IMG/VR virus record: IMGVR_UViG_3300028558_000016
Span: 372,001 to 436,000 of that record
Length of the DNA: 64,000 nucleotides
Reading direction: 5' to 3' (one strand)
In this document: in pieces, positions 1 through 64,000 of the stretch
Numbering within the stretch: position 1 is the stretch's first letter
How the letters are laid out: each line of letters opens with the position of its first letter
Position numbers and translations under genes: made by a program
Notes under the pieces: model-generated
The model's database searches: none
Seen by the model: the letters and a program-made list of their open reading frames with translations, nothing else
Told to the model about the DNA's origin: nothing

Positions 1-9210: not shown

Positions 9211-9708
9211 ATGGGGAAGATAAAGAAGTTCAAGGAATTCAACGAGAAGGAATCTGAGTATACCGTTTATTCAAATAAGAAAGGTGGAAAATTCTGGGGT
9301 GACCAGGGTGCTGGTGTTCTTCCCATTTGCAGAAAAACAGGAAGAATTCTTGTTGCCATGAGAGGTGAACAGGTAAATGAGCCTCACACGTGGGGAATTT
9401 TTGGAGGAGCGATGGACGAAGGAGAAACTCCAGAAGAATCTGCAAAAAGAGAATTAGTTGAAGAATCAGGATATACTGGAAAATTTGAAATCATTCCAGC
9501 TTTCATATATGTGTCTCTGGATCAAAAGTTCACATACAATAATTTCATAGGGATAGTCGACGAGGAATTCCAACCGGAATATGATTGGGAAACTGAATAT
9601 GCTAAATGGATGACTCTCGATGAATTGCTTAGTGCAAAGCCAAAACATTTCGGCTTAAAGAAGCTCTTGGACAAGAGCATGGATATAATCAAGAAATTTG
9701 CAAAGTAG
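9211..9708 (+). CDS. Nudix hydrolase
   Basis: GGAMDEGETPEESAKRELVEESG Nudix box; ends TAG-TAA. Confidence 0.9.
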   Translation: MGKIKKFKEFNEKESEYTVYSNKKGGKFWGDQGAGVLPICRKTGRILVAMRGEQVNEPHTWGIFGGAMDEGETPEESAKRELVEESGYTGKFEIIPAFIYVSLDQKFTYNNFIGIVDEEFQPEYDWETEYAKWMTLDELLSAKPKHFGLKKLLDKSMDIIKKFAK

Positions 9709-9719
9709 TAAAAACTATG

Positions 9720-10227
9720 AGCCGCCAGAACTTAAGATCGGTGATGAAAGTTTTTGTGGCGTTTCATAGACTTAGGTCATAGACTTGCGAAGAATCCCCT
9801 AAGGGCGTTAGTCTTGCAGAGGATTTCGACTTCCGCTAAGAAGTCCTCAGTCGTGCCAGTGTCAGTATACACTTAAAGCGTTCCATCAATCTCAAGCCTG
9901 ACGGCTCTCATTTTGATTCTTTTTCTTGGTTTGTGTTTGTTGTCGACACAGGTAGACAAACCTCGCTAAAAACCTACACTAATGGGTTCGTGCAGAACCA
10001 CGGAATTTTAATTTATGGCTCATAATGGTAAAAGCCTGATGCTGATCTTCCGCCAACAACTATCTGGTTTTTCTAACTCCAGAAAAATATCAGGTTTAAA
10101 GTCCCTGAGGGTGACTACAGGTTTTTATGCGCAAAGACCTTGTGTGAAAACAACGTCCGTATATCGGTCTACGGCAGACAGGCCACTCTATATGATCCTG
10201 AAGATCAGTCGGTGACGCGACATGGCT
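9720..10227 (-). ncRNA. candidate large structured ncRNA (about 510 nt)
   Basis: GC-richer gap with no credible ORF; long-range CTGATCTTC/GAAGATCAG pair; many hairpins; promoter-like TACTTTAG upstream on the minus strand. Confidence 0.5.
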
Positions 10228-10318
10228 AAAGTAATAATTTTTCTAATTCTGCTATAAAATAAATAAAAAATATTTTTAGTATATTTGAACTATTACCCAT
10301 ATCACTGATATAACTATC

Positions 10319-10726
10319 ATGAAGTTCAGAAGAAGAAGAAAATGGGTCATATTTAAGAAATGGCTTGCGAGCAAGTTTGATCCTGGTGAAACACTATTAA
10401 GTACGGAACAAGAAAAGGCATATAAAATAGCAAAGAAGTTAATCGTTGATGCTGATAGTGTTTTATATGCAGACGTGTCCGGTGAAGCAAGGTACATCAT
10501 CGTCAATGGAGAAAGATTTGTCAGGATGACAAGTGGCAAGATACGAATAATTGACGGCCCATACAAATATGACGTGACGTTTGATCCAAGAAGATTGGAT
10601 GAATTGAGACGCTTGTTTGCAAAAAATCTCGAACACAGGCACGATAGGTTAGAAGCTGAAATAGGAATGAGAGTGGAAAAAAGTTTGGATCATATTTTAA
10701 AAGAAATAGAAAATGATAACAATTGA
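10319..10726 (+). CDS. hypothetical protein
   Basis: ORF track; TATATTTG promoter upstream. Confidence 0.65.
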   Translation: MKFRRRRKWVIFKKWLASKFDPGETLLSTEQEKAYKIAKKLIVDADSVLYADVSGEARYIIVNGERFVRMTSGKIRIIDGPYKYDVTFDPRRLDELRRLFAKNLEHRHDRLEAEIGMRVEKSLDHILKEIENDNN

Positions 10727-11516
10727 TTTAGAAAAGAGCTTGGTCAGAAACAAAAGAAAGTTGTTGACCAACGAAGAAATCATGGTCCTCGATAAAATGG
10801 AAAAAATCGAGAACAACAAGGAGATAGAAGAACTCCGTTCAAAGCTTGGCATCTGGTCAGACAATGCTAAAACAGCAAGCAATGCTAAATCTAAAATTCT
10901 TATTTATAACAAGTATCCAGCTGACAGAATTTATTCTGAGTCTGACATCAGAAGCCTGTGTCTAAAATACGGCCTCAGATTTTTACCGAGCCATTATTTC
11001 AATGGTGAATTGGACACTGAACTTCCTGGAAAAATTAAACAATTTGAACAGAAATACCACCATGGTTGTTCAGGCGTGACAAAATACAATTCATTCATCG
11101 CAGCTCCGGCGGAAAGTTTTAAACTTCAAAAGAGACCTAAAGATCCTTTGTTCTTCGTTGAGGTGGAAAGAGTTGGATACATCTCTGAACAAAACGAGAA
11201 GCATTATTTCTTATTACATAAATGGGGAAATGATATTTCCATAACAAGATGGATCGCGAATCTCCCAATGAGAACCACTGCTTTGGCAAATGGGCTTTTA
11301 TTATCTCTTGGATTTTTGCTTGGAATGTTCACATCAATATTTTATAACAATCAACCGGTTGGTCTTTCTTTGATGTTTGGATTATTGGGAACAGTATTGA
11401 TGTTACTGGTTATCATGCTTGTTGGAATATTCTTAGACATGATAAGTGACGATTCGAGAATGGATATATTCGTCACAGGAAACGATGAAAAGTGGAACAG
11501 CCCATACATAAATTAA
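10713..11516 (+). CDS. membrane protein
   Basis: two C-terminal hydrophobic segments. Confidence 0.65.
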   Translation: MITIDLEKSLVRNKRKLLTNEEIMVLDKMEKIENNKEIEELRSKLGIWSDNAKTASNAKSKILIYNKYPADRIYSESDIRSLCLKYGLRFLPSHYFNGELDTELPGKIKQFEQKYHHGCSGVTKYNSFIAAPAESFKLQKRPKDPLFFVEVERVGYISEQNEKHYFLLHKWGNDISITRWIANLPMRTTALANGLLLSLGFLLGMFTSIFYNNQPVGLSLMFGLLGTVLMLLVIMLVGIFLDMISDDSRMDIFVTGNDEKWNSPYIN

Positions 11517-11517
11517 A

Positions 11518-11715
11518 ATGGAAAAATACAACGAGGCAAATTACTTCGCGATAAGTTTTTATAACGGAATCCTGTTCGGATTTTCGATAATAAAATATCC
11601 AGAGGAGAATCAGATGACTGAGCTTGCATTGCACATCATTCCCTTTGTGAAGATTTCTTGGATAAAACAGATGATGGATGATAAGGAGGCAGAAGAATTT
11701 TTAAACAAAGAATAA
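11518..11715 (+). CDS. hypothetical protein
   Basis: ORF track, tightly coupled. Confidence 0.55.
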   Translation: MEKYNEANYFAISFYNGILFGFSIIKYPEENQMTELALHIIPFVKISWIKQMMDDKEAEEFLNKE

Positions 11716-12227
11716 TGGAAAGAATACCATACGACAAAACCAAAGAAGAGAATTCAGTGGAAGTTCTCTTTGCGTCAAAATTTGAATCTCTTAAAAGACA
11801 CCCAATGACCGATGAGGTTGCAAAAATACTCATAACTCTTTCATTGGCACCAATTCCAGAAGATGACAAGGAAGCCAATGAGCAATTCCTTTGTAAAATT
11901 ATCGAGCAGCGTTTCAAGGCTCTTGGTTACACGATGGACATCAAGGGAAGAATATTTTTAGCATACATGACCAATTCTCCAGGAATGGCTGTTATGTATT
12001 GCCACTATCTTGCTTACTATTGCAAGAAAAACCACATCCTTAGTTTAACGTTTACGGACTTATGCATGGATGTTTTTCCATTTGGTTTTCCATCTGAGGA
12101 AGATCTTCATAAGCTTTGGGACGAACAGAAGGTTCACAGAGAACAAGATCAACCAGGAACTGACAATCTTCTTGATTATTTTGGAGCATCAAAATCCATA
12201 ATGGCTGTAACAGAAACAGATATATAA
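11715..12227 (+). CDS. hypothetical protein
   Basis: ORF track. Confidence 0.65.
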   Translation: MERIPYDKTKEENSVEVLFASKFESLKRHPMTDEVAKILITLSLAPIPEDDKEANEQFLCKIIEQRFKALGYTMDIKGRIFLAYMTNSPGMAVMYCHYLAYYCKKNHILSLTFTDLCMDVFPFGFPSEEDLHKLWDEQKVHREQDQPGTDNLLDYFGASKSIMAVTETDI

Positions 12228-12248
12228 AGAAAATATCGGTTTCAACCA

Positions 12249-12614
12249 ATGGCAAAGATTAAAGACTTCAAAGATTATTTAAACGAACAAAGCGAAGAAG
12301 ACCTTAAAAAGGAATGGCTTCCATCTGATTTTGATTTCAGACAATACGTAGATGATAATCTTCCAACATTAGCTAAGCGAGTATTGGTTCCCAACCAAAT
12401 AGATCACGTCGCACACCTTTTGGAAAGGCTTGCAAAAGCTTATTCAGGAGAAAAAGAAGACGATGATTTTCTCGAATTCATGATCCAAGAAAAATACGAT
12501 AAAGCTTTAATGACTGCAGATGACGTGAACAAGATAGCATTCTGTGTTTATGTTGTATTCCAGATCAACAAGGTTCCATTAATGCTAAGAGAGAAAAACA
12601 AGGTAGTTAATTGA
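12249..12614 (+). CDS. hypothetical protein with capsid-targeting-like N-terminus
   Basis: MAKIKDFKDYLNE. Confidence 0.6.
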   Translation: MAKIKDFKDYLNEQSEEDLKKEWLPSDFDFRQYVDDNLPTLAKRVLVPNQIDHVAHLLERLAKAYSGEKEDDDFLEFMIQEKYDKALMTADDVNKIAFCVYVVFQINKVPLMLREKNKVVN

Positions 12615-13283
12615 TTGAAGCATATTTCTCCATACTATCCGTTCGACGAGAACACATACAAGGATTTTTTTGAAAAAGAATATACCTGTCAGCTTGGAGC
12701 GGTCACGTTCGACGAGGCTAAAGTTATTTTCAATGGATTCAGATTGGTTCCAAAGAAGCTAATAAAGAAATTAATAAACATCATAGAGTTTGATCCGTCT
12801 CTTGGATCATCAAAAAAGTTTTATCCTAACCATGGAAGGTGGGAAGACAACTTCAGCACCATGTTTCTAAATAGAAGCGTTATAGACCTTGAACCAATGG
12901 AATCTGTTCATTTAATAATACATGAAATTGGTCATGCATTGGATCATAGACTTGGCGACATAACTAAAACACCAGATTGGTTGAACTTAAGCGGTTGGAC
13001 GTTAGACCCTCCAGGAATTAGTCAGGTTCAAAAAACAGATAAGAATTTCATTCATGGTGGAGAATATAGCAGATTGAAAATACAAGAAAAAGGAATGTAT
13101 TCTGTTTCAGATTGGTGGTACAAGGAAAATGCAAACTTCGTCAGATGGTATGCAAAAAGAAACCCACAGGAAGACTTTTGTGAGTCGTTCGCATATCTTG
13201 TAATGGAAGAAATTAACAGATTCAAAGGTTGTGAGGACAAGGCAAAGTTCATCAAGGACAATGTTTTGGTATACGGAAATTAA
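12615..13283 (+). CDS. zinc metallopeptidase-like protein
   Basis: HEIGH zincin motif and YAKRNPQEDFCES. Confidence 0.7.
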   Translation: MKHISPYYPFDENTYKDFFEKEYTCQLGAVTFDEAKVIFNGFRLVPKKLIKKLINIIEFDPSLGSSKKFYPNHGRWEDNFSTMFLNRSVIDLEPMESVHLIIHEIGHALDHRLGDITKTPDWLNLSGWTLDPPGISQVQKTDKNFIHGGEYSRLKIQEKGMYSVSDWWYKENANFVRWYAKRNPQEDFCESFAYLVMEEINRFKGCEDKAKFIKDNVLVYGN

Positions 13284-13293
13284 TATATAGAAT

Positions 13294-14010
13294 ATGAAAA
13301 ACTTCGACGAATTCTCAAACAGCATAAGGATCAATGAATCCGAAATCAAATTCTTAAATGAAGATGAAACAGAGCTTAATCAGCTTGGAATAGAACTTAC
13401 CAATTACATGGAAGATCAAGGAATTAAGTTTCCTGCATTCGACATTAAAAATGGAGTTCTTACATTAGATATGGCTGGAGAAGAGATTCACATAAAACCA
13501 GAACGTCAGGAATATAGCACTGGACATGGAACTCATCCAGGTTACGTTGTTTCAATGAAGCACAATCCCGATGAAAAGGTTGAAGACATTTTTGGATGGT
13601 TAGCAAGACACGTTTCTGCGTACCAACACGGTGAAGGAGAATATCATCACGAGACTTGGGTTGAAAAAATGAGAGACAAATTTGCAAGTCAGGCTGGAAT
13701 GGATGAAGGAATAGGATTGCTTCCAGATGAAGGACCATTCAAAGGAAAAACACCTGCAGAAAGAGTAAAGAACTATGCCAAGACATTGAACAAGAATAAG
13801 GTTGACAGAAAGGATGCAGAAGATTTTAATACTCTTTTGGGAATGATTGCTAAAAAAGATTCTGCAGCACAGGATTTCTTTTGGAATTTAGACACTTCGG
13901 TTAGGGATACTTTTGCGTCCGCTTATATTAATAGAGCAGATGGTAAGATCCTTGATATGGATGCCAAGAAAGAACTTTCTTCTTTATTAAAAGTAAGTAT
14001 TTCAAAATAA
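13294..14010 (+). CDS. hypothetical protein (possible internal virion protein)
   Basis: MKNFDEF...INES...LNE; ATATATAG upstream. Confidence 0.6.
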   Translation: MKNFDEFSNSIRINESEIKFLNEDETELNQLGIELTNYMEDQGIKFPAFDIKNGVLTLDMAGEEIHIKPERQEYSTGHGTHPGYVVSMKHNPDEKVEDIFGWLARHVSAYQHGEGEYHHETWVEKMRDKFASQAGMDEGIGLLPDEGPFKGKTPAERVKNYAKTLNKNKVDRKDAEDFNTLLGMIAKKDSAAQDFFWNLDTSVRDTFASAYINRADGKILDMDAKKELSSLLKVSISK

Positions 14011-14080
14011 ATTTTTTAGTTTCAAATATAGTGCCTATATTTGCATTGTAAATAAAACTGAAACAAAGAAAGATATATAG
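14008..14080 (+). promoter_or_regulatory. conserved operon promoter block
   Basis: TTTTTTAGTTTCAAATATAGTGCCTATATTTG...GAAACAAA..GATATATA. Confidence 0.65.
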
Positions 14081-14186
14081 AATAGAAGTAGAGATTGTGA
14101 CGCTACCCTTTGACAAATGATTAAGTAGAGTACGGGGTTTAATCTGAAAAAGCAAACCAATCGAAACTTCAAACATAATAACGAAC

Positions 14187-14276
14187 ATGAGATTTAATAA
14201 TAATAATCAGCAACAGTATCAACAGAATAATTATTCTGGTTGCGTGTTATTATTTTCTCCTGTCTCTGTTGATTGA
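14187..14276 (+). CDS. attenuator leader peptide, Asn/Gln/Tyr-rich (29 aa)
   Basis: MRFNNNNQQQYQQNNYSGCVLLFSPVSVD*. Confidence 0.85.
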   Translation: MRFNNNNQQQYQQNNYSGCVLLFSPVSVD

Positions 14277-14337
14277 CAGTTAAGATTTTAAGAGAATAAC
14301 ACGCAACCCGAACCGAAACGTTCGGGTTTTTTATTTT
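14238..14337 (+). terminator. attenuator: antiterminator and intrinsic terminator
   Basis: GGTTGCGTGTTATT(14238-51)/AATAACACGCAACC(14295-308), 14 bp, overlaps terminator AACCCGAAC-CGAAAC-GTTCGGGTT-TTTT. Confidence 0.85.
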
Positions 14338-14354
14338 CAAAAAAATCAAAAGTC

Positions 14355-14591
14355 ATGAAAACACCTCAGTGGTATAAACGAAAAATCAAGGAGGTCAAGA
14401 AACAGAAAAGAGAATTGACCTCTACAGAAATAGGCACGTTCTTCAATGGAGTAACCCTCACTAACAAGAGGAGGAAAGAAATGAAGGAAGATCTTAAGAA
14501 AGAAAAAAGATCTTACAAGCGTGCAGAAAAACAGGATCTCAAAAAGTCTATAGACGAAGAGATCCAAGATTGGAAAAGGAAGAAGCATTAA
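14355..14591 (+). CDS. small basic hypothetical protein
   Basis: ORF track, K/R-rich. Confidence 0.6.
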   Translation: MKTPQWYKRKIKEVKKQKRELTSTEIGTFFNGVTLTNKRRKEMKEDLKKEKRSYKRAEKQDLKKSIDEEIQDWKRKKH

Positions 14592-14604
14592 GCTTCTTCC
14601 ACAA

Positions 14605-14691
14605 GGGTAAGTTGCCGTAGTGGCCGAACGGTCCAGACTGTTAATCTGGTGAGAGCAATCTCCGTCGTGGGTTCGAATCCCACCTCGCCCT
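14605..14691 (+). tRNA. tRNA-Asn(GTT), long variable arm
   Basis: CCAGA-CTGTTAA-TCTGG; variable arm GAGAGCAATCTC. Confidence 0.8.
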
Positions 14692-14698
14692 CAACTTT

Positions 14699-14771
14699 TG
14701 GAGATTAGCTCAGTTGGTAGAGCTGCTGGTTGTTAGCCAGATGGTCGCGGGTTCGATCCCTGCATCTCCAG
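14699..14771 (+). tRNA. tRNA-Asn(GTT)
   Basis: CTGG-TTGTTAG-CCAG; TGGAGAT/ATCTCCA; G73. Confidence 0.85.
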
Positions 14772-14776
14772 CAAAT

Positions 14777-14848
14777 GCGCAAATAGCTCAGCGGTAGAGC
14801 AACCGGCTGTTAACCGGTAGGTCGCAGGTTCGATCCCTGCTTTGCGCG
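14777..14848 (+). tRNA. tRNA-Asn(GTT)
   Basis: ACCGG-CTGTTAA-CCGGT; GCGCAAA/TTTGCGC; G73. Confidence 0.92.
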
Positions 14849-14862
14849 CAAAAATAAAAGTA

Positions 14863-15111
14863 ATGGAAACAAAAACATTTGGTGAATGGTTAGAATTTCT
14901 GCCATCAGAACAATATCAAAGATTATCTTATGACGATAAGATGATTGCAACTATGAAATTGTTATTTGAGAAGGGTGAAAGAAACCCAAGTGCAATCACA
15001 GCAAAACTGTGGTACTTGGGATTCAAGGAAGGAAGATTCACTGACATAAGAAAACTTGCTGAGCATCAATTCAAATTGTACTCACAAGCACAAGCAGAGA
15101 AAGTAAGATAA
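14863..15111 (+). CDS. hypothetical protein
   Basis: METKTFGEWL..., start moved downstream of the tRNA. Confidence 0.6.
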   Translation: METKTFGEWLEFLPSEQYQRLSYDDKMIATMKLLFEKGERNPSAITAKLWYLGFKEGRFTDIRKLAEHQFKLYSQAQAEKVR

Positions 15112-15115
15112 AAAT

Positions 15116-15188
15116 TGTCCTGTGGTGTAACTGGCAACACGTGTGATTTTGGCTCATAAGAGTGCAGGTTCGAGCCCTGCCGGGACAA
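15116..15188 (+). tRNA. tRNA-Gln(TTG)
   Basis: TGTGA-TTTTGGC-TCATA; TGTCCTG/CGGGACA. Confidence 0.88.
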
Positions 15189-15208
15189 CAGTTGAAATGG
15201 AAATATAT

Positions 15209-15292
15209 TGGGGATCGCCGGAGTTGGAGAGCCGGGACAGTCTGTAAAACTGTTGACTTCGGTCTGAGTGGGTTCGAATCCCATGTCCCCAA
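15209..15292 (+). tRNA. tRNA-Tyr(GTA)
   Basis: ACAGT-CTGTAAA-ACTGT; long variable arm. Confidence 0.88.
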
Positions 15293-15315
15293 CAGTTCTT
15301 TGAAAATAAATTTAT

Positions 15316-15430
15316 GGGGAAGTAGCTCAGTTGGCAGAGCAATAGAAAAAAGCGTATTCTGCCCAAGAATATTTACAGCAACACAAAAGTAAATCTGTGT
15401 GCGGCCGTTCGAATCGGTCCTTCCCCACCA
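15316..15430 (+). ncRNA. tRNA scaffold with a large insert replacing the anticodon loop
   Basis: GGGGAAG/CTTCCCC+ACCA, intact D and T arms; insert contains GTATTCTG...GAATATTTACAGCAA. Confidence 0.7.
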
Positions 15431-15431
15431 T

Positions 15432-15505
15432 GGGACATTCCATACTAATTGGTAAGTCACTCGGTTGTAACCCGAGAAATGGGGGTTCGAGTCCCTCATG
15501 TCCCA
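15432..15505 (+). tRNA. tRNA-Tyr(GTA), short variable loop
   Basis: CTCGG-TTGTAAC-CCGAG; GGGACAT/ATGTCCC; irregular D region. Confidence 0.75.
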
Positions 15506-15506
15506 C

Positions 15507-15590
15507 TGTACAGTATGCAAATTGGCGAAGCGAACAGATTTTGGATCTGTTGGAGTAATCCCGCTGCAGGTTCGAGCCCTGCCTGTATAA
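15507..15590 (+). tRNA. tRNA-Gln(TTG), long variable arm
   Basis: ACAGA-TTTTGGA-TCTGT; TGTACAG/CTGTATA. Confidence 0.78.
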
Positions 15591-15604
15591 CTAAAATTAA
15601 AAAC

Positions 15605-16669
15605 ATGGAACAATTTCCACATAACGAAGAAGTAGACTTTAATAAAAAGTTGAATGTAAAATTTGGAATAGATCCAACTGCAGATAGATTGCATTTGGGA
15701 CATTTGATACCTTTGCGATTTGCGAAGAAGATGTTAGACAATGGACATAACCTTGACATAGTGTTAGGAACGTTCACTGCGCAGCTTGGAGATCCTTCTG
15801 GAAAAGATTCAATGAGACCTATATTGGACTCTGAAACTACTAAAGACAATGCAATTGCATTATTGCCTATCATCAGAAGGATTTTAAAGAAAGATTTTAA
15901 TCTTCATTTCAATCATGAATGGTTCAAAAGAATGAATGCGATTGATATGATCAACATTCTTTCTAAGTTTACAGCAAATCAATTGTTGTCGAGAGACTCT
16001 TTTCAAAAAAGAATTTCAAATGAAGATGGAATTGGTATGCATGAATTAACTGTTCCTATTTTGCAAGGATTTGATTCTGTTCATTTGAAAACAGATCTCG
16101 AAATAGGAGGCAACGATCAATTGTTTAACTTTAAAATAACAAGAGATCTGCAAAGAGCATTTAATCAAAAGCCGGAGATTTGCATGTTGATGCCAATAAT
16201 CAATGGAACTGATGGGAGAAAAATGAGCAAGACGTTTAAGAATTGCATTTTTCTCGATGACAGTCCCGTAGATGTTTTTGGGAAAACGATGTCCATATCT
16301 GATGAGTTGATGAAAGAATGGTTCATGGTTTTTATGGATGAATCAATAGGTCATCCAATGGAAGCAAAGAAAAAACTCGCATTTCAAATAACAAAAGAAG
16401 TGTGGGACGAAGATAATGCTAAAATTGCATTGGAACATTTTGAAAGAGTAATACAAAAGAAGAATGTACCGGTAGAAATTAAGGACATTAAAGACACAGA
16501 TATTTTAAAAGTCATTATGGAATTACGTAAATGTTCTGCCACAGAAGCAAGAAGATTATTGTCGCAAGGAGCAGTTAAAGTCAATGATGAAAAAGCATTA
16601 GAAGAAAAGACCTTATCATCTGGAGACATTGTAAAGGTTGGTAAGCTGAACTTTGCTAAGATAATGTAA
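15605..16669 (+). CDS. tyrS: tyrosyl-tRNA synthetase
   Basis: GIDPTADRLHLGH, GGNDQLFN, KMSKT, C-terminal S4 domain. Confidence 0.95.
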   Translation: MEQFPHNEEVDFNKKLNVKFGIDPTADRLHLGHLIPLRFAKKMLDNGHNLDIVLGTFTAQLGDPSGKDSMRPILDSETTKDNAIALLPIIRRILKKDFNLHFNHEWFKRMNAIDMINILSKFTANQLLSRDSFQKRISNEDGIGMHELTVPILQGFDSVHLKTDLEIGGNDQLFNFKITRDLQRAFNQKPEICMLMPIINGTDGRKMSKTFKNCIFLDDSPVDVFGKTMSISDELMKEWFMVFMDESIGHPMEAKKKLAFQITKEVWDEDNAKIALEHFERVIQKKNVPVEIKDIKDTDILKVIMELRKCSATEARRLLSQGAVKVNDEKALEEKTLSSGDIVKVGKLNFAKIM

Positions 16670-16689
16670 AAAGAATTTTGTATATTTAC

Positions 16690-16762
16690 TGTCTCGTAGC
16701 GCAACTGGCAGAGCGCCTGATTCTGGATCAGGAGGTTGGAGGTTCGAGCCCTCCCGAGACAA
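16690..16762 (+). tRNA. tRNA-Gln(CTG)
   Basis: CCTGA-TTCTGGA-TCAGG; TGTCTCG/CGAGACA. Confidence 0.92.
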
Positions 16763-16781
16763 CAATTAAAACATAAATAAT

Positions 16782-18341
16782 ATGTCAAGAAAAGTAAGAG
16801 TAAGATTTGCCCCGTCACCGACAGGGCCACTTCACATGGGTGGCGTAAGAACCGCCTTGTATAATTATCTCTTTGCTAAAAAGCACGGAGGTGATTTCAT
16901 TTTAAGAATAGAAGATACAGACAAAGACAGATTTGTTCCTGGCGCAGAAGCTTACATCATTGAAGCTTTGAATTGGTGTGGAATAACTCCTAACGAAGGA
17001 ATAGATGGAAATTCTGTTCTTGATACATACAAGCAATCAAAAAGAAATGAGGCTGGAATATACAATCCTTATGTTGCAAAATTAATTGCAGAAGGAAATG
17101 CATATTACGCATTTGATACTAAAGAAGATCTTGACGCATTGAGAACTTCTGTTTCTGAAAAAAGAAAAGCAGGATTAAAAGTAAGAGAATTCGCTTATGG
17201 TGTTTTCACAAGAGAATTATTGAACAACAGCTTGAACATGACTGCCGATGAATTGAAAGCAAGATTGGATGCTGGAATTCCTTATGTCATTCGTTTGAAG
17301 ATGCCTAAGGAAGTTGAAATTAAATTCGTTGATTTGATCAGAGGTGCTGTCACTGTAAAAAGTCACACCATCGATGATAAGGTTATATTCAAGAGCGATG
17401 GACTTCCAACATACCATTTGGCAAATGTTGTTGACGATCACTTGATGGACATTTCTCACGTCATTAGAGGTGAGGAGTGGTTGCCATCGGCACCGTTGCA
17501 CGTCATGCTATACAAGATGTTAGGTTGGGAAGATACCATGCCTGAGTTTGCACACCTTCCTTTGATCATGGGACCAAGCGGTAAATTGAGCAAGAGAGAT
17601 GGAGATACATTGGGATTTCCTGTATATCCTTTAAAGTATACAGATCCAAAAACATCTGAGACATCGAGCGGTTACCGTGAGAATGGTTTCTTGCCAAGTG
17701 CATTCAATAACATGGTTGCATTTCTTGGTTGGAATCCAGGTGGCACCGATGAGGTATTCACAATGGATGAAATGATCGATAAATTCTCTTTGGATAGAGT
17801 AGGAAAATCAGGAGCTAAATTCGATTTGAAGAAGGCTAATTGGTTCAATCACCAACACATGATGAAGTCTGATAATGATGACTTGGCAAAATTATGGATC
17901 AGCAATGGAGGATTATACAATGGAGCCATGGGTGTTTGGTCTACTGATGCGACAAAACAACGTGTTGATTCATTTGAATATGTTTCAAAGGTTTGTGGAT
18001 TGCTTAAAGAGAAGGTTTCTAACATCAATGATTTTTGGAATTCTGGAAAATATTTCTTTATTGCGCCTGAGCCAAGTCTTGGAACAGAACATTCTTCGTT
18101 CTTGGCAGAAGTAATTGCAAACATAACTAAGGATGAAGTGTTCAATCACGATTCTTTAAGAGCTGTGTTTGATGCTTCAGTTAAGGCAACCGGTGTTGAC
18201 GCAAGAGAGGCTGGAATGGTTTTAAGGATTGCTGTAACAGGAATGAAAGTTGGTCCACCTTTATTTGATGCAATGGAATTGATAGGTAAAAATGAATCAA
18301 TAAACAGAATAGCATCTAACGTGGTAGTCAATCATGAGTAA
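16782..18341 (+). CDS. gltX: glutamyl-tRNA synthetase
   Basis: RFAPSPTGPLHMGG, RIEDTD, HVIRGEEW, KLSKR. Confidence 0.96.
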   Translation: MSRKVRVRFAPSPTGPLHMGGVRTALYNYLFAKKHGGDFILRIEDTDKDRFVPGAEAYIIEALNWCGITPNEGIDGNSVLDTYKQSKRNEAGIYNPYVAKLIAEGNAYYAFDTKEDLDALRTSVSEKRKAGLKVREFAYGVFTRELLNNSLNMTADELKARLDAGIPYVIRLKMPKEVEIKFVDLIRGAVTVKSHTIDDKVIFKSDGLPTYHLANVVDDHLMDISHVIRGEEWLPSAPLHVMLYKMLGWEDTMPEFAHLPLIMGPSGKLSKRDGDTLGFPVYPLKYTDPKTSETSSGYRENGFLPSAFNNMVAFLGWNPGGTDEVFTMDEMIDKFSLDRVGKSGAKFDLKKANWFNHQHMMKSDNDDLAKLWISNGGLYNGAMGVWSTDATKQRVDSFEYVSKVCGLLKEKVSNINDFWNSGKYFFIAPEPSLGTEHSSFLAEVIANITKDEVFNHDSLRAVFDASVKATGVDAREAGMVLRIAVTGMKVGPPLFDAMELIGKNESINRIASNVVVNHE

Positions 18342-19398
18342 TATGCCAATAGGAATCCAAGCAATGGGTCCAGCCGAAGTAATAACGGAAATGTTTCTTC
18401 GTCCTGGATCCATTTCTGCTTATAGAGAGCAGATGGATCTGCTTGATAAAAACAAGGAACATATTTCTGTTCACGATGGATTTTCTATAATAACTTTCTG
18501 GGAACCTGCAACGAAGGCTTTCAATGCCGGCTGGAAGATGAGAGTTGTTTATGGCGAAGTAAAAGAAAAGAAATATTTTGTAAAAGATAATTGGAAAAAC
18601 AAAACAGTTTATTCTGGTGCAAGGCCTGAATGCGAAAAATACGTTCAGGGAAATAACACATATCAATTAAATTATTCTCGTTTGACAATCGAAATTAATT
18701 CAACTCTCGATGATAAGTTGGATGAATTAAAAAAGATTATTTCTGACTCAACAAAGCCAGATGAGAACGAATTGCGTTTTGCAAAGGCTACATCTAATTG
18801 GATCAAGGGTCCTGTCATGGGTTGGTTGAATGATAACAAGCTTGATTTCACCACTCGTTCTAAACCATCTCATCATAAATCATTAGTCACTGGAAATCTT
18901 TTCGACTATGAAAAATATTCTGCCATTGATGAAGAGAAGTGGTGGCCTAAAGATTCTCCTGATGCAAAACTTTATTTGCCTCTTCCTAAAGACGAATATC
19001 CTTACACAGTCGTGTATTCTGAAGAGGAGAGTAATTTTCCAATAAAATCTGAACATTTAAAAGAATTAATAAGCTTGGTTGAATTTACAGATCTTATTAG
19101 TTTCTCTACTGCTTCCAAAACTGTTTTTCCTGAGATGATCAAAAATCCAGATGAAAAACCTTGGGATATAATTCAAAGATTAAATTTGATGCAAAGCAAT
19201 GATGATGATGCCATCAAACAAATGGCCAAAGATGCTTTAGCAAAATATCCCGACAAGGTTGAAGAATATAGGAAAGGAAAGAAGGGAGTTCTCAGCCTGT
19301 TCATGGGCGAAGTAATGAAAGCCGGTAAAGGAAAAGTAAATCCGCAAATGGCTTCAGAAATAGTAAAAAATCTTTTGGAAGAAAAGGAGGGAGCATAA
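18334..19398 (+). CDS. protein with C-terminal GatB/YqeY domain
   Basis: VEEYRKGKKGVLSLFMGEVMKAGKGKVNP. Confidence 0.8.
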   Translation: MSNMPIGIQAMGPAEVITEMFLRPGSISAYREQMDLLDKNKEHISVHDGFSIITFWEPATKAFNAGWKMRVVYGEVKEKKYFVKDNWKNKTVYSGARPECEKYVQGNNTYQLNYSRLTIEINSTLDDKLDELKKIISDSTKPDENELRFAKATSNWIKGPVMGWLNDNKLDFTTRSKPSHHKSLVTGNLFDYEKYSAIDEEKWWPKDSPDAKLYLPLPKDEYPYTVVYSEEESNFPIKSEHLKELISLVEFTDLISFSTASKTVFPEMIKNPDEKPWDIIQRLNLMQSNDDDAIKQMAKDALAKYPDKVEEYRKGKKGVLSLFMGEVMKAGKGKVNPQMASEIVKNLLEEKEGA

Positions 19399-19413
19399 CT
19401 GCTCCCACTTTCT
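19386..19413. terminator. hairpin between convergent genes
   Basis: GGGAGCA-TAAC-TGCTCCC followed by T-rich tail. Confidence 0.5.
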
Positions 19414-19601
19414 TATTTAACTGTAGATGTTGCAACAACTGTAGGAGTTGCAATCACTGAAGCAGCTTCAACTGCTTTACAAGTATCAACACACGCTTTC
19501 GTTGTGTCACAAACTTCATTAACAACTTCAACTTCCGTTTTAGGAGTTCCACATGCAGCAAACATCGTCGTTGCAATAATTAAAAGTACAATCTTTTTCA
19601 T
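19413..19601 (-). CDS. small lipoprotein
   Basis: MKKIVLLIIATTMFAAC lipobox. Confidence 0.7.
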   Translation of the reverse strand: MKKIVLLIIATTMFAACGTPKTEVEVVNEVCDTTKACVDTCKAVEAASVIATPTVVATSTVK

Positions 19602-19716
19602 AGATTTTGTTGGGTTTTTAGTTTAGTTCCATATTAAACCGGGTCACGGTCAGGCTATATATAAATCACTGAGAAGTTAGTTTCAATCGATATATACAGC
19701 ACCACAATCATTTCCA

Positions 19717-19914
19717 TTGAAGCCAAAATTTAAAATCGGACAAACCATTTATTACATGTATCTCAATTGGATATGCAAATCTAAAGTGAAAAATCATTAT
19801 GAAAAAGATGGGAAGATCTTTTATTCTGATGACAGAAATGATGAAATATTAGAAAAATTCGTATTTGATAATAAGCCCGAACTGATTGATTTTCATATAA
19901 ATAGAACAAAATAA
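19717..19914 (+). CDS. hypothetical protein
   Basis: ORF track (KFKIGQ start). Confidence 0.55.
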   Translation: MKPKFKIGQTIYYMYLNWICKSKVKNHYEKDGKIFYSDDRNDEILEKFVFDNKPELIDFHINRTK

Positions 19915-19919
19915 ATAAA

Positions 19920-19960
19920 TAATTTTTCTGGTTTAAAAATAAGTGCCTATATTTGTATTC
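19920..19960 (+). promoter_or_regulatory. conserved operon promoter block
   Basis: TTTTTCTGGTTTAAAAATAAGTGCCTATATTTG. Confidence 0.6.
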
Positions 19961-19978
19961 AAGTTGAAAATCTTTAAG

Positions 19979-20032
19979 GGTTGCATTCAGCATAACAAAT
20001 CATCTACAAAATGAAACCAAAAGCAATCTGAA
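19979..20032 (+). ncRNA. CAGCA-motif structured element, copy A
   Basis: GGTTGC-ATTCAGCATAACAAA...GCAATC-TGAA. Confidence 0.55.
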
Positions 20033-20087
20033 GAATTTCAATGAAACAAAAAAGAAAAAAGATATATAACATAAGATATTAAAAAAA

Positions 20088-20142
20088 GGATGCGTTCAGC
20101 ATAACAAACTTACAATTGAAAAGTAAACCAAGGCATCCTGAA
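20088..20142 (+). ncRNA. CAGCA-motif structured element, copy B
   Basis: GGATGC-GTTCAGCATAACAAA...GCATCC-TGAA. Confidence 0.55.
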
Positions 20143-20155
20143 AAATTTTAAAGAA

Positions 20156-20248
20156 ATGAAAAAAGTAAATAACATAATCCCGCAGTTTCAGTTTGTGGTG
20201 CCGTTTAGCGGTTCCAACGGGCGTGTTATGTACTTTGACGATTTGTAA
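20156..20248 (+). CDS. attenuator leader peptide, Pro/Phe/Val-rich (30 aa)
   Basis: MKKVNNIIPQFQFVVPFSGSNGRVMYFDDL*. Confidence 0.8.
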   Translation: MKKVNNIIPQFQFVVPFSGSNGRVMYFDDL

Positions 20249-20298
20249 AAGAAAACGTTAGACAACAGAAAGCCCGGTGGAAACATCGGGCTTTTTTT
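20218..20298 (+). terminator. attenuator: antiterminator and intrinsic terminator
   Basis: CGGGC(20218-22) can pair GCCCG in the 5' arm of AAAGCCCGGTG-GAAA-CATCGGGCTTT-TTTT. Confidence 0.8.
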
Positions 20299-20311
20299 AT
20301 TTGCAAAATTT

Positions 20312-20384
20312 CGGGGTGTAGCGCAGTTGGTAGCGCGCGTGGTTTGGGGCCATGAGGTCGTCGGTTCGAGCCCGGCTACCCCGA
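20312..20384 (+). tRNA. tRNA-Pro(TGG)
   Basis: CGTGG-TTTGGGG-CCATG; CGGGGTG/TACCCCG. Confidence 0.9.
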
Positions 20385-20511
20385 CAGAAAAAGTCCTGTG
20401 ATTGACAAGAGTGTGTAAACCTTACAGGAAACGCACGGCTCCGCAGAGGAGTTAGAACTGGAATTGAGGGATACCAGATTGTTGATCGAATGGAAAATTG
20501 TTCTTTGAAAT

Positions 20512-20585
20512 GTGGGAGTAGCTGAGTTGGTTCAAGCGCCAGACTGAAAATCTGGAGTAGATCGGTTCGAGACCGATGTCTCACA
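20512..20585 (+). tRNA. tRNA-Phe(GAA)
   Basis: CCAGA-CTGAAAA-TCTGG. Confidence 0.88.
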
Positions 20586-20633
20586 CGAGTTTTGTTTTTC
20601 CAAGGTTTTGTTTTTCACAAATCAAAACCACCA

Positions 20634-20706
20634 CGAGGTGTGGCGAAGTTGGTATCGCGCCTGGTTTGGGACCAGGAGATCGCAGGTTCGAGCCCTGTCA
20701 CCTCGA
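20634..20706 (+). tRNA. tRNA-Pro(TGG)
   Basis: CCTGG-TTTGGGA-CCAGG; CGAGGTG/CACCTCG. Confidence 0.92.
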
Positions 20707-20717
20707 CAAATGGAAAT

Positions 20718-20790
20718 GTGGATGTAGCTCAGTTGGTAGAGCACTGCCCTGAAGAGGCAGGTGTCGGGGGTTCGAATCCCTCCATCCACA
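20718..20790 (+). tRNA. tRNA-Phe(GAA)
   Basis: CTGCC-CTGAAGA-GGCAG; GTGGATG/CATCCAC. Confidence 0.92.
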
Positions 20791-20796
20791 CGGCGC

Positions 20797-21030
20797 TGTC
20801 CCATGAGGGACTTTTCGTTGAGTATCTGCGGTTGAAATACCGATACAGTCAGACGTGACTTCAAGATGAAACTAAACAGAAAAATGGAAACACTACGGTA
20901 AAAGTCCGGGAGGCAGCGGCAGAATTAAATAGGAAACACCAACAACAGACTAAAAGTTGTTTTGTACGAAGCCCGCTTAAGAAGCGTCGTAGCAATGTCA
21001 AGGTGAGTTACAAAAGAGTCCGTGGGGACA
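20797..21030 (+). ncRNA. candidate structured ncRNA (about 235 nt)
   Basis: ends pair: TGTCCCATG-AGGGACTTTT / AAGAGTCC-GTGGGGACA; internal hairpins; no credible ORF. Confidence 0.5.
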
Positions 21031-21055
21031 CAAAAAACTTTTCCTATTTTAAAAT

Positions 21056-21130
21056 TGACGCATAGCTCAGTTGGTTCAGAGCATCTGCCTTACAAGCAGA
21101 GGGTCGGGGGTTCGAATCCCTCTGCGTCAA
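21056..21130 (+). tRNA. tRNA-Val(TAC)
   Basis: TCTGC-CTTACAA-GCAGA. Confidence 0.92.
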
Positions 21131-21131
21131 C

Positions 21132-21449
21132 ATGGAAAAGAAATTACAGGACAGCTTGGATGCCTTTAAAAATTTAATGGATAACATGTCTGAGGAAGAA
21201 TTAGCAGAAATAAAAGCAAAGTATTTCACAGAAGATGAAATACCAGAAGGCTGGGTTGACATTGAAGAACATTTGCCAATGGTTACATGTCAAGATTTTC
21301 TCGACAACGATGCAATAGTGAAATTCATCAAGGTCAAGGATAAAGACGGAAATATTTTTGATGATCAAGTTGGAGACCATCACATGTGGTACTACAGAGC
21401 AAAGGAAGCTGGAATAACACATTGGTGGAATGAAGTTGAAGAAGAATAA
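21132..21449 (+). CDS. hypothetical protein
   Basis: ORF track; W..I...LP...ITHW pattern. Confidence 0.65.
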   Translation: MEKKLQDSLDAFKNLMDNMSEEELAEIKAKYFTEDEIPEGWVDIEEHLPMVTCQDFLDNDAIVKFIKVKDKDGNIFDDQVGDHHMWYYRAKEAGITHWWNEVEEE

Positions 21450-21454
21450 AACAT

Positions 21455-21530
21455 TGCCCTATCGCTTAGTTGGTTTTAAAGCGTCTCGCTTACAACGAGA
21501 AGATCATCGGTTCGACTCCGGTTAGGGCAA
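21455..21530 (+). tRNA. tRNA-Val(TAC)
   Basis: TCTCG-CTTACAA-CGAGA; TGCCCTA/TAGGGCA. Confidence 0.9.
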
Positions 21531-21531
21531 C

Positions 21532-21789
21532 ATGAAAGATGAAAGTAAAATAACAACTCAGCAATTCAAATTTATTTCTGAATTGCTTTGGGGTGGAGTT
21601 CCCGTTGACCGGGTACAAGCTGAAGAGTCTGCGATGTTCAAAGCGAACGCGCCAAAAATATTAGAGGAATATCCTCTATTGGATAAATCATTTTTTGAAA
21701 AACATAGTAAAAACAAAGGTTATGAAATTGTCAAAAGTAAAAATATACAAGATGAACAAGGTAGGCAAGGAGAAATTGTCGACGGCTGA
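21532..21789 (+). CDS. hypothetical protein
   Basis: ORF track. Confidence 0.5.
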   Translation: MKDESKITTQQFKFISELLWGGVPVDRVQAEESAMFKANAPKILEEYPLLDKSFFEKHSKNKGYEIVKSKNIQDEQGRQGEIVDG

Positions 21790-22852
21790 TTTATTGGAAA
21801 GAACCGGCTACATAAAACAAGTCTCATCTGGATTGTTCGTTCAGATGCACTTTATGAAGTTGGTGATGAATAACATCGAAAAGATCGTTAGAGAAGAACT
21901 AAACAAAATAAGCGCCTTGGAAATTGGATTGAACCAGTTACAAGGCGCTGAAGTTTGGAAGCAAACCGGTCGCTATAATGATTATGGCGCTGAGATGTTC
22001 AAGCTCAAGGATCGTTCAGATAAGGAGATGGTGTTCACAGGAACAAACGAAGAACTCGTGACTGTTGTTGCAAGAGAATATGTGGAGTCATATAGAGATT
22101 TGTCTTTCACATTCTATCAGATAAACAATAAGTTCAGAGATGAAATTCGCTGTAACACAGGTCTGATTAGATGTAAAGAGTTTCTCATGATGGATGCATA
22201 TTCATTTCATGTTAACAAAGAAGATCTCGAAATTAGATATAATGAAATAAGAAATTGTTATATTGCCATATTCGATCGACTCAAACTGAAATACAGAATT
22301 GAAACTGCAGATTCAGGAGAGATTGGCGGATCTGTTTCAGAGGAATTCATAGTTGAAACAAGTGATGGAGATATTGAGATAGGACACATTTTCCAATTAG
22401 ACACAAAATACTCGTCCAAGCTTGAAGCACAATTCATAGATGAAAAAGGCGAAAAGCAGGACATAGTGATGGGATGTTATGGAATAGGAATTTCTCGATT
22501 GGCCCAGGTTCTTGCAGACATTAACAGAGATGGAAATAATCTCAATTGGTCAAGAGAACTTGCAGCATACAGTCATGCAATCATTGTGGCAGATGTGAGG
22601 AACGAAGAACAAATGAGGATTGCTGAAAAGATATACGATGAATTGAAAAGAAAAAAGAAGAACGTATATCTCGATGACAGAAATCTTCGTGTTGGCGAAA
22701 AGCTTACCGAAGCTGACATCCTTGGTTCTGCGAATAAAATTTTAATAGGTAAAAATATAAGTGAAAATAATTTTGAGGTGAAGAAAAATTCAAACGATGC
22801 ATGGGAAAAAATGTCCATGGAAAGCTTGGATTACTTCTTGGAACTTCAGTAA
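21722..22852 (+). CDS. proS: prolyl-tRNA synthetase lacking the INS editing domain
   Basis: WKQTGRY, TNEE, KFRDEIR, EFLMMDAYSF, EIGHIFQL, MGCYGIGISR, anticodon-binding domain. Confidence 0.93.
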   Translation: MKLSKVKIYKMNKVGKEKLSTADLLERTGYIKQVSSGLFVQMHFMKLVMNNIEKIVREELNKISALEIGLNQLQGAEVWKQTGRYNDYGAEMFKLKDRSDKEMVFTGTNEELVTVVAREYVESYRDLSFTFYQINNKFRDEIRCNTGLIRCKEFLMMDAYSFHVNKEDLEIRYNEIRNCYIAIFDRLKLKYRIETADSGEIGGSVSEEFIVETSDGDIEIGHIFQLDTKYSSKLEAQFIDEKGEKQDIVMGCYGIGISRLAQVLADINRDGNNLNWSRELAAYSHAIIVADVRNEEQMRIAEKIYDELKRKKKNVYLDDRNLRVGEKLTEADILGSANKILIGKNISENNFEVKKNSNDAWEKMSMESLDYFLELQ

Positions 22853-22864
22853 AAAGTAGAAATA

Positions 22865-23404
22865 ATGAAAGCAGTTTATATTGGCGAATACGTCAAAGAA
22901 AAAATGTTCGATAGGTTATTGAACGAAGTGGCCTGGGCCAATAAGGAAGCTCCAAGAGACGAATGCTTTATGGCATTGGAATCTTTGGAATATACTTATG
23001 GAAAAGGATTCACAAGAACGTACACTTCTTTAGAAATGCACGTTGAAGTGTTGGGCATCATGAAAAAGATGAACGACGAAATGGGAACCGAGTATAACGT
23101 TTGCTTCTTGAATTATTACAAGAGCGAAAAAGAACACTTAGGTTGGCATGCAGATGATTCTCCTGAAATGGATGAGACACACCCAATAGGTGTTGTATCA
23201 TTTGGAGCTGAGAGATACATTTGGACGAAAAATAAGGACTACAGGGGAAACATTCCTGATGAAGATAAGTATTTATTAGGGGATGGTTCTTTGTTTATCA
23301 TGCCTGCAGGTTTCCAAAAGGATAACTTGCACAAGATACCAAAGAATGACAAACCTTGTGGAGGAAGAATTAGTTTAACATTTAGAAAATTCATAAACAA
23401 ATGA
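22865..23404 (+). CDS. AlkB-family 2OG-Fe(II) dioxygenase
   Basis: NYY...GWHADD...H.IPK...RISLTFR. Confidence 0.9.
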   Translation: MKAVYIGEYVKEKMFDRLLNEVAWANKEAPRDECFMALESLEYTYGKGFTRTYTSLEMHVEVLGIMKKMNDEMGTEYNVCFLNYYKSEKEHLGWHADDSPEMDETHPIGVVSFGAERYIWTKNKDYRGNIPDEDKYLLGDGSLFIMPAGFQKDNLHKIPKNDKPCGGRISLTFRKFINK

Positions 23405-24045
23405 GAAGATTTAAAATAAAACAAACAGAAGACCAGCGGGTCTATTACACGTCGGACACCCATTATGCGCACGCGAATATGTGTCGCGGAGTTTCGCAAT
23501 GGGGCGACCTGGATAACAGCACGAGGAACTTCAAAACTCTAATAGAGATGAACAACGAACTTGTGAATGCGATCAATAGAACCGTTAGGCCCAAAGACAT
23601 ACTCTTCCATTGTGGAGACTGGTCGTTTGGAAACGTGAGCAACGTTGCGGAGTTCAGGAGAAGAATACATTGCGAGAATGTGCACATCATATACGGAAAC
23701 CATGATGATCACATAGAAGACGATGAGACCCTACATGGGCATTTCTCTTCTGTACAACATTACAAGGAATTGGCAATCGATGGAGATATGCTTTGCTTGT
23801 TTCACTACAAGCAGACTATATGGAATAAAAGTCATCGTGATGCTTATCACTTGTATGGTCACTCGCACGCAGGTGCTGAACACATGGTTAACGGAAGATC
23901 CATGGATGTTGGAGTTGACAACGCTTACAAGTTGCTTGGAGAATACAGACCTTTTTCTCACGAGGAAGTTTTGTACTTCTTGAAAGGAAGAAAACAGAAA
24001 GCCATAGATCACCATGGCGCTAAAGGTACTGAGTCACACAAATGA
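23401..24045 (+). CDS. calcineurin-like metallophosphoesterase
   Basis: SDTH, GD, GNHD, GHSH. Confidence 0.9.
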   Translation: MRRFKIKQTEDQRVYYTSDTHYAHANMCRGVSQWGDLDNSTRNFKTLIEMNNELVNAINRTVRPKDILFHCGDWSFGNVSNVAEFRRRIHCENVHIIYGNHDDHIEDDETLHGHFSSVQHYKELAIDGDMLCLFHYKQTIWNKSHRDAYHLYGHSHAGAEHMVNGRSMDVGVDNAYKLLGEYRPFSHEEVLYFLKGRKQKAIDHHGAKGTESHK

Positions 24046-24665
24046 AACAGTATCCGTCCATATCCCATTATGATGATTCGATGATCGGAACACCGATGCT
24101 CGCATTCAACAAGATTGACGGAAGCAATCTGCGGTTTGAGTGGAGCAAGAAGAAGGGATGGAATAAATTCGGAACAAGAAGAACCATACTAAATGAAAAA
24201 GATCCACTCTACATCGGAGTGGATCTTTTCTTATATAAATATGCTAACAAGCTTGAGGAGATATTCAAGGACGATAAAGATTTCAGAGGAATAAGAGAAG
24301 TTGTTGTATTCTGTGAGTTCTTTGGGCCAAACAGCTTTTATGGACAGCATGATTTCATTGACATGGATGTCGTCTTGTTGGACGTCAATCCAATGACAAA
24401 GGGATTCATAAATCCAAGAGAGTTCGTAAAGAAGTTTGGAAAGCTTGGAATTCCTGAAATAGTTTTTGACGGAATATTAACGGCTGAGATGGTTGATGAG
24501 ATCAGAAATTCTGATTTAAAAGAAGGTGTGGTGTGCAAGTGGAACAACAACAGACATCTGCATACGGCAAAGATCAAAACTTATAAATGGCTCAATGAAT
24601 TAAAAGCAAGATATGGGCAGGAAGCATTGGACGAAGAATTTGGAAACATTAAATTAATATCATGA
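24042..24665 (+). CDS. RNA ligase-like nucleotidyltransferase
   Basis: KIDGSN motif I, EFFG, EGVV, KIK. Confidence 0.75.
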   Translation: MKQYPSISHYDDSMIGTPMLAFNKIDGSNLRFEWSKKKGWNKFGTRRTILNEKDPLYIGVDLFLYKYANKLEEIFKDDKDFRGIREVVVFCEFFGPNSFYGQHDFIDMDVVLLDVNPMTKGFINPREFVKKFGKLGIPEIVFDGILTAEMVDEIRNSDLKEGVVCKWNNNRHLHTAKIKTYKWLNELKARYGQEALDEEFGNIKLIS

Positions 24666-25003
24666 CAAAAACTACAAAGAAGGTTAAATCAAAAACCAAA
24701 AAGAAAGCAACGAGAACTTTAAAATCTCATCCATTGGAAAAGAAGTCAGTTGTTAAGAAAGTGGAAAAAGTGATGAAAGATATAAAGAATGGATTGAAGG
24801 TAGGAGGAAAGATTGACATGGCATTTCACGGAGCTGGAGTCACCTCGCACGAAAATAAAACAATCGCAAATTACGATGACAATTTCATCTGGATTGATTG
24901 CGAGAACACAGAAGGTGAATTTTATAAGTTCAACAGAAAGACTGGTAAATGCGTCAATGACAATACATTCGGAGGTTTCTCGAGAACAATAAAACCTCAA
25001 TAA
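24662..25003 (+). CDS. hypothetical protein
   Basis: ORF track. Confidence 0.6.
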   Translation: MTKTTKKVKSKTKKKATRTLKSHPLEKKSVVKKVEKVMKDIKNGLKVGGKIDMAFHGAGVTSHENKTIANYDDNFIWIDCENTEGEFYKFNRKTGKCVNDNTFGGFSRTIKPQ

Positions 25004-25021
25004 TTTTGCGTATATTGCACT

Positions 25022-25188
25022 TGTCTCATTGAAAGATAGCACAACGTGGGAGCGGGCTTTAAAAAGCTCCTTTTCAGAAACGATCCATAAATTAGTGCGT
25101 CAATAGCAAGCCAATAAAGATTCGGATGCATGGACCGAAAGATTGGAGGTGGGGTGGAGAATCGGGAATCCCCCTTTCAATGAAGACA
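25022..25188 (+). ncRNA. candidate small RNA with long closing stem
   Basis: TGTCTCATTGAAAG/CTTTCAATGAAGACA; TATATTG promoter-like box immediately upstream. Confidence 0.5.
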
Positions 25189-25191
25189 CAA

Positions 25192-25265
25192 GACTGCGTA
25201 GCTCAGTTGGTTAGAGTGCTTCCTTGACATGGAAGAGGTCAGCGGTTCGAATCCGCTCGTGGTCA
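25192..25265 (+). tRNA. tRNA-Val(GAC)
   Basis: CTTCC-TTGACAT-GGAAG. Confidence 0.9.
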
Positions 25266-25279
25266 CTAAAATAAAAATA

Positions 25280-25741
25280 ATGTTTTGGTTTAATTTCGCT
25301 TTAACAGCATGGTTTACGTTGGTGCTCATCAACGCTTTATTTATTTTCGATGTTGACATCCTTTTCAAGTTTGTCTGGTCAGACAATCACGGGTTCATCC
25401 CCATAAGCAAAATAAGTGGAAAATTTGGACAAGGAATGATTGGACTTACCAATGAATATAAAGATTCAAAATACAGACTCAAACCATATTTAAGAATTCG
25501 TTGTAAACAAAGATATTATAGAGCAATAGAAAAGAGCAATAAGGATGAAATACTTATTATAAATACAATAGCTGGAAGAAAGGAATACAAAGGATATTCT
25601 GAATTATGGAAAGATTCTTCTTTTAAGGAAGCAAGTCACTCCGAGAGAATAGAAACATCTTATATAAATCCAAACTTTATTCAATTTACATTAACTTGGC
25701 CCAAATGGGAGGAAGATAAAACTCCTACTTTAGAAGAATAA
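25280..25741 (+). CDS. membrane-anchored hypothetical protein
   Basis: hydrophobic N-terminus; start placed after the tRNA. Confidence 0.6.
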   Translation: MFWFNFALTAWFTLVLINALFIFDVDILFKFVWSDNHGFIPISKISGKFGQGMIGLTNEYKDSKYRLKPYLRIRCKQRYYRAIEKSNKDEILIINTIAGRKEYKGYSELWKDSSFKEASHSERIETSYINPNFIQFTLTWPKWEEDKTPTLEE

Positions 25742-25836
25742 CGAATATTTTTCATTTTTGTTAACGAGATGGTGCTAATAACACCATTTTTATTTTATGA
25801 GAAAATTGATTATATTTGTAATAATGTAAATCTGAT

Positions 25837-26577
25837 ATGAGAGTCTTCATTCCAAAAGGTAAAAATGGTTTATTCATTTCTAATGAAATAATAACGGAAT
25901 GCACCTATGCAGCATTCTTTGGTTTTTCCACAATGGGATGGGAAGTGGAATTTTACGAAGGAGATCCTCCAACAGGTTTATCAAGAGATGACGTTGTCAT
26001 CGGTTGGATAACAGGAGTTAAGATGGCAGTTAAGAATTTAGGAATTGAACCTCCAACGGAAATAGATTATCCCGAAGAACTCAATGAATACCTTGGAAGA
26101 AAAATATGGCAGAGCAATCTCCATAAAGTTTATACAGATGATTCAATGTGGCCAGTGTTCGTTAAACCTGTAAAAGGAAAACAATTTGATGGAAAACTTG
26201 TAACAAGCCTAAAGGATTTAGTTGGCCTTGGTTCACAGGAAGACCGAAAGATTTGGTGTTCTGAACCTATTAAGTTTATTTCCGAGTGGAGATGCTTTGT
26301 ACGATATGGAAAAATGATCGACAGCAAAAACTACAAAGGTGATTTTAAAGTTCAACCAAACTTTCACATTATTGAAGCTTGCATAAAAGATTACGTTAGC
26401 CAGCCGGTAGCATTCACCATAGATTTTGGAGTTACCGATGATGGAAAAACTCTATTAATAGAAGTAAATGATGGTTATGCTTTCGGTACTTATGGATTAT
26501 CTCCATTAAACACTGCAAAAATGCTATCTGCTCGTTGGAGTGAGATGGTAGGAATTCCTGACCCTTGTCAATTTTAA
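25837..26577 (+). CDS. ATP-grasp domain protein (DUF4343/R2K-like)
   Basis: FVKP, SEWRCFV, IDFG, LIEVNDG. Confidence 0.8.
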   Translation: MRVFIPKGKNGLFISNEIITECTYAAFFGFSTMGWEVEFYEGDPPTGLSRDDVVIGWITGVKMAVKNLGIEPPTEIDYPEELNEYLGRKIWQSNLHKVYTDDSMWPVFVKPVKGKQFDGKLVTSLKDLVGLGSQEDRKIWCSEPIKFISEWRCFVRYGKMIDSKNYKGDFKVQPNFHIIEACIKDYVSQPVAFTIDFGVTDDGKTLLIEVNDGYAFGTYGLSPLNTAKMLSARWSEMVGIPDPCQF

Positions 26578-26578
26578 T

Positions 26579-27184
26579 ATGAAAAACTGGAAGAAAGTAG
26601 AAATACCTGAATTGATGAAAGATCTTCAGGTGGACAGAAGAGGATTTCCTGCTCCGTTCATTGTGCTGCGTGACAAGAATAATGTTCCGCAATTCATCAT
26701 GAATGATGACACTAAAGTGGAACAGTGCATAGCAGAAGATCTATGTTCTATTTGTGGAAAGAAGATGCATGATGACAAGTGGATGATAGGTGGACCGATG
26801 TCTGCATTCCATCCACAAGGAGCTTATGTCGATGTTCCAGTCCACAAGGTATGTGGAGAATATGCATTACAGGTTTGTCCATATCTTGCTGTTTCAGTTT
26901 ATAATGGAAAACAAACTATGGATGACATTGATGCTGGAAAATTCAGTGTTGATGATGACAAAAGAATGATATTTATAAATCCAACACAAAGTCAAGATAG
27001 AGTTCCATTCTTTGTGTTCAGTAAGATAACAGGATTTGATGTGCAAAGAAGAGGATTAAATCGTTACATTAAACCAACAAGGCCATATCTGGAAATAGAA
27101 TTCTGGAATGATGGAGAGAAGATAAGTGAGGAAGAAGCTATAAGGTTGGCAAAGGAAAAGAATTCAATTAAGTCGAACCAATAA
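26579..27184 (+). CDS. hypothetical protein
   Basis: ORF track; CSIC...H..C...CPYL. Confidence 0.65.
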   Translation: MKNWKKVEIPELMKDLQVDRRGFPAPFIVLRDKNNVPQFIMNDDTKVEQCIAEDLCSICGKKMHDDKWMIGGPMSAFHPQGAYVDVPVHKVCGEYALQVCPYLAVSVYNGKQTMDDIDAGKFSVDDDKRMIFINPTQSQDRVPFFVFSKITGFDVQRRGLNRYIKPTRPYLEIEFWNDGEKISEEEAIRLAKEKNSIKSNQ

Positions 27185-27323
27185 CAACACCATGAGAAAT
27201 GAGCAAATGGAAACTAATCCTCTTCGTGAAGAGGGTATGGGCGAAGATCCGCCCAAAGAAGGAAGCTTGCAGGGAGTATGTTCCAGAGGATCACCTCGGA
27301 ATATAGCCCTGGAAACGGCCCAG

Positions 27324-27372
27324 AAATGGCCCGGGATTGTCTCATAGCAAGACTTCCGGGCCATTTTTATTT
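27324..27372 (+). terminator. intrinsic terminator
   Basis: AAATGGCCCGGGA...TTCCGGGCCATTTTT. Confidence 0.65.
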
Positions 27373-27420
27373 TAGGTATATTATTAGTATATTTGTACTG
27401 AAAATATAACTAAACCAACC

Positions 27421-27840
27421 ATGAACGAATCAGTATTACAATTAGAATCGGAAATCGCATCATACGTGAATACCGACAATAAGAGCAACTGTACAATCCA
27501 TTTTGAATATGGAACAGAAACAGAGAGCAAAGGAACATTCAACAATCCTGTGCATGTTGCTTCAGCTTTCACAGTGAATCCTGTTTCAAGAGAAACTTTT
27601 CTTTTGAAGCAAGAAGAAGGAAAAACCAAAGAAGCCGCTCTCAAAAAAATTCTTGAATATGTAAAGAATAAGCTTGGACAAAGCTCATTCACTGTACTGT
27701 GGATGAAAAAAGGAGATGCAAAAATGAATACATCTTATTTCTACTGCCACGATGTATTAGATGTTGTGGAAAAATTCTTTCATGGAAAGAATATTCCAGA
27801 TTACACAGTGCATGAAATAAGATTAAATCCAATTGCATAA
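27421..27840 (+). CDS. hypothetical protein
   Basis: ORF track; TATATTTG upstream. Confidence 0.65.
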   Translation: MNESVLQLESEIASYVNTDNKSNCTIHFEYGTETESKGTFNNPVHVASAFTVNPVSRETFLLKQEEGKTKEAALKKILEYVKNKLGQSSFTVLWMKKGDAKMNTSYFYCHDVLDVVEKFFHGKNIPDYTVHEIRLNPIA

Positions 27841-27842
27841 TT

Positions 27843-28124
27843 ATGGAAACAAAATTATGCATACATTGCGGACAGCCAATTCCTGAGGGACGTTTGAAAG
27901 CTCTCAAAGGAAAAACCGACACTTGCACACCGTGTAGCACGGTTGATAAAGTTGCAGGACATCCATTGATTACTGGAAAGACTGAATATTCAGCCATTGA
28001 AATAGTTTCTGCTGAGACTGCAAAAAGATTGGCTAAAGCGCAGGACAGAAAAGGATATGGAGTCGCTGAAGGAGTTAAGTTTGACTCAGATAAAAAAGGA
28101 GAATCTAACGGATACGGATTATAA
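27843..28124 (+). CDS. DksA/TraR C4-type zinc-finger protein
   Basis: CIHCGQPIPEGRLKAL...CTPC. Confidence 0.75.
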   Translation: METKLCIHCGQPIPEGRLKALKGKTDTCTPCSTVDKVAGHPLITGKTEYSAIEIVSAETAKRLAKAQDRKGYGVAEGVKFDSDKKGESNGYGL

Positions 28125-28126
28125 CT

Positions 28127-28285
28127 ATGGAACTAATACAAGCAGTAATAGCATTGATTGGTCTTGGAGCTTATATGGAAGCACACCACCTCAACAAGAA
28201 CAACATTAGGCATGATGAAAGGATTTGGTATTTCATATCTGCTGCATGCTTGGTGGGATTGCTAATAACATTTTTGATAAAGTAA
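28127..28285 (+). CDS. small membrane protein (52 aa)
   Basis: MELIQAVIALIGLG..., read manually. Confidence 0.5.
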   Translation: MELIQAVIALIGLGAYMEAHHLNKNNIRHDERIWYFISAACLVGLLITFLIK

Positions 28286-29028
28286 TGGAACTTAAAACGG
28301 AATATATCAATGAGCTTAAAGCGAAACTCCCGAAGGAAAGCGGAAGCAGATTGAATATTCCCCAAAGAGAAGAACTTTCAAAGGAAAAAATAAGCAACCT
28401 TGTCAAGGCCAAAGGTTATAAATCAATCATAAGCAAAAAGGCTCTTGAATTTTTCATGAACAGGTCTTTCTCTTATGAACTTAAAAATGGAGATCTTTTT
28501 ATAGTGAAGGTGGATGAGGTGAAGAAAACTTCTCGCTCAATAGATGTCATCACATCAAACTGTTTGATTTATTCGTTCAAAACAAAAGGTGGTACGATAT
28601 ATGCAACCAAGAAACAAAGTGGAAATTACTTTTGTTGGACCGCACATTTCTTTGATCGCTACATTGCAAGAACTAAATTGAACATGACGAGAAAGGAAGC
28701 CATCAAGCATTATTTTAAAACATACTTGATGAATGGAAGTATATGCGACATCGATAAGCTTGACAAAGGAGTATTCAGACAAATAAACAAAGAAGGAGTT
28801 GACCTCGCTGAAATACACTCATTCGATGAAACATCCAGCTTAGATATAGTTTTGTTTAAAACGTTCATCGATAATTCAATGCTAAACTCAGAACAATTGA
28901 GAGCATTTAAGAAAAGCATTTTAGATGTAAAACAAAATATTGATCTGCCTGGAATGCAGAATGAGAAGAAGCTATTAAAGAGATTAATGGAAGATGATGA
29001 ATTTCAAGAACTATTGAAAATAAAATGA
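28285..29028 (+). CDS. hypothetical protein
   Basis: HFFDRY motif; TAATG coupling. Confidence 0.65.
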   Translation: MELKTEYINELKAKLPKESGSRLNIPQREELSKEKISNLVKAKGYKSIISKKALEFFMNRSFSYELKNGDLFIVKVDEVKKTSRSIDVITSNCLIYSFKTKGGTIYATKKQSGNYFCWTAHFFDRYIARTKLNMTRKEAIKHYFKTYLMNGSICDIDKLDKGVFRQINKEGVDLAEIHSFDETSSLDIVLFKTFIDNSMLNSEQLRAFKKSILDVKQNIDLPGMQNEKKLLKRLMEDDEFQELLKIK

Positions 29029-29441
29029 AGAACAAGACATTAATAAAATACGCGAGAACCCTTTTGAAAGAATTGCTTGCTAAATGCTCTGAGCCGCAAC
29101 AGTTGTTATTTAAGAGAATGTACAATCATAAGAATTTGGAAGCGCCAATCAATGAAGCAGTTGATCAGATGGAACCCGATAAACTGGATTGGGCTGTGAC
29201 TCAGGTAGAAGAAACGATTAAAAAGAACAATAGATTTTTAACTTGCAAAAAAGATTTGTTTAAATCAACATACCAATCTAATGCTTTCATAGATGGAAAA
29301 ATATATGAAGTTTCCTTTGATAAGAACTACGAGGAAAATGAAAATGAAATTTGGATAAAAGATGAAACAGGCAGACCGTTCACATTCACGAAAGTAAATT
29401 CATTTGGAATGTATAAAGTCGAAGATTATTTTGAATTATGA
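29025..29441 (+). CDS. hypothetical protein
   Basis: ORF track. Confidence 0.6.
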   Translation: MKNKTLIKYARTLLKELLAKCSEPQQLLFKRMYNHKNLEAPINEAVDQMEPDKLDWAVTQVEETIKKNNRFLTCKKDLFKSTYQSNAFIDGKIYEVSFDKNYEENENEIWIKDETGRPFTFTKVNSFGMYKVEDYFEL

Positions 29442-30844
29442 GTTACGATAAATACATATCAACAACACTTCCATACGCGAACTCTGTTCCGCACATGGGT
29501 CATGCTCTTGAACTAATTCAAGGGGATGCGCTCAAGCATTTTTTCGAATCTATAAAGAATGAAAAAGTATTCTTCAATATAGGTGTTGACGAACATGGAT
29601 TAAAGGTCTATACAAAGGCACAAGAACTTGGAATTGACACCAAGCTTTATTTGAATGAACTGACGCATAAATGGCAGGACTTTTGTAAGTTGTTCCAAAT
29701 TGATTATGACAACTTCTATAGAACAACGAGTCTTGTTCACATAGCAAGAACCCAAAGATTTTGGACTAAGTGTCTCGAGAGAGGAGATCTTTACAAGAAG
29801 AAGTATTCTGGAAAATATTGCGCTGGATGTGAATCATTTAAAACTGAAGCAGATCTCGTAGATGGAAAATGCCCAGACCATAATATCGAACCCTCTATAA
29901 TAGAAGAAGAGAATTGGTTCTTTAGAATTTCTAAGCATAAAGGATTATTATATGGATGGTTGAAGAGCAATCCTGATTTTTTATCGCCAAGGTCTAAAAC
30001 TTCCGAACTTGAAAACATAATACTTCAATCTGAAGATATTTCAGTTTCTCGTTTAAAGGTAAATGTTCCATGGGGAGTTGGAGTTCCAAATGATGAAGAT
30101 CAAGTCATTTATGTTTGGTTTGAAGCTCTTCTTAATTATATCTTCGCTGTGGATGATTTTAATGATCAATACTTCATACAAATATGTGGTCCAGACAATT
30201 TAAGATTTCAGGGATCATTATTCCAAAATATTTTGATTTCTGCAAATATTCCAAACACCAAGAAATTATTGGTTCATGGAACTGTTCTCGATGCCGAAGG
30301 TAAAAAGATGTCCAAGTCACTTGGTAACGTGGTTGATCCAATTGATCAATTAAACAAATATGGATTGGATGCTGTAAGATATTACACGCTTGCAGGTTTA
30401 TCCACCTATGGTGATGGAGCGTGGTCTGAAAAGGATTTAATAAAAACCTACAATTCTGAATTGGCAGATACTTATGGAAATTTATTGGCAAGGGTTCTTC
30501 ATTTGATAGACACCAAGAATGTTGATGTAATTCCACCAACAGCAGAACATAAGAGACACGTTGATTCAATAGTGTATTCAGTTCACACCAATTGGGAATT
30601 CTATGAAATCCAAAAAGCAATAAAGGAAACTGGCTGGATAATCAATTTCGGAAATAAGTACATGAATGATGAAAAACCGTGGGAAAAAGATAAAGATTAC
30701 GTGCAAATTCTAAGCAATCTGTACTATTCTTTATGTGAAGCAAATAAGTTATATTTACCTGTTTTATCATCTAAAACGTGGTCACTGATAGAAGAAGCAT
30801 TGAAGATAAAAAAGAAAGTAATAATATTTCAGAAAATAGTATAA
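29438..30844 (+). CDS. metG: methionyl-tRNA synthetase
   Basis: TTLPYANSVPHMGH, GVDEHG, YVWFEALLNY, KMSKSLGN. Confidence 0.95.
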   Translation: MSYDKYISTTLPYANSVPHMGHALELIQGDALKHFFESIKNEKVFFNIGVDEHGLKVYTKAQELGIDTKLYLNELTHKWQDFCKLFQIDYDNFYRTTSLVHIARTQRFWTKCLERGDLYKKKYSGKYCAGCESFKTEADLVDGKCPDHNIEPSIIEEENWFFRISKHKGLLYGWLKSNPDFLSPRSKTSELENIILQSEDISVSRLKVNVPWGVGVPNDEDQVIYVWFEALLNYIFAVDDFNDQYFIQICGPDNLRFQGSLFQNILISANIPNTKKLLVHGTVLDAEGKKMSKSLGNVVDPIDQLNKYGLDAVRYYTLAGLSTYGDGAWSEKDLIKTYNSELADTYGNLLARVLHLIDTKNVDVIPPTAEHKRHVDSIVYSVHTNWEFYEIQKAIKETGWIINFGNKYMNDEKPWEKDKDYVQILSNLYYSLCEANKLYLPVLSSKTWSLIEEALKIKKKVIIFQKIV

Positions 30845-31386
30845 TGGCAAAAAAACAAAACAATATGGCAAACGCAGAAGAAACAGCGATCAAATGGGGA
30901 AAGTATTTAGGAATTCCATTTGTGGTAATTTTATTCCTTGCACTAATGTTCAGATTATTATGTGTAACATTCATCGATAATTATGAATTCGGTTATAAAT
31001 ATGATTATGCTACGGGCGAAATGAAATCGGTAAACAGGCAAGGTTATATTATTGCTGCGCCATGGGTGAGCATTCACACAATTGATCTAAGACCAACACA
31101 AGTTTGCATAAATGCAAATTCAAGAGTTCTCAATTGTAAGCTTGTACAATTCGATACAACTGGATGGAGAACATTTGTCGCATGGCATGGAAGAGACAAC
31201 TACGAAAATTCAACATATCACTCAGAAGGTGGAGGTTCATCTTCTGGATTAAATGGAATTTTGTTAAGCTATGCGTATGATGGTTCCGGAAAAGCTTATC
31301 CTTTTCTGAAGGTCATACGAGAATTAAAACCTGACGATCAACCTAAAGTTACTCAATCAATAACTCCAACAGATACTACTAAATAA
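30844..31386 (+). CDS. membrane protein, SPFH-like, paralog 1
   Basis: N-terminal TM segment; PW...IDLRPTQVCI. Confidence 0.55.
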   Translation: MAKKQNNMANAEETAIKWGKYLGIPFVVILFLALMFRLLCVTFIDNYEFGYKYDYATGEMKSVNRQGYIIAAPWVSIHTIDLRPTQVCINANSRVLNCKLVQFDTTGWRTFVAWHGRDNYENSTYHSEGGGSSSGLNGILLSYAYDGSGKAYPFLKVIRELKPDDQPKVTQSITPTDTTK

Positions 31387-31916
31387 TGCCATTTGCTACT
31401 TGGATAAACGAAAGGACTGTTCCTAAAATAAATGCAGCAATAGATCGATTTAAGACGAAACTGTTGAACATGCCACGCTCCGTAAAAAGAATACTTTACG
31501 GAGCTTTGCTCATTAAGGTATTTTATTTTATGTGTGTTTATCATATAGAACCAAATGAAATGGGAATAGCGTGGAATCCATTTACTGGAAAATTAAGAGG
31601 AGATACCGTGTCTGGATTTTATATTTCTCCACCATGGGATTTTGTTAGCAACATCGATCTAAGACCAAAAAGAGTTTGCATAACATCAACAGCAAATAGT
31701 TACAGTTGTCTGCTTGTCACATTTGATAAAAGATATTGGAAAGAATTTGTGGATGTACAAGGATTTGGATATTATTGGTGGCGCAACAGGTTTTCATTTA
31801 ATTCAGGTTACAAAGAAGAATACAGAGGATTTAAAGATGTTATGCGCGGATATGCATTTGGAAATAAGAAATACAAGTTTATAGTAATAACTGAAGATTT
31901 ATCTACACAATACTAA
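31386..31916 (+). CDS. membrane protein, SPFH-like, paralog 2
   Basis: PW...IDLRPKRVCI; clear paralog of the upstream gene. Confidence 0.55.
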   Translation: MPFATWINERTVPKINAAIDRFKTKLLNMPRSVKRILYGALLIKVFYFMCVYHIEPNEMGIAWNPFTGKLRGDTVSGFYISPPWDFVSNIDLRPKRVCITSTANSYSCLLVTFDKRYWKEFVDVQGFGYYWWRNRFSFNSGYKEEYRGFKDVMRGYAFGNKKYKFIVITEDLSTQY

Positions 31917-32416
31917 TGATCATAAATGGAATAGAAAGAACCTTCATCGTTCATGATGAAAATAACATCAAGGGATTCTTTGGTGATTATCGCTATTTGT
32001 CTAACTTTGAAGTGTGCGATGTTTATTTTGAGGGAGTCAAATATGCTTCCACCGAAGCTGCATATCAAGCTGCAAAGAGTTTGGATCCTGAAGTTAGAGC
32101 ATCTTTCCATGGATTGACGCCTGGGGAAACAAAGAAGCTTGGAAGACAGATCAAGGTAAGAGAAGATTGGAAGGACGTCAAGTATGATGTCATGTCTTCA
32201 ATAGTGTTTGATAAATTCTACAGACACTTGCATTTAAGAAAAGCTTTATTGGACACCGGAGATAAGTACATCGAAGAAACCAATTATTGGAAGGACGTAT
32301 ATTGGGGAGTATGTGATGAAAAAGGAGAAAACAATCTTGGCAAGATATTGATGGCCATTAGAGAATTTTGGAAAGCCAAGGATAAAGGAAAAGATAAAGT
32401 AACACCATTATTTTAA
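31916..32416 (+). CDS. NADAR/YbiA family protein
   Basis: YLSNF, STEAAYQAAK, KKLGR, YWG...GENNLGKILM. Confidence 0.92.
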   Translation: MIINGIERTFIVHDENNIKGFFGDYRYLSNFEVCDVYFEGVKYASTEAAYQAAKSLDPEVRASFHGLTPGETKKLGRQIKVREDWKDVKYDVMSSIVFDKFYRHLHLRKALLDTGDKYIEETNYWKDVYWGVCDEKGENNLGKILMAIREFWKAKDKGKDKVTPLF

Positions 32417-32434
32417 AAACAAAAACAACATAAA

Positions 32435-33106
32435 ATGGAAACAGGCGAATATCAGATCGGAATAAATCCGAAAAAAGAAAGGACTGGCAAAGGAAACGCA
32501 GTCAGAATTATTAAAGTTAAAAGCGTGATCAAGGCTACCGAAGAACACGAAGAGGATCAGGATGTGAATCTCTTTTATGCTTTAGGGAAGAACATGCGAG
32601 TTTACAAGGTTGAAGAAAAAGATTTTCAAAAACCTGGATACAAGGATGAAACAGTTGAAGCTTTCAAAGCCAAGGGAGAAGGAAAAGGAAAGTATCAATC
32701 TTACCTTGGATATGATTTTGGCGAAATCATTCCAACAAATGTTAATGGTTACAAGAACATGGTGGCTGAGATAATCGGAGATAATCCAGAGGACATCAGC
32801 GATGAAACATTAGAAGAAGGACATCTCGTGTTTATGGGAATGGAACCTAACGAAGATGATCCTGATTCCGAAGAATTGGTTCGTATATGCTGGGTCCTTA
32901 AGGAAGAAGATTCAGATGCAAATCCAATGAGTGAAGAAGTTTTCTACAGACAGGATTTCGTGAAATACATGCTTGTTCCAATGGAAGCTCCAAAGAGAAT
33001 GACCATTCACTACATCAACAAAGAAGGTGAAAAAACAGAAATGGCAGTAAACAATGAGAGCGAGATCAAGGACATGGACCGTGAATTATACAGAATGAAT
33101 AACTAA
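32435..33106 (+). CDS. acidic hypothetical protein
   Basis: ORF track. Confidence 0.65.
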   Translation: METGEYQIGINPKKERTGKGNAVRIIKVKSVIKATEEHEEDQDVNLFYALGKNMRVYKVEEKDFQKPGYKDETVEAFKAKGEGKGKYQSYLGYDFGEIIPTNVNGYKNMVAEIIGDNPEDISDETLEEGHLVFMGMEPNEDDPDSEELVRICWVLKEEDSDANPMSEEVFYRQDFVKYMLVPMEAPKRMTIHYINKEGEKTEMAVNNESEIKDMDRELYRMNN

Positions 33107-33591
33107 TGAAAAAGGAATTCAATATAACATCGTATGAAAAATACGATAAGGACATCCTCGTTGAAGGCCCAAATGAACTACGGGTTAAAGTAGATTTTGA
33201 TGATGTGGACAGAACTTCCGTGGAAAAGGATATGAAGAAGATGATCAAAATATTAAATGATCATTGGAACGATCCTAAATATGCGGAGAATGCCCATGAC
33301 TTATTTCTGTTGAGCTTAGAAAAAGCTTTTGTTAAGATCTTCAACAAGGTAATGGAAGATGAAAGTAACGGAGAGAGCATAGATGAGATAGAAGTAAAAA
33401 TGAAAGGAAAAGACATTATCATCGAATATGCTGTCGATGGTGATGATTATGGAATTCATCGTGGAAATACTGTAACAATAAAAGAAAACGGCAAGATAAG
33501 TTATGGGTATACAGAATTCATGGAATCAAGAAGCGGCATTAGTGAATTGGAAGAAAAATTTGCAGAGTGGTTAAAAACAAATAAGAAATAA
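33106..33591 (+). CDS. hypothetical protein
   Basis: ORF track. Confidence 0.6.
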   Translation: MKKEFNITSYEKYDKDILVEGPNELRVKVDFDDVDRTSVEKDMKKMIKILNDHWNDPKYAENAHDLFLLSLEKAFVKIFNKVMEDESNGESIDEIEVKMKGKDIIIEYAVDGDDYGIHRGNTVTIKENGKISYGYTEFMESRSGISELEEKFAEWLKTNKK

Positions 33592-34013
33592 TGGAAAGAA
33601 TAAGCAAGCAGGTGATAGTGATGCGAAAGAAATTTGTCGTGGATGGCAAGGAAGTTTCTATGCGCAAAGGAAAGATGATTGCTCAAGGTTCACATGCTTG
33701 TTTGAAAGCTGTTTTAGATCTTATGGAAACTCAATATGACGATAACAATCAACGTGTGTTGCGTTTACCAAATGGTTCTGCTTTACAGGATTGGATAAAA
33801 GGAAGATTTACGAAGATTTGTGTTTCTGTCGACACAGAGGAAGAATTAATGGCAGTGTATAATAAAGCAAAAGAAAAAGGGCTGATTTGTTCTCTAATTA
33901 CGGATGCAGGCTTGACCGAGTTCAATGGAGTTCCAACAGTGACGTGCTGTGCGATAGGTCCCGCATGGTCGGATGATGTAGATGAAATAACTGGAAAATT
34001 ACAATTATTATGA
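33591..34013 (+). CDS. pth2: peptidyl-tRNA hydrolase 2
   Basis: KQVIVMR, GKMIAQGSHA, DAGLTEF, AIGP, ITGKLQLL. Confidence 0.93.
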   Translation: MERISKQVIVMRKKFVVDGKEVSMRKGKMIAQGSHACLKAVLDLMETQYDDNNQRVLRLPNGSALQDWIKGRFTKICVSVDTEEELMAVYNKAKEKGLICSLITDAGLTEFNGVPTVTCCAIGPAWSDDVDEITGKLQLL

Positions 34014-34663
34014 AAAAAACTGTAGAAAGCAAAAAACCAGCGAAGTCGGAAAGTCACAGTACAATCGCTGAATTGGAAGTACCAAAAAAATTAAATCAGA
34101 ATGCTGCTTCTGTAATTGAATCCTTAAATGAGGCAACAAGAAAGAAGAACAAAGAATTTAAAGAAATGTCTAAAATGGAAAAAAGAGTTTCTATTGCCAA
34201 AGACGTTATTGCATCTTTAAAATCAAAAAAATACATTGCCGAAGCTGGCATATATGTAAATCTTGTTAATGGAAAAAACGAAGATGAAGATATAGCCATC
34301 ACGCTTAGCAACATGATGAAAAAAGATGTGAAATGTGAAGTATGCGCTATAGGAAGTTTATTCTTGTCTAATTTAAAAAAATCAAAAACCAGGATAGGCG
34401 CTGATGATGATGACGACATGTGTGCATCTTTGAGTGATGTGTATACTGAAGAAGAATTGAGAATACTTGAATATTGTTTTGAAGGAGATGACATTTCATC
34501 TTCTTTTAATACTGACTCTTACAGAAACATGAGACGTGATGCCTGTGATTTTTATTCGGAGAATTCGGGATTCGGTTCGGATGATGATGCGAGATTAAAC
34601 GCAATTATGAAAAATATAATTAAACACGAAGGACGTTTTATACACAAAAGCATTAAAGTATAA
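34010..34663 (+). CDS. hypothetical protein
   Basis: ORF track; CEVCAIG. Confidence 0.65.
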   Translation: MKKTVESKKPAKSESHSTIAELEVPKKLNQNAASVIESLNEATRKKNKEFKEMSKMEKRVSIAKDVIASLKSKKYIAEAGIYVNLVNGKNEDEDIAITLSNMMKKDVKCEVCAIGSLFLSNLKKSKTRIGADDDDDMCASLSDVYTEEELRILEYCFEGDDISSSFNTDSYRNMRRDACDFYSENSGFGSDDDARLNAIMKNIIKHEGRFIHKSIKV

Positions 34664-34666
34664 CTT

Positions 34667-34981
34667 ATGAAACAACTTGGAGAAACAACAAAACCAATTA
34701 AGCAAGCTGGATACCTGCTTCCATGGGATAAAGAAAATGAGCAACCGTGCATGATCATGATTGAGAATGTTCGTTTCATTCCTGTATTTTCTGATAAGGA
34801 TAAGCTTGATGCTCATATACAATTCACTAACTATGGATTTAAACCGACAATAAAGGAAATAACAGACACAGATGATTTTCTCGATTCTGTTCAACCTTTT
34901 AGAGTTGCATTGGATCCACGACCTACGGAAAGAAACACAACACGTTTCACCGAATTATTTTTACAAAGCAAAAGGAACTAA
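34667..34981 (+). CDS. hypothetical protein
   Basis: ORF track. Confidence 0.6.
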   Translation: MKQLGETTKPIKQAGYLLPWDKENEQPCMIMIENVRFIPVFSDKDKLDAHIQFTNYGFKPTIKEITDTDDFLDSVQPFRVALDPRPTERNTTRFTELFLQSKRN

Positions 34982-35508
34982 TGAAAGAAAAGGAAGATAA
35001 AGAAGATTTCAGAATTGAACCTATTGATGGAGCTCCAATTTCCTTGAAGAAGGTTTCTGACCATCTATCTAAAGAAAAGAAGAGCTTGATCAATACTTAT
35101 GTTCTCATTGATGGAACAGGATCTGGATTTGTCAATGATCATCCAATGATGGCGAACATAACAATAGAGGAAAGAGAACGTCAAGCTGACTATTTCCTTG
35201 GATTAAATCTTCCAATGCCAGCATATCTTCGTCCATATTTGGAATTGATGTTCCCTGATGAAAACATCGATGGCTTGTATAAGTATGCAAAAACAAATGG
35301 TGAAATGAGACACATCATTGCTCTTGTTCAATTGTTTGGAGGAAGCTTAAATGTTGCTAAGAAGGAAAAGGTGGGAGTTAAGATTTACATAGAAGAACCT
35401 GAAACGAGAATGCACCCTAAGAGAGAAGCAAAAATGATGATGCTGATTGAGAAAATAAAAAAGGATTACGGCTTTAAAGAAGAAGAAAATGGAACAGACG
35501 AAAAATAA
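34981..35508 (+). CDS. ABC-type ATPase C-terminal half
   Basis: IYIEEPETRMHP (Walker B plus D-loop). Confidence 0.6.
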   Translation: MKEKEDKEDFRIEPIDGAPISLKKVSDHLSKEKKSLINTYVLIDGTGSGFVNDHPMMANITIEERERQADYFLGLNLPMPAYLRPYLELMFPDENIDGLYKYAKTNGEMRHIIALVQLFGGSLNVAKKEKVGVKIYIEEPETRMHPKREAKMMMLIEKIKKDYGFKEEENGTDEK

Positions 35509-36208
35509 AGAAGAGCATTTGGGTCAATTAAAAAATTTAAAGTTGAACATAGACAAACCTATGACTTTAAATTTTGACATGGAATACAACAAGCTAACTT
35601 TGCTTACCGGATTAAATGGAAGTGGAAAGTCTTTGATAATGAAACTCAATTGGGCTTTTGAAACCATCATGTCAATACTCATCCACAATCCTCCTTCAGC
35701 AGATGAGACAGTACAATACATCATGGATTCAACATTTGAGCAACAAGATTTCAACGGAGAAATAGAAGCATTCTTTCCAAAGGGATCTTTAAAAGCACAA
35801 TTTGACAATGGAAAAGTAAAACGAGTTGAGTACTTTGTAGATCCTGCTGTAAAAATCATAACTCCTTCTCTTTACATGTCTACCAATACAAGAACATTCA
35901 CGCAGATCAATCAATTCCTAAAGGTTGAAAAACTAATTAAAACAGAAGAAGAGATTCTTAGCATGTACAGATTGTATGATGTCGTCTTCGTTAATGTGCT
36001 AAAACAGAAATTGGGAAATGGATTAAAACCAACAAAAAATTTCAAGGATTCAATGGCAAATGAATTCAGCATGAAATATGATTTCGATACATTTGCCATT
36101 GAAAATGAATCTGTAGTGTTCATTGATAAAGATGGAAAAAGAACTGACCTGTCAACTTTATCGGCAGGAGAACAATCATTAATTAATATGAACTTAGCAG
36201 CGATGTAA
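35489..36208 (+). CDS. ABC-type ATPase N-terminal half
   Basis: GLNGSGKS Walker A; LSAGEQ signature at the C-terminus. Confidence 0.7.
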   Translation: MEQTKNKEEHLGQLKNLKLNIDKPMTLNFDMEYNKLTLLTGLNGSGKSLIMKLNWAFETIMSILIHNPPSADETVQYIMDSTFEQQDFNGEIEAFFPKGSLKAQFDNGKVKRVEYFVDPAVKIITPSLYMSTNTRTFTQINQFLKVEKLIKTEEEILSMYRLYDVVFVNVLKQKLGNGLKPTKNFKDSMANEFSMKYDFDTFAIENESVVFIDKDGKRTDLSTLSAGEQSLINMNLAAM

Positions 36209-36209
36209 T

Positions 36210-37193
36210 ATGATTTTAGAAATTGCAATAGGAGATGCGTACGGACGTCCATTTGAATTCAACACACCAGAATTCATAGCCAAACACAATGATGTTCTTG
36301 GTTATAAGCATCGTATTGGTGAAGAAGAAAATGGAATAGGAATTTATACAGATGACACTCAAATGTCTATTGGCGTTGCAGAACAAATGGGTTCAGACCT
36401 TCCTGGTACTCAAGTAAGATTTGCTGCACACTTTGTCACCTCTTATAAGAGAGACCCAAGAAAAGGATATAGCAAAAGAATAACGAAAGCTCTCGAGGAA
36501 TCAAAACCAAATCTTCCATTTGAATTTATATTGAAAGCTAAACAGGCAGGAATGTCGAGCAACGGAAGCGTAATGCGTTCTGTTCCTCTTGGCATGATGT
36601 CTGATCCAAAGGAAATAATGCACAGGAGCATTGTTCAAACATCAACATCACATGGACACATTGATGCCGTTAATTCTGCGGTTGTTGTTGCATTGACCGC
36701 ACATTTCTTTTATCACTTATATCCTCGATTGGAAGATTACATTCAATCGGATAAATTGATAATGTATAAGGAATGGATGAATGGACAAGTTGGTTCAGCT
36801 GTGTTTAACGATGTATATGACTCTTACATCTTTAAAAGGAAAAACGATAAGTTGCAATGTGATTCAAAAACAACTGCTTCATTGTCTATCAAATTAGCAT
36901 GGGGAGTTAAGATTAGTGGTGGAAATTTAAAGACATCCGCTAAACAAATATTAAAGAGAGCTGTTGATATTGGAGGAGACGTTGATTCGTCAGCATCGAT
37001 TGCAATGGGATTGTACAGCTTAAGGACTGATGCAATAATGGATCTCCCTGATGTGTTATATGAAAATCTCGAGAATGGACCTTTTGGTAGAGACTTCTTG
37101 GTTGACATGGATGTTCAAATGCAAAAGAAATTTCCAAGAAATGTAAGGGAAGAGAAAGCTGAGTCTGAAAAATTAACCGACATAATAATATAA
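36210..37193 (+). CDS. ADP-ribosylglycohydrolase (DraG/ARH family)
   Basis: AIGDAYG, YTDDTQM, NGSVMR, GGDVDS. Confidence 0.9.
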   Translation: MILEIAIGDAYGRPFEFNTPEFIAKHNDVLGYKHRIGEEENGIGIYTDDTQMSIGVAEQMGSDLPGTQVRFAAHFVTSYKRDPRKGYSKRITKALEESKPNLPFEFILKAKQAGMSSNGSVMRSVPLGMMSDPKEIMHRSIVQTSTSHGHIDAVNSAVVVALTAHFFYHLYPRLEDYIQSDKLIMYKEWMNGQVGSAVFNDVYDSYIFKRKNDKLQCDSKTTASLSIKLAWGVKISGGNLKTSAKQILKRAVDIGGDVDSSASIAMGLYSLRTDAIMDLPDVLYENLENGPFGRDFLVDMDVQMQKKFPRNVREEKAESEKLTDIII

Positions 37194-37196
37194 CAC

Positions 37197-37412
37197 ATGG
37201 GAAAAGAAAAAATAATATACGTTGGTCAATTAAAAAAGAAAGACGTATCAGTAGAAGATGGAGGTCAGGCAATGGTATCAGATCCTTTCAGCACTAACGG
37301 CGATAATGGAATGTTTGTGAGAATCCAATCTTGGGACGAAAATAAAAAGCATGAGGATTTTAAAAAATTCCAAGGAAGAAAAATAAAAGTTACTATTGAA
37401 ACTGTGGACTAA
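37197..37412 (+). CDS. hypothetical protein
   Basis: ORF track. Confidence 0.55.
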   Translation: MGKEKIIYVGQLKKKDVSVEDGGQAMVSDPFSTNGDNGMFVRIQSWDENKKHEDFKKFQGRKIKVTIETVD

Positions 37413-38080
37413 TGAAATATAAATTACGTGAAATAAAAGATGGAATATTCCTTGCCGAGTTCGATAATCATTACGACTTGGCAATGACCTTTTTAAGGTA
37501 TCAGGAATTTTATGAATCTGCTAATCCCAAATTCAAGGGAAGAAGATTCATCATACTTGATTACATGGAATGGTACAGCAAAAATCATAAAGGATTATTC
37601 ACATATCCTGCGGATTGGGCAGGGTTTAATATTCCAATGAGCGTGGTATTTGAAGTTCAATCCTCTTATCCTGGAATGGGACCTATAAAAGACTTCAACA
37701 AGTATGATGAGTTGATGAAGCAGATCGTTCTCAAGATAGAAAAGAAGAAGGAAAGAAAAAGCAACGGTTACCGTTCTATGGGAAAGAAATACATCATAGG
37801 AGCTTTGGAAGGAAAAAAATCAGTTATGAAGCACGAAATAGCTCATGGCTTGTATCATGTGTATCCTTATTATAAGATTGACATGGATAAGCTTTATTCA
37901 AAACTATCCAAGGAGAGCAAGAAGAAATTGGAAGTTGAATTTGAGTCAATGGGTTATCATAAATCAGTTTGGAAGGACGAAGCTCAGGCATATCTTTCAA
38001 CTGGAGATTATTTGACACCTGAAGAAAGAAAACCGTTTCAGGATTTATTAAAGAAGTTTTTAAAGGATGTCAAGCTCTGA
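37412..38080 (+). CDS. HExxH-motif protein
   Basis: HEIAH...DEAQAY. Confidence 0.6.
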   Translation: MKYKLREIKDGIFLAEFDNHYDLAMTFLRYQEFYESANPKFKGRRFIILDYMEWYSKNHKGLFTYPADWAGFNIPMSVVFEVQSSYPGMGPIKDFNKYDELMKQIVLKIEKKKERKSNGYRSMGKKYIIGALEGKKSVMKHEIAHGLYHVYPYYKIDMDKLYSKLSKESKKKLEVEFESMGYHKSVWKDEAQAYLSTGDYLTPEERKPFQDLLKKFLKDVKL

Positions 38081-38756
38081 AAAATATAATTTTTTTCCAT
38101 TTAATATACGTGACAAGAAGTATAAGAAAGTCACTTATAAAAATAGGTGCGTTCTTGTTCCGCTTGAAGGAAATAAAGATTATCTCAGACATTTATGTGG
38201 TTATGCAGTGTTTAAGAAAACTGACATTCCAAAAGATTGGTGGGGAAATTATAACGCACCTGGATTGCAAGAATTAAATGTGCATGGTGGAATAACATAT
38301 TGCAGACAATTTAAAGTTCCAAACCAAGCTAAGATAGAAAAGAAATTTCATGATCAAATTGATGCGTTATATGACATCTCAAACAGAGAAACTTATGACC
38401 ATGAAAAAGTTTCTAAAAGGATGAAAGAAGTGAAGAGGCTGGAAAAAGAATGCAACGATGAATTGTCAAAGAGCGATGAAGGATATATTGTGTTTGGTTT
38501 TGACTGTGGACATTATAGGGATGCAGAGAATCCAAATCTAAAAGATCCTAACCATGTAATGATATTGACCGAGCAGATGGATACGCTGCTCAAAAAATTT
38601 AAGGAAAGTTACGAGGATTATAGAGATGCGGATGGAGTGACAAAACATGTAGTTAGAAAATCCATCATGGCAAACGTAAACAGAGAAGCAGAAATTCAAT
38701 GTGAGTTAGGTTTTGGCGGACTTATTAATTTGCTTTCAGGAGAAACAGAAGATTAA
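38067..38756 (+). CDS. hypothetical phage protein
   Basis: CGY...VHGGITY...GFDCGH motifs. Confidence 0.65.
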   Translation: MSSSEKYNFFPFNIRDKKYKKVTYKNRCVLVPLEGNKDYLRHLCGYAVFKKTDIPKDWWGNYNAPGLQELNVHGGITYCRQFKVPNQAKIEKKFHDQIDALYDISNRETYDHEKVSKRMKEVKRLEKECNDELSKSDEGYIVFGFDCGHYRDAENPNLKDPNHVMILTEQMDTLLKKFKESYEDYRDADGVTKHVVRKSIMANVNREAEIQCELGFGGLINLLSGETED

Positions 38757-38773
38757 CAAATAAAATAAATAAC

Positions 38774-40069
38774 ATGAAAAAAACAGTAATCATTATTGGA
38801 GGTGGAACAGTATCTCACGTCAGATCACATCTCGCCTTAGCTGCAGTTGCGTATGGAACTACAGCAAGACATTTAAAAGCAATTTGCGAAAGCCATTCGG
38901 ATAAATTGGACGTCAAATTACATCTAACCAAAATGGCCGAAGGTTGGGCAACAAAGGATGGAATGGAAACAGCCGAAGATGTTGCAGCCTTAGTTCAAAA
39001 ATTAAAAGCTGATGTGAATGTGAAGATCATATTCTTTAATCCCGCCTTGGTGGATTTTTCTGGAGAAGTTACCGGACATGCTGCTTATAATACTAATGAC
39101 TCTTTCACTAAAATTGAAAGCGGAAAGTATTCTAAACGTTTAAACAGCAGAACTGGAAAAACAAGCATTGAGTTGTCTCCAAAAGAAAAGATCATAAAAG
39201 AAATACGCAACGGAAGAAAAGACATCTTCCTTGTTGGGTTTAAAACAACATGTGGTGCAACACAAGATGAACAATACATAGCAGGATTAAATCTTTTGAA
39301 AGAATCGAGTTGCAATCTTGTTCTTGCCAATGATACCAAAACGAGATTGAACATGATCATAACTCCAGAAGAAGCGAGATACCATGTAACAAAAAACAGG
39401 GATGAAGTTTTGGAGATGCTTGTTGAAATGGCATACTTAAGAAGCCATTTGTCTTTCACTCATAGCACAGTGATTGCCGGTGAAGCTATTCCATGGAAAT
39501 CAGAATTAGTTCCAGACTCATTAAGAAAAGCAGTTGATTATTGCATTGAGAAAGGTGCATACAAAGAATTCAGAGGTTCTACTGTTGGTCACTTTGCTTG
39601 CAAGATAGATGAGAAAACCTTCTTGACGTCTAAACGTAAAACAAACTTCAATGACCTTGAGAAGAATGGTCTTGTTAAAGTTGTCGTTAATGGCAAGGAC
39701 ACTGTTATTGCGTATGGAGCAAAACCTTCCGTTGGTGGACAATCACAGAGAATAATATTCTCTGAACATAATGATTATGATTGCATCGTACATTTCCATT
39801 GTCCTAAAAAAATAAATTCACCAGTTCCTTCTGTATCACAAAGAGAATATGAATGTGGAAGCCATGAGTGTGGCAAAAACACTTCTAATGGTTTGAAACG
39901 CTTTGGTAATCTTTCTGCTGTTATGTTAGACAATCACGGGCCAAACATTGTATTCAATCATACTATTGATCCGCAGGAAGTAATTGATTTCATTGAAGCC
40001 AATTTTGACCTTGCTGGAAAAACCGGTGGTCCAGTTAAACTTGAACAAACATTACAAACTTCGTTATGA
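38774..40069 (+). CDS. CoaB-like domain fused to class II aldolase/adducin-like domain
   Basis: GGGT, LVGFKTT, LVLAND; KPS, IVHFH, NHG. Confidence 0.7.
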   Translation: MKKTVIIIGGGTVSHVRSHLALAAVAYGTTARHLKAICESHSDKLDVKLHLTKMAEGWATKDGMETAEDVAALVQKLKADVNVKIIFFNPALVDFSGEVTGHAAYNTNDSFTKIESGKYSKRLNSRTGKTSIELSPKEKIIKEIRNGRKDIFLVGFKTTCGATQDEQYIAGLNLLKESSCNLVLANDTKTRLNMIITPEEARYHVTKNRDEVLEMLVEMAYLRSHLSFTHSTVIAGEAIPWKSELVPDSLRKAVDYCIEKGAYKEFRGSTVGHFACKIDEKTFLTSKRKTNFNDLEKNGLVKVVVNGKDTVIAYGAKPSVGGQSQRIIFSEHNDYDCIVHFHCPKKINSPVPSVSQREYECGSHECGKNTSNGLKRFGNLSAVMLDNHGPNIVFNHTIDPQEVIDFIEANFDLAGKTGGPVKLEQTLQTSL

Positions 40070-40284
40070 AAAAAATAATAACATGCATCCTACTTGGAGC
40101 CGCATTGTTTTCAAGCTGTGGTCCATCTGCTGAAGAATTAGCAGTAGGCAGAAAGAAAAAACAAGACAGCTTGACATTAGAAATTCTTAAAGTACAATTA
40201 CGTACTCTTGATTTGATTGGAAATCTAAACAAGAAAGTTGATGCAGTAGACAAGGATCTACAGGATCATTGTAAAAATAAATGA
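40066..40284 (+). CDS. small lipoprotein
   Basis: LFSSC lipobox. Confidence 0.65.
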   Translation: MKKIITCILLGAALFSSCGPSAEELAVGRKKKQDSLTLEILKVQLRTLDLIGNLNKKVDAVDKDLQDHCKNK

Positions 40285-40889
40285 CTCTCGAAGAAGCCAT
40301 AAAATCTGCAGACTCTCGTTCGAGGAACATGAACCTTCATTGGTTTGTGTGTGAGTGGAATGATGGTTACATCATCCATTCTTCCTCGCACATGATAAGA
40401 TTTCCTGACACAAAGTATGTGTGGAGTACAGGAGAACTTCAATCGTGGAAGGTGATTTACGATGAGGAAGAAAGAAAATTTAAACATGTTGTAAAGAAAT
40501 TAAAAATGGAAAAAGAAGAAGCTTTAGAAATAGCAAAACAATTCATCGACGGAGAAAAATTGTTCATGCAAATGTCAAACGCAGTTCCTGCTATAATAAC
40601 CCACAGAGGAAAGCAATTGCTTGGATCTGTTTCAAGCATAATTCCAGCGGATCCTGAGATTGTGTTATGCGCACATACCAGCTTTCCAGTTGGACAGGAG
40701 ATCATAGATGCCGTAAAAGAAATATCTCCAGACAGATTGTTGTTATCGATAGACGATGAACTCGATTTGGCGCCTCGTCAGGATGTTATGAGATTGGTTG
40801 GAACTAATCTAACGAAGATGACTCCGTCCCAAACTAAAGTGGCGCAAGAGGAATTAAAAGGAAAAGACATCATTGAGATCAATGGCTGA
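40281..40889 (+). CDS. hypothetical protein
   Basis: ORF track. Confidence 0.55.
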   Translation: MTLEEAIKSADSRSRNMNLHWFVCEWNDGYIIHSSSHMIRFPDTKYVWSTGELQSWKVIYDEEERKFKHVVKKLKMEKEEALEIAKQFIDGEKLFMQMSNAVPAIITHRGKQLLGSVSSIIPADPEIVLCAHTSFPVGQEIIDAVKEISPDRLLLSIDDELDLAPRQDVMRLVGTNLTKMTPSQTKVAQEELKGKDIIEING

Positions 40890-41121
40890 TTATTACTGTG
40901 ATAATAAAAGACATCTTGTTTGCATTCCATATTCAGTGGAGAATTTACATGAGATGGCAAAGGATCTTGAAATAAAAAAATGTTGGTATTCAATCAAGCC
41001 TTGGCCGCATTACGATATTCCATTAAGACGAATTGATGAGATACAAAGTAAATGCAATGTTGTTAATTTCAGAGACATAGTCAACATTAAAAGAGGCACT
41101 TTTAAAAATGAGAATAAATGA
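40882..41121 (+). CDS. DUF4031-like small protein
   Basis: HL...LHEMA..L...W...PHYDI. Confidence 0.6.
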   Translation: MADYYCDNKRHLVCIPYSVENLHEMAKDLEIKKCWYSIKPWPHYDIPLRRIDEIQSKCNVVNFRDIVNIKRGTFKNENK

Positions 41122-41542
41122 AGGTGACATATTAGTATGCAAGCCTGGATATTGGGGACATGAAGATAATCCAGCAAAATCAGATAATGTAAGACCAAAA
41201 GAAAATCCAACTTATGGTGGAGCAGGGTACATAGATGGATTAATGCAAAAAGCATCATCAAGCTATAATGGTGAAGATCCATTTGATCTTCACGTTTTTT
41301 GGAAATTTCACAATGAAGCTGGAGTATTTTCAAGAGCTGTAAGACTTGCAAACGAAGAAGAAAAGAAAGCGTATAAAGAAGGAATAAGAAATGCTAAAGA
41401 TATTCAACGAACAACTTTCAAAATATCATACGTTTCCATTGATGGTGAAAACAAGAATGTTGAAGTAGAAGCTTTTTATGAAACTGCCGCAGTAAGCTCC
41501 ATAAAAGATTTAAAACGAGTCAATTATGTCATTTCTGGTTAA
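41108..41542 (+). CDS. hypothetical protein with shared C-terminal F.I.Y module
   Basis: FKISYVSIDGENKNVEVEA...IKDLKRVNY. Confidence 0.6.
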   Translation: MRINEGDILVCKPGYWGHEDNPAKSDNVRPKENPTYGGAGYIDGLMQKASSSYNGEDPFDLHVFWKFHNEAGVFSRAVRLANEEEKKAYKEGIRNAKDIQRTTFKISYVSIDGENKNVEVEAFYETAAVSSIKDLKRVNYVISG

Positions 41543-41551
41543 TAGAGAAAA

Positions 41552-41631
41552 TAAATTTTTTAGTTTCAGAAATAGTTCCTATATTTGCAGATATAAACAT
41601 TGAAACAATTTTAAAAAGAAAAGGTATATAG
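41552..41631 (+). promoter_or_regulatory. conserved operon promoter block
   Basis: TTTTTTAGTTTCAGAAATAGTTCCTATATTTG...GAAACAA...GGTATATAG. Confidence 0.65.
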
Positions 41632-41638
41632 TTTAGAA

Positions 41639-41745
41639 GATTGCTTACAGCAAAACAAAATGGTTAAAGAATCACCGAAAGGTGGTTTTTTCGGTTCGAT
41701 CCCGAAGCTCTGAGATTACATCAATGAGTTTTAAGGCAATCTGAA
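41639..41745 (+). ncRNA. CAGCA-motif element enclosing a tRNA-like core, copy C
   Basis: GATTGC-TTACAGCAAAACAAA...TGGTTAAAG...GGTTCGATCCC...GCAATC-TGAA. Confidence 0.55.
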
Positions 41746-41766
41746 AGACATTAGAATAACAATACA

Positions 41767-41850
41767 ATGAAGAACAGGAATCACATACACAAGCATCAGA
41801 TATGGCATAGAGATATGTCGGGCTTGGGTGTTACCTGTACTTTGAAGTAA
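41767..41850 (+). CDS. attenuator leader peptide, His/Trp (27 aa)
   Basis: MKNRNHIHKHQIWHRDMSGLGVTCTLK*. Confidence 0.85.
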   Translation: MKNRNHIHKHQIWHRDMSGLGVTCTLK

Positions 41851-41906
41851 GTATTGGTTATTTACGAAAGTAAAACCTCAAGGCCTAAAACCTTGAGGTT
41901 TTTTTT
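41823..41906 (+). terminator. attenuator: antiterminator and intrinsic terminator
   Basis: CTTGGGTGTT can pair AACCTCAAG; terminator AAAACCTCAAGG-CCTAAAA-CCTTGAGGTTTT-TTTT. Confidence 0.82.
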
Positions 41907-41914
41907 ATTTACAT

Positions 41915-41997
41915 ACGTCGGTGTCCGAGCGGTCAAAGGTAGCGGTCTCCAAAACCGCGGAGTTTCTCCATCGTGGGTTCGAATCCTACCCGGCGTG
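41915..41997 (+). tRNA. tRNA-Trp(CCA), long variable arm
   Basis: GCGGT-CTCCAAA-ACCGC; G73; GGAGTTTCTCC arm. Confidence 0.88.
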
Positions 41998-42018
41998 CAA
42001 AAATTAAAAGAAGAAAAC

Positions 42019-42363
42019 ATGAATGCAACAGATGTGAAGAAAGAGCTTTACAAAAGCAAAGTGACAGCAAAGTTAACAGACATTGTTAATGGAACAATGT
42101 TTTATTCTGTTCAATTGGAAGATGGCTTATATCGTTTCCCAATAGTTCAGGTGAAAGAAGTTGGTGGACCATTATACAGGCTTGAGGCAAAAACACAAAC
42201 AAGCCCAACAGTTTCTTTGACGTACACGAAACTCGAAGAGAAATGTTATTCACTTTCTTCTGATCTCGGAAGCACTCCTTTCTATCCTGAAATGAAAGCT
42301 TCTGAATTAAACAGGTGGATTGAAAAGGCAATAAAGGATGGAGAGTTTGTGAAGTTGTATTAA
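42019..42363 (+). CDS. hypothetical protein
   Basis: MNATDVKKELYKSK..., start placed after the tRNA. Confidence 0.65.
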   Translation: MNATDVKKELYKSKVTAKLTDIVNGTMFYSVQLEDGLYRFPIVQVKEVGGPLYRLEAKTQTSPTVSLTYTKLEEKCYSLSSDLGSTPFYPEMKASELNRWIEKAIKDGEFVKLY

Positions 42364-42373
42364 TGGAAATTAT

Positions 42374-42463
42374 GGTGCAGGTATCCAAGGGGTTGAAGGG
42401 ACCAGGCTGTGGACCTGGTTGAAGCGAAAGCTGAACACGCGAGTTCGAATCTCGTCTTGCACC
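42374..42463 (+). tRNA. tRNA-His(GTG), long variable arm
   Basis: G-1:C73; CCAGG-CTGTGGA-CCTGG; AGCGAAAGCT arm. Confidence 0.85.
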
Positions 42464-42468
42464 CACAT

Positions 42469-42543
42469 GTGGATTGTAGCTCAATGGTAGAGCGCTGGTT
42501 TGTGGAACCAGATATGCGGGTTCGATCCCCGTCTTTCCAACCA
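42469..42543 (+). tRNA. tRNA-His(GTG)
   Basis: CTGGT-TTGTGGA-ACCAG; G-1, A73; two U.U mismatches in the acceptor stem. Confidence 0.8.
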
Positions 42544-42552
42544 AAAGAAGCA

Positions 42553-43185
42553 ATGATGAAAGAGTTAAAGTTAGATAGCACGTACAAAGGAACGAGAATT
42601 CTTGTAGGAAACGAGAAGCGTGGAATGATCAATGACATGGTCATGATTTTATTGAATCAAGGCTTCACTGAGATTTCCATTCCGATCATTCAGTTGCAAG
42701 AAACATTTGCAGGAAAGGTTGGAGAAGAAAATAACAATCTAATGTTCAATTTTAAAGATCGTGGAGAAAGGAATGTTTGCTTGGCTCCTGAATACACAGC
42801 AGTGATTCAACAATTGGCAAAGACGAAATACAAACAAGAAAAGGACGTAAAGCTTTTCTATGTGCAAGAATGTTTTAGAGGAGAAAAGCCTCAAGCAGGA
42901 AGATACAGACAGTTTACTCAATTTGGAGTTGAAATTTTAAATCCAAAGAAAGAAACTATGGAAGGATTAAAAGAATTAGCCGTCAGCCTTTTGTCCGGTT
43001 ATGATTTCAAATTCAACGTCAACAGTGATGTGACGAGAGGTTTGGATTATTACAAGGACGGAAAAGGATTTGAGATCACATGCGATGAGCTTGGATCAAG
43101 CAAACAGATTTGTGGTGGAGGTTCTTATGAAGGTGGAATGGGTTTTGCAATTGGAATTGATAGGATATTAAAAACACAGTCATGA
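42553..43185 (+). CDS. hisS: minimal histidyl-tRNA synthetase (catalytic core only)
   Basis: LAPEYTA, FRGEKPQAGRYRQFTQFGVE, RGLDYY, GGGSY, GFAIGIDRI. Confidence 0.9.
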   Translation: MMKELKLDSTYKGTRILVGNEKRGMINDMVMILLNQGFTEISIPIIQLQETFAGKVGEENNNLMFNFKDRGERNVCLAPEYTAVIQQLAKTKYKQEKDVKLFYVQECFRGEKPQAGRYRQFTQFGVEILNPKKETMEGLKELAVSLLSGYDFKFNVNSDVTRGLDYYKDGKGFEITCDELGSSKQICGGGSYEGGMGFAIGIDRILKTQS

Positions 43186-43913
43186 AATATTTAGTAGGAA
43201 TACAGCCAACAGGAAAGATCCATATTGGAAACTATATGGGTTGCTTAGCAAAGGGGTTGAGATACCAGGAGCAGGGACACGAAGTAACGTTTCTCATTGC
43301 CAACTATCACAGCATGACGACAGACTCATACTCTGATGTGACTGAGAAGGAATTGAGAATGCTTGGATGCAAGAACATTGTGCACCAGACTCCGGCTTAC
43401 ACTGAATTGTTCTTCAAGCTTTGTTGCAAGATGAACCTTGGAGTTTTGCAGAAGATGCCTCAGTACAAGGATAAAAAGGAAAGTGTTGATTTCGATATGG
43501 GGATTCTTTTATATCCAGTTCTAATGGCAGCAGACATCATCATGAATGATCCTGATGTTGTGTTGGTTGGAAGAGACCAGGTTCCACACATGGAATTGAC
43601 GAACGATATTGCAAAAAGAGTTGGAGTAACAAAGAGGTTTGAATACGAGCTTGGGGATGTTGAAAAGGTGATGTCGTTAATTGATCCAACAATGAAGATG
43701 TCAAAGTCATCTGGCGAAGCTCACGTGCTTTACCTATTTGACGAGGATTACAGTAACAAATTGAAAAGAGCAAACATGAACGGAGAAGGACTCATTAATA
43801 TACAAAAGATAGGAGACTTCTTTGGAATAGAAAGAAACGATATGAATTCCATATACAAAGAAAATATAGCAATAAAACTGTCATCGGTGTTCGGCACCGT
43901 CCCGGTGACTTAA
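43182..43913 (+). CDS. trpS: compact tryptophanyl-tRNA synthetase
   Basis: GIQPTGKIHIGNY, YPVLMAADI, VGRDQ, KMSKS. Confidence 0.93.
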   Translation: MKYLVGIQPTGKIHIGNYMGCLAKGLRYQEQGHEVTFLIANYHSMTTDSYSDVTEKELRMLGCKNIVHQTPAYTELFFKLCCKMNLGVLQKMPQYKDKKESVDFDMGILLYPVLMAADIIMNDPDVVLVGRDQVPHMELTNDIAKRVGVTKRFEYELGDVEKVMSLIDPTMKMSKSSGEAHVLYLFDEDYSNKLKRANMNGEGLINIQKIGDFFGIERNDMNSIYKENIAIKLSSVFGTVPVT

Positions 43914-43935
43914 ATAAAACCGGTGCCGTCCAAAT

Positions 43936-44020
43936 GGGCGTGTACCGGTGGAATCTTATACATTCTATACCCGTAGTCTGGTCGTTGAAAACGGGGGTTC
44001 AAATCCCTCCACGCCTACCA
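43936..44020 (+). ncRNA. D-arm-less rearranged tRNA-like RNA, anticodon TAT (Ile)
   Basis: GGGCGTG/CACGCCT+ACCA; GGAAT-CTTATAC-ATTCT directly after the acceptor strand. Confidence 0.6.
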
Positions 44021-44052
44021 AATTTAGCTTCATGAATTATGATATATAGTTC

Positions 44053-44589
44053 ATGAAGCATTTACAGACATATCAGCAGCTTAACGAGAGCATGATAGAT
44101 TCCAATTTGAAGAAGGAATTTGCATTTACCCTAAAACAAATGGATGAAATTTCCAATGCAATACTCAATGCAAAAGATTTCAAGAACAGGGTAAAGCTTA
44201 TGAAGAAAGAAAACCCAGATATTGGAAAAGCTATGGGAGATTACAAAGAATATCTTGATCTCGCCACCAAGGTGCAAAAAATAGTAAAACAAATTAGATC
44301 AAAAGGACTTTCTTCAGACAGAAGAAAAGCGACTAAACAATTGAGAGCCATCCAGGGGTTTTCTGGTACACTTAAAACAGTTTTCGATAATTTGAATAAG
44401 TTTGATAAAAAAACCAAAAAGGGTTTTGAAAGCAACGAAGGAATAGCAACCATCATTGGAAATACATTAAGAAATATATTGACTGGTCAGTTCATAGTTA
44501 ACATATTAAAAACCATAAAAGGAAATTTAATGGATTCACAAGCAGAACTAACTACTGTGCAAGATGTATTTGATATAAAAGATTATTAA
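44053..44589 (+). CDS. hypothetical protein with capsid-targeting-like N-terminus
   Basis: MKHLQTYQQLNES; GATATATAG upstream. Confidence 0.6.
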   Translation: MKHLQTYQQLNESMIDSNLKKEFAFTLKQMDEISNAILNAKDFKNRVKLMKKENPDIGKAMGDYKEYLDLATKVQKIVKQIRSKGLSSDRRKATKQLRAIQGFSGTLKTVFDNLNKFDKKTKKGFESNEGIATIIGNTLRNILTGQFIVNILKTIKGNLMDSQAELTTVQDVFDIKDY

Positions 44590-44590
44590 T

Positions 44591-44830
44591 ATGCAAAAGA
44601 TTAAGGACGCTTTAAAATGGATGGTTTGTACCAAGCTTGGATGGTTGATAATATCATTCTTATGGATTGGTGTGTTCATGATAATAAACGATAACATAGA
44701 ATCTGGATGGGCCTTTTGGGTTGCAATTCCAGGATTCGCATACATCATAGGTTTATTCCTTGTCATGATGTTTTATGCGGTAAAGAATACGATAGGAGAC
44801 ATAAAAGAAAATAGAAATGAAAAATCTTAA
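44591..44830 (+). CDS. small membrane protein
   Basis: two TM segments. Confidence 0.6.
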   Translation: MQKIKDALKWMVCTKLGWLIISFLWIGVFMIINDNIESGWAFWVAIPGFAYIIGLFLVMMFYAVKNTIGDIKENRNEKS

Positions 44831-45113
44831 AAAGTTCGGTGAGTTAAACGAGGGTGGATTAGGTTATGAAAACAACAAAACGCTTCCTCCATCTGGGACA
44901 CACATAAAATATGTTGCTGACACAACAGATCCAAAGACCAAAAAAATTCTCAAGATTATTTGGAATTCATGGGACGAGGCAAAAAGGAAACAGATGCTTA
45001 ACAAAATGGGACACAGCGAAAAGTATTTTGATGCTTCTTTTGAAGACCTGACAGGAGAGATCCAAGGAAAGATCGTAATGCTTGATGCCTCATTGCCAGA
45101 AAACAAGCGATAA
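44817..45113 (+). CDS. hypothetical protein with capsid-targeting-like N-terminus
   Basis: MKNLKKFGELNEG. Confidence 0.6.
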   Translation: MKNLKKFGELNEGGLGYENNKTLPPSGTHIKYVADTTDPKTKKILKIIWNSWDEAKRKQMLNKMGHSEKYFDASFEDLTGEIQGKIVMLDASLPENKR

Positions 45114-45115
45114 AA

Positions 45116-45190
45116 TAAATTTTTTAGTTTCAAATATAATACCTATATTTGTAAAAGATTAAGAAACAAAGAAAACCGCAAGGTATATAA
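45116..45190 (+). promoter_or_regulatory. conserved operon promoter block
   Basis: TTTTTTAGTTTCAAATATAATACCTATATTTG...GAAACAAA...GGTATATAAG. Confidence 0.65.
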
Positions 45191-45197
45191 GATACAA

Positions 45198-45281
45198 ATG
45201 ATGAATACAGTAAATATTACCCGAATTATTAGGATTAGACGCAGATCAGCGACTCGCCTGGGTAGTATTATTTTATCATGA
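45198..45281 (+). CDS. attenuator leader peptide, Ile/Arg-rich (27 aa)
   Basis: MMNTVNITRIIRIRRRSATRLGSIILS*. Confidence 0.85.
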   Translation: MMNTVNITRIIRIRRRSATRLGSIILS

Positions 45282-45345
45282 AAGTTTTAAGGATTTAGAA
45301 AACTATGAATGGAATAAGCCCAGGACGAAAGTTCTGGGCTTTTTT
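45257..45345 (+). terminator. attenuator: antiterminator and intrinsic terminator
   Basis: CCTGGGT(45257-63) can pair GCCCAGG(45318-24) of AAGCCCAGGAC-GAAA-GTTCTGGGCTT-TTTT. Confidence 0.85.
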
Positions 45346-45395
45346 CATTTTAAAAATATCGAAAATGAAATGGTTTAAGAAATTACAGGAAATAA

Positions 45396-45479
45396 CGGCA
45401 CGTACTCAGACCATCCTGATAAGATGGATAACTTGTAGCGGTGTTGCAAACGTGGGTTCAAATCCCTCCGTGCCGACCA
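45396..45479 (+). ncRNA. D-arm-less rearranged tRNA-like RNA, anticodon GAT (Ile)
   Basis: CGGCACG/CGTGCCG+ACCA; CCATC-CTGATAA-GATGG 8 nt after the acceptor strand. Confidence 0.65.
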
Positions 45480-45760
45480 TGAAAAATATGTTGTATAAAA
45501 CCGCAAGAAGGTCGTTGTCAAAAAAGACAAACAGACATTTGAGACAAACCACGTTTCTCTACGAGATGTGTGGAAATGATTTTCAAAAGCTGTTAAAGGT
45601 GGAAGAGAGATTGAAAAATTATTTTCTCTTTTATTGTCCAGGCGATCCTGAAGAAGTGGAAAAAGTTTTGGCATTGCCTGAAAAATTTTTATTGAACGAT
45701 AAGAAGTGGCAAGATGGATCAAAATATTTTTGCTTAGAAGAATTTTACGACGGAATGTAG
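45479..45760 (+). CDS. hypothetical protein
   Basis: MKNMLYKT...; stop TAG lies inside the next tRNA. Confidence 0.55.
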   Translation: MKNMLYKTARRSLSKKTNRHLRQTTFLYEMCGNDFQKLLKVEERLKNYFLFYCPGDPEEVEKVLALPEKFLLNDKKWQDGSKYFCLEEFYDGM

Positions 45761-45824
45761 CTCAGTTGGTTAGAGCACCCGCCTGATACGCGGTAGGTCG
45801 GCAGTTCGAATCTGCCCATTCCGA
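45751..45824 (+). tRNA. tRNA-Ile(GAT)
   Basis: CCGC-CTGATAC-GCGG; CGGAATG/CATTCCG. Confidence 0.9.
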
Positions 45825-45827
45825 CAG

Positions 45828-45973
45828 ATGTCCTTAGCTCAGTGGTTAGAGTATTATGCTGATAAAAGGTTTTAGATCTTGTAATGGAAAAATATCACGG
45901 CTCATAACCGTGGTACCAAAACAAAAATTTAAAATGCACATAAGGGTCGGTGGTTCGAATCCATCAGGACATG
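45828..45973 (+). tRNA. tRNA (GAT) with about 73-nt insert carrying a nested CAT anticodon arm
   Basis: ATGTCCT/AGGACAT; TTATG-CTGATA[insert with CACGG-CTCATAA-CCGTG]A-CATAA. Confidence 0.65.
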
Positions 45974-45982
45974 CATAAAAAT

Positions 45983-46056
45983 GCCCGCGTAGCTCAACTG
46001 GATAGAGCACCTGACTACGGATCAGGAGGTTTAGAGTTCGAATCTCTACGTGGGTA
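45983..46056 (+). tRNA. tRNA-Arg(ACG)
   Basis: CCTGA-CTACGGA-TCAGG. Confidence 0.92.
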
Positions 46057-46060
46057 CATT

Positions 46061-46134
46061 GGTTTTGTAGCTCAATTGGATAGAGCAATTCCGTCCTAAG
46101 GAAAAGGTTATAGGTTCGAGTCCTATCAAGATCA
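46061..46134 (+). tRNA. tRNA-Arg(CCT)
   Basis: TTCC-GTCCTAA-GGAA. Confidence 0.85.
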
Positions 46135-46139
46135 CAAAT

Positions 46140-46212
46140 GCCTGCGTAGCTCAGTGGACAGAGCGCCGGTCTTCGGAACCGGGCGTCGGGAGTTCGAATC
46201 TCTCCGTGGGTA
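46140..46212 (+). tRNA. tRNA-Arg(TCG)
   Basis: CCGGT-CTTCGGA-ACCGG. Confidence 0.9.
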
Positions 46213-46236
46213 CTGAAGTAAAATGGAATTAAATAT

Positions 46237-46326
46237 GCCCGTGTAGCCGAGGAAGTTTTCTAAACTTTTATCCGTAATTGGAGCTGCGTCTCACGACTAA
46301 TGGGGGTTCGAATCCCTCCACGGGTA
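46237..46326 (+). ncRNA. D-arm-less rearranged tRNA-like RNA, anticodon TCT (Arg)
   Basis: GCCCGTG/CACGGGT; GAAGT-TTTCTAA-ACTTT right after the acceptor strand. Confidence 0.62.
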
Positions 46327-46341
46327 CTTAAAATTAAAGTT

Positions 46342-47505
46342 ATGAAAATTGATATTGATAAAATAAAACAGATCCCCAAAGAGATTTCGGAAGAATTTGG
46401 GATGTGCGTCTATGGACCAATCTCAGATGAGATTAAGGCATGGATGGAATTCCATGGTATGCAATCGCAAAACATGGGAAATTATACAAACATCTATACA
46501 GATAAAAACATTATTGATCTGTTCAATAAACCAGAACCATTTGAATACATCGATGGGTTCAGTCCAAACCTAAACAAGAATCTTCACATTGGACACTTCT
46601 CAAATTTAGTTCTTGCAAAGGCTTTCGTCTCTCTTGGAATAGCAAAGAAGACTGTGGCAATATTGGGAGACACGTTAGAAGGGGATGTTTCAAAGGAAGA
46701 TGCGTTGAACAACTACAATGAGATATGTGAGAAATTCTCATACCCCGTAGATAAGATGTTCATGGCTTCTGAAATGGAATCTGATTACAACCTCGTGGAT
46801 GGTGTTCATGAATATGAAGGAACCAAAGTGTTCTATCTTGATACGCCATTAGTTGGAATCAAAAGCGATGGGTCAACAACATATTTCTATCAGGACGTTG
46901 CATTGGCACAAAAATTAAATGCTCCAACATTATATCTTACAGGAAGCGAACAGAACGGACATTTCAACAGCTTAAAGGAAATGTTTCCTAAAATAAAGCA
47001 CATTGGACTTGGACTTGTAAAAGCAAAAGGAGGAAAGATGTCAAGCAGACTCGGAAATGTTATTTGGATGCAAGATGTCATCGATGAAATGATGAGCAAC
47101 TTTCAAGACGAAAAAGTGTGCTATAATGTTTTTGCAGGATTTATTTTGAAATCAACTCCTAAGTCTGAAAAGAACATAGACATATATCAATTGGACAATC
47201 CATTGAATTCACCTGGATTGTACTTAAGCTATACGTTAGCAAAACTAAAAAGCGCTGGAGTGAAATGTGAAGGAAAAACATTCACCTCTCAAGATCTTCA
47301 ATTCAAATACATGAAGGCCTTGAACTCTCTTTCTCCAAATATTTTGCTTGAAGGTTTAATTGATCATGCAAAGAAGATAAGCGGTTTATACATCACTCAC
47401 AAGATAAAAGATAATGCGGTGAACCAGTCCATGTTTGAAATATTGGGTTCAGATTTATTATTAGGAATGAGCCTCCTGGGTTTATTTGATGTTGACAAGG
47501 TTTAA
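46342..47505 (+). CDS. argS: compact arginyl-tRNA synthetase
   Basis: FSPNLNKNLHIGH, KSDGSTTYFYQDVA, EQNGHF, KMSSRLGN, YLSYTLAK. Confidence 0.9.
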   Translation: MKIDIDKIKQIPKEISEEFGMCVYGPISDEIKAWMEFHGMQSQNMGNYTNIYTDKNIIDLFNKPEPFEYIDGFSPNLNKNLHIGHFSNLVLAKAFVSLGIAKKTVAILGDTLEGDVSKEDALNNYNEICEKFSYPVDKMFMASEMESDYNLVDGVHEYEGTKVFYLDTPLVGIKSDGSTTYFYQDVALAQKLNAPTLYLTGSEQNGHFNSLKEMFPKIKHIGLGLVKAKGGKMSSRLGNVIWMQDVIDEMMSNFQDEKVCYNVFAGFILKSTPKSEKNIDIYQLDNPLNSPGLYLSYTLAKLKSAGVKCEGKTFTSQDLQFKYMKALNSLSPNILLEGLIDHAKKISGLYITHKIKDNAVNQSMFEILGSDLLLGMSLLGLFDVDKV

Positions 47506-47562
47506 TTAATTTTTCGTAAATTAGTCTTGCGCATCTATTTATAAACTGATAATCTAAATCAA

Positions 47563-48519
47563 ATGGCAACCAAAACATCTAAAGCCGCAACAGGAACCGT
47601 GAAAGCACGAACAGCAGGAAGAAAAGCAACGACATCAACAAAGACACCAATGAAAGCAGAAACTACATTGGAACCAAAAAAGGCCTCGAAGATTAAAATA
47701 AGTGGAAAAGAAGTTACATTGAACGGGTATTTTAAAATTGAATTGGGAACCTTTTCGATTTTAAAGCACAACATCCGAAACAACATAAGCACTCTTTTAA
47801 TAGGTCCAACAGGACTTGGAAAAACAGATGTCGCAGTTAACATTGCGTCTGTGCTCGATGTTCCTATAACCATATTTGATATGGGAACGATGACTGACCC
47901 CATCATGGGACTTGTTGGAACTCACGTCATAGAGGTTAAAGATGGAAAAACATATTCTGAATTCAAGAAAAGCAGATTCTCTGACGTCATCCAAAAACCA
48001 GGAATAGTTTTATTGGATGAGGTCAATCGTGCTGCATCAGCCGCTAACAACTTATTATTTCCTTGTTTAGATTTCAGAAGAGAGCTTCCAATGGAATATT
48101 CGTTTGGAGATACTAAGCCAATTCCAATTCATCCTAAATGTGTTTTCTTTGCAACGGCAAATATAGGATCTCAGTATACCGGAACTCACAAGCTTGACAG
48201 AGCATTAATCGATAGGTTCATGATTATTGCAGTTGATAGTCTCAACACTCAACAAATTATGTCCACGTTAGAAGTGACTCATTCTAAATTAAGTGAGACT
48301 GACAGAAAAAAGATTGTTGACATTTACAACAAGATAAACAAAGAGCATGACGATTTCAAAATAGGTTTCAATTTGTCAATACGACATTTGAAAACTGTTG
48401 CGACACTTGTGCAAAACAAGTTCACGATATATGATGCGTATTATGCAATATGCAAAGGACTTGGTGGACCAGAAGGATTAAAAGCTATTGAATCGATCTT
48501 AAGCACCTCTAAAAAATGA
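47563..48519 (+). CDS. MoxR/CbbQ-like AAA+ ATPase
   Basis: GPTGLGKT, LLDEVNR, ATAN, LDRALIDRF. Confidence 0.9.
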   Translation: MATKTSKAATGTVKARTAGRKATTSTKTPMKAETTLEPKKASKIKISGKEVTLNGYFKIELGTFSILKHNIRNNISTLLIGPTGLGKTDVAVNIASVLDVPITIFDMGTMTDPIMGLVGTHVIEVKDGKTYSEFKKSRFSDVIQKPGIVLLDEVNRAASAANNLLFPCLDFRRELPMEYSFGDTKPIPIHPKCVFFATANIGSQYTGTHKLDRALIDRFMIIAVDSLNTQQIMSTLEVTHSKLSETDRKKIVDIYNKINKEHDDFKIGFNLSIRHLKTVATLVQNKFTIYDAYYAICKGLGGPEGLKAIESILSTSKK

Positions 48520-50255
48520 TAGGATTTGATATTACAGGAAAGAAATCAAAAAGCGTAACTAAATGGGAAGACTCATTGTTTGGAGGCTATTACAGAACTG
48601 TAATGGATTACCCGGACGTGAAAGTTCACAGCAACGTTGATTTTGATTTTGGAACCATAGCGTATGGAAGTTACTTTTTAAAAGAGAAGATCTTGAAGAT
48701 TTTCTTATCTAAGGTTAAAACACACGGTTACACTACAAAGCTTTTGGATAACTGTACTGTCGAAAGAAAACGAGATGCATGGGGTGATGAAATCACTGAG
48801 GCCACCGTAGATAATAACAGCAAGCTCAGTACAATAAGAGCTGTGATTGCAAGAGAACCAGAGTTTGCTCCTATGTTTTCCCATTATATGAAGTTTATAA
48901 TGGACACCAGAATTTACTTTTACAAAAGCAATTCTAAAGCTCCAAGCAATGGGACTGGTTCTTCAGACGACGATTTTGAAGAATTTAAGGATGAAAACGA
49001 AAATGACGAATCATCCGGAAAATCAGAAGAAGAAAAATCTAAAAACGGAAACTCCGGTAAAGGCAAAGAGAAAGAGAAAGAAGAAGAGAAACCAGAAGAA
49101 ACCAAGGATGAAAGCTCTGGTGATGGAGAAGGAGAAGAAAAAGAGGAGCCAGAAAATTCCGAATCTGATGGTTCAAATTCTGAAGAAGAAAAGGAAGAAG
49201 AAAAAGGAGATGGAGAAGGAGAAGGAGAAGAAAAATCTCCAGAGGATAAGGCGTTGGAAGATAAATTAGAAAAAGAACTTGAGAAAAGGAAACAGGAAAT
49301 AGAAGAACGAGAACAGAAGGCAAAACAAAAACCTGTCAAAAAATTAACTCAGGCTGAAATAAATCAAATCCAAGAATCTTTCAAAAAGGCCATTCAAAGT
49401 ATAGTTGAAGAGTCCATTGTTCATAGCTACATTTCAGGATTTAAAAAACCTGTTAAAGTAATTTTTGAACGACCAAATGTTAGAGACACTGAGTTTAATT
49501 ACGAAGACAAAAGAATAGCCGAGAATCTCGTTAAGATGCTCGACATTTCATTTGACCCAGCGAAAGAAATAGTAAAGAACTTGCGTCTTGGCAAATTGGA
49601 CATATCAAAGATTGCAGAGGTTCCAGCCGGAAATATTGCCATATACAAGCAGGATGTGGAAAATCAAACGACTAAACCATTTAGCATTGTAATATTATGT
49701 GATGAGTCAGGAAGCATGGGTTCTGGACATGAATACAAAGGACGTGGCGATAAATTGTATTCGCAATATAGAATAGTCAAACAATTGTACTTGGCATTTT
49801 CTGACATCATTCCACAGAATAAACTCTATGTGTATGGACATTCGGGATCAGAAGAACCTGAGCTTTATGTTTATCAAGATTCTTATCGTCCAAATTTTAC
49901 CAAGACGATTGATCACATGATCCACAACCATAATCACCATTCCAATTATGATGGACCTGCAATAGAAGAAGTTTACAATCAGGTAAGAAATTCCACCGAT
50001 GATAGAATAATTTTTATTTGTCTTTCTGATGGTCAACCTGCTGGAAATAATTATGGAGGTCACGATGATCAATTGAAAATGAAACAAATAATTGAAAAAT
50101 GTAAGAGGGATGAATTCGTGACTGTTGGTGTTGGAATTCAATATTTCACCGTAAAGAATCTTTATCAATACAGCACGGTGGTAACTGATCTGGATGAAAT
50201 GGCTAAGAAAGTGAGTCACATAGTCAATCACGTGGTCAAAAGTGAGTTTCAATAA
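48516..50255 (+). CDS. VWA-domain partner protein with acidic linker
   Basis: DESGSM MIDAS, LSDGQP; E/K/G-rich linker. Confidence 0.85.
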   Translation: MIGFDITGKKSKSVTKWEDSLFGGYYRTVMDYPDVKVHSNVDFDFGTIAYGSYFLKEKILKIFLSKVKTHGYTTKLLDNCTVERKRDAWGDEITEATVDNNSKLSTIRAVIAREPEFAPMFSHYMKFIMDTRIYFYKSNSKAPSNGTGSSDDDFEEFKDENENDESSGKSEEEKSKNGNSGKGKEKEKEEEKPEETKDESSGDGEGEEKEEPENSESDGSNSEEEKEEEKGDGEGEGEEKSPEDKALEDKLEKELEKRKQEIEEREQKAKQKPVKKLTQAEINQIQESFKKAIQSIVEESIVHSYISGFKKPVKVIFERPNVRDTEFNYEDKRIAENLVKMLDISFDPAKEIVKNLRLGKLDISKIAEVPAGNIAIYKQDVENQTTKPFSIVILCDESGSMGSGHEYKGRGDKLYSQYRIVKQLYLAFSDIIPQNKLYVYGHSGSEEPELYVYQDSYRPNFTKTIDHMIHNHNHHSNYDGPAIEEVYNQVRNSTDDRIIFICLSDGQPAGNNYGGHDDQLKMKQIIEKCKRDEFVTVGVGIQYFTVKNLYQYSTVVTDLDEMAKKVSHIVNHVVKSEFQ

Positions 50256-50272
50256 TTTTTTGTATATTAGCT

Positions 50273-50545
50273 ATGTTCTTTGACACGATACAAAATATTC
50301 TTCTCGCAAAGAGAAAGAGAAAAGAGTATGGATATACAGCAGTAGGAGAATTGCTTAGAAATGTTCATGGAACTGAAGCAAAAATAATAGATGTTATTTT
50401 TAATCCGGCTGGATCCATTATAAAATTTGCTTACGATGATGACATGTTCTATTATACAACAATAGAGAAGCTCCAGACAAAATATTTTAAGATGATTGAA
50501 TATTCTTCTGGTAGAATGTCAAATGAAGAATATGGAAATGAATAG
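50273..50545 (+). CDS. hypothetical protein
   Basis: ORF track. Confidence 0.55.
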   Translation: MFFDTIQNILLAKRKRKEYGYTAVGELLRNVHGTEAKIIDVIFNPAGSIIKFAYDDDMFYYTTIEKLQTKYFKMIEYSSGRMSNEEYGNE

Positions 50546-50618
50546 GTCCCGTAGCTCAGCTGGATAGAGCACAGGTTTTCTAAACCTGCGGTCCTTGGTT
50601 CGAATCCAAGCGGGATCA
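50545..50618 (+). tRNA. tRNA-Arg(TCT)
   Basis: CAGGT-TTTCTAA-ACCTG; GGTCCCG/CGGGATC. Confidence 0.92.
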
Positions 50619-50622
50619 CAAA

Positions 50623-50862
50623 ATGGAGAAATTTTTTAGCGACATACAGAAACACATCCTAATCGTCAGAAAAGGAAAGATGATGGGAAAGGAACTCAGC
50701 GATAAAATAAAAGATTTATCCTCAGTTACTGACAAAATGAGAAAAAATTTGTTGAACGATCTTGAAACAAAATTTGGAATAAGGATTGAAGCAATGACAA
50801 CAGTGACATTCGATAAAAATGGAAAAGTTAAAACGGAAAGAATAATAGATTTTAAGGAATAA
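50623..50862 (+). CDS. hypothetical protein
   Basis: ORF track. Confidence 0.55.
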   Translation: MEKFFSDIQKHILIVRKGKMMGKELSDKIKDLSSVTDKMRKNLLNDLETKFGIRIEAMTTVTFDKNGKVKTERIIDFKE

Positions 50863-51203
50863 TGGAAATAATAATGTTTATACTTGGAGCAGCCACGGTG
50901 CTGTTCATTCAGTTTTTAATGAAGAACAATTCTACAAAGAAGGTGATGAAAACTATTTATAACCCAATAGTTGAAGCCACTTATGAGAAAGGAATTATGA
51001 CTGTGAAATATCACAATGGACAAGTTTCTCGATACCAGGGAAGTTCCACAGTGTGGCATTCATATCCATTGATGCACAGGATAGGAACTTTGGGAGAAGG
51101 AAGATTGTGTGATATTTACCAATACATTAAAACTCATGGAAATCCTTATCCAACAGCACACAAGAAATTAGAAGAAGAAAAGAAAAACGCGTTTTACGAA
51201 TAA
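50862..51203 (+). CDS. membrane-anchored hypothetical protein
   Basis: N-terminal TM segment. Confidence 0.6.
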   Translation: MEIIMFILGAATVLFIQFLMKNNSTKKVMKTIYNPIVEATYEKGIMTVKYHNGQVSRYQGSSTVWHSYPLMHRIGTLGEGRLCDIYQYIKTHGNPYPTAHKKLEEEKKNAFYE

Positions 51204-51574
51204 TGTTCATGTACGGATTATATGCAAATGATGAAACCATGCGACAGTATGTGGAATTCATCTGTGCTCAAATAAGCACACGCTGTGGAGCATCCGTTAA
51301 TGCGACCAGCGGTTTTCCTATGAAAGGCTATTACGTTCCCGTTAAGTTGGAAATAAAAGAAAAGCTTTCAAGATCTGCTGAAATGAAAATGACCGTGTTT
51401 GGATATGAAAAAGAATTCATATTCTTCATGAGCAGACACAAGAGTCCTGATTCATTGTTGCATGAGCTCCAAAGAAAGATCGATGAATTGACTTTGGAAG
51501 TAATAAAAGAAAATAACATGGACCAAGACAAAATATACAATGACCATCATCCTTTAAAAAATTTAAAATTATAA
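51203..51574 (+). CDS. hypothetical protein
   Basis: ORF track. Confidence 0.6.
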   Translation: MFMYGLYANDETMRQYVEFICAQISTRCGASVNATSGFPMKGYYVPVKLEIKEKLSRSAEMKMTVFGYEKEFIFFMSRHKSPDSLLHELQRKIDELTLEVIKENNMDQDKIYNDHHPLKNLKL

Positions 51575-51575
51575 T

Positions 51576-52268
51576 ATGTCAGCATTTAATTTAGCAGTTC
51601 CACCACATCCACTATCCTCGTTATTACTAAGAGCAATTAACTGGGCACAGCCTGATGATCCTGAAAAGAAATATCCTATTCTTGGAAGAATGAGATATGT
51701 TTGGATCGATGAAGAGAAAAATATTAAGATTCTGGTTAGAGATGCTCCTGACTCATGGTCAGAGGAAAAGGACGAAGTGATGAAACAAATCAAAGGTCAT
51801 GAAACTTTTGTGAGTGTTGAAGTTTCTGAAAAAGATTCTACACATCTAATTGCCACATTCAAGCCTGTAATGGAAACTTCTTATGACAGAAGCATTCCAA
51901 TGGATGAATTCCTCGATAACATCCACATATTTGATGAGGGTGCTCAATCTAAAGGTTGGCCGTCTCTTCTTGTTGGACCATGGGAATTATTTGATATTGC
52001 TATGGAGAAAATGAAAAATGGAGAGATGAGTCCCAAGATGGAGAGATTTGGTGAGCAATTAAAAGAAATGCTAAATGAGTCGGAAGCGGAAGACAAGCTT
52101 GAAGAGATGACAAAGGAAGCTGGTATTGATGGATTTGAAACTAAGAAAATAAAAGTGATGACAGTCGACAGAGTAGGAAATTTGAGTGATGAGACTGAAA
52201 GATTCATGAAAGAAAATGACAATGGAAAAACTCCTGGACAAGATACAAGCCAAGATACTCGTTCTTAA
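51576..52268 (+). CDS. hypothetical protein
   Basis: ORF track. Confidence 0.65.
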   Translation: MSAFNLAVPPHPLSSLLLRAINWAQPDDPEKKYPILGRMRYVWIDEEKNIKILVRDAPDSWSEEKDEVMKQIKGHETFVSVEVSEKDSTHLIATFKPVMETSYDRSIPMDEFLDNIHIFDEGAQSKGWPSLLVGPWELFDIAMEKMKNGEMSPKMERFGEQLKEMLNESEAEDKLEEMTKEAGIDGFETKKIKVMTVDRVGNLSDETERFMKENDNGKTPGQDTSQDTRS

Positions 52269-52373
52269 GCGAAAGAAACTGGCTAACATTGCAGTTTATT
52301 CAAAAGCTGTAAATGAAAGGTTTTATGGAAACATTACGGTGAAAACATTCACAATTGAATTAAAAATAAAGGA

Positions 52374-52703
52374 ATGAAAATAATTGAAAAGGAAAATAAA
52401 GAGGTAAACGTATTAAAGGATGTCATCTGCGACTGCTGTGGGAAAAGCTGTAACATATTCTTGGAAAAAGATCACCTTGTATCAAATTTCGAGTGCATGA
52501 CACTCAAAGCCAATTGGGGATATGGCACTAAGAAGGATATGGAAAGATGGACTGCTCAAATATGCGAAAAATGCGTGGATGAAAAATTAGTTCCATTAAT
52601 TAAGTTTAAAAAGGAAGATCTCGATTTCAATACCGTTATAGGAACTCAATCAGATTATGGAAATAGATTAGAAGAAGGTCCATATCCAGGAATAGAAGAC
52701 TAA
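52374..52703 (+). CDS. zinc-binding hypothetical protein
   Basis: CDCC...WGYG...ICEKC. Confidence 0.65.
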   Translation: MKIIEKENKEVNVLKDVICDCCGKSCNIFLEKDHLVSNFECMTLKANWGYGTKKDMERWTAQICEKCVDEKLVPLIKFKKEDLDFNTVIGTQSDYGNRLEEGPYPGIED

Positions 52704-52996
52704 TGGAAAAATTTGCAAATAAAATAACCGAATTGCTCGTTTTAAAGAGAAAAAATAACAAAATCTTTAAAAACGTTTCAGGAATGGAATTTATTTGGGA
52801 AATGGCAGCAAATTTTGGAATCCATAATATACAAACTGTTTCTATAATAGCAGAAAAAGATTTTATGACGCCGATGGTAGTTATAAATGGATTGGTTGTC
52901 GGAAACATATCGCGTGAAATGCTTCAGGATATTAAATCTAAAGGTTCACCGCCGGCATGTTGGAATGAGGAAATAATGGAAATAATGGTCCCTTAG
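52703..52996 (+). CDS. hypothetical protein
   Basis: ORF track; TAG stop lies inside the tRNA. Confidence 0.55.
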   Translation: MEKFANKITELLVLKRKNNKIFKNVSGMEFIWEMAANFGIHNIQTVSIIAEKDFMTPMVVINGLVVGNISREMLQDIKSKGSPPACWNEEIMEIMVP

Positions 52997-53060
52997 CTCA
53001 GTTGGTTAGAGCGCCTGACTCATAATCAGAGGGTCGCAGGTTCAAATCCTGCAGGGACCA
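52987..53060 (+). tRNA. tRNA(CAT), elongator Met or Ile2
   Basis: CTGA-CTCATAA-TCAG; GGTCCCT/AGGGACC. Confidence 0.88.
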
Positions 53061-53061
53061 C

Positions 53062-53649
53062 ATGATAACAATTGGTATAGCTGGTGGAATGGGTTCTGGT
53101 AAGAGCCACATAAGCAAAGCATTTGCAAAGAATGGAATTCCTGTTTATGACTGTGATAGCCAAACTAAGGATTTGTTAAACAGGAATGAAAGATTAAAAT
53201 CCAACATGATTTCCGCGTTTGGAGAAGGATGTTATGTTAACGGAAAATACAGCAGAGATTACATAGTCGAATTGGCATCTAAAAATCCTAATGTGGTAGA
53301 TGATACTGGAAAAATAATAGGTCCGTATCTTATTGAAGACTTCAAAACATTTAAAGAAATTAATGAGTCTTTCCATACTCCATTCATTGCTATAGAATCT
53401 GCGATACTTACTAAATCAAAAAAGCTTATGAATGAAATCAATAAGCTTCTTGTGGTGACTGCCCCATTTGAAATAAGAATGGATAGAATTAAAAAGAGAG
53501 ATCCATTTAGAACTGACGATGAAATCAAATTGTTATTAAGCAAACAGCCTGAGATCAAATTGTGTGAAATAGATTTTCTTATAGATAATGATGGAACTAA
53601 AAATGTGGATGATGCCGTTGTGACAATTATTAATGGACTTATTCCTTAA
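53062..53649 (+). CDS. coaE: dephospho-CoA kinase
   Basis: IGIAGGMGSGKS, VYDCD, ESAIL, R...RD, IDNDG. Confidence 0.88.
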   Translation: MITIGIAGGMGSGKSHISKAFAKNGIPVYDCDSQTKDLLNRNERLKSNMISAFGEGCYVNGKYSRDYIVELASKNPNVVDDTGKIIGPYLIEDFKTFKEINESFHTPFIAIESAILTKSKKLMNEINKLLVVTAPFEIRMDRIKKRDPFRTDDEIKLLLSKQPEIKLCEIDFLIDNDGTKNVDDAVVTIINGLIP

Positions 53650-54178
53650 CTATCTGAATGCACTTAGGATTGAAAACGATATAGCTATAAATGTCATCTC
53701 CTTTTAAAACTGTTGCTCCATCATATTTTATGTGAACCATGTTCTTGGCAAATAAATCAGGTTTCCCTTCGTAAAATTCATCAGCTAAAATCTTATAACA
53801 GTTGTGAGCACTTCCACCATTCATGATGTGATCAATGGCTTTGAAATATGCTTCCCTTGCATTGTGATCAAACTTCTTTAATGTCTCATCCTTGTCTGGC
53901 GCATAAGACAACATGTAAACGACGTCATCTCTTTTTGGAGGTCCTTGGTCAGAAACCATTCTTCCTAATTTAAGTTGTGCTTTGGTAACATAGGCTCCAT
54001 GTTTTCTTGCATCATTTTCCTTGGACAAAAATAATATTCCAGACACCTCATCTTTGTGTTCAAACATGTTATCAAACGTGAATCCTTTTTTCACTTCAAT
54101 TCCACCATGATAGCCCACGATCATTTCAGGTCCTACCTTGTCAGGAAATCTTTCTTTGAAACGTTGAATGTATCCCAT
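53639..54178 (-). CDS. ADP-ribosyltransferase-fold-like protein
   Basis: YHG...LFLS...A..HG...YDG...YIVFNP..I pattern. Confidence 0.5.
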   Translation of the reverse strand: MGYIQRFKERFPDKVGPEMIVGYHGGIEVKKGFTFDNMFEHKDEVSGILFLSKENDARKHGAYVTKAQLKLGRMVSDQGPPKRDDVVYMLSYAPDKDETLKKFDHNAREAYFKAIDHIMNGGSAHNCYKILADEFYEGKPDLFAKNMVHIKYDGATVLKGDDIYSYIVFNPKCIQIVKE

Positions 54179-54495
54179 TACTTTTTAAATAATTTCTTTA
54201 AATCATTGATGCAAATCCTCTTCCATACCATGGCGTGCAATTTCAATTTTTTGAAAAAAGACTTCTCGCCAACTTTCTTAATTCTCATCCTTCTTACAAG
54301 CATTCGCTTCTCATTCAAAAGAGCATTCGACATTTCATATTCTTCAAACTGTGTGCAGCTTTTAATCCATCTGTTCAGTAATAAAATCTTTTGATTGTCG
54401 TTTAGCTTTTTTCTTTCAGCAGAGTACCAGGCAAGAATGAATTTAACTTTGTTGCGGCTATTATTTCTATCGTTATTGTTGCTCACGTTATCCAT
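54178..54495 (-). CDS. hypothetical protein
   Basis: ORF track; EEYE motif. Confidence 0.55.
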   Translation of the reverse strand: MDNVSNNNDRNNSRNKVKFILAWYSAERKKLNDNQKILLLNRWIKSCTQFEEYEMSNALLNEKRMLVRRMRIKKVGEKSFFKKLKLHAMVWKRICINDLKKLFKK

Positions 54496-54674
54496 CTATT
54501 CTATATATTCGTGATTTTACGAAGTATTTTTCTATTATGAATATCATTTATTGAATGGAAATTTGCATGGAAATGTCATTTTGTAACTATTTGATAATCA
54601 ATAAGTTACGCAATCATTTTTATATATGGAAAATAGTTAGTATATTTACATTGTAAATCAAAACCAACCAAAAA

Positions 54675-54935
54675 ATGAGTGCAACCAAAGCGTACTATGA
54701 ACAGTTCTTCCAGGAAGAACATCATGATTTTGTAGATGAATCCTCTTATGAAGATTTTCTTCGTATGGAAAGAGAACATCAACAACAAGAATTAAATCTT
54801 CTTGAAATGAGCGTCGAAGAACATGATGAAGAAATCATCGTTCAAAGAAGTCCAAAAACCCAAATAAATTGGGAAGAAAAAGCCAATGAGTTTTTGGCAG
54901 GAAGCAAAACTCCAATTCGTGACTTACCATTTTAA
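54675..54935 (+). CDS. acidic protein ending in DLPF (SSB-tail-like)
   Basis: E-rich, C-terminal RDLPF; follows a strong promoter. Confidence 0.55.
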   Translation: MSATKAYYEQFFQEEHHDFVDESSYEDFLRMEREHQQQELNLLEMSVEEHDEEIIVQRSPKTQINWEEKANEFLAGSKTPIRDLPF

Positions 54936-54945
54936 AATTTAAAAC

Positions 54946-64000: not shown

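Follow-up and report, generated by a model that had tools for sequence, protein, structure and literature searches.

Bacterial and phage RNAs longer than about 400 nt with complex conserved folds are very few, namely rRNA, RNase P, tmRNA, group I and II introns, OLE, GOLLD, ROOL and HEARO, and almost every one of them has turned out to be a ribozyme, an RNP core or an unexpected RNA-only assembly. GOLLD (Rfam RF01998) and ROOL (Rfam RF03087) are large RNAs that are often found near tRNAs and in prophages (PMC5737381). ROOL is about 580 nt long, has many junctions and pseudoknots but few highly conserved nucleotides, and its function is unknown. A further class carried by huge phages, which also bring their own tRNAs, tmRNA and (in relatives) aminoacyl-tRNA synthetases, would bear on what these phages do to host translation and on what ROOL- and GOLLD-like RNAs are for.

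In the present study we examined a 64,000-nt stretch of DNA (hereafter the window), which comprises bases 372001-436000 of a 482,156-bp virus record judged complete (IMGVR_UViG_3300028558_000016). The genome has 36.8% GC and 55 tRNA genes, 25-28 of them in the window. An original prediction made from the sequence alone had proposed that an ORF-free region of about 510 nt at 9720-10227 is a large structured ncRNA of unassigned family. Here, we show that the region holds a conserved and heavily folded non-coding element of about 525 nt, which matches no described RNA family and has so far been found only in a small group of very large uncultivated phages. In the absence of transcript data, we consider it probable that the element is the gene of a large non-coding RNA.

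RESULTS

The gap is free of genes but unremarkable as a single sequence

The gap at 9709-10318 lies between a NUDIX hydrolase gene (9211-9708, plus strand; Pfam PF00293, E 8e-17) and a gene for a 135-aa protein of unknown function (10319-10726, plus strand). All six frames are closed between the NUDIX stop (9706-9711) and the next start (10319). Because the window carries a tRNA with anticodon CUA (2278-2351; labelled tRNA-Pyl by ARAGORN and scored by Rfam at 71.6 bits as tRNA), which suggests that TAG is read as a residue in part of this phage's genes, as described for other huge phages, we also read TAG as Gln, and the longest stop-to-stop frame was still only 71 aa. A 66-aa ORF at 10015-10215 has no family match.

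The original prediction that this is the only long non-coding gap outside the tRNA clusters is essentially right. In a crude genome-wide scan for stretches free of tRNAs and of ORFs of at least 75 aa, three gaps of at least 300 nt were found in the window, and the other two (19399-20296 and 41543-41853) abut tRNA clusters; the former is an 898-nt AT-rich stretch (GC 0.32) just upstream of the cluster that starts at 20312. In the same tRNA-rich window, an Rfam tRNA match at 45828-45973 spans 146 nt (48.7 bits, full model) and is not called by ARAGORN, and may be a tRNA gene with an insertion of about 70 nt. Outside the window, a second ORF-free and GC-rich gap (G000:C1:131154-131772 of the same genome, L052; 619 nt, GC 0.43 against 0.37) has no Rfam match and no similarity to the element studied, and is another candidate ncRNA.

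The gap is GC-richer than the genome as predicted, but only modestly (0.41, and up to 0.45 locally, against 0.368). The predicted 9-bp long-range pair 10042-50/10200-08 is exact. On the other hand, the promoter-like boxes, one of which had been noted on the minus strand, were no more frequent than in shuffles (8 found, 6.3 +/- 2.9 expected), and the single-sequence folding energy was unremarkable, with z of -1.6 on the plus strand and -2.2 on the minus strand. On the window alone the case would therefore be weak, and it rests on comparative evidence.

The element is conserved in syntenic relatives without a coding signal

To find relatives, we searched with the 135-aa protein, which gave 11 homologues at 59-83% identity by word search and 15 more by profile search. 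The contigs of these homologues showed the same order in 8 distinct full-length relatives from several independent metagenomes, i.e. NUDIX, then a gap of 530-620 nt, then the gene, and one partial relative and three contigs listed without DNA show the same arrangement. No match was found by blastn and tblastn against GenBank phages. Scans of IMG/VR with the NUDIX protein gave only non-syntenic NUDIX domains, those with the 135-aa protein, its alignment and the protein of a distant relative (L050, see below) gave nothing, and those with two RNA motifs gave only chance hits, most of them inside long open frames. Two scans of genome contigs with the protein found nothing, and a motif scan of metagenomes recovered only the window's own contig and that of one relative (L030), besides chance hits.

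The gaps align over about 525 nt (9709-10236), from just after the NUDIX stop to the end motif GGCUAAAGUA (10224-33), with a mean column identity of 70% and many invariant columns. Identity to the window is 57-81% for the element, much as in the flanking genes (66-81%). However, variable sites are spread evenly over the three phases in the element (0.70/0.68/0.69), whereas the two genes show the usual third-position excess (0.43/0.26/0.85 and 0.51/0.36/0.92). Purifying selection thus acts here without a coding signal. A decayed or recoded protein-coding gene, which the CUA tRNA might otherwise have allowed, is close to refuted by this even spread and by the short frames with TAG read as Gln; stops of all three kinds occur in every frame and indels are not multiples of three. 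The element is single-copy in the genome.

The element folds into two domains joined by a helix

RNAalifold on the 8 sequences predicted 63 pairs, of which 18 have changes on both sides. Due to the fact that the automatic consensus folds differed between settings, we went through the alignment helix by helix and tested the curated helices against shuffled and slid controls. The resulting architecture has two domains and at least 12 helices.

Domain I (9712-9932) is closed by P1 (9712-9718 with 9926-9932) stacked on P2 (9719-9728 with 9898-9907). P2 is 10 bp and is compensated at two positions, and P1 switches between U.G and U-A. The 5' end of the element hence pairs with its middle and not with its 3' end, and the weak 5'/3' end pairing of the original prediction was not confirmed. 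Between the 3' strands of P2 and P1 sits a near-invariant asymmetric internal loop (9908-9919; UCAUUUUGAUUC in the window, core UUUUGAUU), whose U4-GAUU core is invariant in all relatives. Inside domain I, hairpin Hb2 (9790-9815) has an outer stem AAGA/UCUU and an inner stem CCC/GGG, with a 4-nt loop that reads CGAA on plus and UUCG on minus, and the inner stem covaries, for example CCC/GGG and CUU/AAG. The two-part hairpin Hc (9819-9848) has the conserved loop CGCUAA (plus reading), and its inner stem varies in a compensated way (CUUC/GAAG, CUCU/AGAG, CUCC/GGAG, UUCC/GGAA). There are also variable hairpins.

Domain II (9941-10222) is closed by P3 (9941-9945 with 10218-10222), which lies in the invariant palindrome GUCGAC; 37 of 40 cells are Watson-Crick and 2 are wobble, and the flanking pair varies G.U/G-C. 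P4 (9950-53/9972-75) varies AGGU/ACCU, AGGA/UCCU and GGG/CCC, and P5 (9977-79/9990-92) is compensated in the relative L027 (UGC/GCA against CAC/GUG), with a possible overlapping stem at 9985-89/9995-99. The predicted long-range pair is real and extends to 10 bp (P6, 10041-10050 with 10200-10209); it is conserved in relatives, and L027 compensates two positions. Hairpin P7 (10063-10083), with the conserved loop UUUUUCUAA, covaries in its stem (UCUGG/CCAGA, GCUGG/CCAGC, CCGAG/CUCGG), three pairs having changes on both sides. The most conserved core (10090-10116) is nearly invariant and is a probable H-type pseudoknot, with S1 at 10090-94/10104-08 and S2 at 10100-03/10113-16; S1 is GCAGG/CCUGC in L050, and S2 grows from 4 to 6 bp (AAAGUC/GACUUU) in the relative L018 and in L050.

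Moreover, a 6-bp helix, LR1 (9764-9769 with 10013-10018), joins the two domains and crosses P1/P2, so it is a pseudoknot. In the relative L015 both strands are changed (UUCGAA with UUCGGA, instead of CCAUAG with UUAUGG), which gives three double compensatory changes in an otherwise invariant partner, and 46 of 48 cells are canonical.

On 62 curated pairs as aligned by MAFFT, 88.4% of cells are canonical and 18 pairs have changes on both sides, while 1000 column shuffles gave a mean of 5.9 and a maximum of 11, and sliding the partners by 1-3 columns gave 1-6 such pairs and 34-45% pairing. For an independent count, we built a covariance model of the P6 subdomain and realigned the nine members. 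Here 93.9% of cells were paired, against 90.2% in shuffles (0 of 500 reached the observed value), 4 pairs had changes on both sides, against 1.1 in shuffles (2 of 500), the covariation score was 0.125, against 0.074 (1 of 500), and slid controls gave 24-54% pairing. As only 9 distinct sequences plus one distant one were available and the sequences are related, the covariation statistics rest on few events and are support, not proof. The refuting condition set with the original prediction, no conserved structure, does not hold.

Modularity and a probable inverted copy in a distant relative

Peripheral modules can be lost. The relative L016 (identical to L017) lacks about 54 nt of domain I and the P4-P5 module but keeps the rest, and is a natural minimal variant of about 435 nt. 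In contrast, L050/L051 is a relative at 47% protein identity with an 872-nt, GC-richer gap. On the strand opposite to its flanking genes, this gap has an 11-bp helix in the place of P2 with a quite different sequence, directly after it the loop motif ACGUUUUGAUU, an A-run and U-run pairing like P1, and, about 560 nt further on, a 15-nt identity with the core hairpin. With all filters off, nhmmer found just two collinear matches in 30 kb (E 0.08 and 0.38); of 1000 dinucleotide shuffles of that gap, 3 gave a single hit as good and none gave a collinear pair as good. However, the covariance model of the P6 subdomain did not detect L050, so the inverted homologue rests on short matches plus architecture, and we rate it as probable, not certain. 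If it is real, the element is an autonomous unit rather than an appendage of either neighbour. The distant relative also carries a class I (Glu/Gln-type) aminoacyl-tRNA synthetase gene (L050:5633-6435) and several tRNAs within 3 kb of its probable copy of the element.

Flanking sequences and the possibility of a cis-acting region

The end motif is followed by a T-run (10238-42) present in all relatives and then by an A/T-rich box (10266-10289) containing TATATTTG, which is also conserved in all relatives and has a second copy in the window at 27378-27395. We take this box for the likely promoter of the 135-aa gene and not for part of the RNA; it appears to fit the Bacteroidota-type -7 element TAnnTTTG. 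The 135-aa protein has a basic N-terminus, which suggested RNA binding, but its predicted structure (AF2, pLDDT 88) has no PDB match and resembles only uncharacterised phage proteins, several of them from Flavobacterium and Cellulophaga phages. Together with the promoter box, this hints at a Bacteroidota host. In several relatives the NUDIX gene is longer (280-295 aa; L016:1302-2144, L018:3528-4379, L021:2102-2989), and in the L016/L017 and L018/L019 contigs it is fused to a GNAT acetyltransferase domain, whereas in the window it is a plain 165-aa NUDIX. Nothing links NUDIX or the 135-aa protein functionally to the RNA beyond conserved adjacency.

Inside the 3' end of the NUDIX gene, 33 nt from P1, lies a 6-bp hairpin (9663-9678) whose fourth pair is C-G, U-A, G-C or A-U in different relatives, with Lys changed to His or Asn to keep the pair. 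RNA structure therefore seems to be selected within the coding sequence, and the hairpin may be an end or processing structure of the RNA. This hairpin, the start of the element directly after the NUDIX stop with no conserved promoter in between, and its constant place between the same two genes would fit a long structured 3' UTR of the NUDIX mRNA, or a leader or riboswitch of the 135-aa gene. We consider such a cis-acting region unlikely, since the promoter-like box separates the element from the 135-aa gene, a more distant relative (L049) has this gene without the gap, no riboswitch or leader family matches, and 525 nt with two domains and pseudoknots is far beyond known leaders. The apparent inversion in L050 relative to both genes also speaks against it, although the strength of this argument is limited by the weak L050 match.

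Evidence on the transcribed strand is split

With a strand-symmetric rule for helix ends, G.U cells and A.C cells are equally frequent (31 against 34). Switches between Watson-Crick and wobble pairs in P1, LR1 (three columns), P3, P6 and P10 fit the plus strand, as do the conserved T-run after the 3' motif and wobble pairs in the NUDIX-end hairpin in L016 and L030. Three columns of P2 and the end pairs of P4, P5 and Hc, however, fit the minus strand. Moreover, folding energy is lower on minus in 7 of 9 sequences (mean z of -2.1 against -1.5), G exceeds C on minus in 8 of 9 sequences and likewise in L050, and Hb2 reads as a C(UUCG)G tetraloop on minus in 4 of 8 relatives, with another UUCG hairpin in the same sense in L050. 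P1/P2 followed by a U-run, and the compensated hairpin at 9663-9678 followed by a U-rich tail, look like terminators, the latter being flagged on the minus strand. No conserved promoter was found for either strand, and we regard the two strands as about equally likely.

As neither strand shows the wobble excess typical of RNA, and the element contains the invariant palindromes GUCGAC and GUAUAC within a non-coding gap, a structure of single-stranded DNA or a DNA-level site, such as a replication origin or a packaging or recombination site, was also considered. We find this improbable, because the element has helices 150-250 nt apart and crossing helices, which double-stranded DNA cannot form. 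There are no iterons or AT-rich unwinding repeats inside the element, GC skew shows no switch at this position, and peripheral hairpins come and go as in RNA families.

No described RNA family matches

A scan of 9600-10400 against all 4227 Rfam families at E <= 10 returned one irrelevant 18-bit snoRNA hit, and the relatives L018, L021, L027 and L050 gave only tRNAs. Hence no match was found to ROOL, GOLLD, RNase P, tmRNA or introns. Literature searches found no description of such an RNA. A remnant or ORF-less self-splicing intron or other mobile RNA element, which size, pseudoknots, phage setting and the apparent inversion in one lineage might suggest, is very unlikely: no group I or group II intron model matches at E <= 10, NUDIX ends with its own stop and the next gene has its own likely promoter and its own start, so that no gene is interrupted, and the single-copy element sits at the same site in all relatives.

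A catalytic RNA that processes the many tRNA precursors of the phage, as a functional analogue or very divergent form of RNase P RNA, is likewise unlikely. No RNase P RNA is detectable in the genome, and the size, pseudoknots and invariant single-stranded motifs of the element are ribozyme-like. The motifs AAAGUCC and ACAUGGCU-A seem to recall CR-I and CR-V of RNase P, which is only a lead. However, RF00010 found nothing in the whole genome and RF00011 gave one 9-bit hit elsewhere, although control genomes were detected. The candidate P4 pairing of AAAGUC with GGCUAAA is broken without compensation in L018 (GGCU becomes UGCU) and in the relative L021, and hosts supply RNase P.

DISCUSSION

Our data suggest that the gap is a gene for a large, two-domain, pseudoknotted non-coding RNA of about 525 nt, belonging to a family that has not been described and is so far seen only in one lineage of huge phages rich in tRNA genes. 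We hold this reading to be probable, without transcript evidence, and the original prediction of a large structured ncRNA of unassigned family is supported. We infer that the RNA most likely acts in trans as a folded particle, which could be an RNA scaffold or RNP, or a self-assembling 'ornate' RNA of the ROOL/GOLLD kind, and that it is probably linked to the tRNA and translation module of the phage rather than regulating a neighbouring gene in cis; any function is pure inference. It is also possible, though more tentative, that the element founds a new class of large ornate RNAs specific to huge, tRNA-rich phages, either a new ribozyme or an RNA that self-assembles into a higher-order particle, with a conserved core plus lineage-specific expansions from about 435 to about 750 nt, like the module architecture of the great ribozymes.

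Compared with tmRNA (RF00023), a phage-encoded translation-related RNA of several hundred nt with pseudoknots, this locus has no tRNA-like ends and no tag frame, and neither ARAGORN (9000-11000) nor Rfam matches it. The tmRNA of the phage lies elsewhere (G000:C1:223297-223699, L053:498-900, outside the window; 101 bits, E 2e-39), where it was found by Rfam but missed by ARAGORN on the whole genome, which also shows that Rfam models work on the RNAs of this phage. Bacterial RNase P RNA (RF00010, RF00011) is of a similar size class, with a two-domain build, pseudoknots, a setting among tRNA genes and two short motifs that look alike, but the end-to-end P1 is absent here and the P4-like pairing is not supported by covariation.

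In our best reading the element is closest in kind to ROOL and GOLLD. Like GOLLD, it would be a large ornate RNA near tRNA genes, but it is smaller than GOLLD and has a different architecture. With ROOL it shares a similar length (about 580 nt for ROOL, about 525 nt here), many junctions and pseudoknots, and a phage setting near tRNA genes, which lie within 1-7 kb in the window and in L018, L021, L027 and L050. The helix layout differs, however, the element is known only from a narrow lineage of huge phages, and it has long near-invariant stretches, whereas ROOL has few highly conserved nucleotides.

Follow-up and report, generated by a model that had tools for sequence, protein, structure and literature searches.

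The 64-kb stretch of DNA analysed here (the window) is part of a 482-kb phage genome, IMG/VR contig 3300028558_000016. Four sites of the window, all on the + strand, share one architecture: a Bacteroidota-type promoter, a conserved 5'-UTR box, an ORF of 27-30 codons, a strong intrinsic terminator, and then tRNA genes with matching aminoacyl-tRNA synthetases.

Modules of the window

In module 1, the promoter block and UTR box span 14010-14079, with a -7 element TATATTTG at 14036-14043 and the box GAAACAA..AAGATATATA at 14060-14079. Leader ORF 1 (14187-14276) has 29 codons and a TGA stop, and its codons 4-16 are all Asn, Gln or Tyr (AAT x6, CAG x3, CAA x2, TAT x2; control run N4 Q3 Y Q2 N2 Y). 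A segment inside this ORF (14234-14252, termed here region 2) pairs with 14291-14312, which overlaps the 5' arm of the intrinsic terminator (14305-14336; 9-bp stem at 14305-14328, followed by a T-tract). The cargo (14605-19398) comprises tRNA-Asn x3, tRNA-Gln(ttg) x2, tRNA-Tyr, TyrRS (15449-16669), tRNA-Gln(ctg), a bacterial-type GluRS (16782-18341), and a GatB/YqeY-domain protein (18334-19398).

In module 2, the stretch 19920-20068 comprises a promoter block with the core CCTATATTTG (19946-19955), one copy of an inserted structured element, and the UTR box (20043-20068). Leader ORF 2 (20156-20248; 30 codons and TAA) carries the run P-Q-F-Q-F-V-V-P-F, its Pro, Phe and Val codons being concentrated at codons 9-17 (CCG x2, TTT x4, GTG x2, GTA and GTT in the whole ORF). 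This leader is the weakest match to its cargo (10 of 29 codons), and non-cognate codons such as CAG are interspersed. Its region 2 (20212-20222) pairs with the 5' arm of the terminator (20267-20303; stem of 13 bp at 20267-20296, T-tract), and tRNA-Pro starts at 20312. The cargo (20312-25266) includes tRNA-Pro x2, tRNA-Phe x2, tRNA-Val(tac) x2, ProRS (21695-22852), a 2OG-Fe(II) oxygenase (22865-23404), a metallophosphoesterase (23401-24045), an RNA ligase (24042-24665), and tRNA-Val(gac). That the distal genes belong to the same transcript is inferred only from strand and the absence of strong terminators.

In module 3 (promoter block and UTR box 41553-41630, at 41557-41587 and 41602-41630, respectively), leader ORF 3 (41767-41850; 27 codons and TAA) displays the run H-I-H-K-H-Q-I-W-H, with CAC x2, CAT x2 and TGG within codons 6-14. 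Region 2 (41820-41832) pairs with 11 of 12 bases of the 5' arm of the terminator (41872-41910; 12-bp stem at 41872-41902, T8). The cargo (41915-43913) begins with tRNA-Trp at 41915, followed by tRNA-His x2, a truncated HisRS-like gene (42409-43185), and a truncated TrpRS-like gene (43182-43913).

Module 4 possesses a promoter block and UTR box at 45117-45189 (45121-45151 and 45163-45189), the latter ending 9 nt before the leader ATG. Leader ORF 4 (45198-45281; 27 codons and TGA) carries the run I-T-R-I-I-R-I-R-R-R, with ATT x6 and six Arg codons of four kinds (CGA, AGG, AGA x2, CGC x2). Region 2 (45254-45263) pairs with 10 of 11 bases of the 5' arm of the terminator (45316-45347; 11-bp stem at 45316-45341, T-tract). 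The cargo (45751-47505) comprises tRNA-Ile(gat), tRNA-Arg(acg), tRNA-Arg(cct), tRNA-Arg(tcg), and an ArgRS-like gene (46300-47505). A tRNA-Arg(tct), which reads the AGA codons of the leader, lies further down the same strand (50545-50619).

The promoter core CCTATATTTG occurs on the + strand exactly four times in 64 kb, only at these sites; a longer block matches three of them, against 0 expected by chance. The second conserved box, GAAACAA..AAGRTATATA, is also found only at the four sites (0.01 expected). In three window leaders, an extra structured element of unknown role separates this box from the ATG. The four hairpins are the strongest + strand terminator-like sites between 13 and 53 kb. 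A detector using only a terminator, a short ORF and a downstream tRNA returns exactly these four sites in the window. Not all phage tRNAs are gated, however: solitary tRNAs of the window (Cys 1929, CTA-suppressor 2278, Val-gac 25192, Arg-tct 50545, and Met 52987) have no leader of their own.

Further copies in the genome and in related phages

Two further copies lie outside the window in the same genome. The fifth leader is a strict Leu/Ser alternation using TTG, TTA, CTA, TCA, TCG, TCC and AGT, and precedes 4 tRNA-Leu and 4 tRNA-Ser (together with anticodons caa, taa, tag, tga, cga, gga and gct), as well as a LeuRS-like gene. For the sixth, an A-D-C-A-D-E leader, the cargo was predicted before the downstream DNA was retrieved, and Asp, Ala, Cys and Glu tRNAs as well as AlaRS-like and AspRS genes were indeed found; the Thr run at the start of this leader, however, has no Thr tRNA in its cargo. 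Together, the six modules split 16 amino acids without overlap. The true leader-to-cargo assignment is the single best of 720 permutations (56 decodable codons, against 47 for the next best and a mean of 19.7), and 25 of 28 distinct cargo anticodons have a readable codon in their own leader.

Beyond this genome, a composition-blind detector revealed 14 more leaders in other large-phage contigs, with other amino-acid combinations that again match their cargo. Across 20 non-redundant leaders from at least 13 phage contigs, the leader/cargo pairing scores 64.7, against 17.6 +/- 5.0 for permutations (maximum 42.1 in 50,000; z 9.5). Cognate residues make up 51% of the first 60% of the ORFs and 21% of the rest. 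The P/F/V leader, the A/D/C/E leader and the two leaders labelled L218 are individually weak on whole-ORF composition, and only about a third of multi-tRNA clusters in related contigs have a detectable leader directly upstream. In many relatives, a conserved A/T-rich box sits 8-25 nt before the leader ATG, and a TAnnTTTG element 43-62 nt before it. In 14 of 20 cases, the first tRNA starts 8-28 nt after the terminator stem, which leaves no room for a separate promoter, so that it can only be expressed by read-through.

Alternative pairing of the leader RNAs

In all 17 leaders folded (three of the 20, found later, were not folded), a distal ORF segment pairs with the terminator 5' arm when the control codons are masked. 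Own-arm complementarity sums to -207, against -138 +/- 9 for swaps (minimum -182 in 20,000), and the own arm ranks first in 9 of 17, including leaders 2 and 4. Against shuffled sequences, the z-score ranges from -2.5 to -6.1 for the five copies of this genome that were shuffled (-6.1, -3.5, -2.5 and -3.9 for leaders 1 to 4, respectively). At equilibrium, however, the full-length RNA prefers the terminator in three of the four window leaders even with the control codons masked, and the switch must therefore be kinetic. A trp-style 1:2 anti-antiterminator helix is barely supported (p about 0.05), so the translating ribosome itself probably plays that role.

Homologous loci at 92%, 62% and 56% ArgRS identity keep the control codons, while region 2, the 5' arm and the 3' arm change together, for example CCTGGG/CCCAGG/CTGGG against TCCGGG/CCCGGA/TCCGGG.

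A proposed attenuation mechanism

The sequence-only reading had proposed that codon-matched leader-peptide attenuators gate the tRNA/aaRS modules. All four architectures are confirmed, and every computational refutation test named in that reading came out in favor of this core reading. In the absence of expression, Ribo-seq or Term-seq data, the modules are best explained, with good confidence, as ribosome-mediated transcription attenuators. Host RNA polymerase would start at the Bacteroidota-type promoter and a ribosome on the short leader ORF. When charged tRNA for the control codons is sufficient, the ribosome would run through region 2 (codons about 17-22) to the stop codon; region 2 then cannot pair, the terminator hairpin forms, and transcription stops a few bases before the first tRNA gene. 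When any cognate charged tRNA is scarce, the ribosome would stall on the control codons, leaving region 2 free to pair with the terminator 5' arm as that arm emerges, and the polymerase would read into the tRNA genes, the matching synthetases and, in some modules, RNA-repair genes. As these products are the very tRNAs and charging enzymes that relieve the stall, each module would be a negative-feedback "tRNA homeostat" for its own two to four amino acids. Translation of the leaders, stalling, the kinetic competition and the feedback are inferred.

The depletion of tRNAs may result from host anticodon nucleases, phage-induced host shut-off, or a mismatch between phage codon demand and host supply. 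The sequence-only reading favored an inducible counter-defence or starvation response, which remains an inference. In the counter-defence version, compatible with the above mechanism, tRNA-depleting defences such as anticodon nucleases cut particular tRNAs, the matching leader stalls, and only the needed replacement module (tRNA, synthetase and RNA repair) is induced. The RNA ligase, metallophosphoesterase and 2OG-Fe(II) oxygenase genes of module 2 (22865-24665), the RNA ligase and Sir2 of the Leu/Ser module, and the SmpB gene following AspRS in the sixth module are only suggestive in this respect. T4 Pnkp/Rnl1 probably repair tRNA cut by PrrC, and phage tRNAs seem able to rescue infection from tRNA-targeting defences. 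However, no defence system or host is identified, a plain supply/demand homeostat explains the same anatomy without any defence, and the coverage of 16 amino acids looks more like general provisioning than a response to one nuclease. This trigger is possible but tentative.

Other explanations appear unlikely. Short ATG-ORFs are common in 36% GC DNA and some individual leaders are not significant on their own, so the hairpins could be ordinary, partly leaky terminators insulating the tRNA operons from upstream transcription, with the ORFs as untranslated by-products of AT-rich sequence. Yet the terminators lie downstream of the conserved promoter and not upstream of it, and the codon-to-cargo matching, the complementarity of each distal segment to its own terminator arm, and the conservation of control codons in diverged relatives disfavor this view. 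Direct, T-box-like sensing of uncharged tRNA, or binding of a phage or host protein without translation, would follow the same logic as a T-box, and an unexplained structured element sits in three of the 5' UTRs, but this view is equally doubtful. No T-box or any other Rfam cis-regulatory family matches, even at E <= 5, in the one stretch scanned that permissively (13990-20320, leaders 1 and 2), and at gathering thresholds the whole window gives only tRNA hits. Furthermore, up to 13 consecutive cognate codons lie in one frame, opened by ATG and closed by a stop in every case, several amino acids are sensed per leader, which a single specifier cannot do, and T-boxes do not appear to be known in Bacteroidota. 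Least likely, the ORFs might encode functional micro-proteins, such as synthetase or nuclease modulators, with a codon bias reflecting peptide function. The peptides are conserved at 92% relatedness, but at 56-62% only the control residues and the RNA pairing potential persist; the C-terminal peptide sequence is not conserved, and composition tracks the cargo tRNAs in each module.

Comparison with known systems

The mechanism itself is known, but its use on tRNA genes, for which no description could be found, appears new. The classical attenuators of amino-acid biosynthetic operons (trpL, hisL, leuL, thrL, ilvL, pheL) also combine a short ORF with clustered regulatory codons, an intrinsic terminator before the first structural gene, an antiterminator sharing the terminator 5' arm, and a read-out of charged-tRNA availability through ribosome position. 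Multi-amino-acid leaders are already known among them (thr: Thr/Ile; ilv: Ile/Leu/Val). Here, the element is encoded by a virus, the cargo is tRNA genes and synthetases instead of biosynthetic enzymes, so the output is the sensed molecule itself, six or more modules partition the amino acids, and region 2 lies inside the ORF, well before the stop codon. As a 1:2 helix is not clearly present, absence of translation may give read-through rather than super-attenuation.

The nearest precedent for the cargo is probably the pheM-pheST attenuator of E. coli, a leader peptide with cognate codons controlling a terminator in front of the phenylalanyl-tRNA synthetase operon. It appears to involve one amino acid, a cellular gene and no tRNA genes behind the terminator, whereas in the phage modules tRNAs come first and synthetases follow. 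T-box riboswitches also regulate aaRS genes by terminator read-through according to the charging state of the cognate tRNA, but bind the tRNA directly through a specifier codon and the T-box sequence, without translation; each phage leader reports on several amino acids and isoacceptors. Like phages with tRNA and tRNA-repair counter-measures (T4 tRNAs with Pnkp/Rnl1 against PrrC) or rich in tRNAs, such as T5, this phage carries its own tRNAs and RNA ligase/phosphoesterase genes, plausibly to keep translation going when host tRNAs fail. No sensing circuit seems to be known in those other phages, while expression here appears conditional and specific to each amino-acid group. In drug-sensing leader peptides (ermC, cat, and attenuators of mef/msr type), ribosome stalling on a short upstream ORF also remodels downstream RNA structure, but there the stall depends on a drug and the peptide sequence, and here on which codons are present.

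Architecture of the tRNA modules

The window contains 25 tRNA genes as detected by ARAGORN, most of them in four + strand clusters at 14.6, 20.3, 41.9 and 45.8 kb. Upstream of each cluster, the same order of parts is found four times: an upstream gene ends, a conserved A/T-rich block follows that ends in CCTATATTTG, then a second conserved box reading GAAACAA..AAGRTATATA, a short ATG-ORF, a G+C-rich hairpin followed by a T-tract, and finally the tRNAs. The ORFs lie at 14187-14276, 20156-20248, 41767-41850 and 45198-45281 and have 29, 30, 27 and 27 codons, respectively. The core CCTATATTTG occurs on the + strand exactly four times in 64 kb, only at these sites, and a 31-nt version of the block matches three of them, with none expected by chance. 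The second box also occurs only at these four sites. The four hairpins, with energies of -12.8 to -19.7 kcal/mol and each followed by a T-tract, are the four best + strand terminator-like sites between 13 and 53 kb.

In three of the four leaders, an extra element of 70-135 nt sits between the conserved UTR box and the leader ATG, the second leader having two copies of it (14080-14186, 19956-20042, 20069-20155 and 41631-41766). This element has a closing helix (AGATTGC...GCAATCT, with the compensatory variants GGTTGC/GCAATC and GGATGC/GCATCC), then GAA, and an internal TTCAGCATAACAAA motif. The copy at 41.6 kb folds well (z -3.7), and no Rfam family matches the element. In modules 1 and 4, small ORFs without any family match lie between the terminator and the first tRNA (14346-14591 and 45365-45760), the first of which encodes an 81-aa, very basic protein.

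Pfam and NCBIfam profiles identify the protein cargo as it had been named in the sequence-only reading. TyrRS, a bacterial-type GluRS, ProRS and a GatB C-terminal/YqeY domain protein are clear. In contrast, several of the phage synthetases are strongly truncated or divergent and fall below the curated NCBIfam cut-offs. These are the HisRS-like (42409-43185, 258 aa), TrpRS-like (43182-43913, 243 aa) and ArgRS-like (46300-47505, 401 aa) proteins of the window, together with the LeuRS-like (487 aa) and AlaRS-like (263 aa) proteins of two modules lying outside it.

Two further modules in the same genome

The window belongs to contig IMGVR_UViG_3300028558_000016, which is 482,156 bp long, and an independent ENA assembly of 482,059 bp exists. 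A PHROGs scan of the large ORFs of the window gave no hallmark structural genes, and the phage identity rests on the IMG/VR assignment, the gene content and these two independent 482-kb assemblies. The promoter pattern hits two further places in this genome. At the first, locus L002, an ORF at 8307-8378 has codons 5-16 in a strict Leu/Ser alternation (TTG, TCA, TTA, AGT, CTA, AGT, TTG, TCG, CTA, TCC, TTA, TCA). It is followed by a terminator (8408-8429) and, 11 nt after the T-tract, by tRNA-Leu(tag), Ser(gga), Ser(tga), Ser(gct), Leu(taa), Leu(caa), later Ser(cga) and Leu(gag), and the LeuRS-like gene (9085-10548). Seven of the eight downstream anticodons therefore have a cognate codon in the leader.

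At the second, locus L183/L261, the leader contains the run A-D-C-A-D-E. Before the downstream DNA was fetched, it was predicted to hold Thr, Ala and Asp, and perhaps Cys and Glu. It holds tRNA-Asp, Cys, Asp, Glu, Ala, Glu, Glu, the AlaRS-like gene (L261 11925-12716), tRNA-Ala, Glu, a non-discriminating-type AspRS and SmpB. The prediction of a tRNA-Thr failed, which leaves the Thr-rich N-terminus of this leader unexplained. Thr-rich N-termini recur in other leaders and may serve initiation rather than control.

The six modules cover N/Q/Y, P/F/V, H/W, I/R, L/S and A/C/D/E, which is 16 amino acids without overlap. No seventh module for Gly, Lys, Met or Thr was found with this promoter, although one of the scans was incomplete. 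When the leader codons readable by the downstream anticodons under standard wobble rules are counted, the true assignment scores 56, the best of all 720 assignments, against a mean of 19.7 and 47 for the next best.

Leaders in related phages

The ArgRS-like protein has hundreds of homologues. Its form of roughly 390 aa is widespread in large phages and also occurs in Ignavibacteriales and Bacteroidota MAGs. Searches of IMG/VR with single proteins for close relatives of TyrRS and ArgRS found only the source contig, and the nearest GenBank phages, the huge phages LR756501 and LR756504, are not informative, as they match only the GluRS gene weakly and carry no tRNAs within 12 kb of it. Genomic context was collected for some of the ArgRS-like homologues and for about 115 loci retrieved by an alignment query. 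These were examined with a detector that knows nothing about composition and asks for a hairpin of at most -8 kcal/mol with a T-tract, an ATG-ORF of 12-45 codons ending within 75 nt upstream, and a tRNA within 600 nt downstream.

In the window, this detector returns exactly the four leaders and nothing else. Elsewhere, it returns H/W and I/R leaders in a 92% relative (L270) and a 62% relative (L022), and I/R leaders in the loci L024 (47% GC) and L069. New combinations are also found: a T/R/H leader before tRNA-His, Arg, Arg, Thr; a Q leader before tRNA-Gln; a Y/E leader before Tyr x2 and Glu x4; a Q/K leader before Gln and Lys; an S/W/R leader before Ser, Trp, Trp, Ser, Ser, Arg, Arg; N/L/V/T/C/I leaders before arrays of 15-19 tRNAs; and V/Y/E and N/I/D/W leaders in locus L218. 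The ORFs have 22-36 codons, with ATG and stop, in all 20 non-redundant leaders. Over these 20, the summed binomial enrichment for the leaders' own cargo is 64.7, while permuted pairings give 17.6 +/- 5.0, with a maximum of 42.1 in 50,000 (z = 9.5). The test is conservative, because several leaders share I/R cargo. Some leaders, however, are not significant alone (P/F/V, A/C/D/E, those of loci L059 and L082, and the two in L218). Cognate residues fill 51% of the first 60% of the ORFs and 21% of the rest. About a third of the multi-tRNA clusters with upstream sequence available (8 of 25) have such a leader directly in front, against 1 of 35 solitary tRNAs, these prevalence figures being rough since the survey was seeded from one gene family.

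The ArgRS-like homologues of Ignavibacteriales and Bacteroidota MAGs show no adjacent tRNAs or leaders, and no cellular counterpart was thus found in this narrow test. Of note, contig L267 (JAVTWD010000016.1, 375 kb), labelled as a Bacteroidota MAG, carries the ArgRS-like gene next to an array of 13 tRNAs and is probably a large phage genome binned with a bacterial MAG.

Alternative RNA pairings

Each transcript was folded from the ATG up to the terminator loop, that is before the 3' arm exists. In the five copies of this genome folded in this way, the 5' arm of the terminator pairs with a segment at about nt 50-70 of the leader (region 2), inside the ORF and just after the control codons. Against dinucleotide shuffles of the intervening sequence, the energies of these five copies have z = -2.5 to -6.1. 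With the control codons masked to mimic a stalled ribosome, the pairing holds for all 17 leaders folded. As terminator sequences differ between leaders, it was asked whether the distal 48 nt of each ORF prefer their own arm. The summed duplex energy is -207, against -138 +/- 9 for swapped arms (minimum -182 in 20,000), and the own arm ranks first in 9 of 17 and within the top two in 12. In the I/R family, the change CCCAGG to CCCGGA in the 5' arm is accompanied by CCTGGG to TCCGGG in region 2 and by CTGGG to TCCGGG in the 3' arm, and the H/W family shows the analogous three-way change, although column-wise counts are limited by indels and by having only three or four sequences.

Some points speak against a textbook trp-type switch. 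In full-length RNA, the terminator is the equilibrium structure for three of the four window leaders even with masking, and control must therefore be kinetic. Furthermore, a trp-like 1:2 helix between the control codons and region 2 is not convincingly supported, being only marginally better than chance (z -0.8 to -2.7 per leader; cross-leader permutation p about 0.047). Region 2 lies inside the ORF and the stop codon follows it by 15-40 nt, so that an unstalled ribosome must run over region 2 and then sit between regions 2 and 3. We take the ribosome itself to be what prevents antitermination. This implies, by inference, that failure to translate the leader at all would give read-through, a fail-open design.

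Position of the terminators and probable host

The promoter precedes the terminator, and the first tRNA begins 8-28 nt after the terminator stem in 14 of 20 cases. In the window, the first tRNAs at 20312 and 41915 follow terminators ending at 20303 and 41910, respectively. That leaves no room for another promoter, so these tRNAs can be made only by read-through. In relatives, a promoter-like TAnnTTTG element lies 43-62 nt (or more, with inserts) before the leader ATG, and an A/T-rich (G)ATATATAA box lies 8-25 nt before it. TAnnTTTG appears to correspond to the Bacteroidota -7 consensus. The same promoter pattern drives ordinary genes in other Bacteroidota-type phages: the hits in other IMG/VR contigs (loci L005-L015 and most of L144-L260) are ordinary Bacteroidota-type promoters before protein genes, with no leaders. 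The promoter is therefore generic, and what is special is what follows it. Together with the ArgRS-like homologues in Ignavibacteriales and Bacteroidota MAGs, this suggests that the host is probably in that group and that host RNA polymerase probably reads these operons.

Possible function and relation to known systems

Going beyond the anatomy, the codon matching, the alternative pairing and their conservation, we infer, without experimental data, that charged cognate tRNA sets the speed of the ribosome on the leader and that the module's own products relieve the stall, giving homeostatic control of each tRNA group. The trigger could be host tRNA cleavage by defence nucleases, host shut-off, or the codon demand of the phage itself. 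RNA-repair and ribosome-rescue-type genes lie in or near the gated operons (22865-24665 in the window; L002 10475-12303; L261 5830-7866 and 14883-15305), namely a 2OG-Fe(II) oxygenase, a metallophosphoesterase, two RNA ligases (PF09414), Sir2, a Thg1-like protein, NUDIX and SmpB. The P/F/V operon continues into the oxygenase, the metallophosphoesterase and an RNA ligase, the L/S module holds an RNA ligase and a Sir2 protein, and the A/C/D/E module ends with SmpB, which speaks for a damage-response component. Co-transcription of these genes is only inferred, however, and the coverage of 16 amino acids looks like general provisioning. A wider reading remains tentative: large phages of Bacteroidota-like hosts may carry a modular, self-regulating translation back-up system, in which every module senses, codon by codon and isoacceptor by isoacceptor, whether the infected cell can still decode a small set of amino acids, and on failure switches on the matching phage tRNAs, synthetases and RNA-repair enzymes. 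It would thereby act as an inducible counter-measure to tRNA-cleaving host defences and to host shut-off, with built-in negative feedback and the fail-open design.

With its short ORF between promoter and regulated genes, its cluster of cognate codons, its Rho-independent terminator and its mutually exclusive antiterminator, the predicted mechanism belongs with the ribosome-mediated (leader-peptide) transcription attenuators. A T-box riboswitch, with its stem I, specifier loop and conserved T-box sequence in the antiterminator bulge, is not supported, as the Rfam 15 scan gave only tRNA hits at gathering thresholds over the whole window, and a permissive scan (E <= 5), covering 13990-20320 only, gave no T-box hit. 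In these scans, no match was found either to the known Rfam leader families (His, Trp, Leu, Thr and similar leaders). The nearest precedent for the cargo appears to be pheM-pheST. No description of an attenuator in front of tRNA genes, in phages or in cells, was found in the literature searched, which is incomplete. The mechanism is an old one, while the class of cargo (the sensed molecule itself), the viral carrier and the modular layout appear new.

Phage tRNA genes have mostly been treated as constitutive codon-usage patches or as decoys against tRNA-targeting defences. A sensing circuit in front of them would show that large phages measure the decoding capacity of the host and dose their own tRNAs and synthetases accordingly, and it would add tRNA genes to what leader-peptide attenuation can control, giving a direct product-feedback loop on tRNA pools. 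It would also explain why tRNAs and cognate synthetases are grouped in these genomes, and would supply a natural set of at least 20 compact, orthogonal, codon-specific sensors usable as reporters of individual tRNA pools. What phage tRNAs are for would become testable, since the trigger of each leader can be read out directly.

Unusual tRNAs

Some tRNAs have a long, stem-forming variable arm (84-93 nt, class II shape) but carry anticodons of Asn, Gln, Trp, His, Glu, Val, Thr, Met, Arg or Cys. They are found in the window at 14605-14692, 15507-15591, 41915-41998 and 42375-42464, at 11753-11839 of L261, and in the phage loci L022, L034, L117, L218 and others. They make up 24 of 242 distinct tRNAs in the fetched phage loci and usually sit beside a normal-length tRNA with the same anticodon. 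Rfam finds additional tRNA matches that ARAGORN does not call, at 15316-15427, 15434-15503, 43936-44017, 45828-45973 and 46237-46326, and also at about 2000-2275. Some of these are 110-146 nt long, and may therefore contain introns or be degenerate. Finally, a tRNA with anticodon CTA at 2278-2351 (amber suppressor; labelled Pyl by ARAGORN) suggests that TAG may be read as sense in part of this genome, all six leaders of which stop at TGA or TAA.

Follow-up and report, generated by a model that had tools for sequence, protein, structure and literature searches.

How the tRNA and tRNA-synthetase genes carried by phages are controlled is an open question, and it is raised by a locus in a 482-kb phage genome (IMG/VR record IMGVR_UViG_3300028558_000016), in which a mini-gene composed largely of Asn, Gln and Tyr codons lies in front of a set of Asn, Gln and Tyr tRNA genes. 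An earlier note on this locus proposed that the mini-gene is the leader of an attenuator that responds to Asn, Gln and Tyr. To determine whether this proposal holds, we analyzed the 64,000-nt stretch that contains the locus (positions 372,001 to 436,000 of the record; hereafter the window). Based on sequence evidence alone, we find that the observation is confirmed and that the interpretation is supported, with refinements.

A biased leader ORF and a terminator precede the Asn/Gln/Tyr tRNA genes

We first examined the region upstream of the tRNA genes, which contains the following features.

14012-14043 (+): promoter-like element of Bacteroidota type, with a -7 box TAnnTTTG at 14036-14043 and a T-rich upstream part
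14072-14080 (+): conserved GATATATAG motif in the 5' UTR, function unknown
14187-14276 (+): leader ORF of 29 aa, from ATG 14187-14189 to the stop codon TGA 14274-14276
14196-14234 (+): regulatory run of 13 codons (codons 4-16), comprising Asn AAT x6, Gln CAG x3 and CAA x2, and Tyr TAT x2
14199-14214 (+): region 1, which pairs with region 2 (14239-14254)
14234-14256 (+): region 2, the 5' arm of the antiterminator
14290-14312 (+): region 3, the 3' arm of the antiterminator, which overlaps 8 of the 9 nt of the terminator's 5' arm
14305-14337 (+): intrinsic terminator, with a 9-bp stem (14305-14313 with 14320-14328), a 6-nt loop and a T run

The earlier note had given only the first 16 residues of the leader, whereas the ORF encodes 29 aa. 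To evaluate whether a run of 13 consecutive Asn, Gln or Tyr codons could arise by chance, we compared it with the long ORFs of the window, in which N, Q and Y together make up 12.1% of residues. The binomial tail for 12 of 12 is 1e-11, or about 2e-10 after allowing for window positions. Furthermore, among all 510 ATG-initiated ORFs of 15-45 aa in six frames of the window, this ORF ranks first for both two-amino-acid and three-amino-acid composition. The ORF ends 29 nt before the terminator, whose stem contains 5 G-C pairs and which is one of about nine strong terminators that a strict scan found on the + strand of the window; four of those terminators follow such leaders. The segment 14180-14345 folds far better than dinucleotide shuffles (z = -5.0, 0 of 200). 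In contrast, the remainder of the 137-nt 5' UTR does not fold better than shuffles (z = -0.6). The promoter function of the upstream element is inferred from the consensus only. No Shine-Dalgarno sequence is present, which is typical of Bacteroidota, but translation of the leader is unproven.

We next identified the genes downstream of the terminator.

14355-14591 (+): first ORF after the terminator, 78 aa, very basic, no family match
14605-14849 (+): three tRNA-Asn (GTT), the first of which is 88 nt with a long variable arm
15116-15591 (+): tRNA-Gln(TTG), tRNA-Tyr(GTA), an unresolved tRNA-like stretch, a second tRNA with a GTA anticodon (15434-15503, Rfam only), and tRNA-Gln(TTG)
15605-16669 (+): tyrosyl-tRNA synthetase (TyrRS)
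16690-16763 (+): tRNA-Gln(CTG)
16782-18341 (+): bacterial-type glutamyl-tRNA synthetase (GluRS; gltX_bact)
18334-19398 (+): 354-aa protein with a C-terminal GatB/YqeY tRNA-binding tail domain
19389-19406 (no strand given): hairpin at the end of the operon

Using ARAGORN, we found Asn(GTT) x3, Gln(TTG) x2, Gln(CTG) x1 and Tyr(GTA) x1. A further, weaker Rfam tRNA hit at 15434-15503 has an anticodon that we read as GTA, and the count of two tRNA-Tyr genes given in the earlier note therefore holds only if this weaker call is included. The codons of the regulatory run match the downstream anticodons GTT, CTG, TTG and GTA. TyrRS was identified by TIGR00234 (291.6 bits against a cut-off of 113.8) and by Pfam, with its start ATG at 15605 chosen by eye after the preceding tRNA, and the GluRS was identified by TIGR00464 (423.5 bits against a cut-off of 290). 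The last 120 residues of the 354-aa protein are the GatB/YqeY tail domain, while its N-terminal 230 aa are unassigned. The unit contains tRNA-Gln but no tRNA-Glu, which suggests, by inference only, that the GluRS-type enzyme serves tRNA-Gln.

The leader region contains alternative 1:2, 2:3 and 3:4 pairings

To determine whether the leader could control the terminator, we searched the region for inverted repeats and found three nested complementarities. Region 1, within the Asn/Gln codons, pairs with 14239-14254 (16 nt, 81% complementary), a pairing absent from the earlier note; its local fold is -14.5 kcal/mol and its duplex energy is -11.3 kcal/mol. Region 2 pairs with region 3 (23 nt, 87% complementary; -23.9 kcal/mol). 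The core of this repeat is the perfect 14-bp complement of 14238-14251 with 14295-14308, which the earlier note described as taking the base of the terminator stem. However, the longer repeat reaches 14312, across one 1x1 mismatch, and so covers 8 of the 9 nt of the terminator's 5' arm rather than only its base. The third pairing is the terminator itself (-13.0 kcal/mol as a duplex; -12.8 to -13.4 kcal/mol as a hairpin).

We then asked whether competition for the terminator is shared by related units, which are described below. When each of seven units was folded without the terminator's 3' arm, the 5' arm paired in every case with a G-rich segment of the leader ORF immediately after the regulatory codons. 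Because the paralogues are too diverged to align for a formal covariation test, we evaluated complementarity unit by unit against 500 shuffles. The best upstream partner of the terminator's 5' arm lies just 3' of the regulatory codons in all seven units, and its score was reached by 0, 0, 2, 11, 35, 40 and 47 shuffles, which means that it beat the shuffles in 453 to 500 cases, depending on the unit. The arm-only value for the Asn/Gln/Tyr unit is among the weak ones because most of its antiterminator lies upstream of the terminator.

To assess the effect of a translating ribosome, we performed a simple simulation in which a 30-nt footprint was forced to be unpaired. With the A site on most of the regulatory codons, the terminator's 5' arm was 56-90% paired, whereas pairing fell to 5-45% once the ribosome covered region 2. 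In the Asn/Gln/Tyr unit the drop already begins at codon 13, and a ribosome stalled on the last 3-4 regulatory codons would cover region 2, which suggests that only stalls at about codons 4-12 should give read-through. A ribosome at the stop codon sits in the 33-nt loop between regions 2 and 3 rather than on either region, so that the block of 2:3 pairing at this position is a steric assumption, without which the simulated effect disappears at the stop codon. Furthermore, in the unconstrained minimum-free-energy fold, a shortened antiterminator of 10-12 bp and a terminator of 6-8 bp coexist. Equilibrium folding therefore does not exclude termination, and the switch has to be kinetic (co-transcriptional) rather than thermodynamic.

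The coexistence of both helices, together with the heavy processing of tRNA precursors, leaves room for the alternative that translation of the leader controls something other than intrinsic termination, such as Rho access, RNase processing of the tRNA precursor or transcript stability. We consider this unlikely, because every unit has a canonical G+C-rich hairpin with a T run and a region 2 that competes for that hairpin's 5' arm, and the competing segment would have no role in these alternatives.

Leader composition matches the downstream tRNAs across five units of the genome

We next investigated whether the architecture recurs. Near-identical copies of the 32-nt promoter-like motif lie at about 41556-41587 and 45120-45151, and a variant lies at 19948. 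An exact-pattern scan of IMG/VR returned only the contig under study, four times, the fourth copy preceding a Leu/Ser unit outside the window (locus L024). Behind each copy is a short ORF and then a strong terminator. With the Asn/Gln/Tyr unit designated Att1, the other units are as follows.

20156-20296 (+): Att2, with a 30-aa leader (20156-20248) rich in P, F and V and a terminator at 20267-20296, followed by tRNA Pro, Phe, Pro, Phe, Val, Val and a ProRS
41767-41902 (+): Att3, with a 27-aa leader (41767-41850) containing His x4 and Trp x1 and a terminator at 41872-41902, followed by tRNA Trp, His, His and HisRS-like and TrpRS-like ORFs
45198-45341 (+): Att4, with a 27-aa leader (45198-45281) containing Ile and Arg as CGA, AGG, AGA and CGC and a terminator at 45316-45341, followed by tRNA Ile x2 (the second copy with a 73-nt intron), Arg ACG, CCT and TCG (TCT at 50545), and an ArgRS-like ORF
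L024 8307-8378: leader of the Leu/Ser unit, alternating Leu and Ser and using TTG, TTA, CTA, TCA, AGT, TCG and TCC, followed by tRNA Leu TAG, TAA, CAA, GAG and Ser GGA, TGA, GCT, CGA

The GATATATAG motif is present in all four window units and in the orthologous unit L018 described below. To test the correspondence between leaders and tRNAs, we scored each leader against each tRNA set. Every leader scored highest against its own set and every set against its own leader, such that the true assignment is the unique best of the 120 possible for the five units of this genome; per-unit probabilities range from 1e-10 to 1e-2. The correspondence extends to isoacceptors, as seven of the eight tRNAs that follow the Leu/Ser leader have their cognate codon in it, and the four kinds of Arg codon in the Att4 leader are followed by tRNA-Arg ACG, CCT, TCG and TCT. 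In contrast, the lone tRNAs of the window (Cys 1929, CTA suppressor 2278, Val-GAC 25192, Arg-TCT 50545 and Met 52987) follow ordinary ORFs, and none has a leader and terminator of its own.

Related units occur in other phage contigs and in a cultured phage

To identify relatives, we searched IMG/VR with the GluRS, which found 22 loci, and with the unusual first tRNA of Att1, which found 19. We then listed every terminator followed by tRNAs, together with the short ORFs before it, which yielded the following units (L numbers denote individual loci).

L018 (373-kb contig): N, Q and Y in a different order; Asn x2, Tyr x2, Gln x3 follow
L015 and L119: M, N, L, T, V, I, R; Ile, Asn, Arg, Leu, Val, Thr, Met follow
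L112 and L121, unit 1: Y, N, W; Tyr, Asn, Trp follow
L112 and L121, unit 2: R, L, H, Q, E, P; Pro, Glu, Gln, His, Leu, Leu, Arg follow
L117 and L120: T, P, N, G, D, A; Pro, Asn, Asp or Gly, Thr, Ala follow
L118: Leu-rich; four tRNA-Leu follow
L124, unit 1: N, T, H, I, K; Asn, His, Thr, Lys, Ile follow
L124, unit 2: L, C; Leu, Leu, Cys, Cys follow

In these loci composition is conserved while sequence is not, and between L015 and L119 one C-G to U-A exchange preserves pairing in the 2:3 helix outside the terminator. Other searches were less informative. A search of metagenome contigs with the GluRS returned 80 loci at about 50% identity that appear to be bacterial GluRS genes, none with a tRNA array, and searches of viral contigs with TrpRS, ProRS and TyrRS returned only the contig under study plus one relative without tRNAs. 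An 18-mer of the odd tRNA-Asn gave 104 hits in bacterial genomes, mostly in genomes unrelated to Bacteroidota and apparently chance matches, and none of these loci has three or more tRNAs.

A megablast of 13000-20000 against INPHARED gave a single match, a 77-nt tRNA hit to Cellulophaga phages, which led us to the cultured Cellulophaga phage phi4:1 (NC_021788; host Cellulophaga baltica). Its tRNA array is split into three groups, each preceded by a leader. The first leader is an unannotated 22-aa ORF (record 87065-87133) followed by a terminator, in which residues 4-14 are Q, R, L, H, L, Q, E, L, E, Q, P, and tRNA Pro, Glu, Gln, His, Leu, Leu, Arg follow. The -7 box ends 4 nt before the ATG of this leader, so its mRNA may be leaderless. 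The second is an unannotated 32-aa ORF (record 89771-89869) rich in N, Y, S, W and F, followed by a terminator and tRNA Tyr, Ser, Asn, Trp, Phe. The third is the annotated hypothetical protein gp075, rich in K, I, V, T, G, D, A and R, followed by a hairpin with a T run and tRNA Ala, Lys, Ile, Gly, Met, Asp, Thr, Val, Arg.

This recurrence bears on two alternatives. The first is that the terminator is constitutive, acting as an insulator or an upstream operon end, and that the N/Q/Y ORF is an untranslated low-complexity accident. Although AAT- and CAA-rich runs arise easily in 36% G+C DNA and no translation data exist, the same coincidence would have to occur in five units of this genome and in at least ten units of other phages, each time with the right amino acids. 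In addition, a promoter-like motif lies upstream of the leader, not downstream of the terminator, and in most units the first tRNA starts 6-19 nt after the terminator, leaving no room for another promoter. We therefore regard this explanation as very improbable. The second alternative is that the short ORFs encode functional small peptides whose link to tRNAs is incidental. The residues after the codon run do share a loose S-G...V pattern, but this stretch coincides with the G-rich RNA segment that pairs with the terminator arm, and between Att1 and L018 the order of residues changes while the composition is kept, which makes this the least likely of the readings we considered.

A model for control of the tRNA operon

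Taken together, these results suggest that the locus is a ribosome-mediated transcription attenuator that gates a phage operon of tRNA-Asn, tRNA-Gln and tRNA-Tyr genes, TyrRS, a GluRS-type enzyme and a GatB-tail protein, a reading to which we assign a probability of about 0.85 in the absence of expression or ribosome data. In the proposed sequence of events, transcription starts at the Bacteroidota-type promoter near 14040, and a ribosome translates the leader while RNA polymerase moves toward the terminator. If charged tRNA-Asn, tRNA-Gln or tRNA-Tyr is scarce, the ribosome would stall within about codons 4-12, leaving region 2 free to pair with region 3, which would prevent the terminator from forming and allow polymerase to read into the tRNA and synthetase genes. 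If decoding is fast, the ribosome would run over region 2 to the stop codon, regions 3 and 4 would form the terminator, and transcription would end at about 14337. With no ribosome at all, region 1 can pair with region 2; however, because the 2:3 helix is much stronger than 1:2, an untranslated transcript may read through by default. Translation of the leader, its coupling to transcription, the direction of the switch and the physiological signal are inferred. The net effect would be an OR gate over three amino acids, which makes the supply of phage tRNAs and charging enzymes follow demand and gives negative feedback once the phage tRNAs accumulate.

A refinement of this model, which does not contradict it, is that the signal is loss of tRNA molecules rather than amino-acid starvation, through host shut-off, a codon-usage mismatch or tRNA-cleaving host defences, such that the leader calls up replacement tRNAs. 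Consistent with this possibility, the controlled genes are tRNAs and charging enzymes rather than biosynthetic genes, the leaders sample individual isoacceptor codons, an RNA ligase gene lies inside the Leu/Ser unit, and tRNA-targeting immunity with phage tRNAs as a counter-measure is documented (PMC12409363). However, stalling cannot tell an uncharged tRNA from an absent one, no anticodon nuclease or host is identified here, and the link to the RNA ligase is circumstantial, so this refinement remains tentative. More speculatively, phage tRNA arrays, at least in phages of Bacteroidota, may be organized as self-tuning modules, each headed by a leader that mirrors, codon by codon, the tRNAs behind it, through which the phage would measure decoding capacity for each codon in the infected cell and replace only the tRNAs that are missing. 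On this reading, which is possible but no more than that, the leaders are the sensor arm of a counter-defence and host-range device that has been overlooked in published phage genomes such as phi4:1.

These units suggest that expression of phage tRNAs and synthetases is demand-driven and is measured by the ribosome itself on a test peptide whose codons mirror the array. The finding would extend leader-peptide attenuation to tRNA genes, to viruses and to a phylum in which it is little studied. It also provides a sequence-only way to predict which tRNAs belong to one transcription unit, and it reassigns hypothetical mini-ORFs such as phi4:1 gp075.

Comparison with known systems

Arrays of phage tRNAs, sometimes with tRNA-repair enzymes, are present in cultured phages such as T4, T5, vibriophages and Cellulophaga phages. 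We found no report of leader-peptide control of such arrays in a full-text literature search, although many subscription journals were outside its reach, and in phi4:1 the leaders are unannotated or listed as a hypothetical protein. T-box riboswitches before synthetase genes in Firmicutes serve the same regulatory goal, a choice between terminator and antiterminator that is set by the charging state of a specific tRNA and controls translation-supply genes, but they bind uncharged tRNA directly and use no ribosome or ORF. No T-box match was found in the window, or in 14000-14400 at E up to 10.

Leader-peptide attenuation that controls a synthetase gene in response to its own charged tRNA is predicted for the His leader before hisS paralogues in bacilli (PMC2965389), and the pheM leader of the E. 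coli pheST operon is probably a comparable case. Those are single-amino-acid, single-synthetase, chromosomal systems with no tRNA genes in the controlled unit.

The classical leader-peptide attenuators of amino-acid operons in Proteobacteria (trpL, hisL, pheL and leuL, and the multivalent thrL and ilvL) share with the locus described here a short ORF with clustered regulatory codons, an intrinsic terminator and mutually exclusive 1:2, 2:3 and 3:4 helices, and the sensing of several amino acids by one leader is known from thr and ilv (modelled in PMC1183508). There is no sequence or covariance-model similarity, as only tRNA hits in the window reach the Rfam gathering score, and permissive thresholds returned only sub-threshold, terminator-driven hits (Trp_leader scores 17.6 against 41 and Thr_leader 16.2 against 55). 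The main departure from the classical attenuators is that the controlled genes are tRNA genes and aminoacyl-tRNA synthetases rather than biosynthetic enzymes; in addition, the element is in a phage genome, and the leaders sample up to seven amino acids and individual isoacceptor codons.

Unusual tRNA and synthetase genes

The tRNA-related features of interest within the window are:
2278-2351, tRNA with anticodon CTA
14605-14692, first tRNA after the predicted attenuator, anticodon GTT (Asn)
15316-15432, tRNA-like sequence with a large internal insertion
45828-45974, second tRNA-Ile(GAT)
42409-43913 and 46300-47505, HisRS-like, TrpRS-like and ArgRS-like ORFs

The tRNA at 14605-14692 has an Asn anticodon but is 88 nt long with a long variable arm, which is a shape normally limited to Leu, Ser and Tyr tRNAs. 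The same 18-mer occurs in 19 IMG/VR contigs, and in Cellulophaga phage phi4:1 the matching gene is annotated tRNA-OTHER/pseudo. The second tRNA-Ile(GAT) is interrupted by a 73-nt intron in the anticodon loop; it is an Rfam tRNA hit, and ARAGORN finds it only in intron mode. The sequence at 15316-15432 features an acceptor and D-arm at one end and a T-arm and CCACCA at the other, but only a low-confidence ARAGORN intron-mode call was obtained. The tRNA with anticodon CTA is of the amber suppressor type and is labeled Pyl by ARAGORN. None of the five leaders of this genome ends in TAG, and the leader of L018, the locus from the 373-kb relative, ends in TAG followed directly by TAA. The HisRS-like (258 aa or fewer), TrpRS-like (243 aa) and ArgRS-like (401 aa) ORFs are short or score below the NCBIfam cut-offs. 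They may be truncated, split or highly diverged synthetases.

Sequence elements upstream of the leaders

A conserved GATATATAG or GGTATATAG motif was observed at the following positions:
14072-14080, Asn/Gln/Tyr unit (Att1)
about 20066, Pro/Phe/Val unit (Att2)
about 41626, His/Trp unit (Att3)
about 45186, Ile/Arg unit (Att4)
L018 about 4790

The motif lies about 30-40 nt downstream of the -7 box in Att1, Att3 and Att4 and farther downstream in Att2. It is also present in L018, which lacks the -7 box. This motif could be a second, phage-specific promoter element. The 5' UTR of Att3 holds an extra terminator-like hairpin and a tRNA T-arm-like sequence upstream of the leader ORF (41668-41715), and the UTR of Att2 holds two copies of a roughly 58-nt hairpin element, each ending in CTGAA (19980-20150). 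In L018, two T-arm-like segments lie upstream of the orthologous N/Q/Y leader within a structured-looking G+C-rich stretch (4500-4760), where ARAGORN calls neither a tRNA nor a tmRNA.

A fifth unit and a cultured phage

Outside the window, the same 482-kb genome encodes a fifth unit with an alternating Leu/Ser leader (locus L024, 8307-12303). Downstream of the Leu/Ser tRNAs lie a class I synthetase, an RNA ligase (PF09414) and a Sir2-family protein.

We also found that cultured Cellulophaga phage phi4:1 has three leader-plus-terminator units before its three tRNA groups (locus L129, from NC_021788):
L129 3066-3187 (record about 87065-87186)
L129 3990-4165 (record about 87989-88164)
L129 5772-5920 (record about 89771-89919)

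The -7 box ends 4 nt before the ATG of the first phi4:1 leader, which suggests a leaderless mRNA. In the phi4:1 record, two of the leaders are unannotated and one is listed as hypothetical protein gp075.

What the first reader, a model, noticed from the sequence alone, without database searches (positions are those of the whole stretch)
15316..41745. Recurrent covarying CAGCA RNA motif, including a circularly permuted copy inside a tRNA
Elements at 19979, 20088 and 41639 share stem5'-N(1-3)-T(T/A)CAGCA-A-rich...stem3'-TGAA with covarying stems (GGTTGC/GCAATC, GGATGC/GCATCC, GATTGC/GCAATC) and a possible second CAG/CTG pairing. They lie between promoter and leader peptide. Copy B encloses a TTGAAAA (Phe-anticodon-like) loop and copy C encloses D- and T-loop-like sequences. 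In the tRNA at 15316 the same parts occur in permuted order (GTATTC-TG..GAATAT-TTACAGCAA) in place of the anticodon loop. Permutation is typical of compact autonomous folds such as small ribozymes or protein-binding modules (inference).
Basis: partly seen in the sequence, partly recalled or inferred. Interest (0 to 1): 0.72.

Follow-up and report, generated by a model that had tools for sequence, protein, structure and literature searches.

The report
Multicopy RNA docking hairpin in megaphage
A 482-kb bacteriophage carries at least seven copies of a small RNA hairpin with a fixed single-stranded motif, placed in front of its tRNA operons, once alone and once inside a tRNA; it looks strikingly like the "Class I" RNAs of social amoebae and is most likely a docking site for an RNA-binding protein, not a ribozyme.

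Summary
The window belongs to a 482-kb tailed phage, probably of Bacteroidota. The element is a 7-bp helix (P1) joining its two ends. An invariant single-stranded motif (N-U-N-CAGCA-W-W-ACAAA) follows the 5' strand, and the interior is free: empty, hairpins, or a whole tRNA-like domain.

There are seven copies in the genome: A, B, C and the tRNA-embedded copy T in the window, and E1, E2 and F6 outside it. P1 covaries. A and B are conserved in four phage lineages. T is a true circular permutation, also found in four lineages with compensatory changes.

Most copies sit 16-24 nt upstream of mini-ORFs that act as leader-peptide attenuators of tRNA operons. No Rfam family reaches threshold. The only family that hits is Dictyostelium Class I RNA (up to 25.7 bits; cut-off 41.5), which shares the architecture, the motif and the AAG...CUG termini. 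Class I RNA binds an RRM protein, and this phage encodes an 84-aa RRM protein.

Best reading, inferred and not shown: an RNA-binding-protein docking module that modulates leader translation or stability. Ribozyme activity is unsupported. No RNA data exist.

The parts
19978..20032 (+). Module copy A. P1 5' strand 19978-19984, motif 19985-19999, free loop, P1 3' strand 20023-20029, tail GAAG.
   Evidence: Coordinates, fold, model R1 56.6 bits. Orthologs are present in 3 other lineages.
20087..20142 (+). Module copy B. P1 at 20087-20093 and 20133-20139, motif 20094-20108. The loop holds the conserved ATTGAAAAGTAAA. The 3' end lies 16 nt before the leader ATG.
   Evidence: R1 64.1 bits. Nearly invariant in 4 lineages.
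41638..41745 (+). Module copy C. P1 at 41638-41644 and 41736-41742, motif 41645-41659. The 91-nt payload has a GNRA-capped hairpin and a T-arm-like hairpin. The copy is absent from the syntenic relative G002.
   Evidence: R1 62.4 bits. Indel against G002 shown.
41633..41755 (+). TAGAA direct repeats (41633-41637 and 41751-41755) that bracket copy C and about 8 nt of flank. These are the boundaries of the indel relative to G002.
15316..15430 (+). T, a tRNA-shaped RNA whose anticodon loop is replaced by a circularly permuted module. Insertion 15347-15393, capped P1 hairpin 15354-15372, motif 15373-15387 followed by AAAAGTAAA.
   Evidence: Rfam tRNA 46 bits with a 47-nt insert. Permuted match to E2. 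Orthologs in L272 and L274/L275 with compensatory changes in the acceptor stem, T stem and P1. A divergent ortholog in L273.
20156..20248 (+). Leader mini-ORF MKKVNNIIPQFQFVVPFSGSNGRVMYFDDL*, upstream of the tRNA Pro/Phe/Pro/Phe/Val/Val genes.
   Evidence: The peptide is conserved in relatives. Alternative pairings shown.
20269..20298 (+). Intrinsic terminator of the Pro/Phe/Val leader. Its 5' strand can instead pair with a segment inside the mini-ORF (antiterminator).
41767..41850 (+). Leader mini-ORF MKNRNHIHKHQIWHRDMSGLGVTCTLK*, upstream of tRNA-Trp, His, His.
41873..41906 (+). Intrinsic terminator of the His/Trp leader.
19946..19963 (+). Bacteroidota-type promoter element (CCTATATTTG) upstream of copy A. 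The same promoter block stands at 41578-41593 upstream of C and before every large tRNA cluster.
   Evidence: The consensus TAnnTTTG is from my own knowledge of Bacteroides promoters.
41622..41631 (+). ARRTATATAR box, 6 nt before copy C (another at 20060-20069, 17 nt before copy B). It is a phage promoter-like or start-site element.
   Evidence: About 28 copies in the genome, mostly intergenic and 5-40 nt before gene starts.

Best explanation
The element is a phage-specific, multicopy structured RNA module.

Shown:
- A 7-bp helix (P1) pairs the start (AAG...) and the end (...CUG-A/U) of the element.
- An invariant unpaired motif, N-U-N-C-A-G-C-A-W-W-A-C-A-A-A, follows the 5' strand directly.
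- Everything between the motif and the 3' strand is a free payload: nothing, small hairpins, or a tRNA-like domain.
- The outer end of P1 can be open or capped.
- The module occurs in three settings. (i) At or near the 5' end of the leader transcripts of tRNA operons, 16-24 nt before the AUG of a leader peptide whose codons mirror the downstream tRNAs. (ii) As an apparently stand-alone small RNA, F6. (iii) Grafted into a tRNA body, T.

Inferred:
- P1 plus the motif is a docking site for an RNA-binding protein. The best candidate is the phage's own 84-aa single-RRM protein, or the host's RbpB-type RRM proteins.
- A protein bound at the 5' edge of the ribosome-loading region would set how well the leader peptide is translated, or how long the leader RNA lives. 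That would give the self-contained attenuators a second input on tRNA output.
- The free copies (T on its tRNA scaffold, F6) would act as stable decoys or sponges, or as carriers for the same protein.
For: Structure and constraint:
- P1 is predicted in every copy.
- P1 covaries: 3 of 6 pairs have double changes, 96.7% of cells pair against 33-46% when slid, and 0 of 500 shuffles reach the score.
- Five G.U wobbles would be C.A mismatches on the other strand.
- In four lineages at roughly 73-78% nucleotide identity, P1 and the motif are kept while the spacers and the rest of the loop drift.

Modularity:
- Payloads range from 38 to 130 nt and include tRNA-like domains scoring 51 and 43 bits.
- The permuted copy T keeps P1 through an A-U to G-C change. 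Its cap loop is 5 nt in two lineages and 28 nt in another. Its 22-nt motif strand is identical in three lineages. A fourth lineage has a different helix at the same place.

Context: the module sits 16-24 nt before the leader AUGs. The attenuator has its own terminator/antiterminator alternatives.

Resemblance to Class I RNA:
- The only Rfam family hitting the modules is RF01414, over the full model and in register with P1. E2 scores 25.7 bits, A 20.6 and A' 19.9. With that family alone on this genome, E=0.003.
- The published definition of Class I RNA fits feature by feature: a 6-bp end-joining stem with compensatory changes, an adjacent unpaired 11-nt motif, a variable remainder, start AAG and end CUGU. 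That RNA is bound directly by the RRM protein Rnp1A (PMC7919456).

A candidate partner:
- The phage encodes an RRM_1 protein (88.8 bits) behind a Bacteroidota-type promoter.
- It is conserved at 80-96% identity in related metagenomic contigs. A 93%-identical homolog occurs in the same samples as the module-bearing relatives.
- Its cellular relatives are Bacteroidales RNA-binding proteins.
- In Bacteroides, the single-RRM protein RbpB binds single-stranded AU-rich RNA, a multicopy family of sRNAs and 5' UTRs, and mRNAs of translation-related genes (PMC11697453).
Against: - No experiment or RNA data set bears on binding. No RNA run holds the phage, and the complex predictor does not fold protein-RNA pairs.
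- The link to an RRM protein rests on analogy only.
- The Class I match is far below the family cut-off (25.7 against 41.5 bits). Corrected for 4227 families it is not significant on its own.
- The linker between stem and CAGCA is one nucleotide shorter than in Class I RNA. The dictyostelid-invariant U3 is variable here, while U4 is invariant.
- No module lies near the RRM gene.
- Copy C is missing at the same operon in relative G002, so the module is dispensable for attenuation.
- Several operons have no module at all.
Confidence: 0.4

Rival explanations
1. 5' stabiliser or processing hairpin. P1 at the extreme 5' end protects the leader RNA from 5'-end-dependent decay, or marks a cut site for a cellular or phage RNase. 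The motif would be the nuclease's recognition or cleavage sequence.
For: Copies C and F6 start 6-7 nt after an ARRTATATAR promoter-like box, and E1 starts 5 nt after a tRNA 3' end. P1 would therefore lie at the 5' end of the primary or processed RNA. The tRNA-like payloads of E1 and E1' would attract RNase P and RNase Z.
Against: A mere stabiliser does not need an invariant 12-nt single strand. In T the module is internal to a tRNA and P1 is capped, so no 5' end is involved. The transcription start sites are inferred, not mapped.
Confidence: 0.15
2. Base-pairing seed. The unpaired motif is an antisense seed, as in bacterial sRNAs. It would pair with a target RNA of the phage or the host, and P1 would only present it.
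For: The motif is single-stranded and invariant. F6 looks like a stand-alone sRNA with its own terminator. RRM-associated multicopy sRNAs with 5' seeds exist in Bacteroides (PMC11697453).
Against: No complementary site stands out in the phage genome. The exact complements are the modules themselves, and one-mismatch hits number 85 against 49 for the reversed control, without any pattern. The host is unknown, so host targets could not be tested.
Confidence: 0.1
3. Selfish miniature insertion element acting at the DNA level. P1 would be a 7-bp terminal inverted repeat and the payload its cargo. It would insert into tolerant 5' UTRs and have no RNA function.
For: Copy C is an indel between two syntenic phages and is bracketed by TAGAA direct repeats. 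The payloads are heterogeneous and include tRNA fragments. There are tandem copies (A+B, E1+E2).
Against: Orthologous copies A and B keep P1 and the one-sided motif under purifying selection in four lineages while the flanks drift. The G.U wobbles work on the sense strand only. The repeat is only 7 bp, and symmetry does not extend beyond it. The permuted, capped version in T is conserved with compensatory changes. I did not look for a transposase.
Confidence: 0.08
4. Small self-cleaving ribozyme. Circular permutation would then be the usual sign of a compact catalytic fold.
For: Permuted topologies occur (T against E-type copies). E1 lies 5 nt after a tRNA, like the theta ribozymes of gut phages (PMC10879173).
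Against: Copies A, A' and B' have only one helix and an unstructured loop. No second helix or pseudoknot covaries. No ribozyme family appears even at E<=10. The HDV-like nested double pseudoknot cannot be drawn, because P1's 3' strand is the last element of the module.
Confidence: 0.06

Closest known systems
Class I RNAs of dictyostelid social amoebae (Rfam RF01414; Kjellin et al. 2021, PMC7919456)
   Same: [quoted passage not shown]
- A conserved unpaired motif lies directly after the 5' strand. The Rfam consensus is CUUACAGCAA, and phage copy C reads UUACAGCAA.
- The rest is variable in sequence and structure.
- The element starts AAG and ends CUG(U).
- The short copies are 52-53 nt long with 32-36% GC.
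- Many paralogs occur per genome.
- An RRM protein is the known partner there, and an RRM gene is present here.
   Different: - Scores of 19.9-25.7 bits are far below the 41.5-bit cut-off.
- The linker is one nucleotide shorter.
- The payloads can be large, including tRNA-like domains.
- Most copies are parts of 5' UTRs, not separate genes.
- There is no DUSE promoter.
- The carrier is a bacteriophage, while the class was reported as unique to Dictyostelia.
- Common descent, transfer or convergence cannot be told apart here.
RbpB (single-RRM protein) with the multicopy FopS sRNAs and 5' UTR ligands in Bacteroides thetaiotaomicron (PMC11697453)
   Same: The likely host phylum is the same. A small single-RRM protein (about 65% identical relatives of the phage protein are Bacteroidales RNA-binding proteins) pairs with a family of paralogous RNA elements. 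It binds single-stranded A/U-rich RNA near ribosome-loading sites, and its ligands are enriched for translation-related genes.
   Different: FopS RNAs have a single-stranded 5' stretch plus a terminator hairpin, not an end-joining stem with an adjacent motif. No Rfam family other than tRNA and RF01414 hit the modules. Binding of any RRM protein to the phage module is untested.
HDV-like theta ribozymes next to phage tRNAs (PMC10879173)
   Same: Both are structured RNAs attached to tRNA genes of recoded phages. E1 begins 5 nt after a tRNA.
   Different: The theta ribozymes are nested double pseudoknots with a catalytic C in J4/2. The module has one helix and no pseudoknot.
Bacterial Y-RNA-like YrlA with Ro60/Rsr
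   Same: E1 and E1' have a terminal stem that encloses a tRNA-like domain with an abnormal or missing anticodon arm.
   Different: The phage has no TROVE/Ro60 gene. The YrlA model does not hit the modules. Most copies have no tRNA-like part.
Engineered tRNA scaffolds for expressing structured RNAs (own knowledge, not checked here)
   Same: T replaces the anticodon arm of an otherwise intact tRNA with a foreign RNA module. In the laboratory this design gives correct processing and high stability.
   Different: T is natural and conserved. Its processing and stability have not been measured.

Membership tests
Dictyostelium Class I RNA (RF01414) | Rfam gathering score of 41.5 bits | tested here: not met
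   Best hits are E2 25.7, A 20.6 and A' 19.9 bits (L035 21.6, L097 21.0). All span the full model 1-56. With this family alone on this genome, E=0.003.
Dictyostelium Class I RNA (RF01414) | [quoted passage not shown] | tested here: met
   P1 is 7 bp (6 bp plus an A-U or G.U pair). 96.7% of cells pair and 3 of 6 pairs have double changes.
Dictyostelium Class I RNA (RF01414) | Conserved, unpaired 11-nt motif (CCUUACAGCAA) next to the 5' stem strand; U3, C6, C9, A10 and A11 near-universal | tested here: inconclusive
   Copies C and T read UUACAGCAA (B' reads UUACAGCAU). C6, A7, G8, C9 and A10 are invariant and position 11 is A or U. However, the linker is 1 nt shorter, U4 rather than U3 is invariant, and position 3 varies.
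Dictyostelium Class I RNA (RF01414) | Conserved termini: start AAG, end CUGU | tested here: met
   AAG stands at the start of P1 in A, B, C, E1, E2 and F6, and CUG is invariant after P1. The next base is U in E2, F6, L254-A and L256-A/B, and A elsewhere.
Dictyostelium Class I RNA (RF01414) | Independent 42-65-nt transcripts behind a DUSE promoter | tested here: not met
   A and B are 52-53 nt from stem to stem but lie inside 5' UTRs. Other copies are 80-155 nt. The upstream elements are a Bacteroidota-type promoter and an ARRTATATAR box, with no DUSE. Whether they are transcribed as such cannot be tested, because there is no RNA data.
Dictyostelium Class I RNA (RF01414) | Direct binding by an RRM protein (Rnp1A/CIBP) | not testable with these tools
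   The phage encodes a single-RRM protein.
HDV-like / theta ribozymes | Nested double pseudoknot (P1, P1.1, P2, P3, P4) with a catalytic C in J4/2 and cleavage at the 5' end of P1 | tested here: not met
   No HDV-like family appears at E<=10. Only one helix is conserved, and P1's partner strand is the 3' end of the element. Self-cleavage itself was not tested.
YrlA / Y RNA with Ro60 | Ro60 (TROVE) partner gene and a match to the YrlA model | tested here: not met
   No TROVE domain in the genome. The weak YrlA hits lie on tandem tRNAs, not on the modules.
tRNA (for element T) | Cloverleaf with acceptor, D and T arms and a 7-nt anticodon loop | tested here: inconclusive
   The Rfam tRNA model gives 46 bits. 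The acceptor, D, anticodon and T stems pair at 98.8% with compensatory changes. The anticodon loop, however, is replaced by 47 nt with no canonical anticodon.
Protein-spliced (archaeal/eukaryal type) tRNA introns | Bulge-helix-bulge motif plus an EndA-type splicing endonuclease and a ligase | tested here: not met
   The phage has no tRNA_int_endo and no RtcB; only a T4 Rnl1-type ligase is present. No bulge-helix-bulge can be drawn around the T insertion by inspection.

The most novel reading that the evidence does not exclude
A bacteriophage carries a true functional counterpart of the dictyostelid Class I RNA-RRM protein particle, whether by descent, by transfer or by strict convergence. The same 'end-joining stem plus UUACAGCAA' platform would be read by a small RRM protein. 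The phage would use it to gate leader-peptide attenuators of its own tRNA operons, with a natural tRNA-scaffolded copy (T) and a free sRNA (F6) as titrating decoys. That would give the still unexplained Class I RNAs a tractable bacterial model. It would also reveal a protein-controlled layer on top of ribosome-sensed tRNA supply.
Probability: 0.15. Interest if true: 0.9.

Novelty: new variant of a known kind. Interest (0 to 1): 0.7.

Why it matters
1. The module is undescribed in Rfam. A stringent two-part pattern for its short form found it in none of 185,579 prokaryotic species genomes. It is nevertheless conserved and multicopy in a clade of megaphages.
2. Its near-identity in design to amoebal Class I RNAs is unexpected. 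Their mechanism is still unknown after twenty years, and they were thought unique to Dictyostelia. The pairing can be tested directly with an 84-aa RRM protein.
3. It shows a natural circular permutation and a natural tRNA scaffold for presenting an RNA module.
4. It sits on what appear to be leader-peptide attenuators that tune transcription of phage tRNA genes to the supply of those same tRNAs. I found no description of that regulatory logic.

Tried and rejected
- Rfam at gathering thresholds found only tRNAs.
- My first descriptor scan extended stems greedily and missed the true copies. This was fixed.
- GluRS-anchored viral loci are too distant and hold no copies.
- The viral pattern scans returned mostly chance hits plus the coding sequence of a small basic protein (MMKKKAAKKSMLTAKQKTLPKALQ...). 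Only L111, L202 (G002) and L035/L097 survived.
- The leader-peptide pattern in viral and metagenome collections found only G002, one near-identical contig, and the phage itself.
- RNA runs: none holds the phage. DNA runs show identical sequence with no variants, which rules out an assembly artefact but adds no covariation.
- Splicing enzymes: no EndA and no RtcB. Ro60: none.
- Antisense partner of the motif: none.
- Cellular genomes: 11 pattern hits, none with a stem.
- The NCLDV capsid, tail sheath and Terminase_6C searches were blank. The phage nature was settled instead by the Peptidase_S77 and PHROG hits.
- Complex prediction on the RRM protein plus copy B was not folded (no verdict for protein-RNA jobs) and counts neither way.
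- Model hits in L018, L274:1021 and L276:9775 lie in coding sequence and are false.
- My statement that the L035 element lies inside an ORF used wrong minus-strand coordinates. One search shows that only its 3' strand overlaps the last ~13 codons of an ORF. The status of L035/L097 stays open; with 67 pattern hits I estimated roughly 0.3-0.8 such matches by chance.
- The CAG/CUG second helix and a UUCA/UGAA inner helix were rejected, because the variable linker base does not covary.


Full report
WHAT THE WINDOW IS. The window is bases 372001-436000 of a 482,156-bp virus record. The record has 55 tRNA genes, three of them with CUA suppressor anticodons. It is a tailed phage: it has a T4-type prohead core protease (Peptidase_S77), strong PHROG matches and collagen-like tail fibres, and no NCLDV capsid. 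The promoters read TTTG...TAnnTTTG, which from my own knowledge is the Bacteroides consensus. Its RRM protein is closest to Bacteroidales proteins. A Bacteroidota host is therefore likely. Four independent rhizosphere DNA metagenomes carry the identical sequence over 15303-15544 and 19828-20900, so the features are not assembly artefacts.

THE OBSERVATION. All four reported elements are there. The stem is 7 bp, not 6: the base before it pairs with the T of "TGAA", so the real tail is G-A/U. A descriptor of stem, 1-3 nt, CAGCA, matching stem and TGAA isolates A, B, C and a minus-strand copy, E1. A second minus-strand copy, E2, follows E1. A covariance model built from the copies finds a further one, F6, at genome 307143-307225. 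With the tRNA-embedded copy T, that makes seven copies in this genome, plus a decayed look-alike in the Asn/Gln/Tyr leader.

THE HELIX. In my table, 77 of 77 stem cells pair. The third pair is G-C, G.U or A-U. The fourth is A-U, U-A or G-C. The sixth is G-C or A-U. Five G.U wobbles would be C.A mismatches on the other strand. On alignment A2, 96.7% of cells pair against 33-46% for slid partners, 3 of 6 pairs change on both sides, and 0 of 500 shuffles reach the covariation score. Two rows of that alignment (L035, L097) are of doubtful status. Without them the G-C type at the fourth pair is lost, but the other double changes remain.

THE MOTIF AND THE PAYLOAD. Directly after the 5' strand comes N-U-N-CAGCA-W-W-ACAAA, with U, CAGCA and ACAAA essentially invariant. 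What follows is free:
- about 23 unstructured nucleotides in A;
- a small hairpin with ATTGAAAAG in B;
- a GNRA hairpin plus a T-arm-like hairpin in C;
- a hairpin in E2, and a UUCG-capped hairpin in F6;
- a whole tRNA-like domain in E1 (Rfam tRNA 51 bits, with 35 nt inserted after the GAA anticodon) and in its ortholog E1' in contig L111 (43 bits, with the anticodon arm reduced to a mini-hairpin).

The proposed second CAG/CUG helix has no support. Both triplets are invariant, and the C and U of CUG already pair in P1.

RELATIVES. The module is rare. Two exhaustive pattern scans of IMG/VR gave only L111, G002 and the doubtful L035/L097. A stringent two-part pattern found nothing with a stem in 185,579 prokaryotic genomes. 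Anchoring on neighbouring genes recovered more relatives. G002 is syntenic over about 35 kb at roughly 73-78% identity, and two further lineages are L254/L255 and L256-L261/L275. In all four lineages, A and B are present at the same place. P1, the motif and the CUG are conserved, while the A-B spacer and the rest of the loops drift. That is purifying selection on the core at orthologous sites. By contrast, copy C is missing from G002 at the same operon, and the indel is bracketed by TAGAA direct repeats. The module can therefore be gained or lost, and the operon does not need it.

THE PERMUTED COPY. The tRNA at 15316-15430 scores 46 bits as a tRNA, with 47 nt in place of the anticodon loop. 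The insertion reads: A-rich strand, P1 3' strand, 5-nt cap, P1 5' strand, motif. It matches E2's 3' part at 14/15 and its 5' part at 18/21 in swapped order. Only 5 of 137,746 genome windows come within 4 points of that score. Topologically it is the same two-helix junction, with the outer end of P1 capped and the inner end opened into the anticodon stem.

Orthologs exist in L272 and L274/L275:
- The hairpin changes from GTATTCT/AGAATAT to GCATTCT/AGAATGT, an A-U to G-C double change.
- In L272 the cap loop is 28 nt and carries the canonical outer flanks (CU-GAAAG ... AAAA-AG).
- The 22-nt motif strand is identical in all three.
- The acceptor and T stems carry their own compensatory changes. 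Overall 98.8% of cells pair against 40-55% when slid, and four pairs change on both sides.

A fourth lineage (L273) has, at the same position, a tRNA-shaped RNA with a differently sequenced hairpin followed by GUUCUGCAAAACAA. T is thus a conserved, folded RNA that displays the module on a tRNA body.

CONTEXT. Every large tRNA cluster has the same layout. There is a shared promoter block, an ARRTATATAR box, a mini-ORF whose residues mirror the downstream tRNAs, and an intrinsic terminator:
- PQFQFVVPF before tRNA Pro/Phe/Val;
- NHIHKHQIWH before Trp/His;
- LSLSLSLSLS before Leu/Ser;
- NNNNQQQYQQNNY before Asn/Gln/Tyr;
- ITRIIRIRRR before Ile/Arg;
- TADCADE before Asp/Cys/Glu/Ala;
- TTGTTTTTKTGKGK before Met/Thr/Lys/Gly;
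- MKTKMKYKR before Lys.

In the Pro/Phe/Val leader, the terminator's 5' strand can pair instead with a segment inside the mini-ORF. That is the classic attenuator logic, applied here to tRNA genes. The attenuators are self-contained. The modules occur in only some of them, between the box and the AUG, and end 16-24 nt before it. The box recurs about 28 times, mostly intergenic and just upstream of gene starts. It probably marks transcript starts, which would put P1 of C and F6 at the very 5' end. This is inferred.

WHAT IT RESEMBLES. No Rfam family reaches its threshold. At E<=10 the only non-tRNA family that hits the modules is RF01414, Dictyostelium Class I RNA. The hits cover the full model in register with P1: E2 25.7 bits, A 20.6 and A' 19.9. 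With that family alone on the whole genome, E2 is the top hit at E=0.003. The Rfam consensus GaUcuC-CUUACAGCAAUuaAAacAau...GagAuC-UG compares with copy C, GAUUGC-UUACAGCAAAACAAAA...GCAAUC-UG.

The published definition matches feature by feature (PMC7919456):
- 42-65 nt long;
- a 6-bp stem joining the ends, maintained by compensatory changes;
- an unpaired 11-nt motif next to the 5' strand;
- a remainder variable in sequence and structure;
- start AAG and end CUGU;
- many paralogs.

The differences are a linker one nucleotide shorter, U4 rather than U3 invariant, large payloads, a location inside 5' UTRs, no DUSE promoter, and a bacteriophage as carrier. The score is far below the cut-off, and corrected for 4227 families it is not significant alone. 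I therefore file the module as a look-alike, not a member.

THE CANDIDATE PARTNER. Class I RNA is bound directly by the RRM protein Rnp1A (PMC7919456). This phage encodes an 84-aa single-RRM protein (RRM_1, 88.8 bits; RNP2 IFVSNL, RNP1 KGFGFVEM) behind a Bacteroidota-type promoter. It has 80-96% identical homologs on related metagenomic contigs. A 93%-identical one occurs in the very samples that hold the module-bearing relatives. It is about 65% identical to Bacteroidales RNA-binding proteins. In Bacteroides the single-RRM protein RbpB binds single-stranded AU-rich RNA, a multicopy sRNA family and 5' UTRs, and mRNAs of translation functions (PMC11697453). This makes "RRM docking site" a concrete hypothesis, but nothing here shows binding.

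MECHANISM AND RIVALS. The best-supported reading (0.4) is a protein-docking module at the 5' edge of the ribosome-loading region of the leader RNAs. It would modulate leader translation or stability and thereby attenuation, with T and F6 as free copies of the same site. The rivals are:
- a 5' stabiliser or RNase site (0.15);
- an antisense seed (0.10; no partner found in the phage);
- a selfish insertion element (0.08; argued against by orthologous conservation, the strand-specific wobbles and T);
- a self-cleaving ribozyme (0.06; one helix only, no matching family, no covarying tertiary pairing).

About 0.2 remains for something not considered.

VERDICT. The ribozyme interpretation is not supported, and the protein-binding alternative is favoured. 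The module is undescribed, phage-specific as far as I could search, and unexpectedly similar to an amoebal ncRNA class.

Noticed in passing
window 20156-20248, 41767-41850, 14187-14276, 45198-45281; genome 123527, 320449, 8933(-), 7635(-): Eight mini-ORFs precede the tRNA clusters. Their residues and codons mirror the downstream tRNA genes, for example LSLSLSLSLS before Leu/Ser tRNAs and ITRIIRIRRR before Ile/Arg. Each is followed by an intrinsic terminator. They look like leader-peptide attenuators that tune tRNA transcription to the supply of those same tRNAs. One literature search found no description of this.
   Followed up: partly
window 45828-45973; genome 7775-7880 (-): Some tRNA genes carry short insertions right after the anticodon: tRNA-Ile(GAU) has 74 nt and a tRNA-Phe-like gene has 35 nt. 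These are far too small for group I introns, and the phage has no EndA or RtcB, only a T4 Rnl1-type ligase (genome 1651-2337, minus strand). Whether they are spliced is unknown.
   Followed up: partly
window 14605-14692, 15507-15591, 41915-41998, 42375-42464; genome 7373-7464 (-): Several tRNAs for Asn, Gln, Trp, His and Lys are 84-92 nt long. The extra nucleotides lie in the variable region where I inspected (Gln, Lys), which is normally seen only in Leu, Ser and Tyr tRNAs.
   Followed up: no
window 2278-2351; genome 358020-358092 (-), 368276-368349: There are three suppressor tRNAs with a CUA anticodon. TAG ends only 20 of 367 ORFs longer than 150 aa. TAG may be recoded in part of the genome.
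   Followed up: no
window 15605-16669, 16782-18341, 21695-22852: The translation island holds phage-encoded TyrRS, GluRS/GlnRS-like and ProRS-like genes. Each sits next to the tRNA cluster for related amino acids. TyrRS homologs occur on megaphage-sized contigs of up to 709 kb.
   Followed up: partly
genome 357701-357952 (+) (L252:1495-1746): An 84-aa single-RRM protein is encoded by the phage next to a suppressor tRNA gene. It is conserved at 80-96% identity in related metagenomic contigs.
   Followed up: partly
window 20060-20069, 41622-41631 and about 26 other sites in the genome: An ARRTATATAR box recurs in intergenic regions. It often follows terminators and lies 5-40 nt before start codons. 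It is probably a phage-specific promoter or start-site element, used alongside host-type promoters.
   Followed up: partly
window about 14092-14150 (genome 386092-386150): The Asn/Gln/Tyr leader has an insert in the same position as copy C, after ...TATATAGAATAGAA. It reads AGATTG-TGACGCTAC...AATCT-GAAAAAG, which looks like a decayed module. Model R1 does not detect it.
   Followed up: no
L035:7555-7646, L097:1366-1453: Two AT-rich (22-23% GC), giant-virus-like contigs share no genes with the phage. They carry GGGUGC-UUACAGCAAUACAAAA...GCA(C/U)CC-UGAU, which scores 21-21.6 bits on the Class I model. This may be a chance match or a genuine Class I-like gene outside Dictyostelia.
   Followed up: partly
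L277 and L278 (538-kb and 709-kb megaphage contigs): More distant megaphages carry RtcB, Rnl2-type RNA ligases, PTH2, IF3, an L12-like protein and several aaRS genes around their TyrRS gene. They have no module within 10 kb of it.
   Followed up: no

Follow-up and report, generated by a model that had tools for sequence, protein, structure and literature searches.

Background

Leader-peptide attenuators are known from the amino acid operons of enterobacteria, where they may be multivalent, as in thr (Thr and Ile) and ilvGMEDA (Leu, Val and Ile), and where trp, his, leu and pheA provide further examples; their theory is treated in PMC1183508. In these systems a short leader ORF carries clustered regulatory codons, regions 1:2, 2:3 and 3:4 form mutually exclusive hairpins, an intrinsic terminator precedes the first structural gene, and the position of the stalled ribosome decides which hairpin forms. 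The E. coli pheST operon, with its pheM leader, appears to apply this principle to an aminoacyl-tRNA synthetase (aaRS), although for a single amino acid, in a cell, and with no tRNA genes in the regulated unit. T-box riboswitches of Firmicutes serve a similar purpose and also choose between a terminator and an antiterminator, but sense uncharged tRNA by direct RNA-tRNA pairing without translation. In Bacteroidota, the Bacteroid-trp leader motif (RF01692), a predicted attenuator of trp biosynthesis genes, would make such a mechanism plausible in that phylum. It is largely unknown how phages control their own tRNA genes, which are usually regarded as constitutive codon-usage supplements or as spares against tRNA-cleaving defences.

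Here we describe a predicted attenuator in front of Pro, Phe and Val tRNA genes of a 482-kb phage. Its resemblance to the thr, ilv and pheST systems lies in the leader ORF and the alternative hairpins, while its products are tRNAs and an aaRS rather than biosynthetic enzymes, the element is viral, and its promoter context is Bacteroidota-like. Its stop codon lies only 20 nt from the terminator. It is not a member of the curated Rfam families Phe_leader (RF01859), Trp_leader (RF00513) or Thr_leader (RF00506), against which it scores 20.3, 17.7 and 15.5 bits, respectively, with cut-offs of 55, 41 and 55 (E 0.5-2.3). No T-box was found at the gathering score over the window, by which we mean the whole 64,000-nt stretch analysed, and neither a T-box nor anything resembling Bacteroid-trp was reported at E values up to 10 over positions 19900-20320. 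Our literature searches found no description of leader-peptide control of phage or cellular tRNA operons; a theta-ribozyme paper (PMC10879173) concerns tRNA-adjacent ribozymes, and the region upstream of E. coli K-12 pheV has no annotated leader and no room for a leader and terminator.

Organization of the Pro/Phe/Val operon

The window corresponds to bases 372001-436000 of a single-contig virus record of 482,156 bp (IMGVR_UViG_3300028558_000016), which has 36.8% GC and 55 tRNA genes and is found in rhizosphere and soil metagenomes. All parts of the operon described below are on the + strand. The leader ORF starts with ATG at 20156 and ends with TAA at 20246-20248, comprising 30 codons, of which codons 9-17 (20180-20206; CCG CAG TTT CAG TTT GTG GTG CCG TTT) read PQFQFVVPF, while GTA is codon 4. 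It is followed by an intrinsic terminator at 20268-20298, with a 12-bp GC-rich stem (20268-20279/20284-20295), a GAAA loop (20280-20283) and seven T (20292-20298), which folds at -19.1 kcal/mol and is the top terminator-like site in 19400-31000. Thirteen nt further downstream is a series of tRNA genes (20312-21531), Pro(UGG), Phe(GAA), Pro(UGG), Phe(GAA), Val(UAC) and Val(UAC), identified by ARAGORN and supported by Rfam tRNA hits of 51-74 bits. Long unannotated spacers lie between them (20386-20511, 20792-21055), and a 105-codon ORF without a Pfam match (21132-21449) separates the two Val genes; in contigs L190 and L191 of close relatives, an inserted gene and a structured stretch occupy the corresponding place.

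Next is a short (376 aa) class II prolyl-tRNA synthetase-type gene (21722-22852) with Pfam tRNA-synt_2b and HGTP_anticodon domains, the homologues of which are named prolyl-tRNA synthetase by their sources. The same transcription unit likely extends over 22865-25266, with genes for an AlkB-like 2OG-Fe(II) oxygenase, a metallophosphatase and an RNA ligase (the RNA ligase and phosphoesterase at 23401-24665) and tRNA-Val(GAC), as no strong + strand terminator was found before 25766, although co-transcription is only inferred. The presence of RNA ligase, phosphoesterase and AlkB-like genes might suggest a link to tRNA damage, which is speculative. Several tRNA genes in the window are over-long (84-146 nt; 14605-14692, 15507-15591, 41915-41998, 42375-42464, 45828-45973), suggesting short insertions or introns.

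Upstream of the leader, positions 19910-19955 contain a promoter-like box ending in CCTATATTTG, a -7 element (TAnnTTTG) of Bacteroidota type. The same near-identical box of about 40 nt precedes six tRNA operons (besides this locus, genome positions 123469, 320232, 386034, 413578 and 417142), and CCTATATTTG occurs six times on the + strand of the genome, each time at an operon start; promoter activity of the box is inferred. A UTR box, GAAACAAA...GATATATAA, at 20043-20070 is shared by all seven operon leaders (consensus GAAACAAA...RGRTATATAR), and together with GAAACAAA is found only upstream of the leaders, which it marks genome-wide. The two boxes are private to the seven tRNA operons, implying one regulon with a dedicated promoter class.

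The 5'UTR also harbors two copies of a hairpin-like element, copy A at 19978-20033, with a P1 stem, conserved UUCAGCAUAACAAA and a variable insert, and copy B at 20088-20145 (GGATGC...GCATCC). Other copies are at 41640-41750 in the window, on the genome minus strand near 7882 and 7710, and at positions 4128-4180 of L002, a contig of a related phage. The element consists of the P1 stem, conserved YWCAGCAWWACAAA, a variable insert, AAACCAAAAG, P1', then UGAA, and P1 covaries between copies. In one copy the insert is an intron-bearing tRNA-like sequence, and in another it holds a T-arm-like GGTTCGATCC. Copies occur only inside tRNA operons and have no Rfam match; the element may be a tRNA cassette or a processing signal.

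Leader composition mirrors tRNA content

We sought to determine whether the correspondence between leader codons and downstream tRNAs exceeds chance. Seven of the nine core codons are read by anticodons of this operon, and among 4152 small ORFs (15-60 codons) in the genome only 4, including this one, hold 7 or more such codons in 9 consecutive ones. Both Pro codons in the core are CCG, which is rare in this genome (3.9 per 1000), is read by the UGG anticodon, and also forms part of two helices. Moreover, while the original prediction counted four attenuators, we found seven such leaders genome-wide. Apart from three suppressor tRNA(CUA) genes and a neighbouring tRNA-Cys, the tRNA genes lie in or downstream of seven clusters, each preceded by a short ORF and a hairpin with a U-run. 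The leader core TTGTTTTTKTGKGK is followed by Thr/Gly/Lys/Met/Asn tRNAs, ADCADE by Asp/Cys/Glu/Ala, LSLSLSLSLSLS by Leu/Ser, NNNNQQQYQQNNY by Asn/Gln/Tyr, PQFQFVVPF by Pro/Phe/Val, HIHKHQIWH by Trp/His, and ITRIIRIRRR by Ile/Arg, together covering all 20 amino acids. When each leader was scored against the codons readable by each cluster's anticodons, the true assignment was the single best of 5040 permutations. Each operon in the window also carries cognate synthetase genes: TyrRS, a Glu/GlnRS-type gene and a GatB-like gene after the N/Q/Y leader, ProRS after the P/F/V leader, HisRS- and TrpRS-like genes after the W/H leader, and an ArgRS-like gene after the I/R leader.

The ProRS homologues define a clade of megaphage contigs of 290-780 kb, although searches of GenBank phages for near-identical DNA and for the ProRS protein found no relatives, a single-protein ProRS scan and a promoter-box pattern scan of viral contigs found nothing, and alignment-based scans of metagenome and genome contigs were swamped by bacterial ProRS. 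Two complete IMG/VR genomes, G001 (507,910 bp, 68 tRNA) and G002 (518,809 bp, 55 tRNA), have operons that are composed differently, yet each leader again mirrors its tRNAs, with SRSRSSRS before Ser/Arg, QQQQQQQ before four Gln, KKKKK before five Lys, IYIGYIAEGGYEAG before Glu/Tyr/Gly/Ile/Ala, and a long mixed leader before a 19-tRNA operon. The true assignment is the best of 720 in G001 and the best of 120 in G002. Where Pro tRNAs are grouped with Asp or Gln, as in G001 and in the related contigs L007 and L194, the leader becomes P/D/Q-rich. In addition, in a related 508-kb phage a V/N-rich leader (NSNNVVVVNRN; L088:8236-8346) and a terminator precede a class I aaRS gene with no tRNA genes between them, an aaRS-only version of the same switch. 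In all, 15 more leader-terminator sites were seen in related megaphages, 13 of which entered the tests on 20 attenuators described below.

Alternative RNA structures

The original prediction held that CGGGC in the leader (20218-20222) can invade the GCCCG arm (20272-20276) of the terminator, forming the shortest antiterminator of the four in the window. This pairing is real but is only half of the helix: UUCCA.CGGGC (20212-20222) pairs with GCCCG.UGGAA (20272-20282) to yield 10 bp, 5+5 around one A.G mismatch, consuming the GC core of the terminator 5' arm (20272-20279) and most of its loop. The duplex energy is -17.5 kcal/mol, in comparison with -10.6 for dinucleotide shuffles of the leader (z -3.24, p 0.01), the second strongest of the genome's seven, and the antiterminator is not clearly the shortest or weakest of the four in the window. 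The helix closes a spacer hairpin (20229-20267), which carries the stop codon in its loop and brings the two strands together. A third pairing joins the start of the ORF (region 1, 20162-20182; AAAGUA, AUAACAU, CCCG) to 20218-20236 within region 2 (20212-20236), with -23.9 vs -13.3 kcal/mol in shuffles (z -3.57).

The MFE of the full-length leader is always the terminator, so any switch must be kinetic; since the terminator wins almost always even when a ribosome is masked, such folds are a poor test, and we turned to truncated transcripts and shuffles. In the growing transcript, the 1:2 fold is the MFE at lengths up to 20272, the antiterminator from 20276 to 20288, and 1:2 plus terminator from 20292 onward, with estimated barriers of 9-11 kcal/mol, which is slow compared with transcribing about 20 nt. 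Without a ribosome, however, RNA truncated at the terminator loop prefers the antiterminator (-34.5) over the 1:2 fold (-26.6) by 7.9 kcal/mol, and the untranslated default therefore depends on an estimated refolding barrier of 10.9 kcal/mol, leaving the basal state uncertain. With a ribosome stalled on codons 9-15, region 1 is covered and the antiterminator forms; it still formed for stalls up to codon 16, although stalls at the last two core codons (P16, F17) would partly cover region 2. The footprint used (A site plus 13 nt) and the host's transcription-translation coupling are assumptions.

Over 20 attenuators, all antiterminator z-scores are negative (mean -2.49, Stouffer -11.1), and the 1:2 pairing is also enriched (Stouffer -7.5). 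The gap from stop codon to terminator arm is 20-36 nt in all 20, just beyond the reach of a terminating ribosome. Cognate codons concentrate where a stall would still permit the antiterminator, 209 inside and 33 outside against 160 and 168 for other codons (OR 6.65, p 1e-21), and the cognate run usually ends 0-3 codons before that boundary. It should be kept in mind that some of the 20 attenuators are homologous and not fully independent, and the combined p-values are therefore optimistic.

Only one true orthologue of this particular leader was recovered, in L002 (ProRS 82% identical; L002:4230-4325), so that covariation rests on two sequences. Contigs L001, L005 and L189-L192 of close relatives end before the leader, while L004, L006 and L193 have no tRNA genes in the stretch examined around ProRS, and four DNA sequencing runs carried an identical leader, yielding no natural variants. 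In L002, the leader core is PQFRVFVVPF, followed by Pro, Phe, Pro, Val and Val tRNAs, and copy B of the hairpin-like element is lacking, with the UTR box abutting the leader ATG. Its 9-bp antiterminator, UCU.CCGGGU with GCCCGG.GGA, is shifted but intact, the mismatch having moved by one position. A spacer hairpin of different sequence occupies the same place, with the stop codon in its loop, and the same three-state folding series appears.

Proposed mechanism and alternatives

The locus has the computable hallmarks of a ribosome-mediated transcription attenuator keyed to Pro, Phe and Val, as originally predicted, and we consider this the probable explanation with fairly high confidence, although function is inferred; no transcript or ribosome data exist, and no RNA run contained the locus, only tRNA-like words. 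In this model, transcription starts at the shared box (about 19960), and the leader is translated while RNA polymerase moves on. If Pro-, Phe- and Val-tRNA are plentiful, the ribosome runs to the stop codon at 20246, inside the spacer hairpin, region 2 re-pairs with region 1 behind it, and the 20268-20295 hairpin stops transcription at the U-run. If decoding of CCG, TTT or GTG is slow, the ribosome stalls on codons 9-15 and covers region 1, 20212-20222 stays free and pairs with 20272-20282 (region 3) once the latter emerges, and the terminator 3' arm is left without a partner, so that polymerase reads into the tRNA genes. New phage tRNAs and ProRS would then relieve the stall, closing a negative feedback loop. 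Translation of the leader, promoter use, the kinetics, a Bacteroidota host and the physiological signal, such as shortage of charged or intact tRNA after host shut-off or anticodon-nuclease defence, are all inferred.

A switch that reports general translation capacity, such as ribosome availability or host shut-off, with the amino acid bias being secondary, would also be served by the conserved stop-to-terminator gap and the 1:2/2:3/3:4 architecture, and the operons share one promoter box and one UTR box. It would not, however, need a leader composition that tracks each operon's tRNA set in three genomes and changes with operon content, or cognate codons placed exactly in the permissive zone, and we regard it as unlikely. 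Similarly, stalling might control processing or stability of the tRNA precursor, for example nuclease access near the hairpin, since the hairpin lies 13 nt from the first tRNA and is thus part of the RNase P substrate, and unexplained structured elements sit in the same 5'UTR; yet the hairpin is followed by seven U, the canonical intrinsic-terminator signature, in all 20 cases, and the competing pairing targets the 5' arm, as antiterminators do, and we regard this reading as unlikely as well.

Direct binding of tRNA by the leader RNA, with an incidental ORF, is brought to mind by the nature of the regulated genes and by UGGA in the antiterminator 3' strand, but appears very improbable given the lack of T-box or other riboswitch hits, even at E values up to 10, and of specifier-loop architecture, the conservation of an ATG-started ORF with a fixed distance from stop to terminator in 20 of 20, and the fact that multi-amino-acid leaders cannot be read by a single specifier. 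An equally remote possibility is a chance ORF next to an ordinary terminator ending the upstream operon (a GatB-like gene and a small ORF ending at 19914). Indeed, no terminator was found between the upstream gene end and 20268, and the hairpin may therefore also stop upstream read-through; however, a promoter-like box lies between the upstream stop codon and the leader, a comparable P/F/V window is expected in about 1 in 1000 small ORFs, and the pattern repeats at 7 of 7 operons and in other phages.

A broader hypothesis, which we consider somewhat more likely than not, is that this megaphage clade runs a codon-resolved homeostat for its whole translation kit, each operon being gated by a leader that samples exactly the amino acids whose tRNAs it encodes, so that the phage replaces or repairs only those tRNAs that become limiting during infection, for instance after host tRNA cleavage by anticodon nucleases. 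This would be the first case of tRNA genes under ribosome-mediated attenuation and the first of such attenuators in a virus, extending a mechanism known from amino acid biosynthesis to RNA genes and to Bacteroidota-type hosts. About 20 natural variants of one design offer ideal material for testing quantitative models of attenuation, and leader composition provides a signature that predicts operon content in uncultured megaphages.

The three suppressor tRNA(CUA) genes (window 2278-2351; genome 358020-358092 (-) and 368276-368349 (+)) have no leader-peptide attenuator; TAG occurs at about 0.9 per 1000 codons inside long TAA/TGA-delimited frames, suggesting partial amber recoding. Finally, just after the terminator of the fourth attenuator in the window, a sequence at 45395-45480 with a T-arm-like GGTTCAAATCC and a 3' CCA, called neither by ARAGORN nor by Rfam, may be a tRNA-like RNA.

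Follow-up and report, generated by a model that had tools for sequence, protein, structure and literature searches.

The His/Trp leader and the tRNA operon downstream

We analyzed a 64,000-nucleotide stretch (the window) of the IMG/VR virus record IMGVR_UViG_3300028558_000016, a 482-kb viral contig. The window carries 25 tRNA genes on one strand, grouped by amino acid, together with several synthetase genes. Its nearest GenBank relatives are the 635-735 kb "uncultured phage" genomes LR745206, LR756501 and LR756502, which belong to the Mahaphage clade predicted to infect Bacteroidetes (PMC7162821). A short ORF rich in His and Trp codons lies directly in front of the tRNA-Trp and tRNA-His genes, and the following features were found at and around this locus (cassette A3), all on the + strand.

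41547-41587, promoter-like box ending in what appears to be the Bacteroidota-type -7 motif TAnnTTTG (TATATTTG at 41580-41587)
41602-41631, second conserved box (GAAACAA ... GGTATATAG)
41670-41691, weak hairpin plus T6, followed by a T-arm-like sequence
41767-41850, leader ORF of 27 codons, ATG to TAA
41769-41794, segment 1
41782-41808, putative regulatory run, codons 6-14, with four His, one Trp and two ATA (Ile) codons
41821-41843, segment 2
41872-41906, intrinsic terminator (segments 3 and 4) with a 12-bp stem and a T8 tract
41915-41998, tRNA-Trp(CCA), 84 nt with a long variable arm
42019-42363, ORF of 114 aa with no family match
42375-42464 and 42470-42543, two tRNA-His(GTG) genes, the first being 90 nt long
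42553-43185, HisRS-like catalytic core of 210 aa
43182-43913, TrpRS-like catalytic core of 243 aa
43936-44017, atypical tRNA-like gene of uncertain identity
44053-45113, three ORFs without family assignment, ending at the promoter of the next cassette

The leader reads M K N R N H I H K H Q I W H R D at its start, with His at codons 6, 8, 10 and 14 (CAC, CAC, CAT, CAT) and Trp (TGG) at codon 13. Thus, the initial annotation was correct in claiming four His and one Trp within nine codons, followed by a terminator, tRNA-Trp and two tRNA-His genes. To check how rare such a run is, we counted codons in the long ORFs of the window, where His plus Trp make up 3.3%. The binomial probability of at least five in nine is 4e-6 per position, and only 2 of 510 short ATG ORFs (15-45 codons, both strands) reach that density. 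In six frames, only 108 of 127,924 13-codon windows hold at least five codons read by the downstream tRNAs.

The leader ORF is followed after 21 nt by a stem-loop (41872-41902; 12 pairs, loop of 7) that runs into T8 (41899-41906), with a predicted energy of about -16 kcal/mol. The tRNA-Trp gene starts 8 nt after the T tract, so no promoter fits in between. The promoter-like box is nearly identical in all five cassettes of this phage. Its pattern with up to 3 mismatches occurs three times in the window, against zero expected by chance, and a slightly diverged fourth copy lies at 19915-19955. The second box (GAAACAAA ... GRTATATAR) is also present in every cassette (41602-41631, 14056-14080, 20041-20069 and 45165-45190 in the window, and about 8272-8295 of L010, a locus of the same contig outside the window), but its spacing from the promoter box and from the leader start varies from 10 to 130 nt. 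It might be a second promoter or a processing or ribosome-loading site. The weak hairpin plus T6 within the roughly 170-nt 5′ untranslated region, followed by a T-arm-like sequence (TTCGG TTCGATC CCGAA) within 41670-41720, could be a tRNA remnant or a weak upstream terminator.

The initial annotation named HisRS and TrpRS genes downstream. The two ORFs match these families (Pfam tRNA-synt_His, 8e-17, and tRNA-synt_1b, 1e-36), and their best PDB matches are HisRS and TrpRS, respectively. However, both homologues are short catalytic cores without anticodon-binding domains, so their activity is unproven. The TrpRS-like protein keeps the HIGN and KMSKS motifs but lacks the C-terminal ~90 aa of canonical TrpRS. 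Interestingly, the HisRS-like (210-211 aa) and TrpRS-like (237-246 aa) proteins are conserved at that size across several huge phages (loci L003 8001-8714, L004 8007-8726 and L005 7994-8629), and they look like a minimal synthetase form and not like pseudogenes.

Predicted alternative pairing of the leader transcript

Folding the untranslated leader transcript, we find segment 1 (41769-41794), which contains the first His codons, paired to segment 2 (41822-41843), and the terminator formed. We then masked the RNA up to 12 nt past the ribosomal A site and truncated it before the terminator 3′ arm. In that state, 41821-41832 is predicted to pair with 41874-41885, that is, with 10 of the 12 nt of the terminator 5′ arm. 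The 5′ strand of this antiterminator starts about 12 nt after the last regulatory codon. The initial annotation had proposed that the distal leader elements CTTGGG and TACTTT..GTAAGTA pair with the region up to and including the terminator 5′ arm. CTTGGG does pair with the arm, while TACTT and AAGTA pair with each other in a local hairpin of the predicted antiterminator and do not pair with the terminator region.

Stepping the ribosome codon by codon, the expected fraction of the terminator 5′ arm tied up by upstream sequence is 0.82 with the A site on codons 6-15. This fraction drops to 0.39 at codon 16 and to 0.15 at codon 18. Dinucleotide shuffles of the upstream part give 0.56, and 8 of 200 shuffles reach the observed value. 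The energy is -22.3 against -15.6 kcal/mol (z = -2.3). Taken alone, therefore, the A3 antiterminator is only moderately better than shuffles. The collapse of the antiterminator 1-3 codons after the regulatory run is seen in most of the first 16 family members, while two are weak or irregular. This is the geometry of the classical model, in which a ribosome stalled on the run leaves segment 2 free and a ribosome that has passed covers it.

Sibling cassettes and leaders of related huge phages

The decisive support is comparative. The cassette of conserved promoter box, leader and terminator occurs four more times in this phage, three times on the + strand of the window and once in L010.

14003-14332, cassette A1, leader 14187-14276 with the run N N N N Q Q Q Y Q Q N N Y and terminator 14305-14332, before tRNA-Asn x3, Gln x3 and Tyr, then TyrRS, a Glu/GlnRS and a GatB-like gene
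19915-20298, cassette A2, leader 20156-20248 with the run P Q F Q F V V P F and terminator 20269-20298, before tRNA-Pro x2, Phe x2 and Val x3, then a class II ProRS-like gene
45111-45345, cassette A4, leader 45198-45281 with the run I T R I I R I R R R and terminator 45316-45345, before tRNA-Ile and four Arg isoacceptors, then an ArgRS-like gene
L010 8055-8445, cassette A5, leader 8307-8378 with twelve alternating Leu and Ser codons and terminator at about 8407-8437, before four Leu and four Ser tRNAs

In A4, the Arg codons are CGA, AGG, AGA, CGC and AGA, which between them call on all four isoacceptors. In the table of the five leaders against the five tRNA sets, the diagonal is the maximum in every row and column. 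A3 is the least dense leader of the five, with 5 of 9 cognate codons interspersed with Lys, Gln and Ile, and at the amino-acid level it discriminates only slightly from the Ile/Arg set (0.31 against 0.25).

A tRNA-Ile(GAU) at 45828-45973 has a 74-nt insertion in the anticodon loop (Rfam 48.7 bits) and was missed by ARAGORN. The tRNA-like genes at 43936-44017 and 46237-46326 were found only by Rfam (33-35 bits) and have almost no D arm and a 23-30 nt extra region. Their anticodon loops read UAU (Ile-AUA) and UCU (Arg-AGA), and each sits in the operon whose leader contains those codons. Both Ile codons of the A3 run are ATA, so the AUA decoder might also belong to the A3 circuit. However, ARAGORN calls the gene at 43936-44017 (33.8 bits) only at low stringency and as something else, and we treat this idea only as a lead. 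A suppressor tRNA with anticodon CTA (reads TAG) lies at 2278-2351, although the ORFs of the window look intact in the standard code. A MoxR-type AAA ATPase followed by a VWA-domain protein (47563-50255) lies within the Ile/Arg operon, between the ArgRS-like gene and tRNA-Arg(TCT).

Performing a mechanical scan (hairpin plus T run, short ATG ORF ending within 70 nt upstream, tRNAs by ARAGORN) over the window and 50-kb stretches of LR756501, LR756502 and LR745206, we found 15 terminators with tRNAs within 1 kb downstream. Strikingly, all 15 carry a leader enriched in codons read by those tRNAs. Examples are Y N D Y C I N D before Ile, Cys, Asp, Asn and Tyr tRNAs, a leader using all six Leu codons before Leu(UAG, GAG, CAA, UAA), and I S V G V I A I G A G before Ile(UAU), Gly and Ala. 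For isoleucine, the match holds at the codon level, as leaders before tRNA-Ile(GAU) use ATT and those before tRNA-Ile(UAU) use ATA. IMG/VR loci fetched through the Glu/GlnRS and the TrpRS-like protein added many more leaders. Trp travels with different partners, and the leader follows each time: with His only in this window, with His/Phe/Lys(/Ser) as K H S K H F S S S S K W F and its variants, and with Ser/Arg as R S W S W R R S S S S S R.

Over 34 non-redundant leaders, the fraction of residues 4-19 cognate to the downstream tRNAs is 0.54, against 0.17 ± 0.03 when leaders and clusters are permuted (0 of 10,000). The distal 45 nt of each leader ORF pairs more stably with its own terminator 5′ arm than with the other 33 (-0.89 against -0.58 kcal/mol per arm nt; 0 of 10,000), and A3 ranks first of 34 for its own arm. 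The related leaders are not phylogenetically independent, so these numbers overstate the count of independent events, but the reshuffled clusters show repeated re-matching all the same.

We also looked for a close orthologue of A3 to assess base-pair covariation. The TrpRS-like protein found only the source contig and one locus without tRNAs, and a profile search found 12 more loci, all with rearranged clusters and different leaders. Thus, there is no base-by-base covariation for this particular copy. Aligning the A3 leader with seven His-containing leaders of relatives (K-H-K-H-F-S-K...K-W-F), we find the TGG invariant, while Lys, Phe and Ser codons are replaced in the window, where those tRNAs are not in the cluster. 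This plain alignment does not put the pairing strands in register, and we therefore relied on the permutation of cognate against non-cognate duplexes. A promoter-box search in IMG/VR returned only the five cassettes of this contig and a family of about 25 small viral contigs (L048-L074) that share the same downstream sequence (first ORF MPVSRL) and are unrelated to tRNA genes.

A putative leader-peptide attenuator of phage tRNA genes

The above observations support, with high confidence, the proposal of the initial annotation that 41767-41906 is a ribosome-mediated attenuator, although its function is inferred from sequence only. We propose that transcription starts at the promoter-like box and a ribosome translates the 27-codon leader. 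If charged tRNA-His and tRNA-Trp (and possibly the AUA decoder) are plentiful, the ribosome would run through codons 6-14 and cover segment 2, the terminator would form, and transcription would stop 8 nt before tRNA-Trp. If decoding of these codons is slow, the ribosome would stall on the run, segment 2 would stay free to pair with the terminator 5′ arm, and RNA polymerase would read through into the tRNAs and the HisRS-like and TrpRS-like genes. The new charged tRNAs would relieve the stall, closing a negative feedback loop, and shortage of any one of the amino acids sharing a leader would open the operon. The trigger could be a mismatch between the host tRNA pool and phage codon demand, host tRNA decay, or tRNA-targeting defence.

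Short ORFs are abundant in the window, and terminator-like sites as a class are not enriched in a simple scan of 36-54 kb (11 found, 10.2 expected), so a chance reading frame before a constitutive terminator or an RNA-processing and stability element might be considered. We find this very unlikely, because a dedicated conserved promoter-like box lies upstream of the ORF, the tRNAs can only be expressed by read-through, and chance cannot explain 34 leaders whose composition follows the downstream tRNAs or the cognate-specific pairing with the terminator arm. A leader sensing general translation capacity (ribosome or initiation availability, or timing of infection) is also unlikely, though somewhat less so. 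Any attenuator of this build depends on whether a ribosome occupies segment 2, the N-terminal part of the leaders (M-K-x-x-N-like, A-rich) is shared across cassettes, and the A3 run is interrupted by non-cognate codons. However, a general sensor needs no codon identity, yet codon content changes with the tRNA set, down to ATT against ATA for the two Ile isoacceptors and one codon per Leu or Arg isoacceptor.

A T-box-like riboswitch, or another RNA- or protein-mediated antiterminator with an incidental ORF, might control the terminator, as T-boxes typically control aaRS genes through a terminator/antiterminator choice and sense the same signal, tRNA charging. We consider this highly improbable. 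Rfam at gathering threshold on the whole window gave only tRNAs, and no T-box hit appeared at E up to 10 on 41540-41915. The best hit there scores 24.9 bits against a gathering score of 59 and is driven by the terminator. The 5′ region is not conserved among cassettes apart from the two boxes, and the conserved variable is codon content in one reading frame. The leaders are 17-43 aa and always begin with a similar N-terminus, which might point to a functional micropeptide or a nascent-chain arrest peptide, but we hold this to be remote, since the peptides are not conserved beyond composition and where the run ends relative to the antiterminator.

The enterobacterial his and trp leaders (hisL, trpL) share with A3 a short leader ORF with His or Trp codons, four pairing segments (1:2, 2:3, 3:4) and an intrinsic terminator, and the geometry is comparable, with about 98 nt from the last regulatory codon to the end of the T tract. 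In A3, one leader combines His and Trp, the promoter-like box appears to be of the Bacteroidota type, and the regulated genes are phage tRNA and synthetase-like genes instead of biosynthetic enzymes. There is no covariance-model similarity either, as His_leader and Trp_leader do not appear in the Rfam search and Phe_leader reaches only 18.8 bits against a threshold of 55, on the terminator. The attenuated synthetase operons (E. coli pheST with leader pheM; comparative predictions by Lopatovskaya et al. 2010, cited in PMC4833913) also apply attenuation to the charging machinery, with the cognate charged tRNA as the signal, but they control protein genes only, while here the first and main products are the tRNAs themselves. 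The ilvGMEDA (Ile/Leu/Val) and thr (Thr/Ile) leaders likewise appear to mix codons for several amino acids. In the phage family, the mix is set by which tRNA genes lie downstream and is reshuffled as clusters are rearranged. T-boxes follow the same logic but bind tRNA directly without a ribosome. Grouped phage tRNAs and synthetases are known from T4-like, jumbo and huge phages (PMC7162821), a study in whose text the terms "attenuat", "leader" and "terminator" do not occur.

We found no report of attenuators before phage or bacterial tRNA genes in full-text searches that did not cover most subscription journals. In E. coli MG1655, the promoters of the tRNA-Phe genes pheU and pheV abut the tRNA, with no leader ORF or terminator, and lysQ of Lactococcus, mentioned in PMC4833913, is a permease and not a tRNA gene. 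It is likely, though less certain than the A3 attenuator itself, that huge phages of Bacteroidota run their imported translation apparatus as self-tuning modules, each transcribed only when ribosomes stall on the codons its cluster decodes. This would be the first case of tRNA genes controlled by attenuation and of a virus sensing decoding capacity codon by codon. Phage tRNA genes are usually treated as constitutive codon-usage helpers. Such attenuators would instead mean that the phage pays for extra tRNAs and charging enzymes only when needed. They would extend attenuation to viruses and to a phylum where it is little studied, make the question of why huge phages carry dozens of tRNAs and partial synthetases directly testable, and supply compact (about 140 nt) codon-specific sensors for synthetic biology. 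Leaders rewritten whenever tRNA clusters are reshuffled also provide a natural experiment.

The system may serve as a response to host tRNA depletion or anticodon-nuclease defence. In support, a metallophosphoesterase and an RNA ligase lie inside the Pro/Phe/Val operon, where together with an AlkB-like 2OG-Fe(II) oxygenase (22865-24665) they look like an RNA or tRNA repair module. Interestingly, relatives (L007 27600-27765 and L008 25085-25184) carry a 14-codon leader with H, T, Y, K, N, D and W codons, a perfect 9-bp antiterminator and a strong terminator, with no tRNAs downstream. In L007, the genes that follow are an RNA ligase, a mini-HisRS and a second RNA ligase, and in L008, a mini-HisRS follows. 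As His, Tyr, Asn, Asp and Lys tRNAs are probably the classic targets of anticodon nucleases, this leader may be a damage-sensing switch for tRNA repair.
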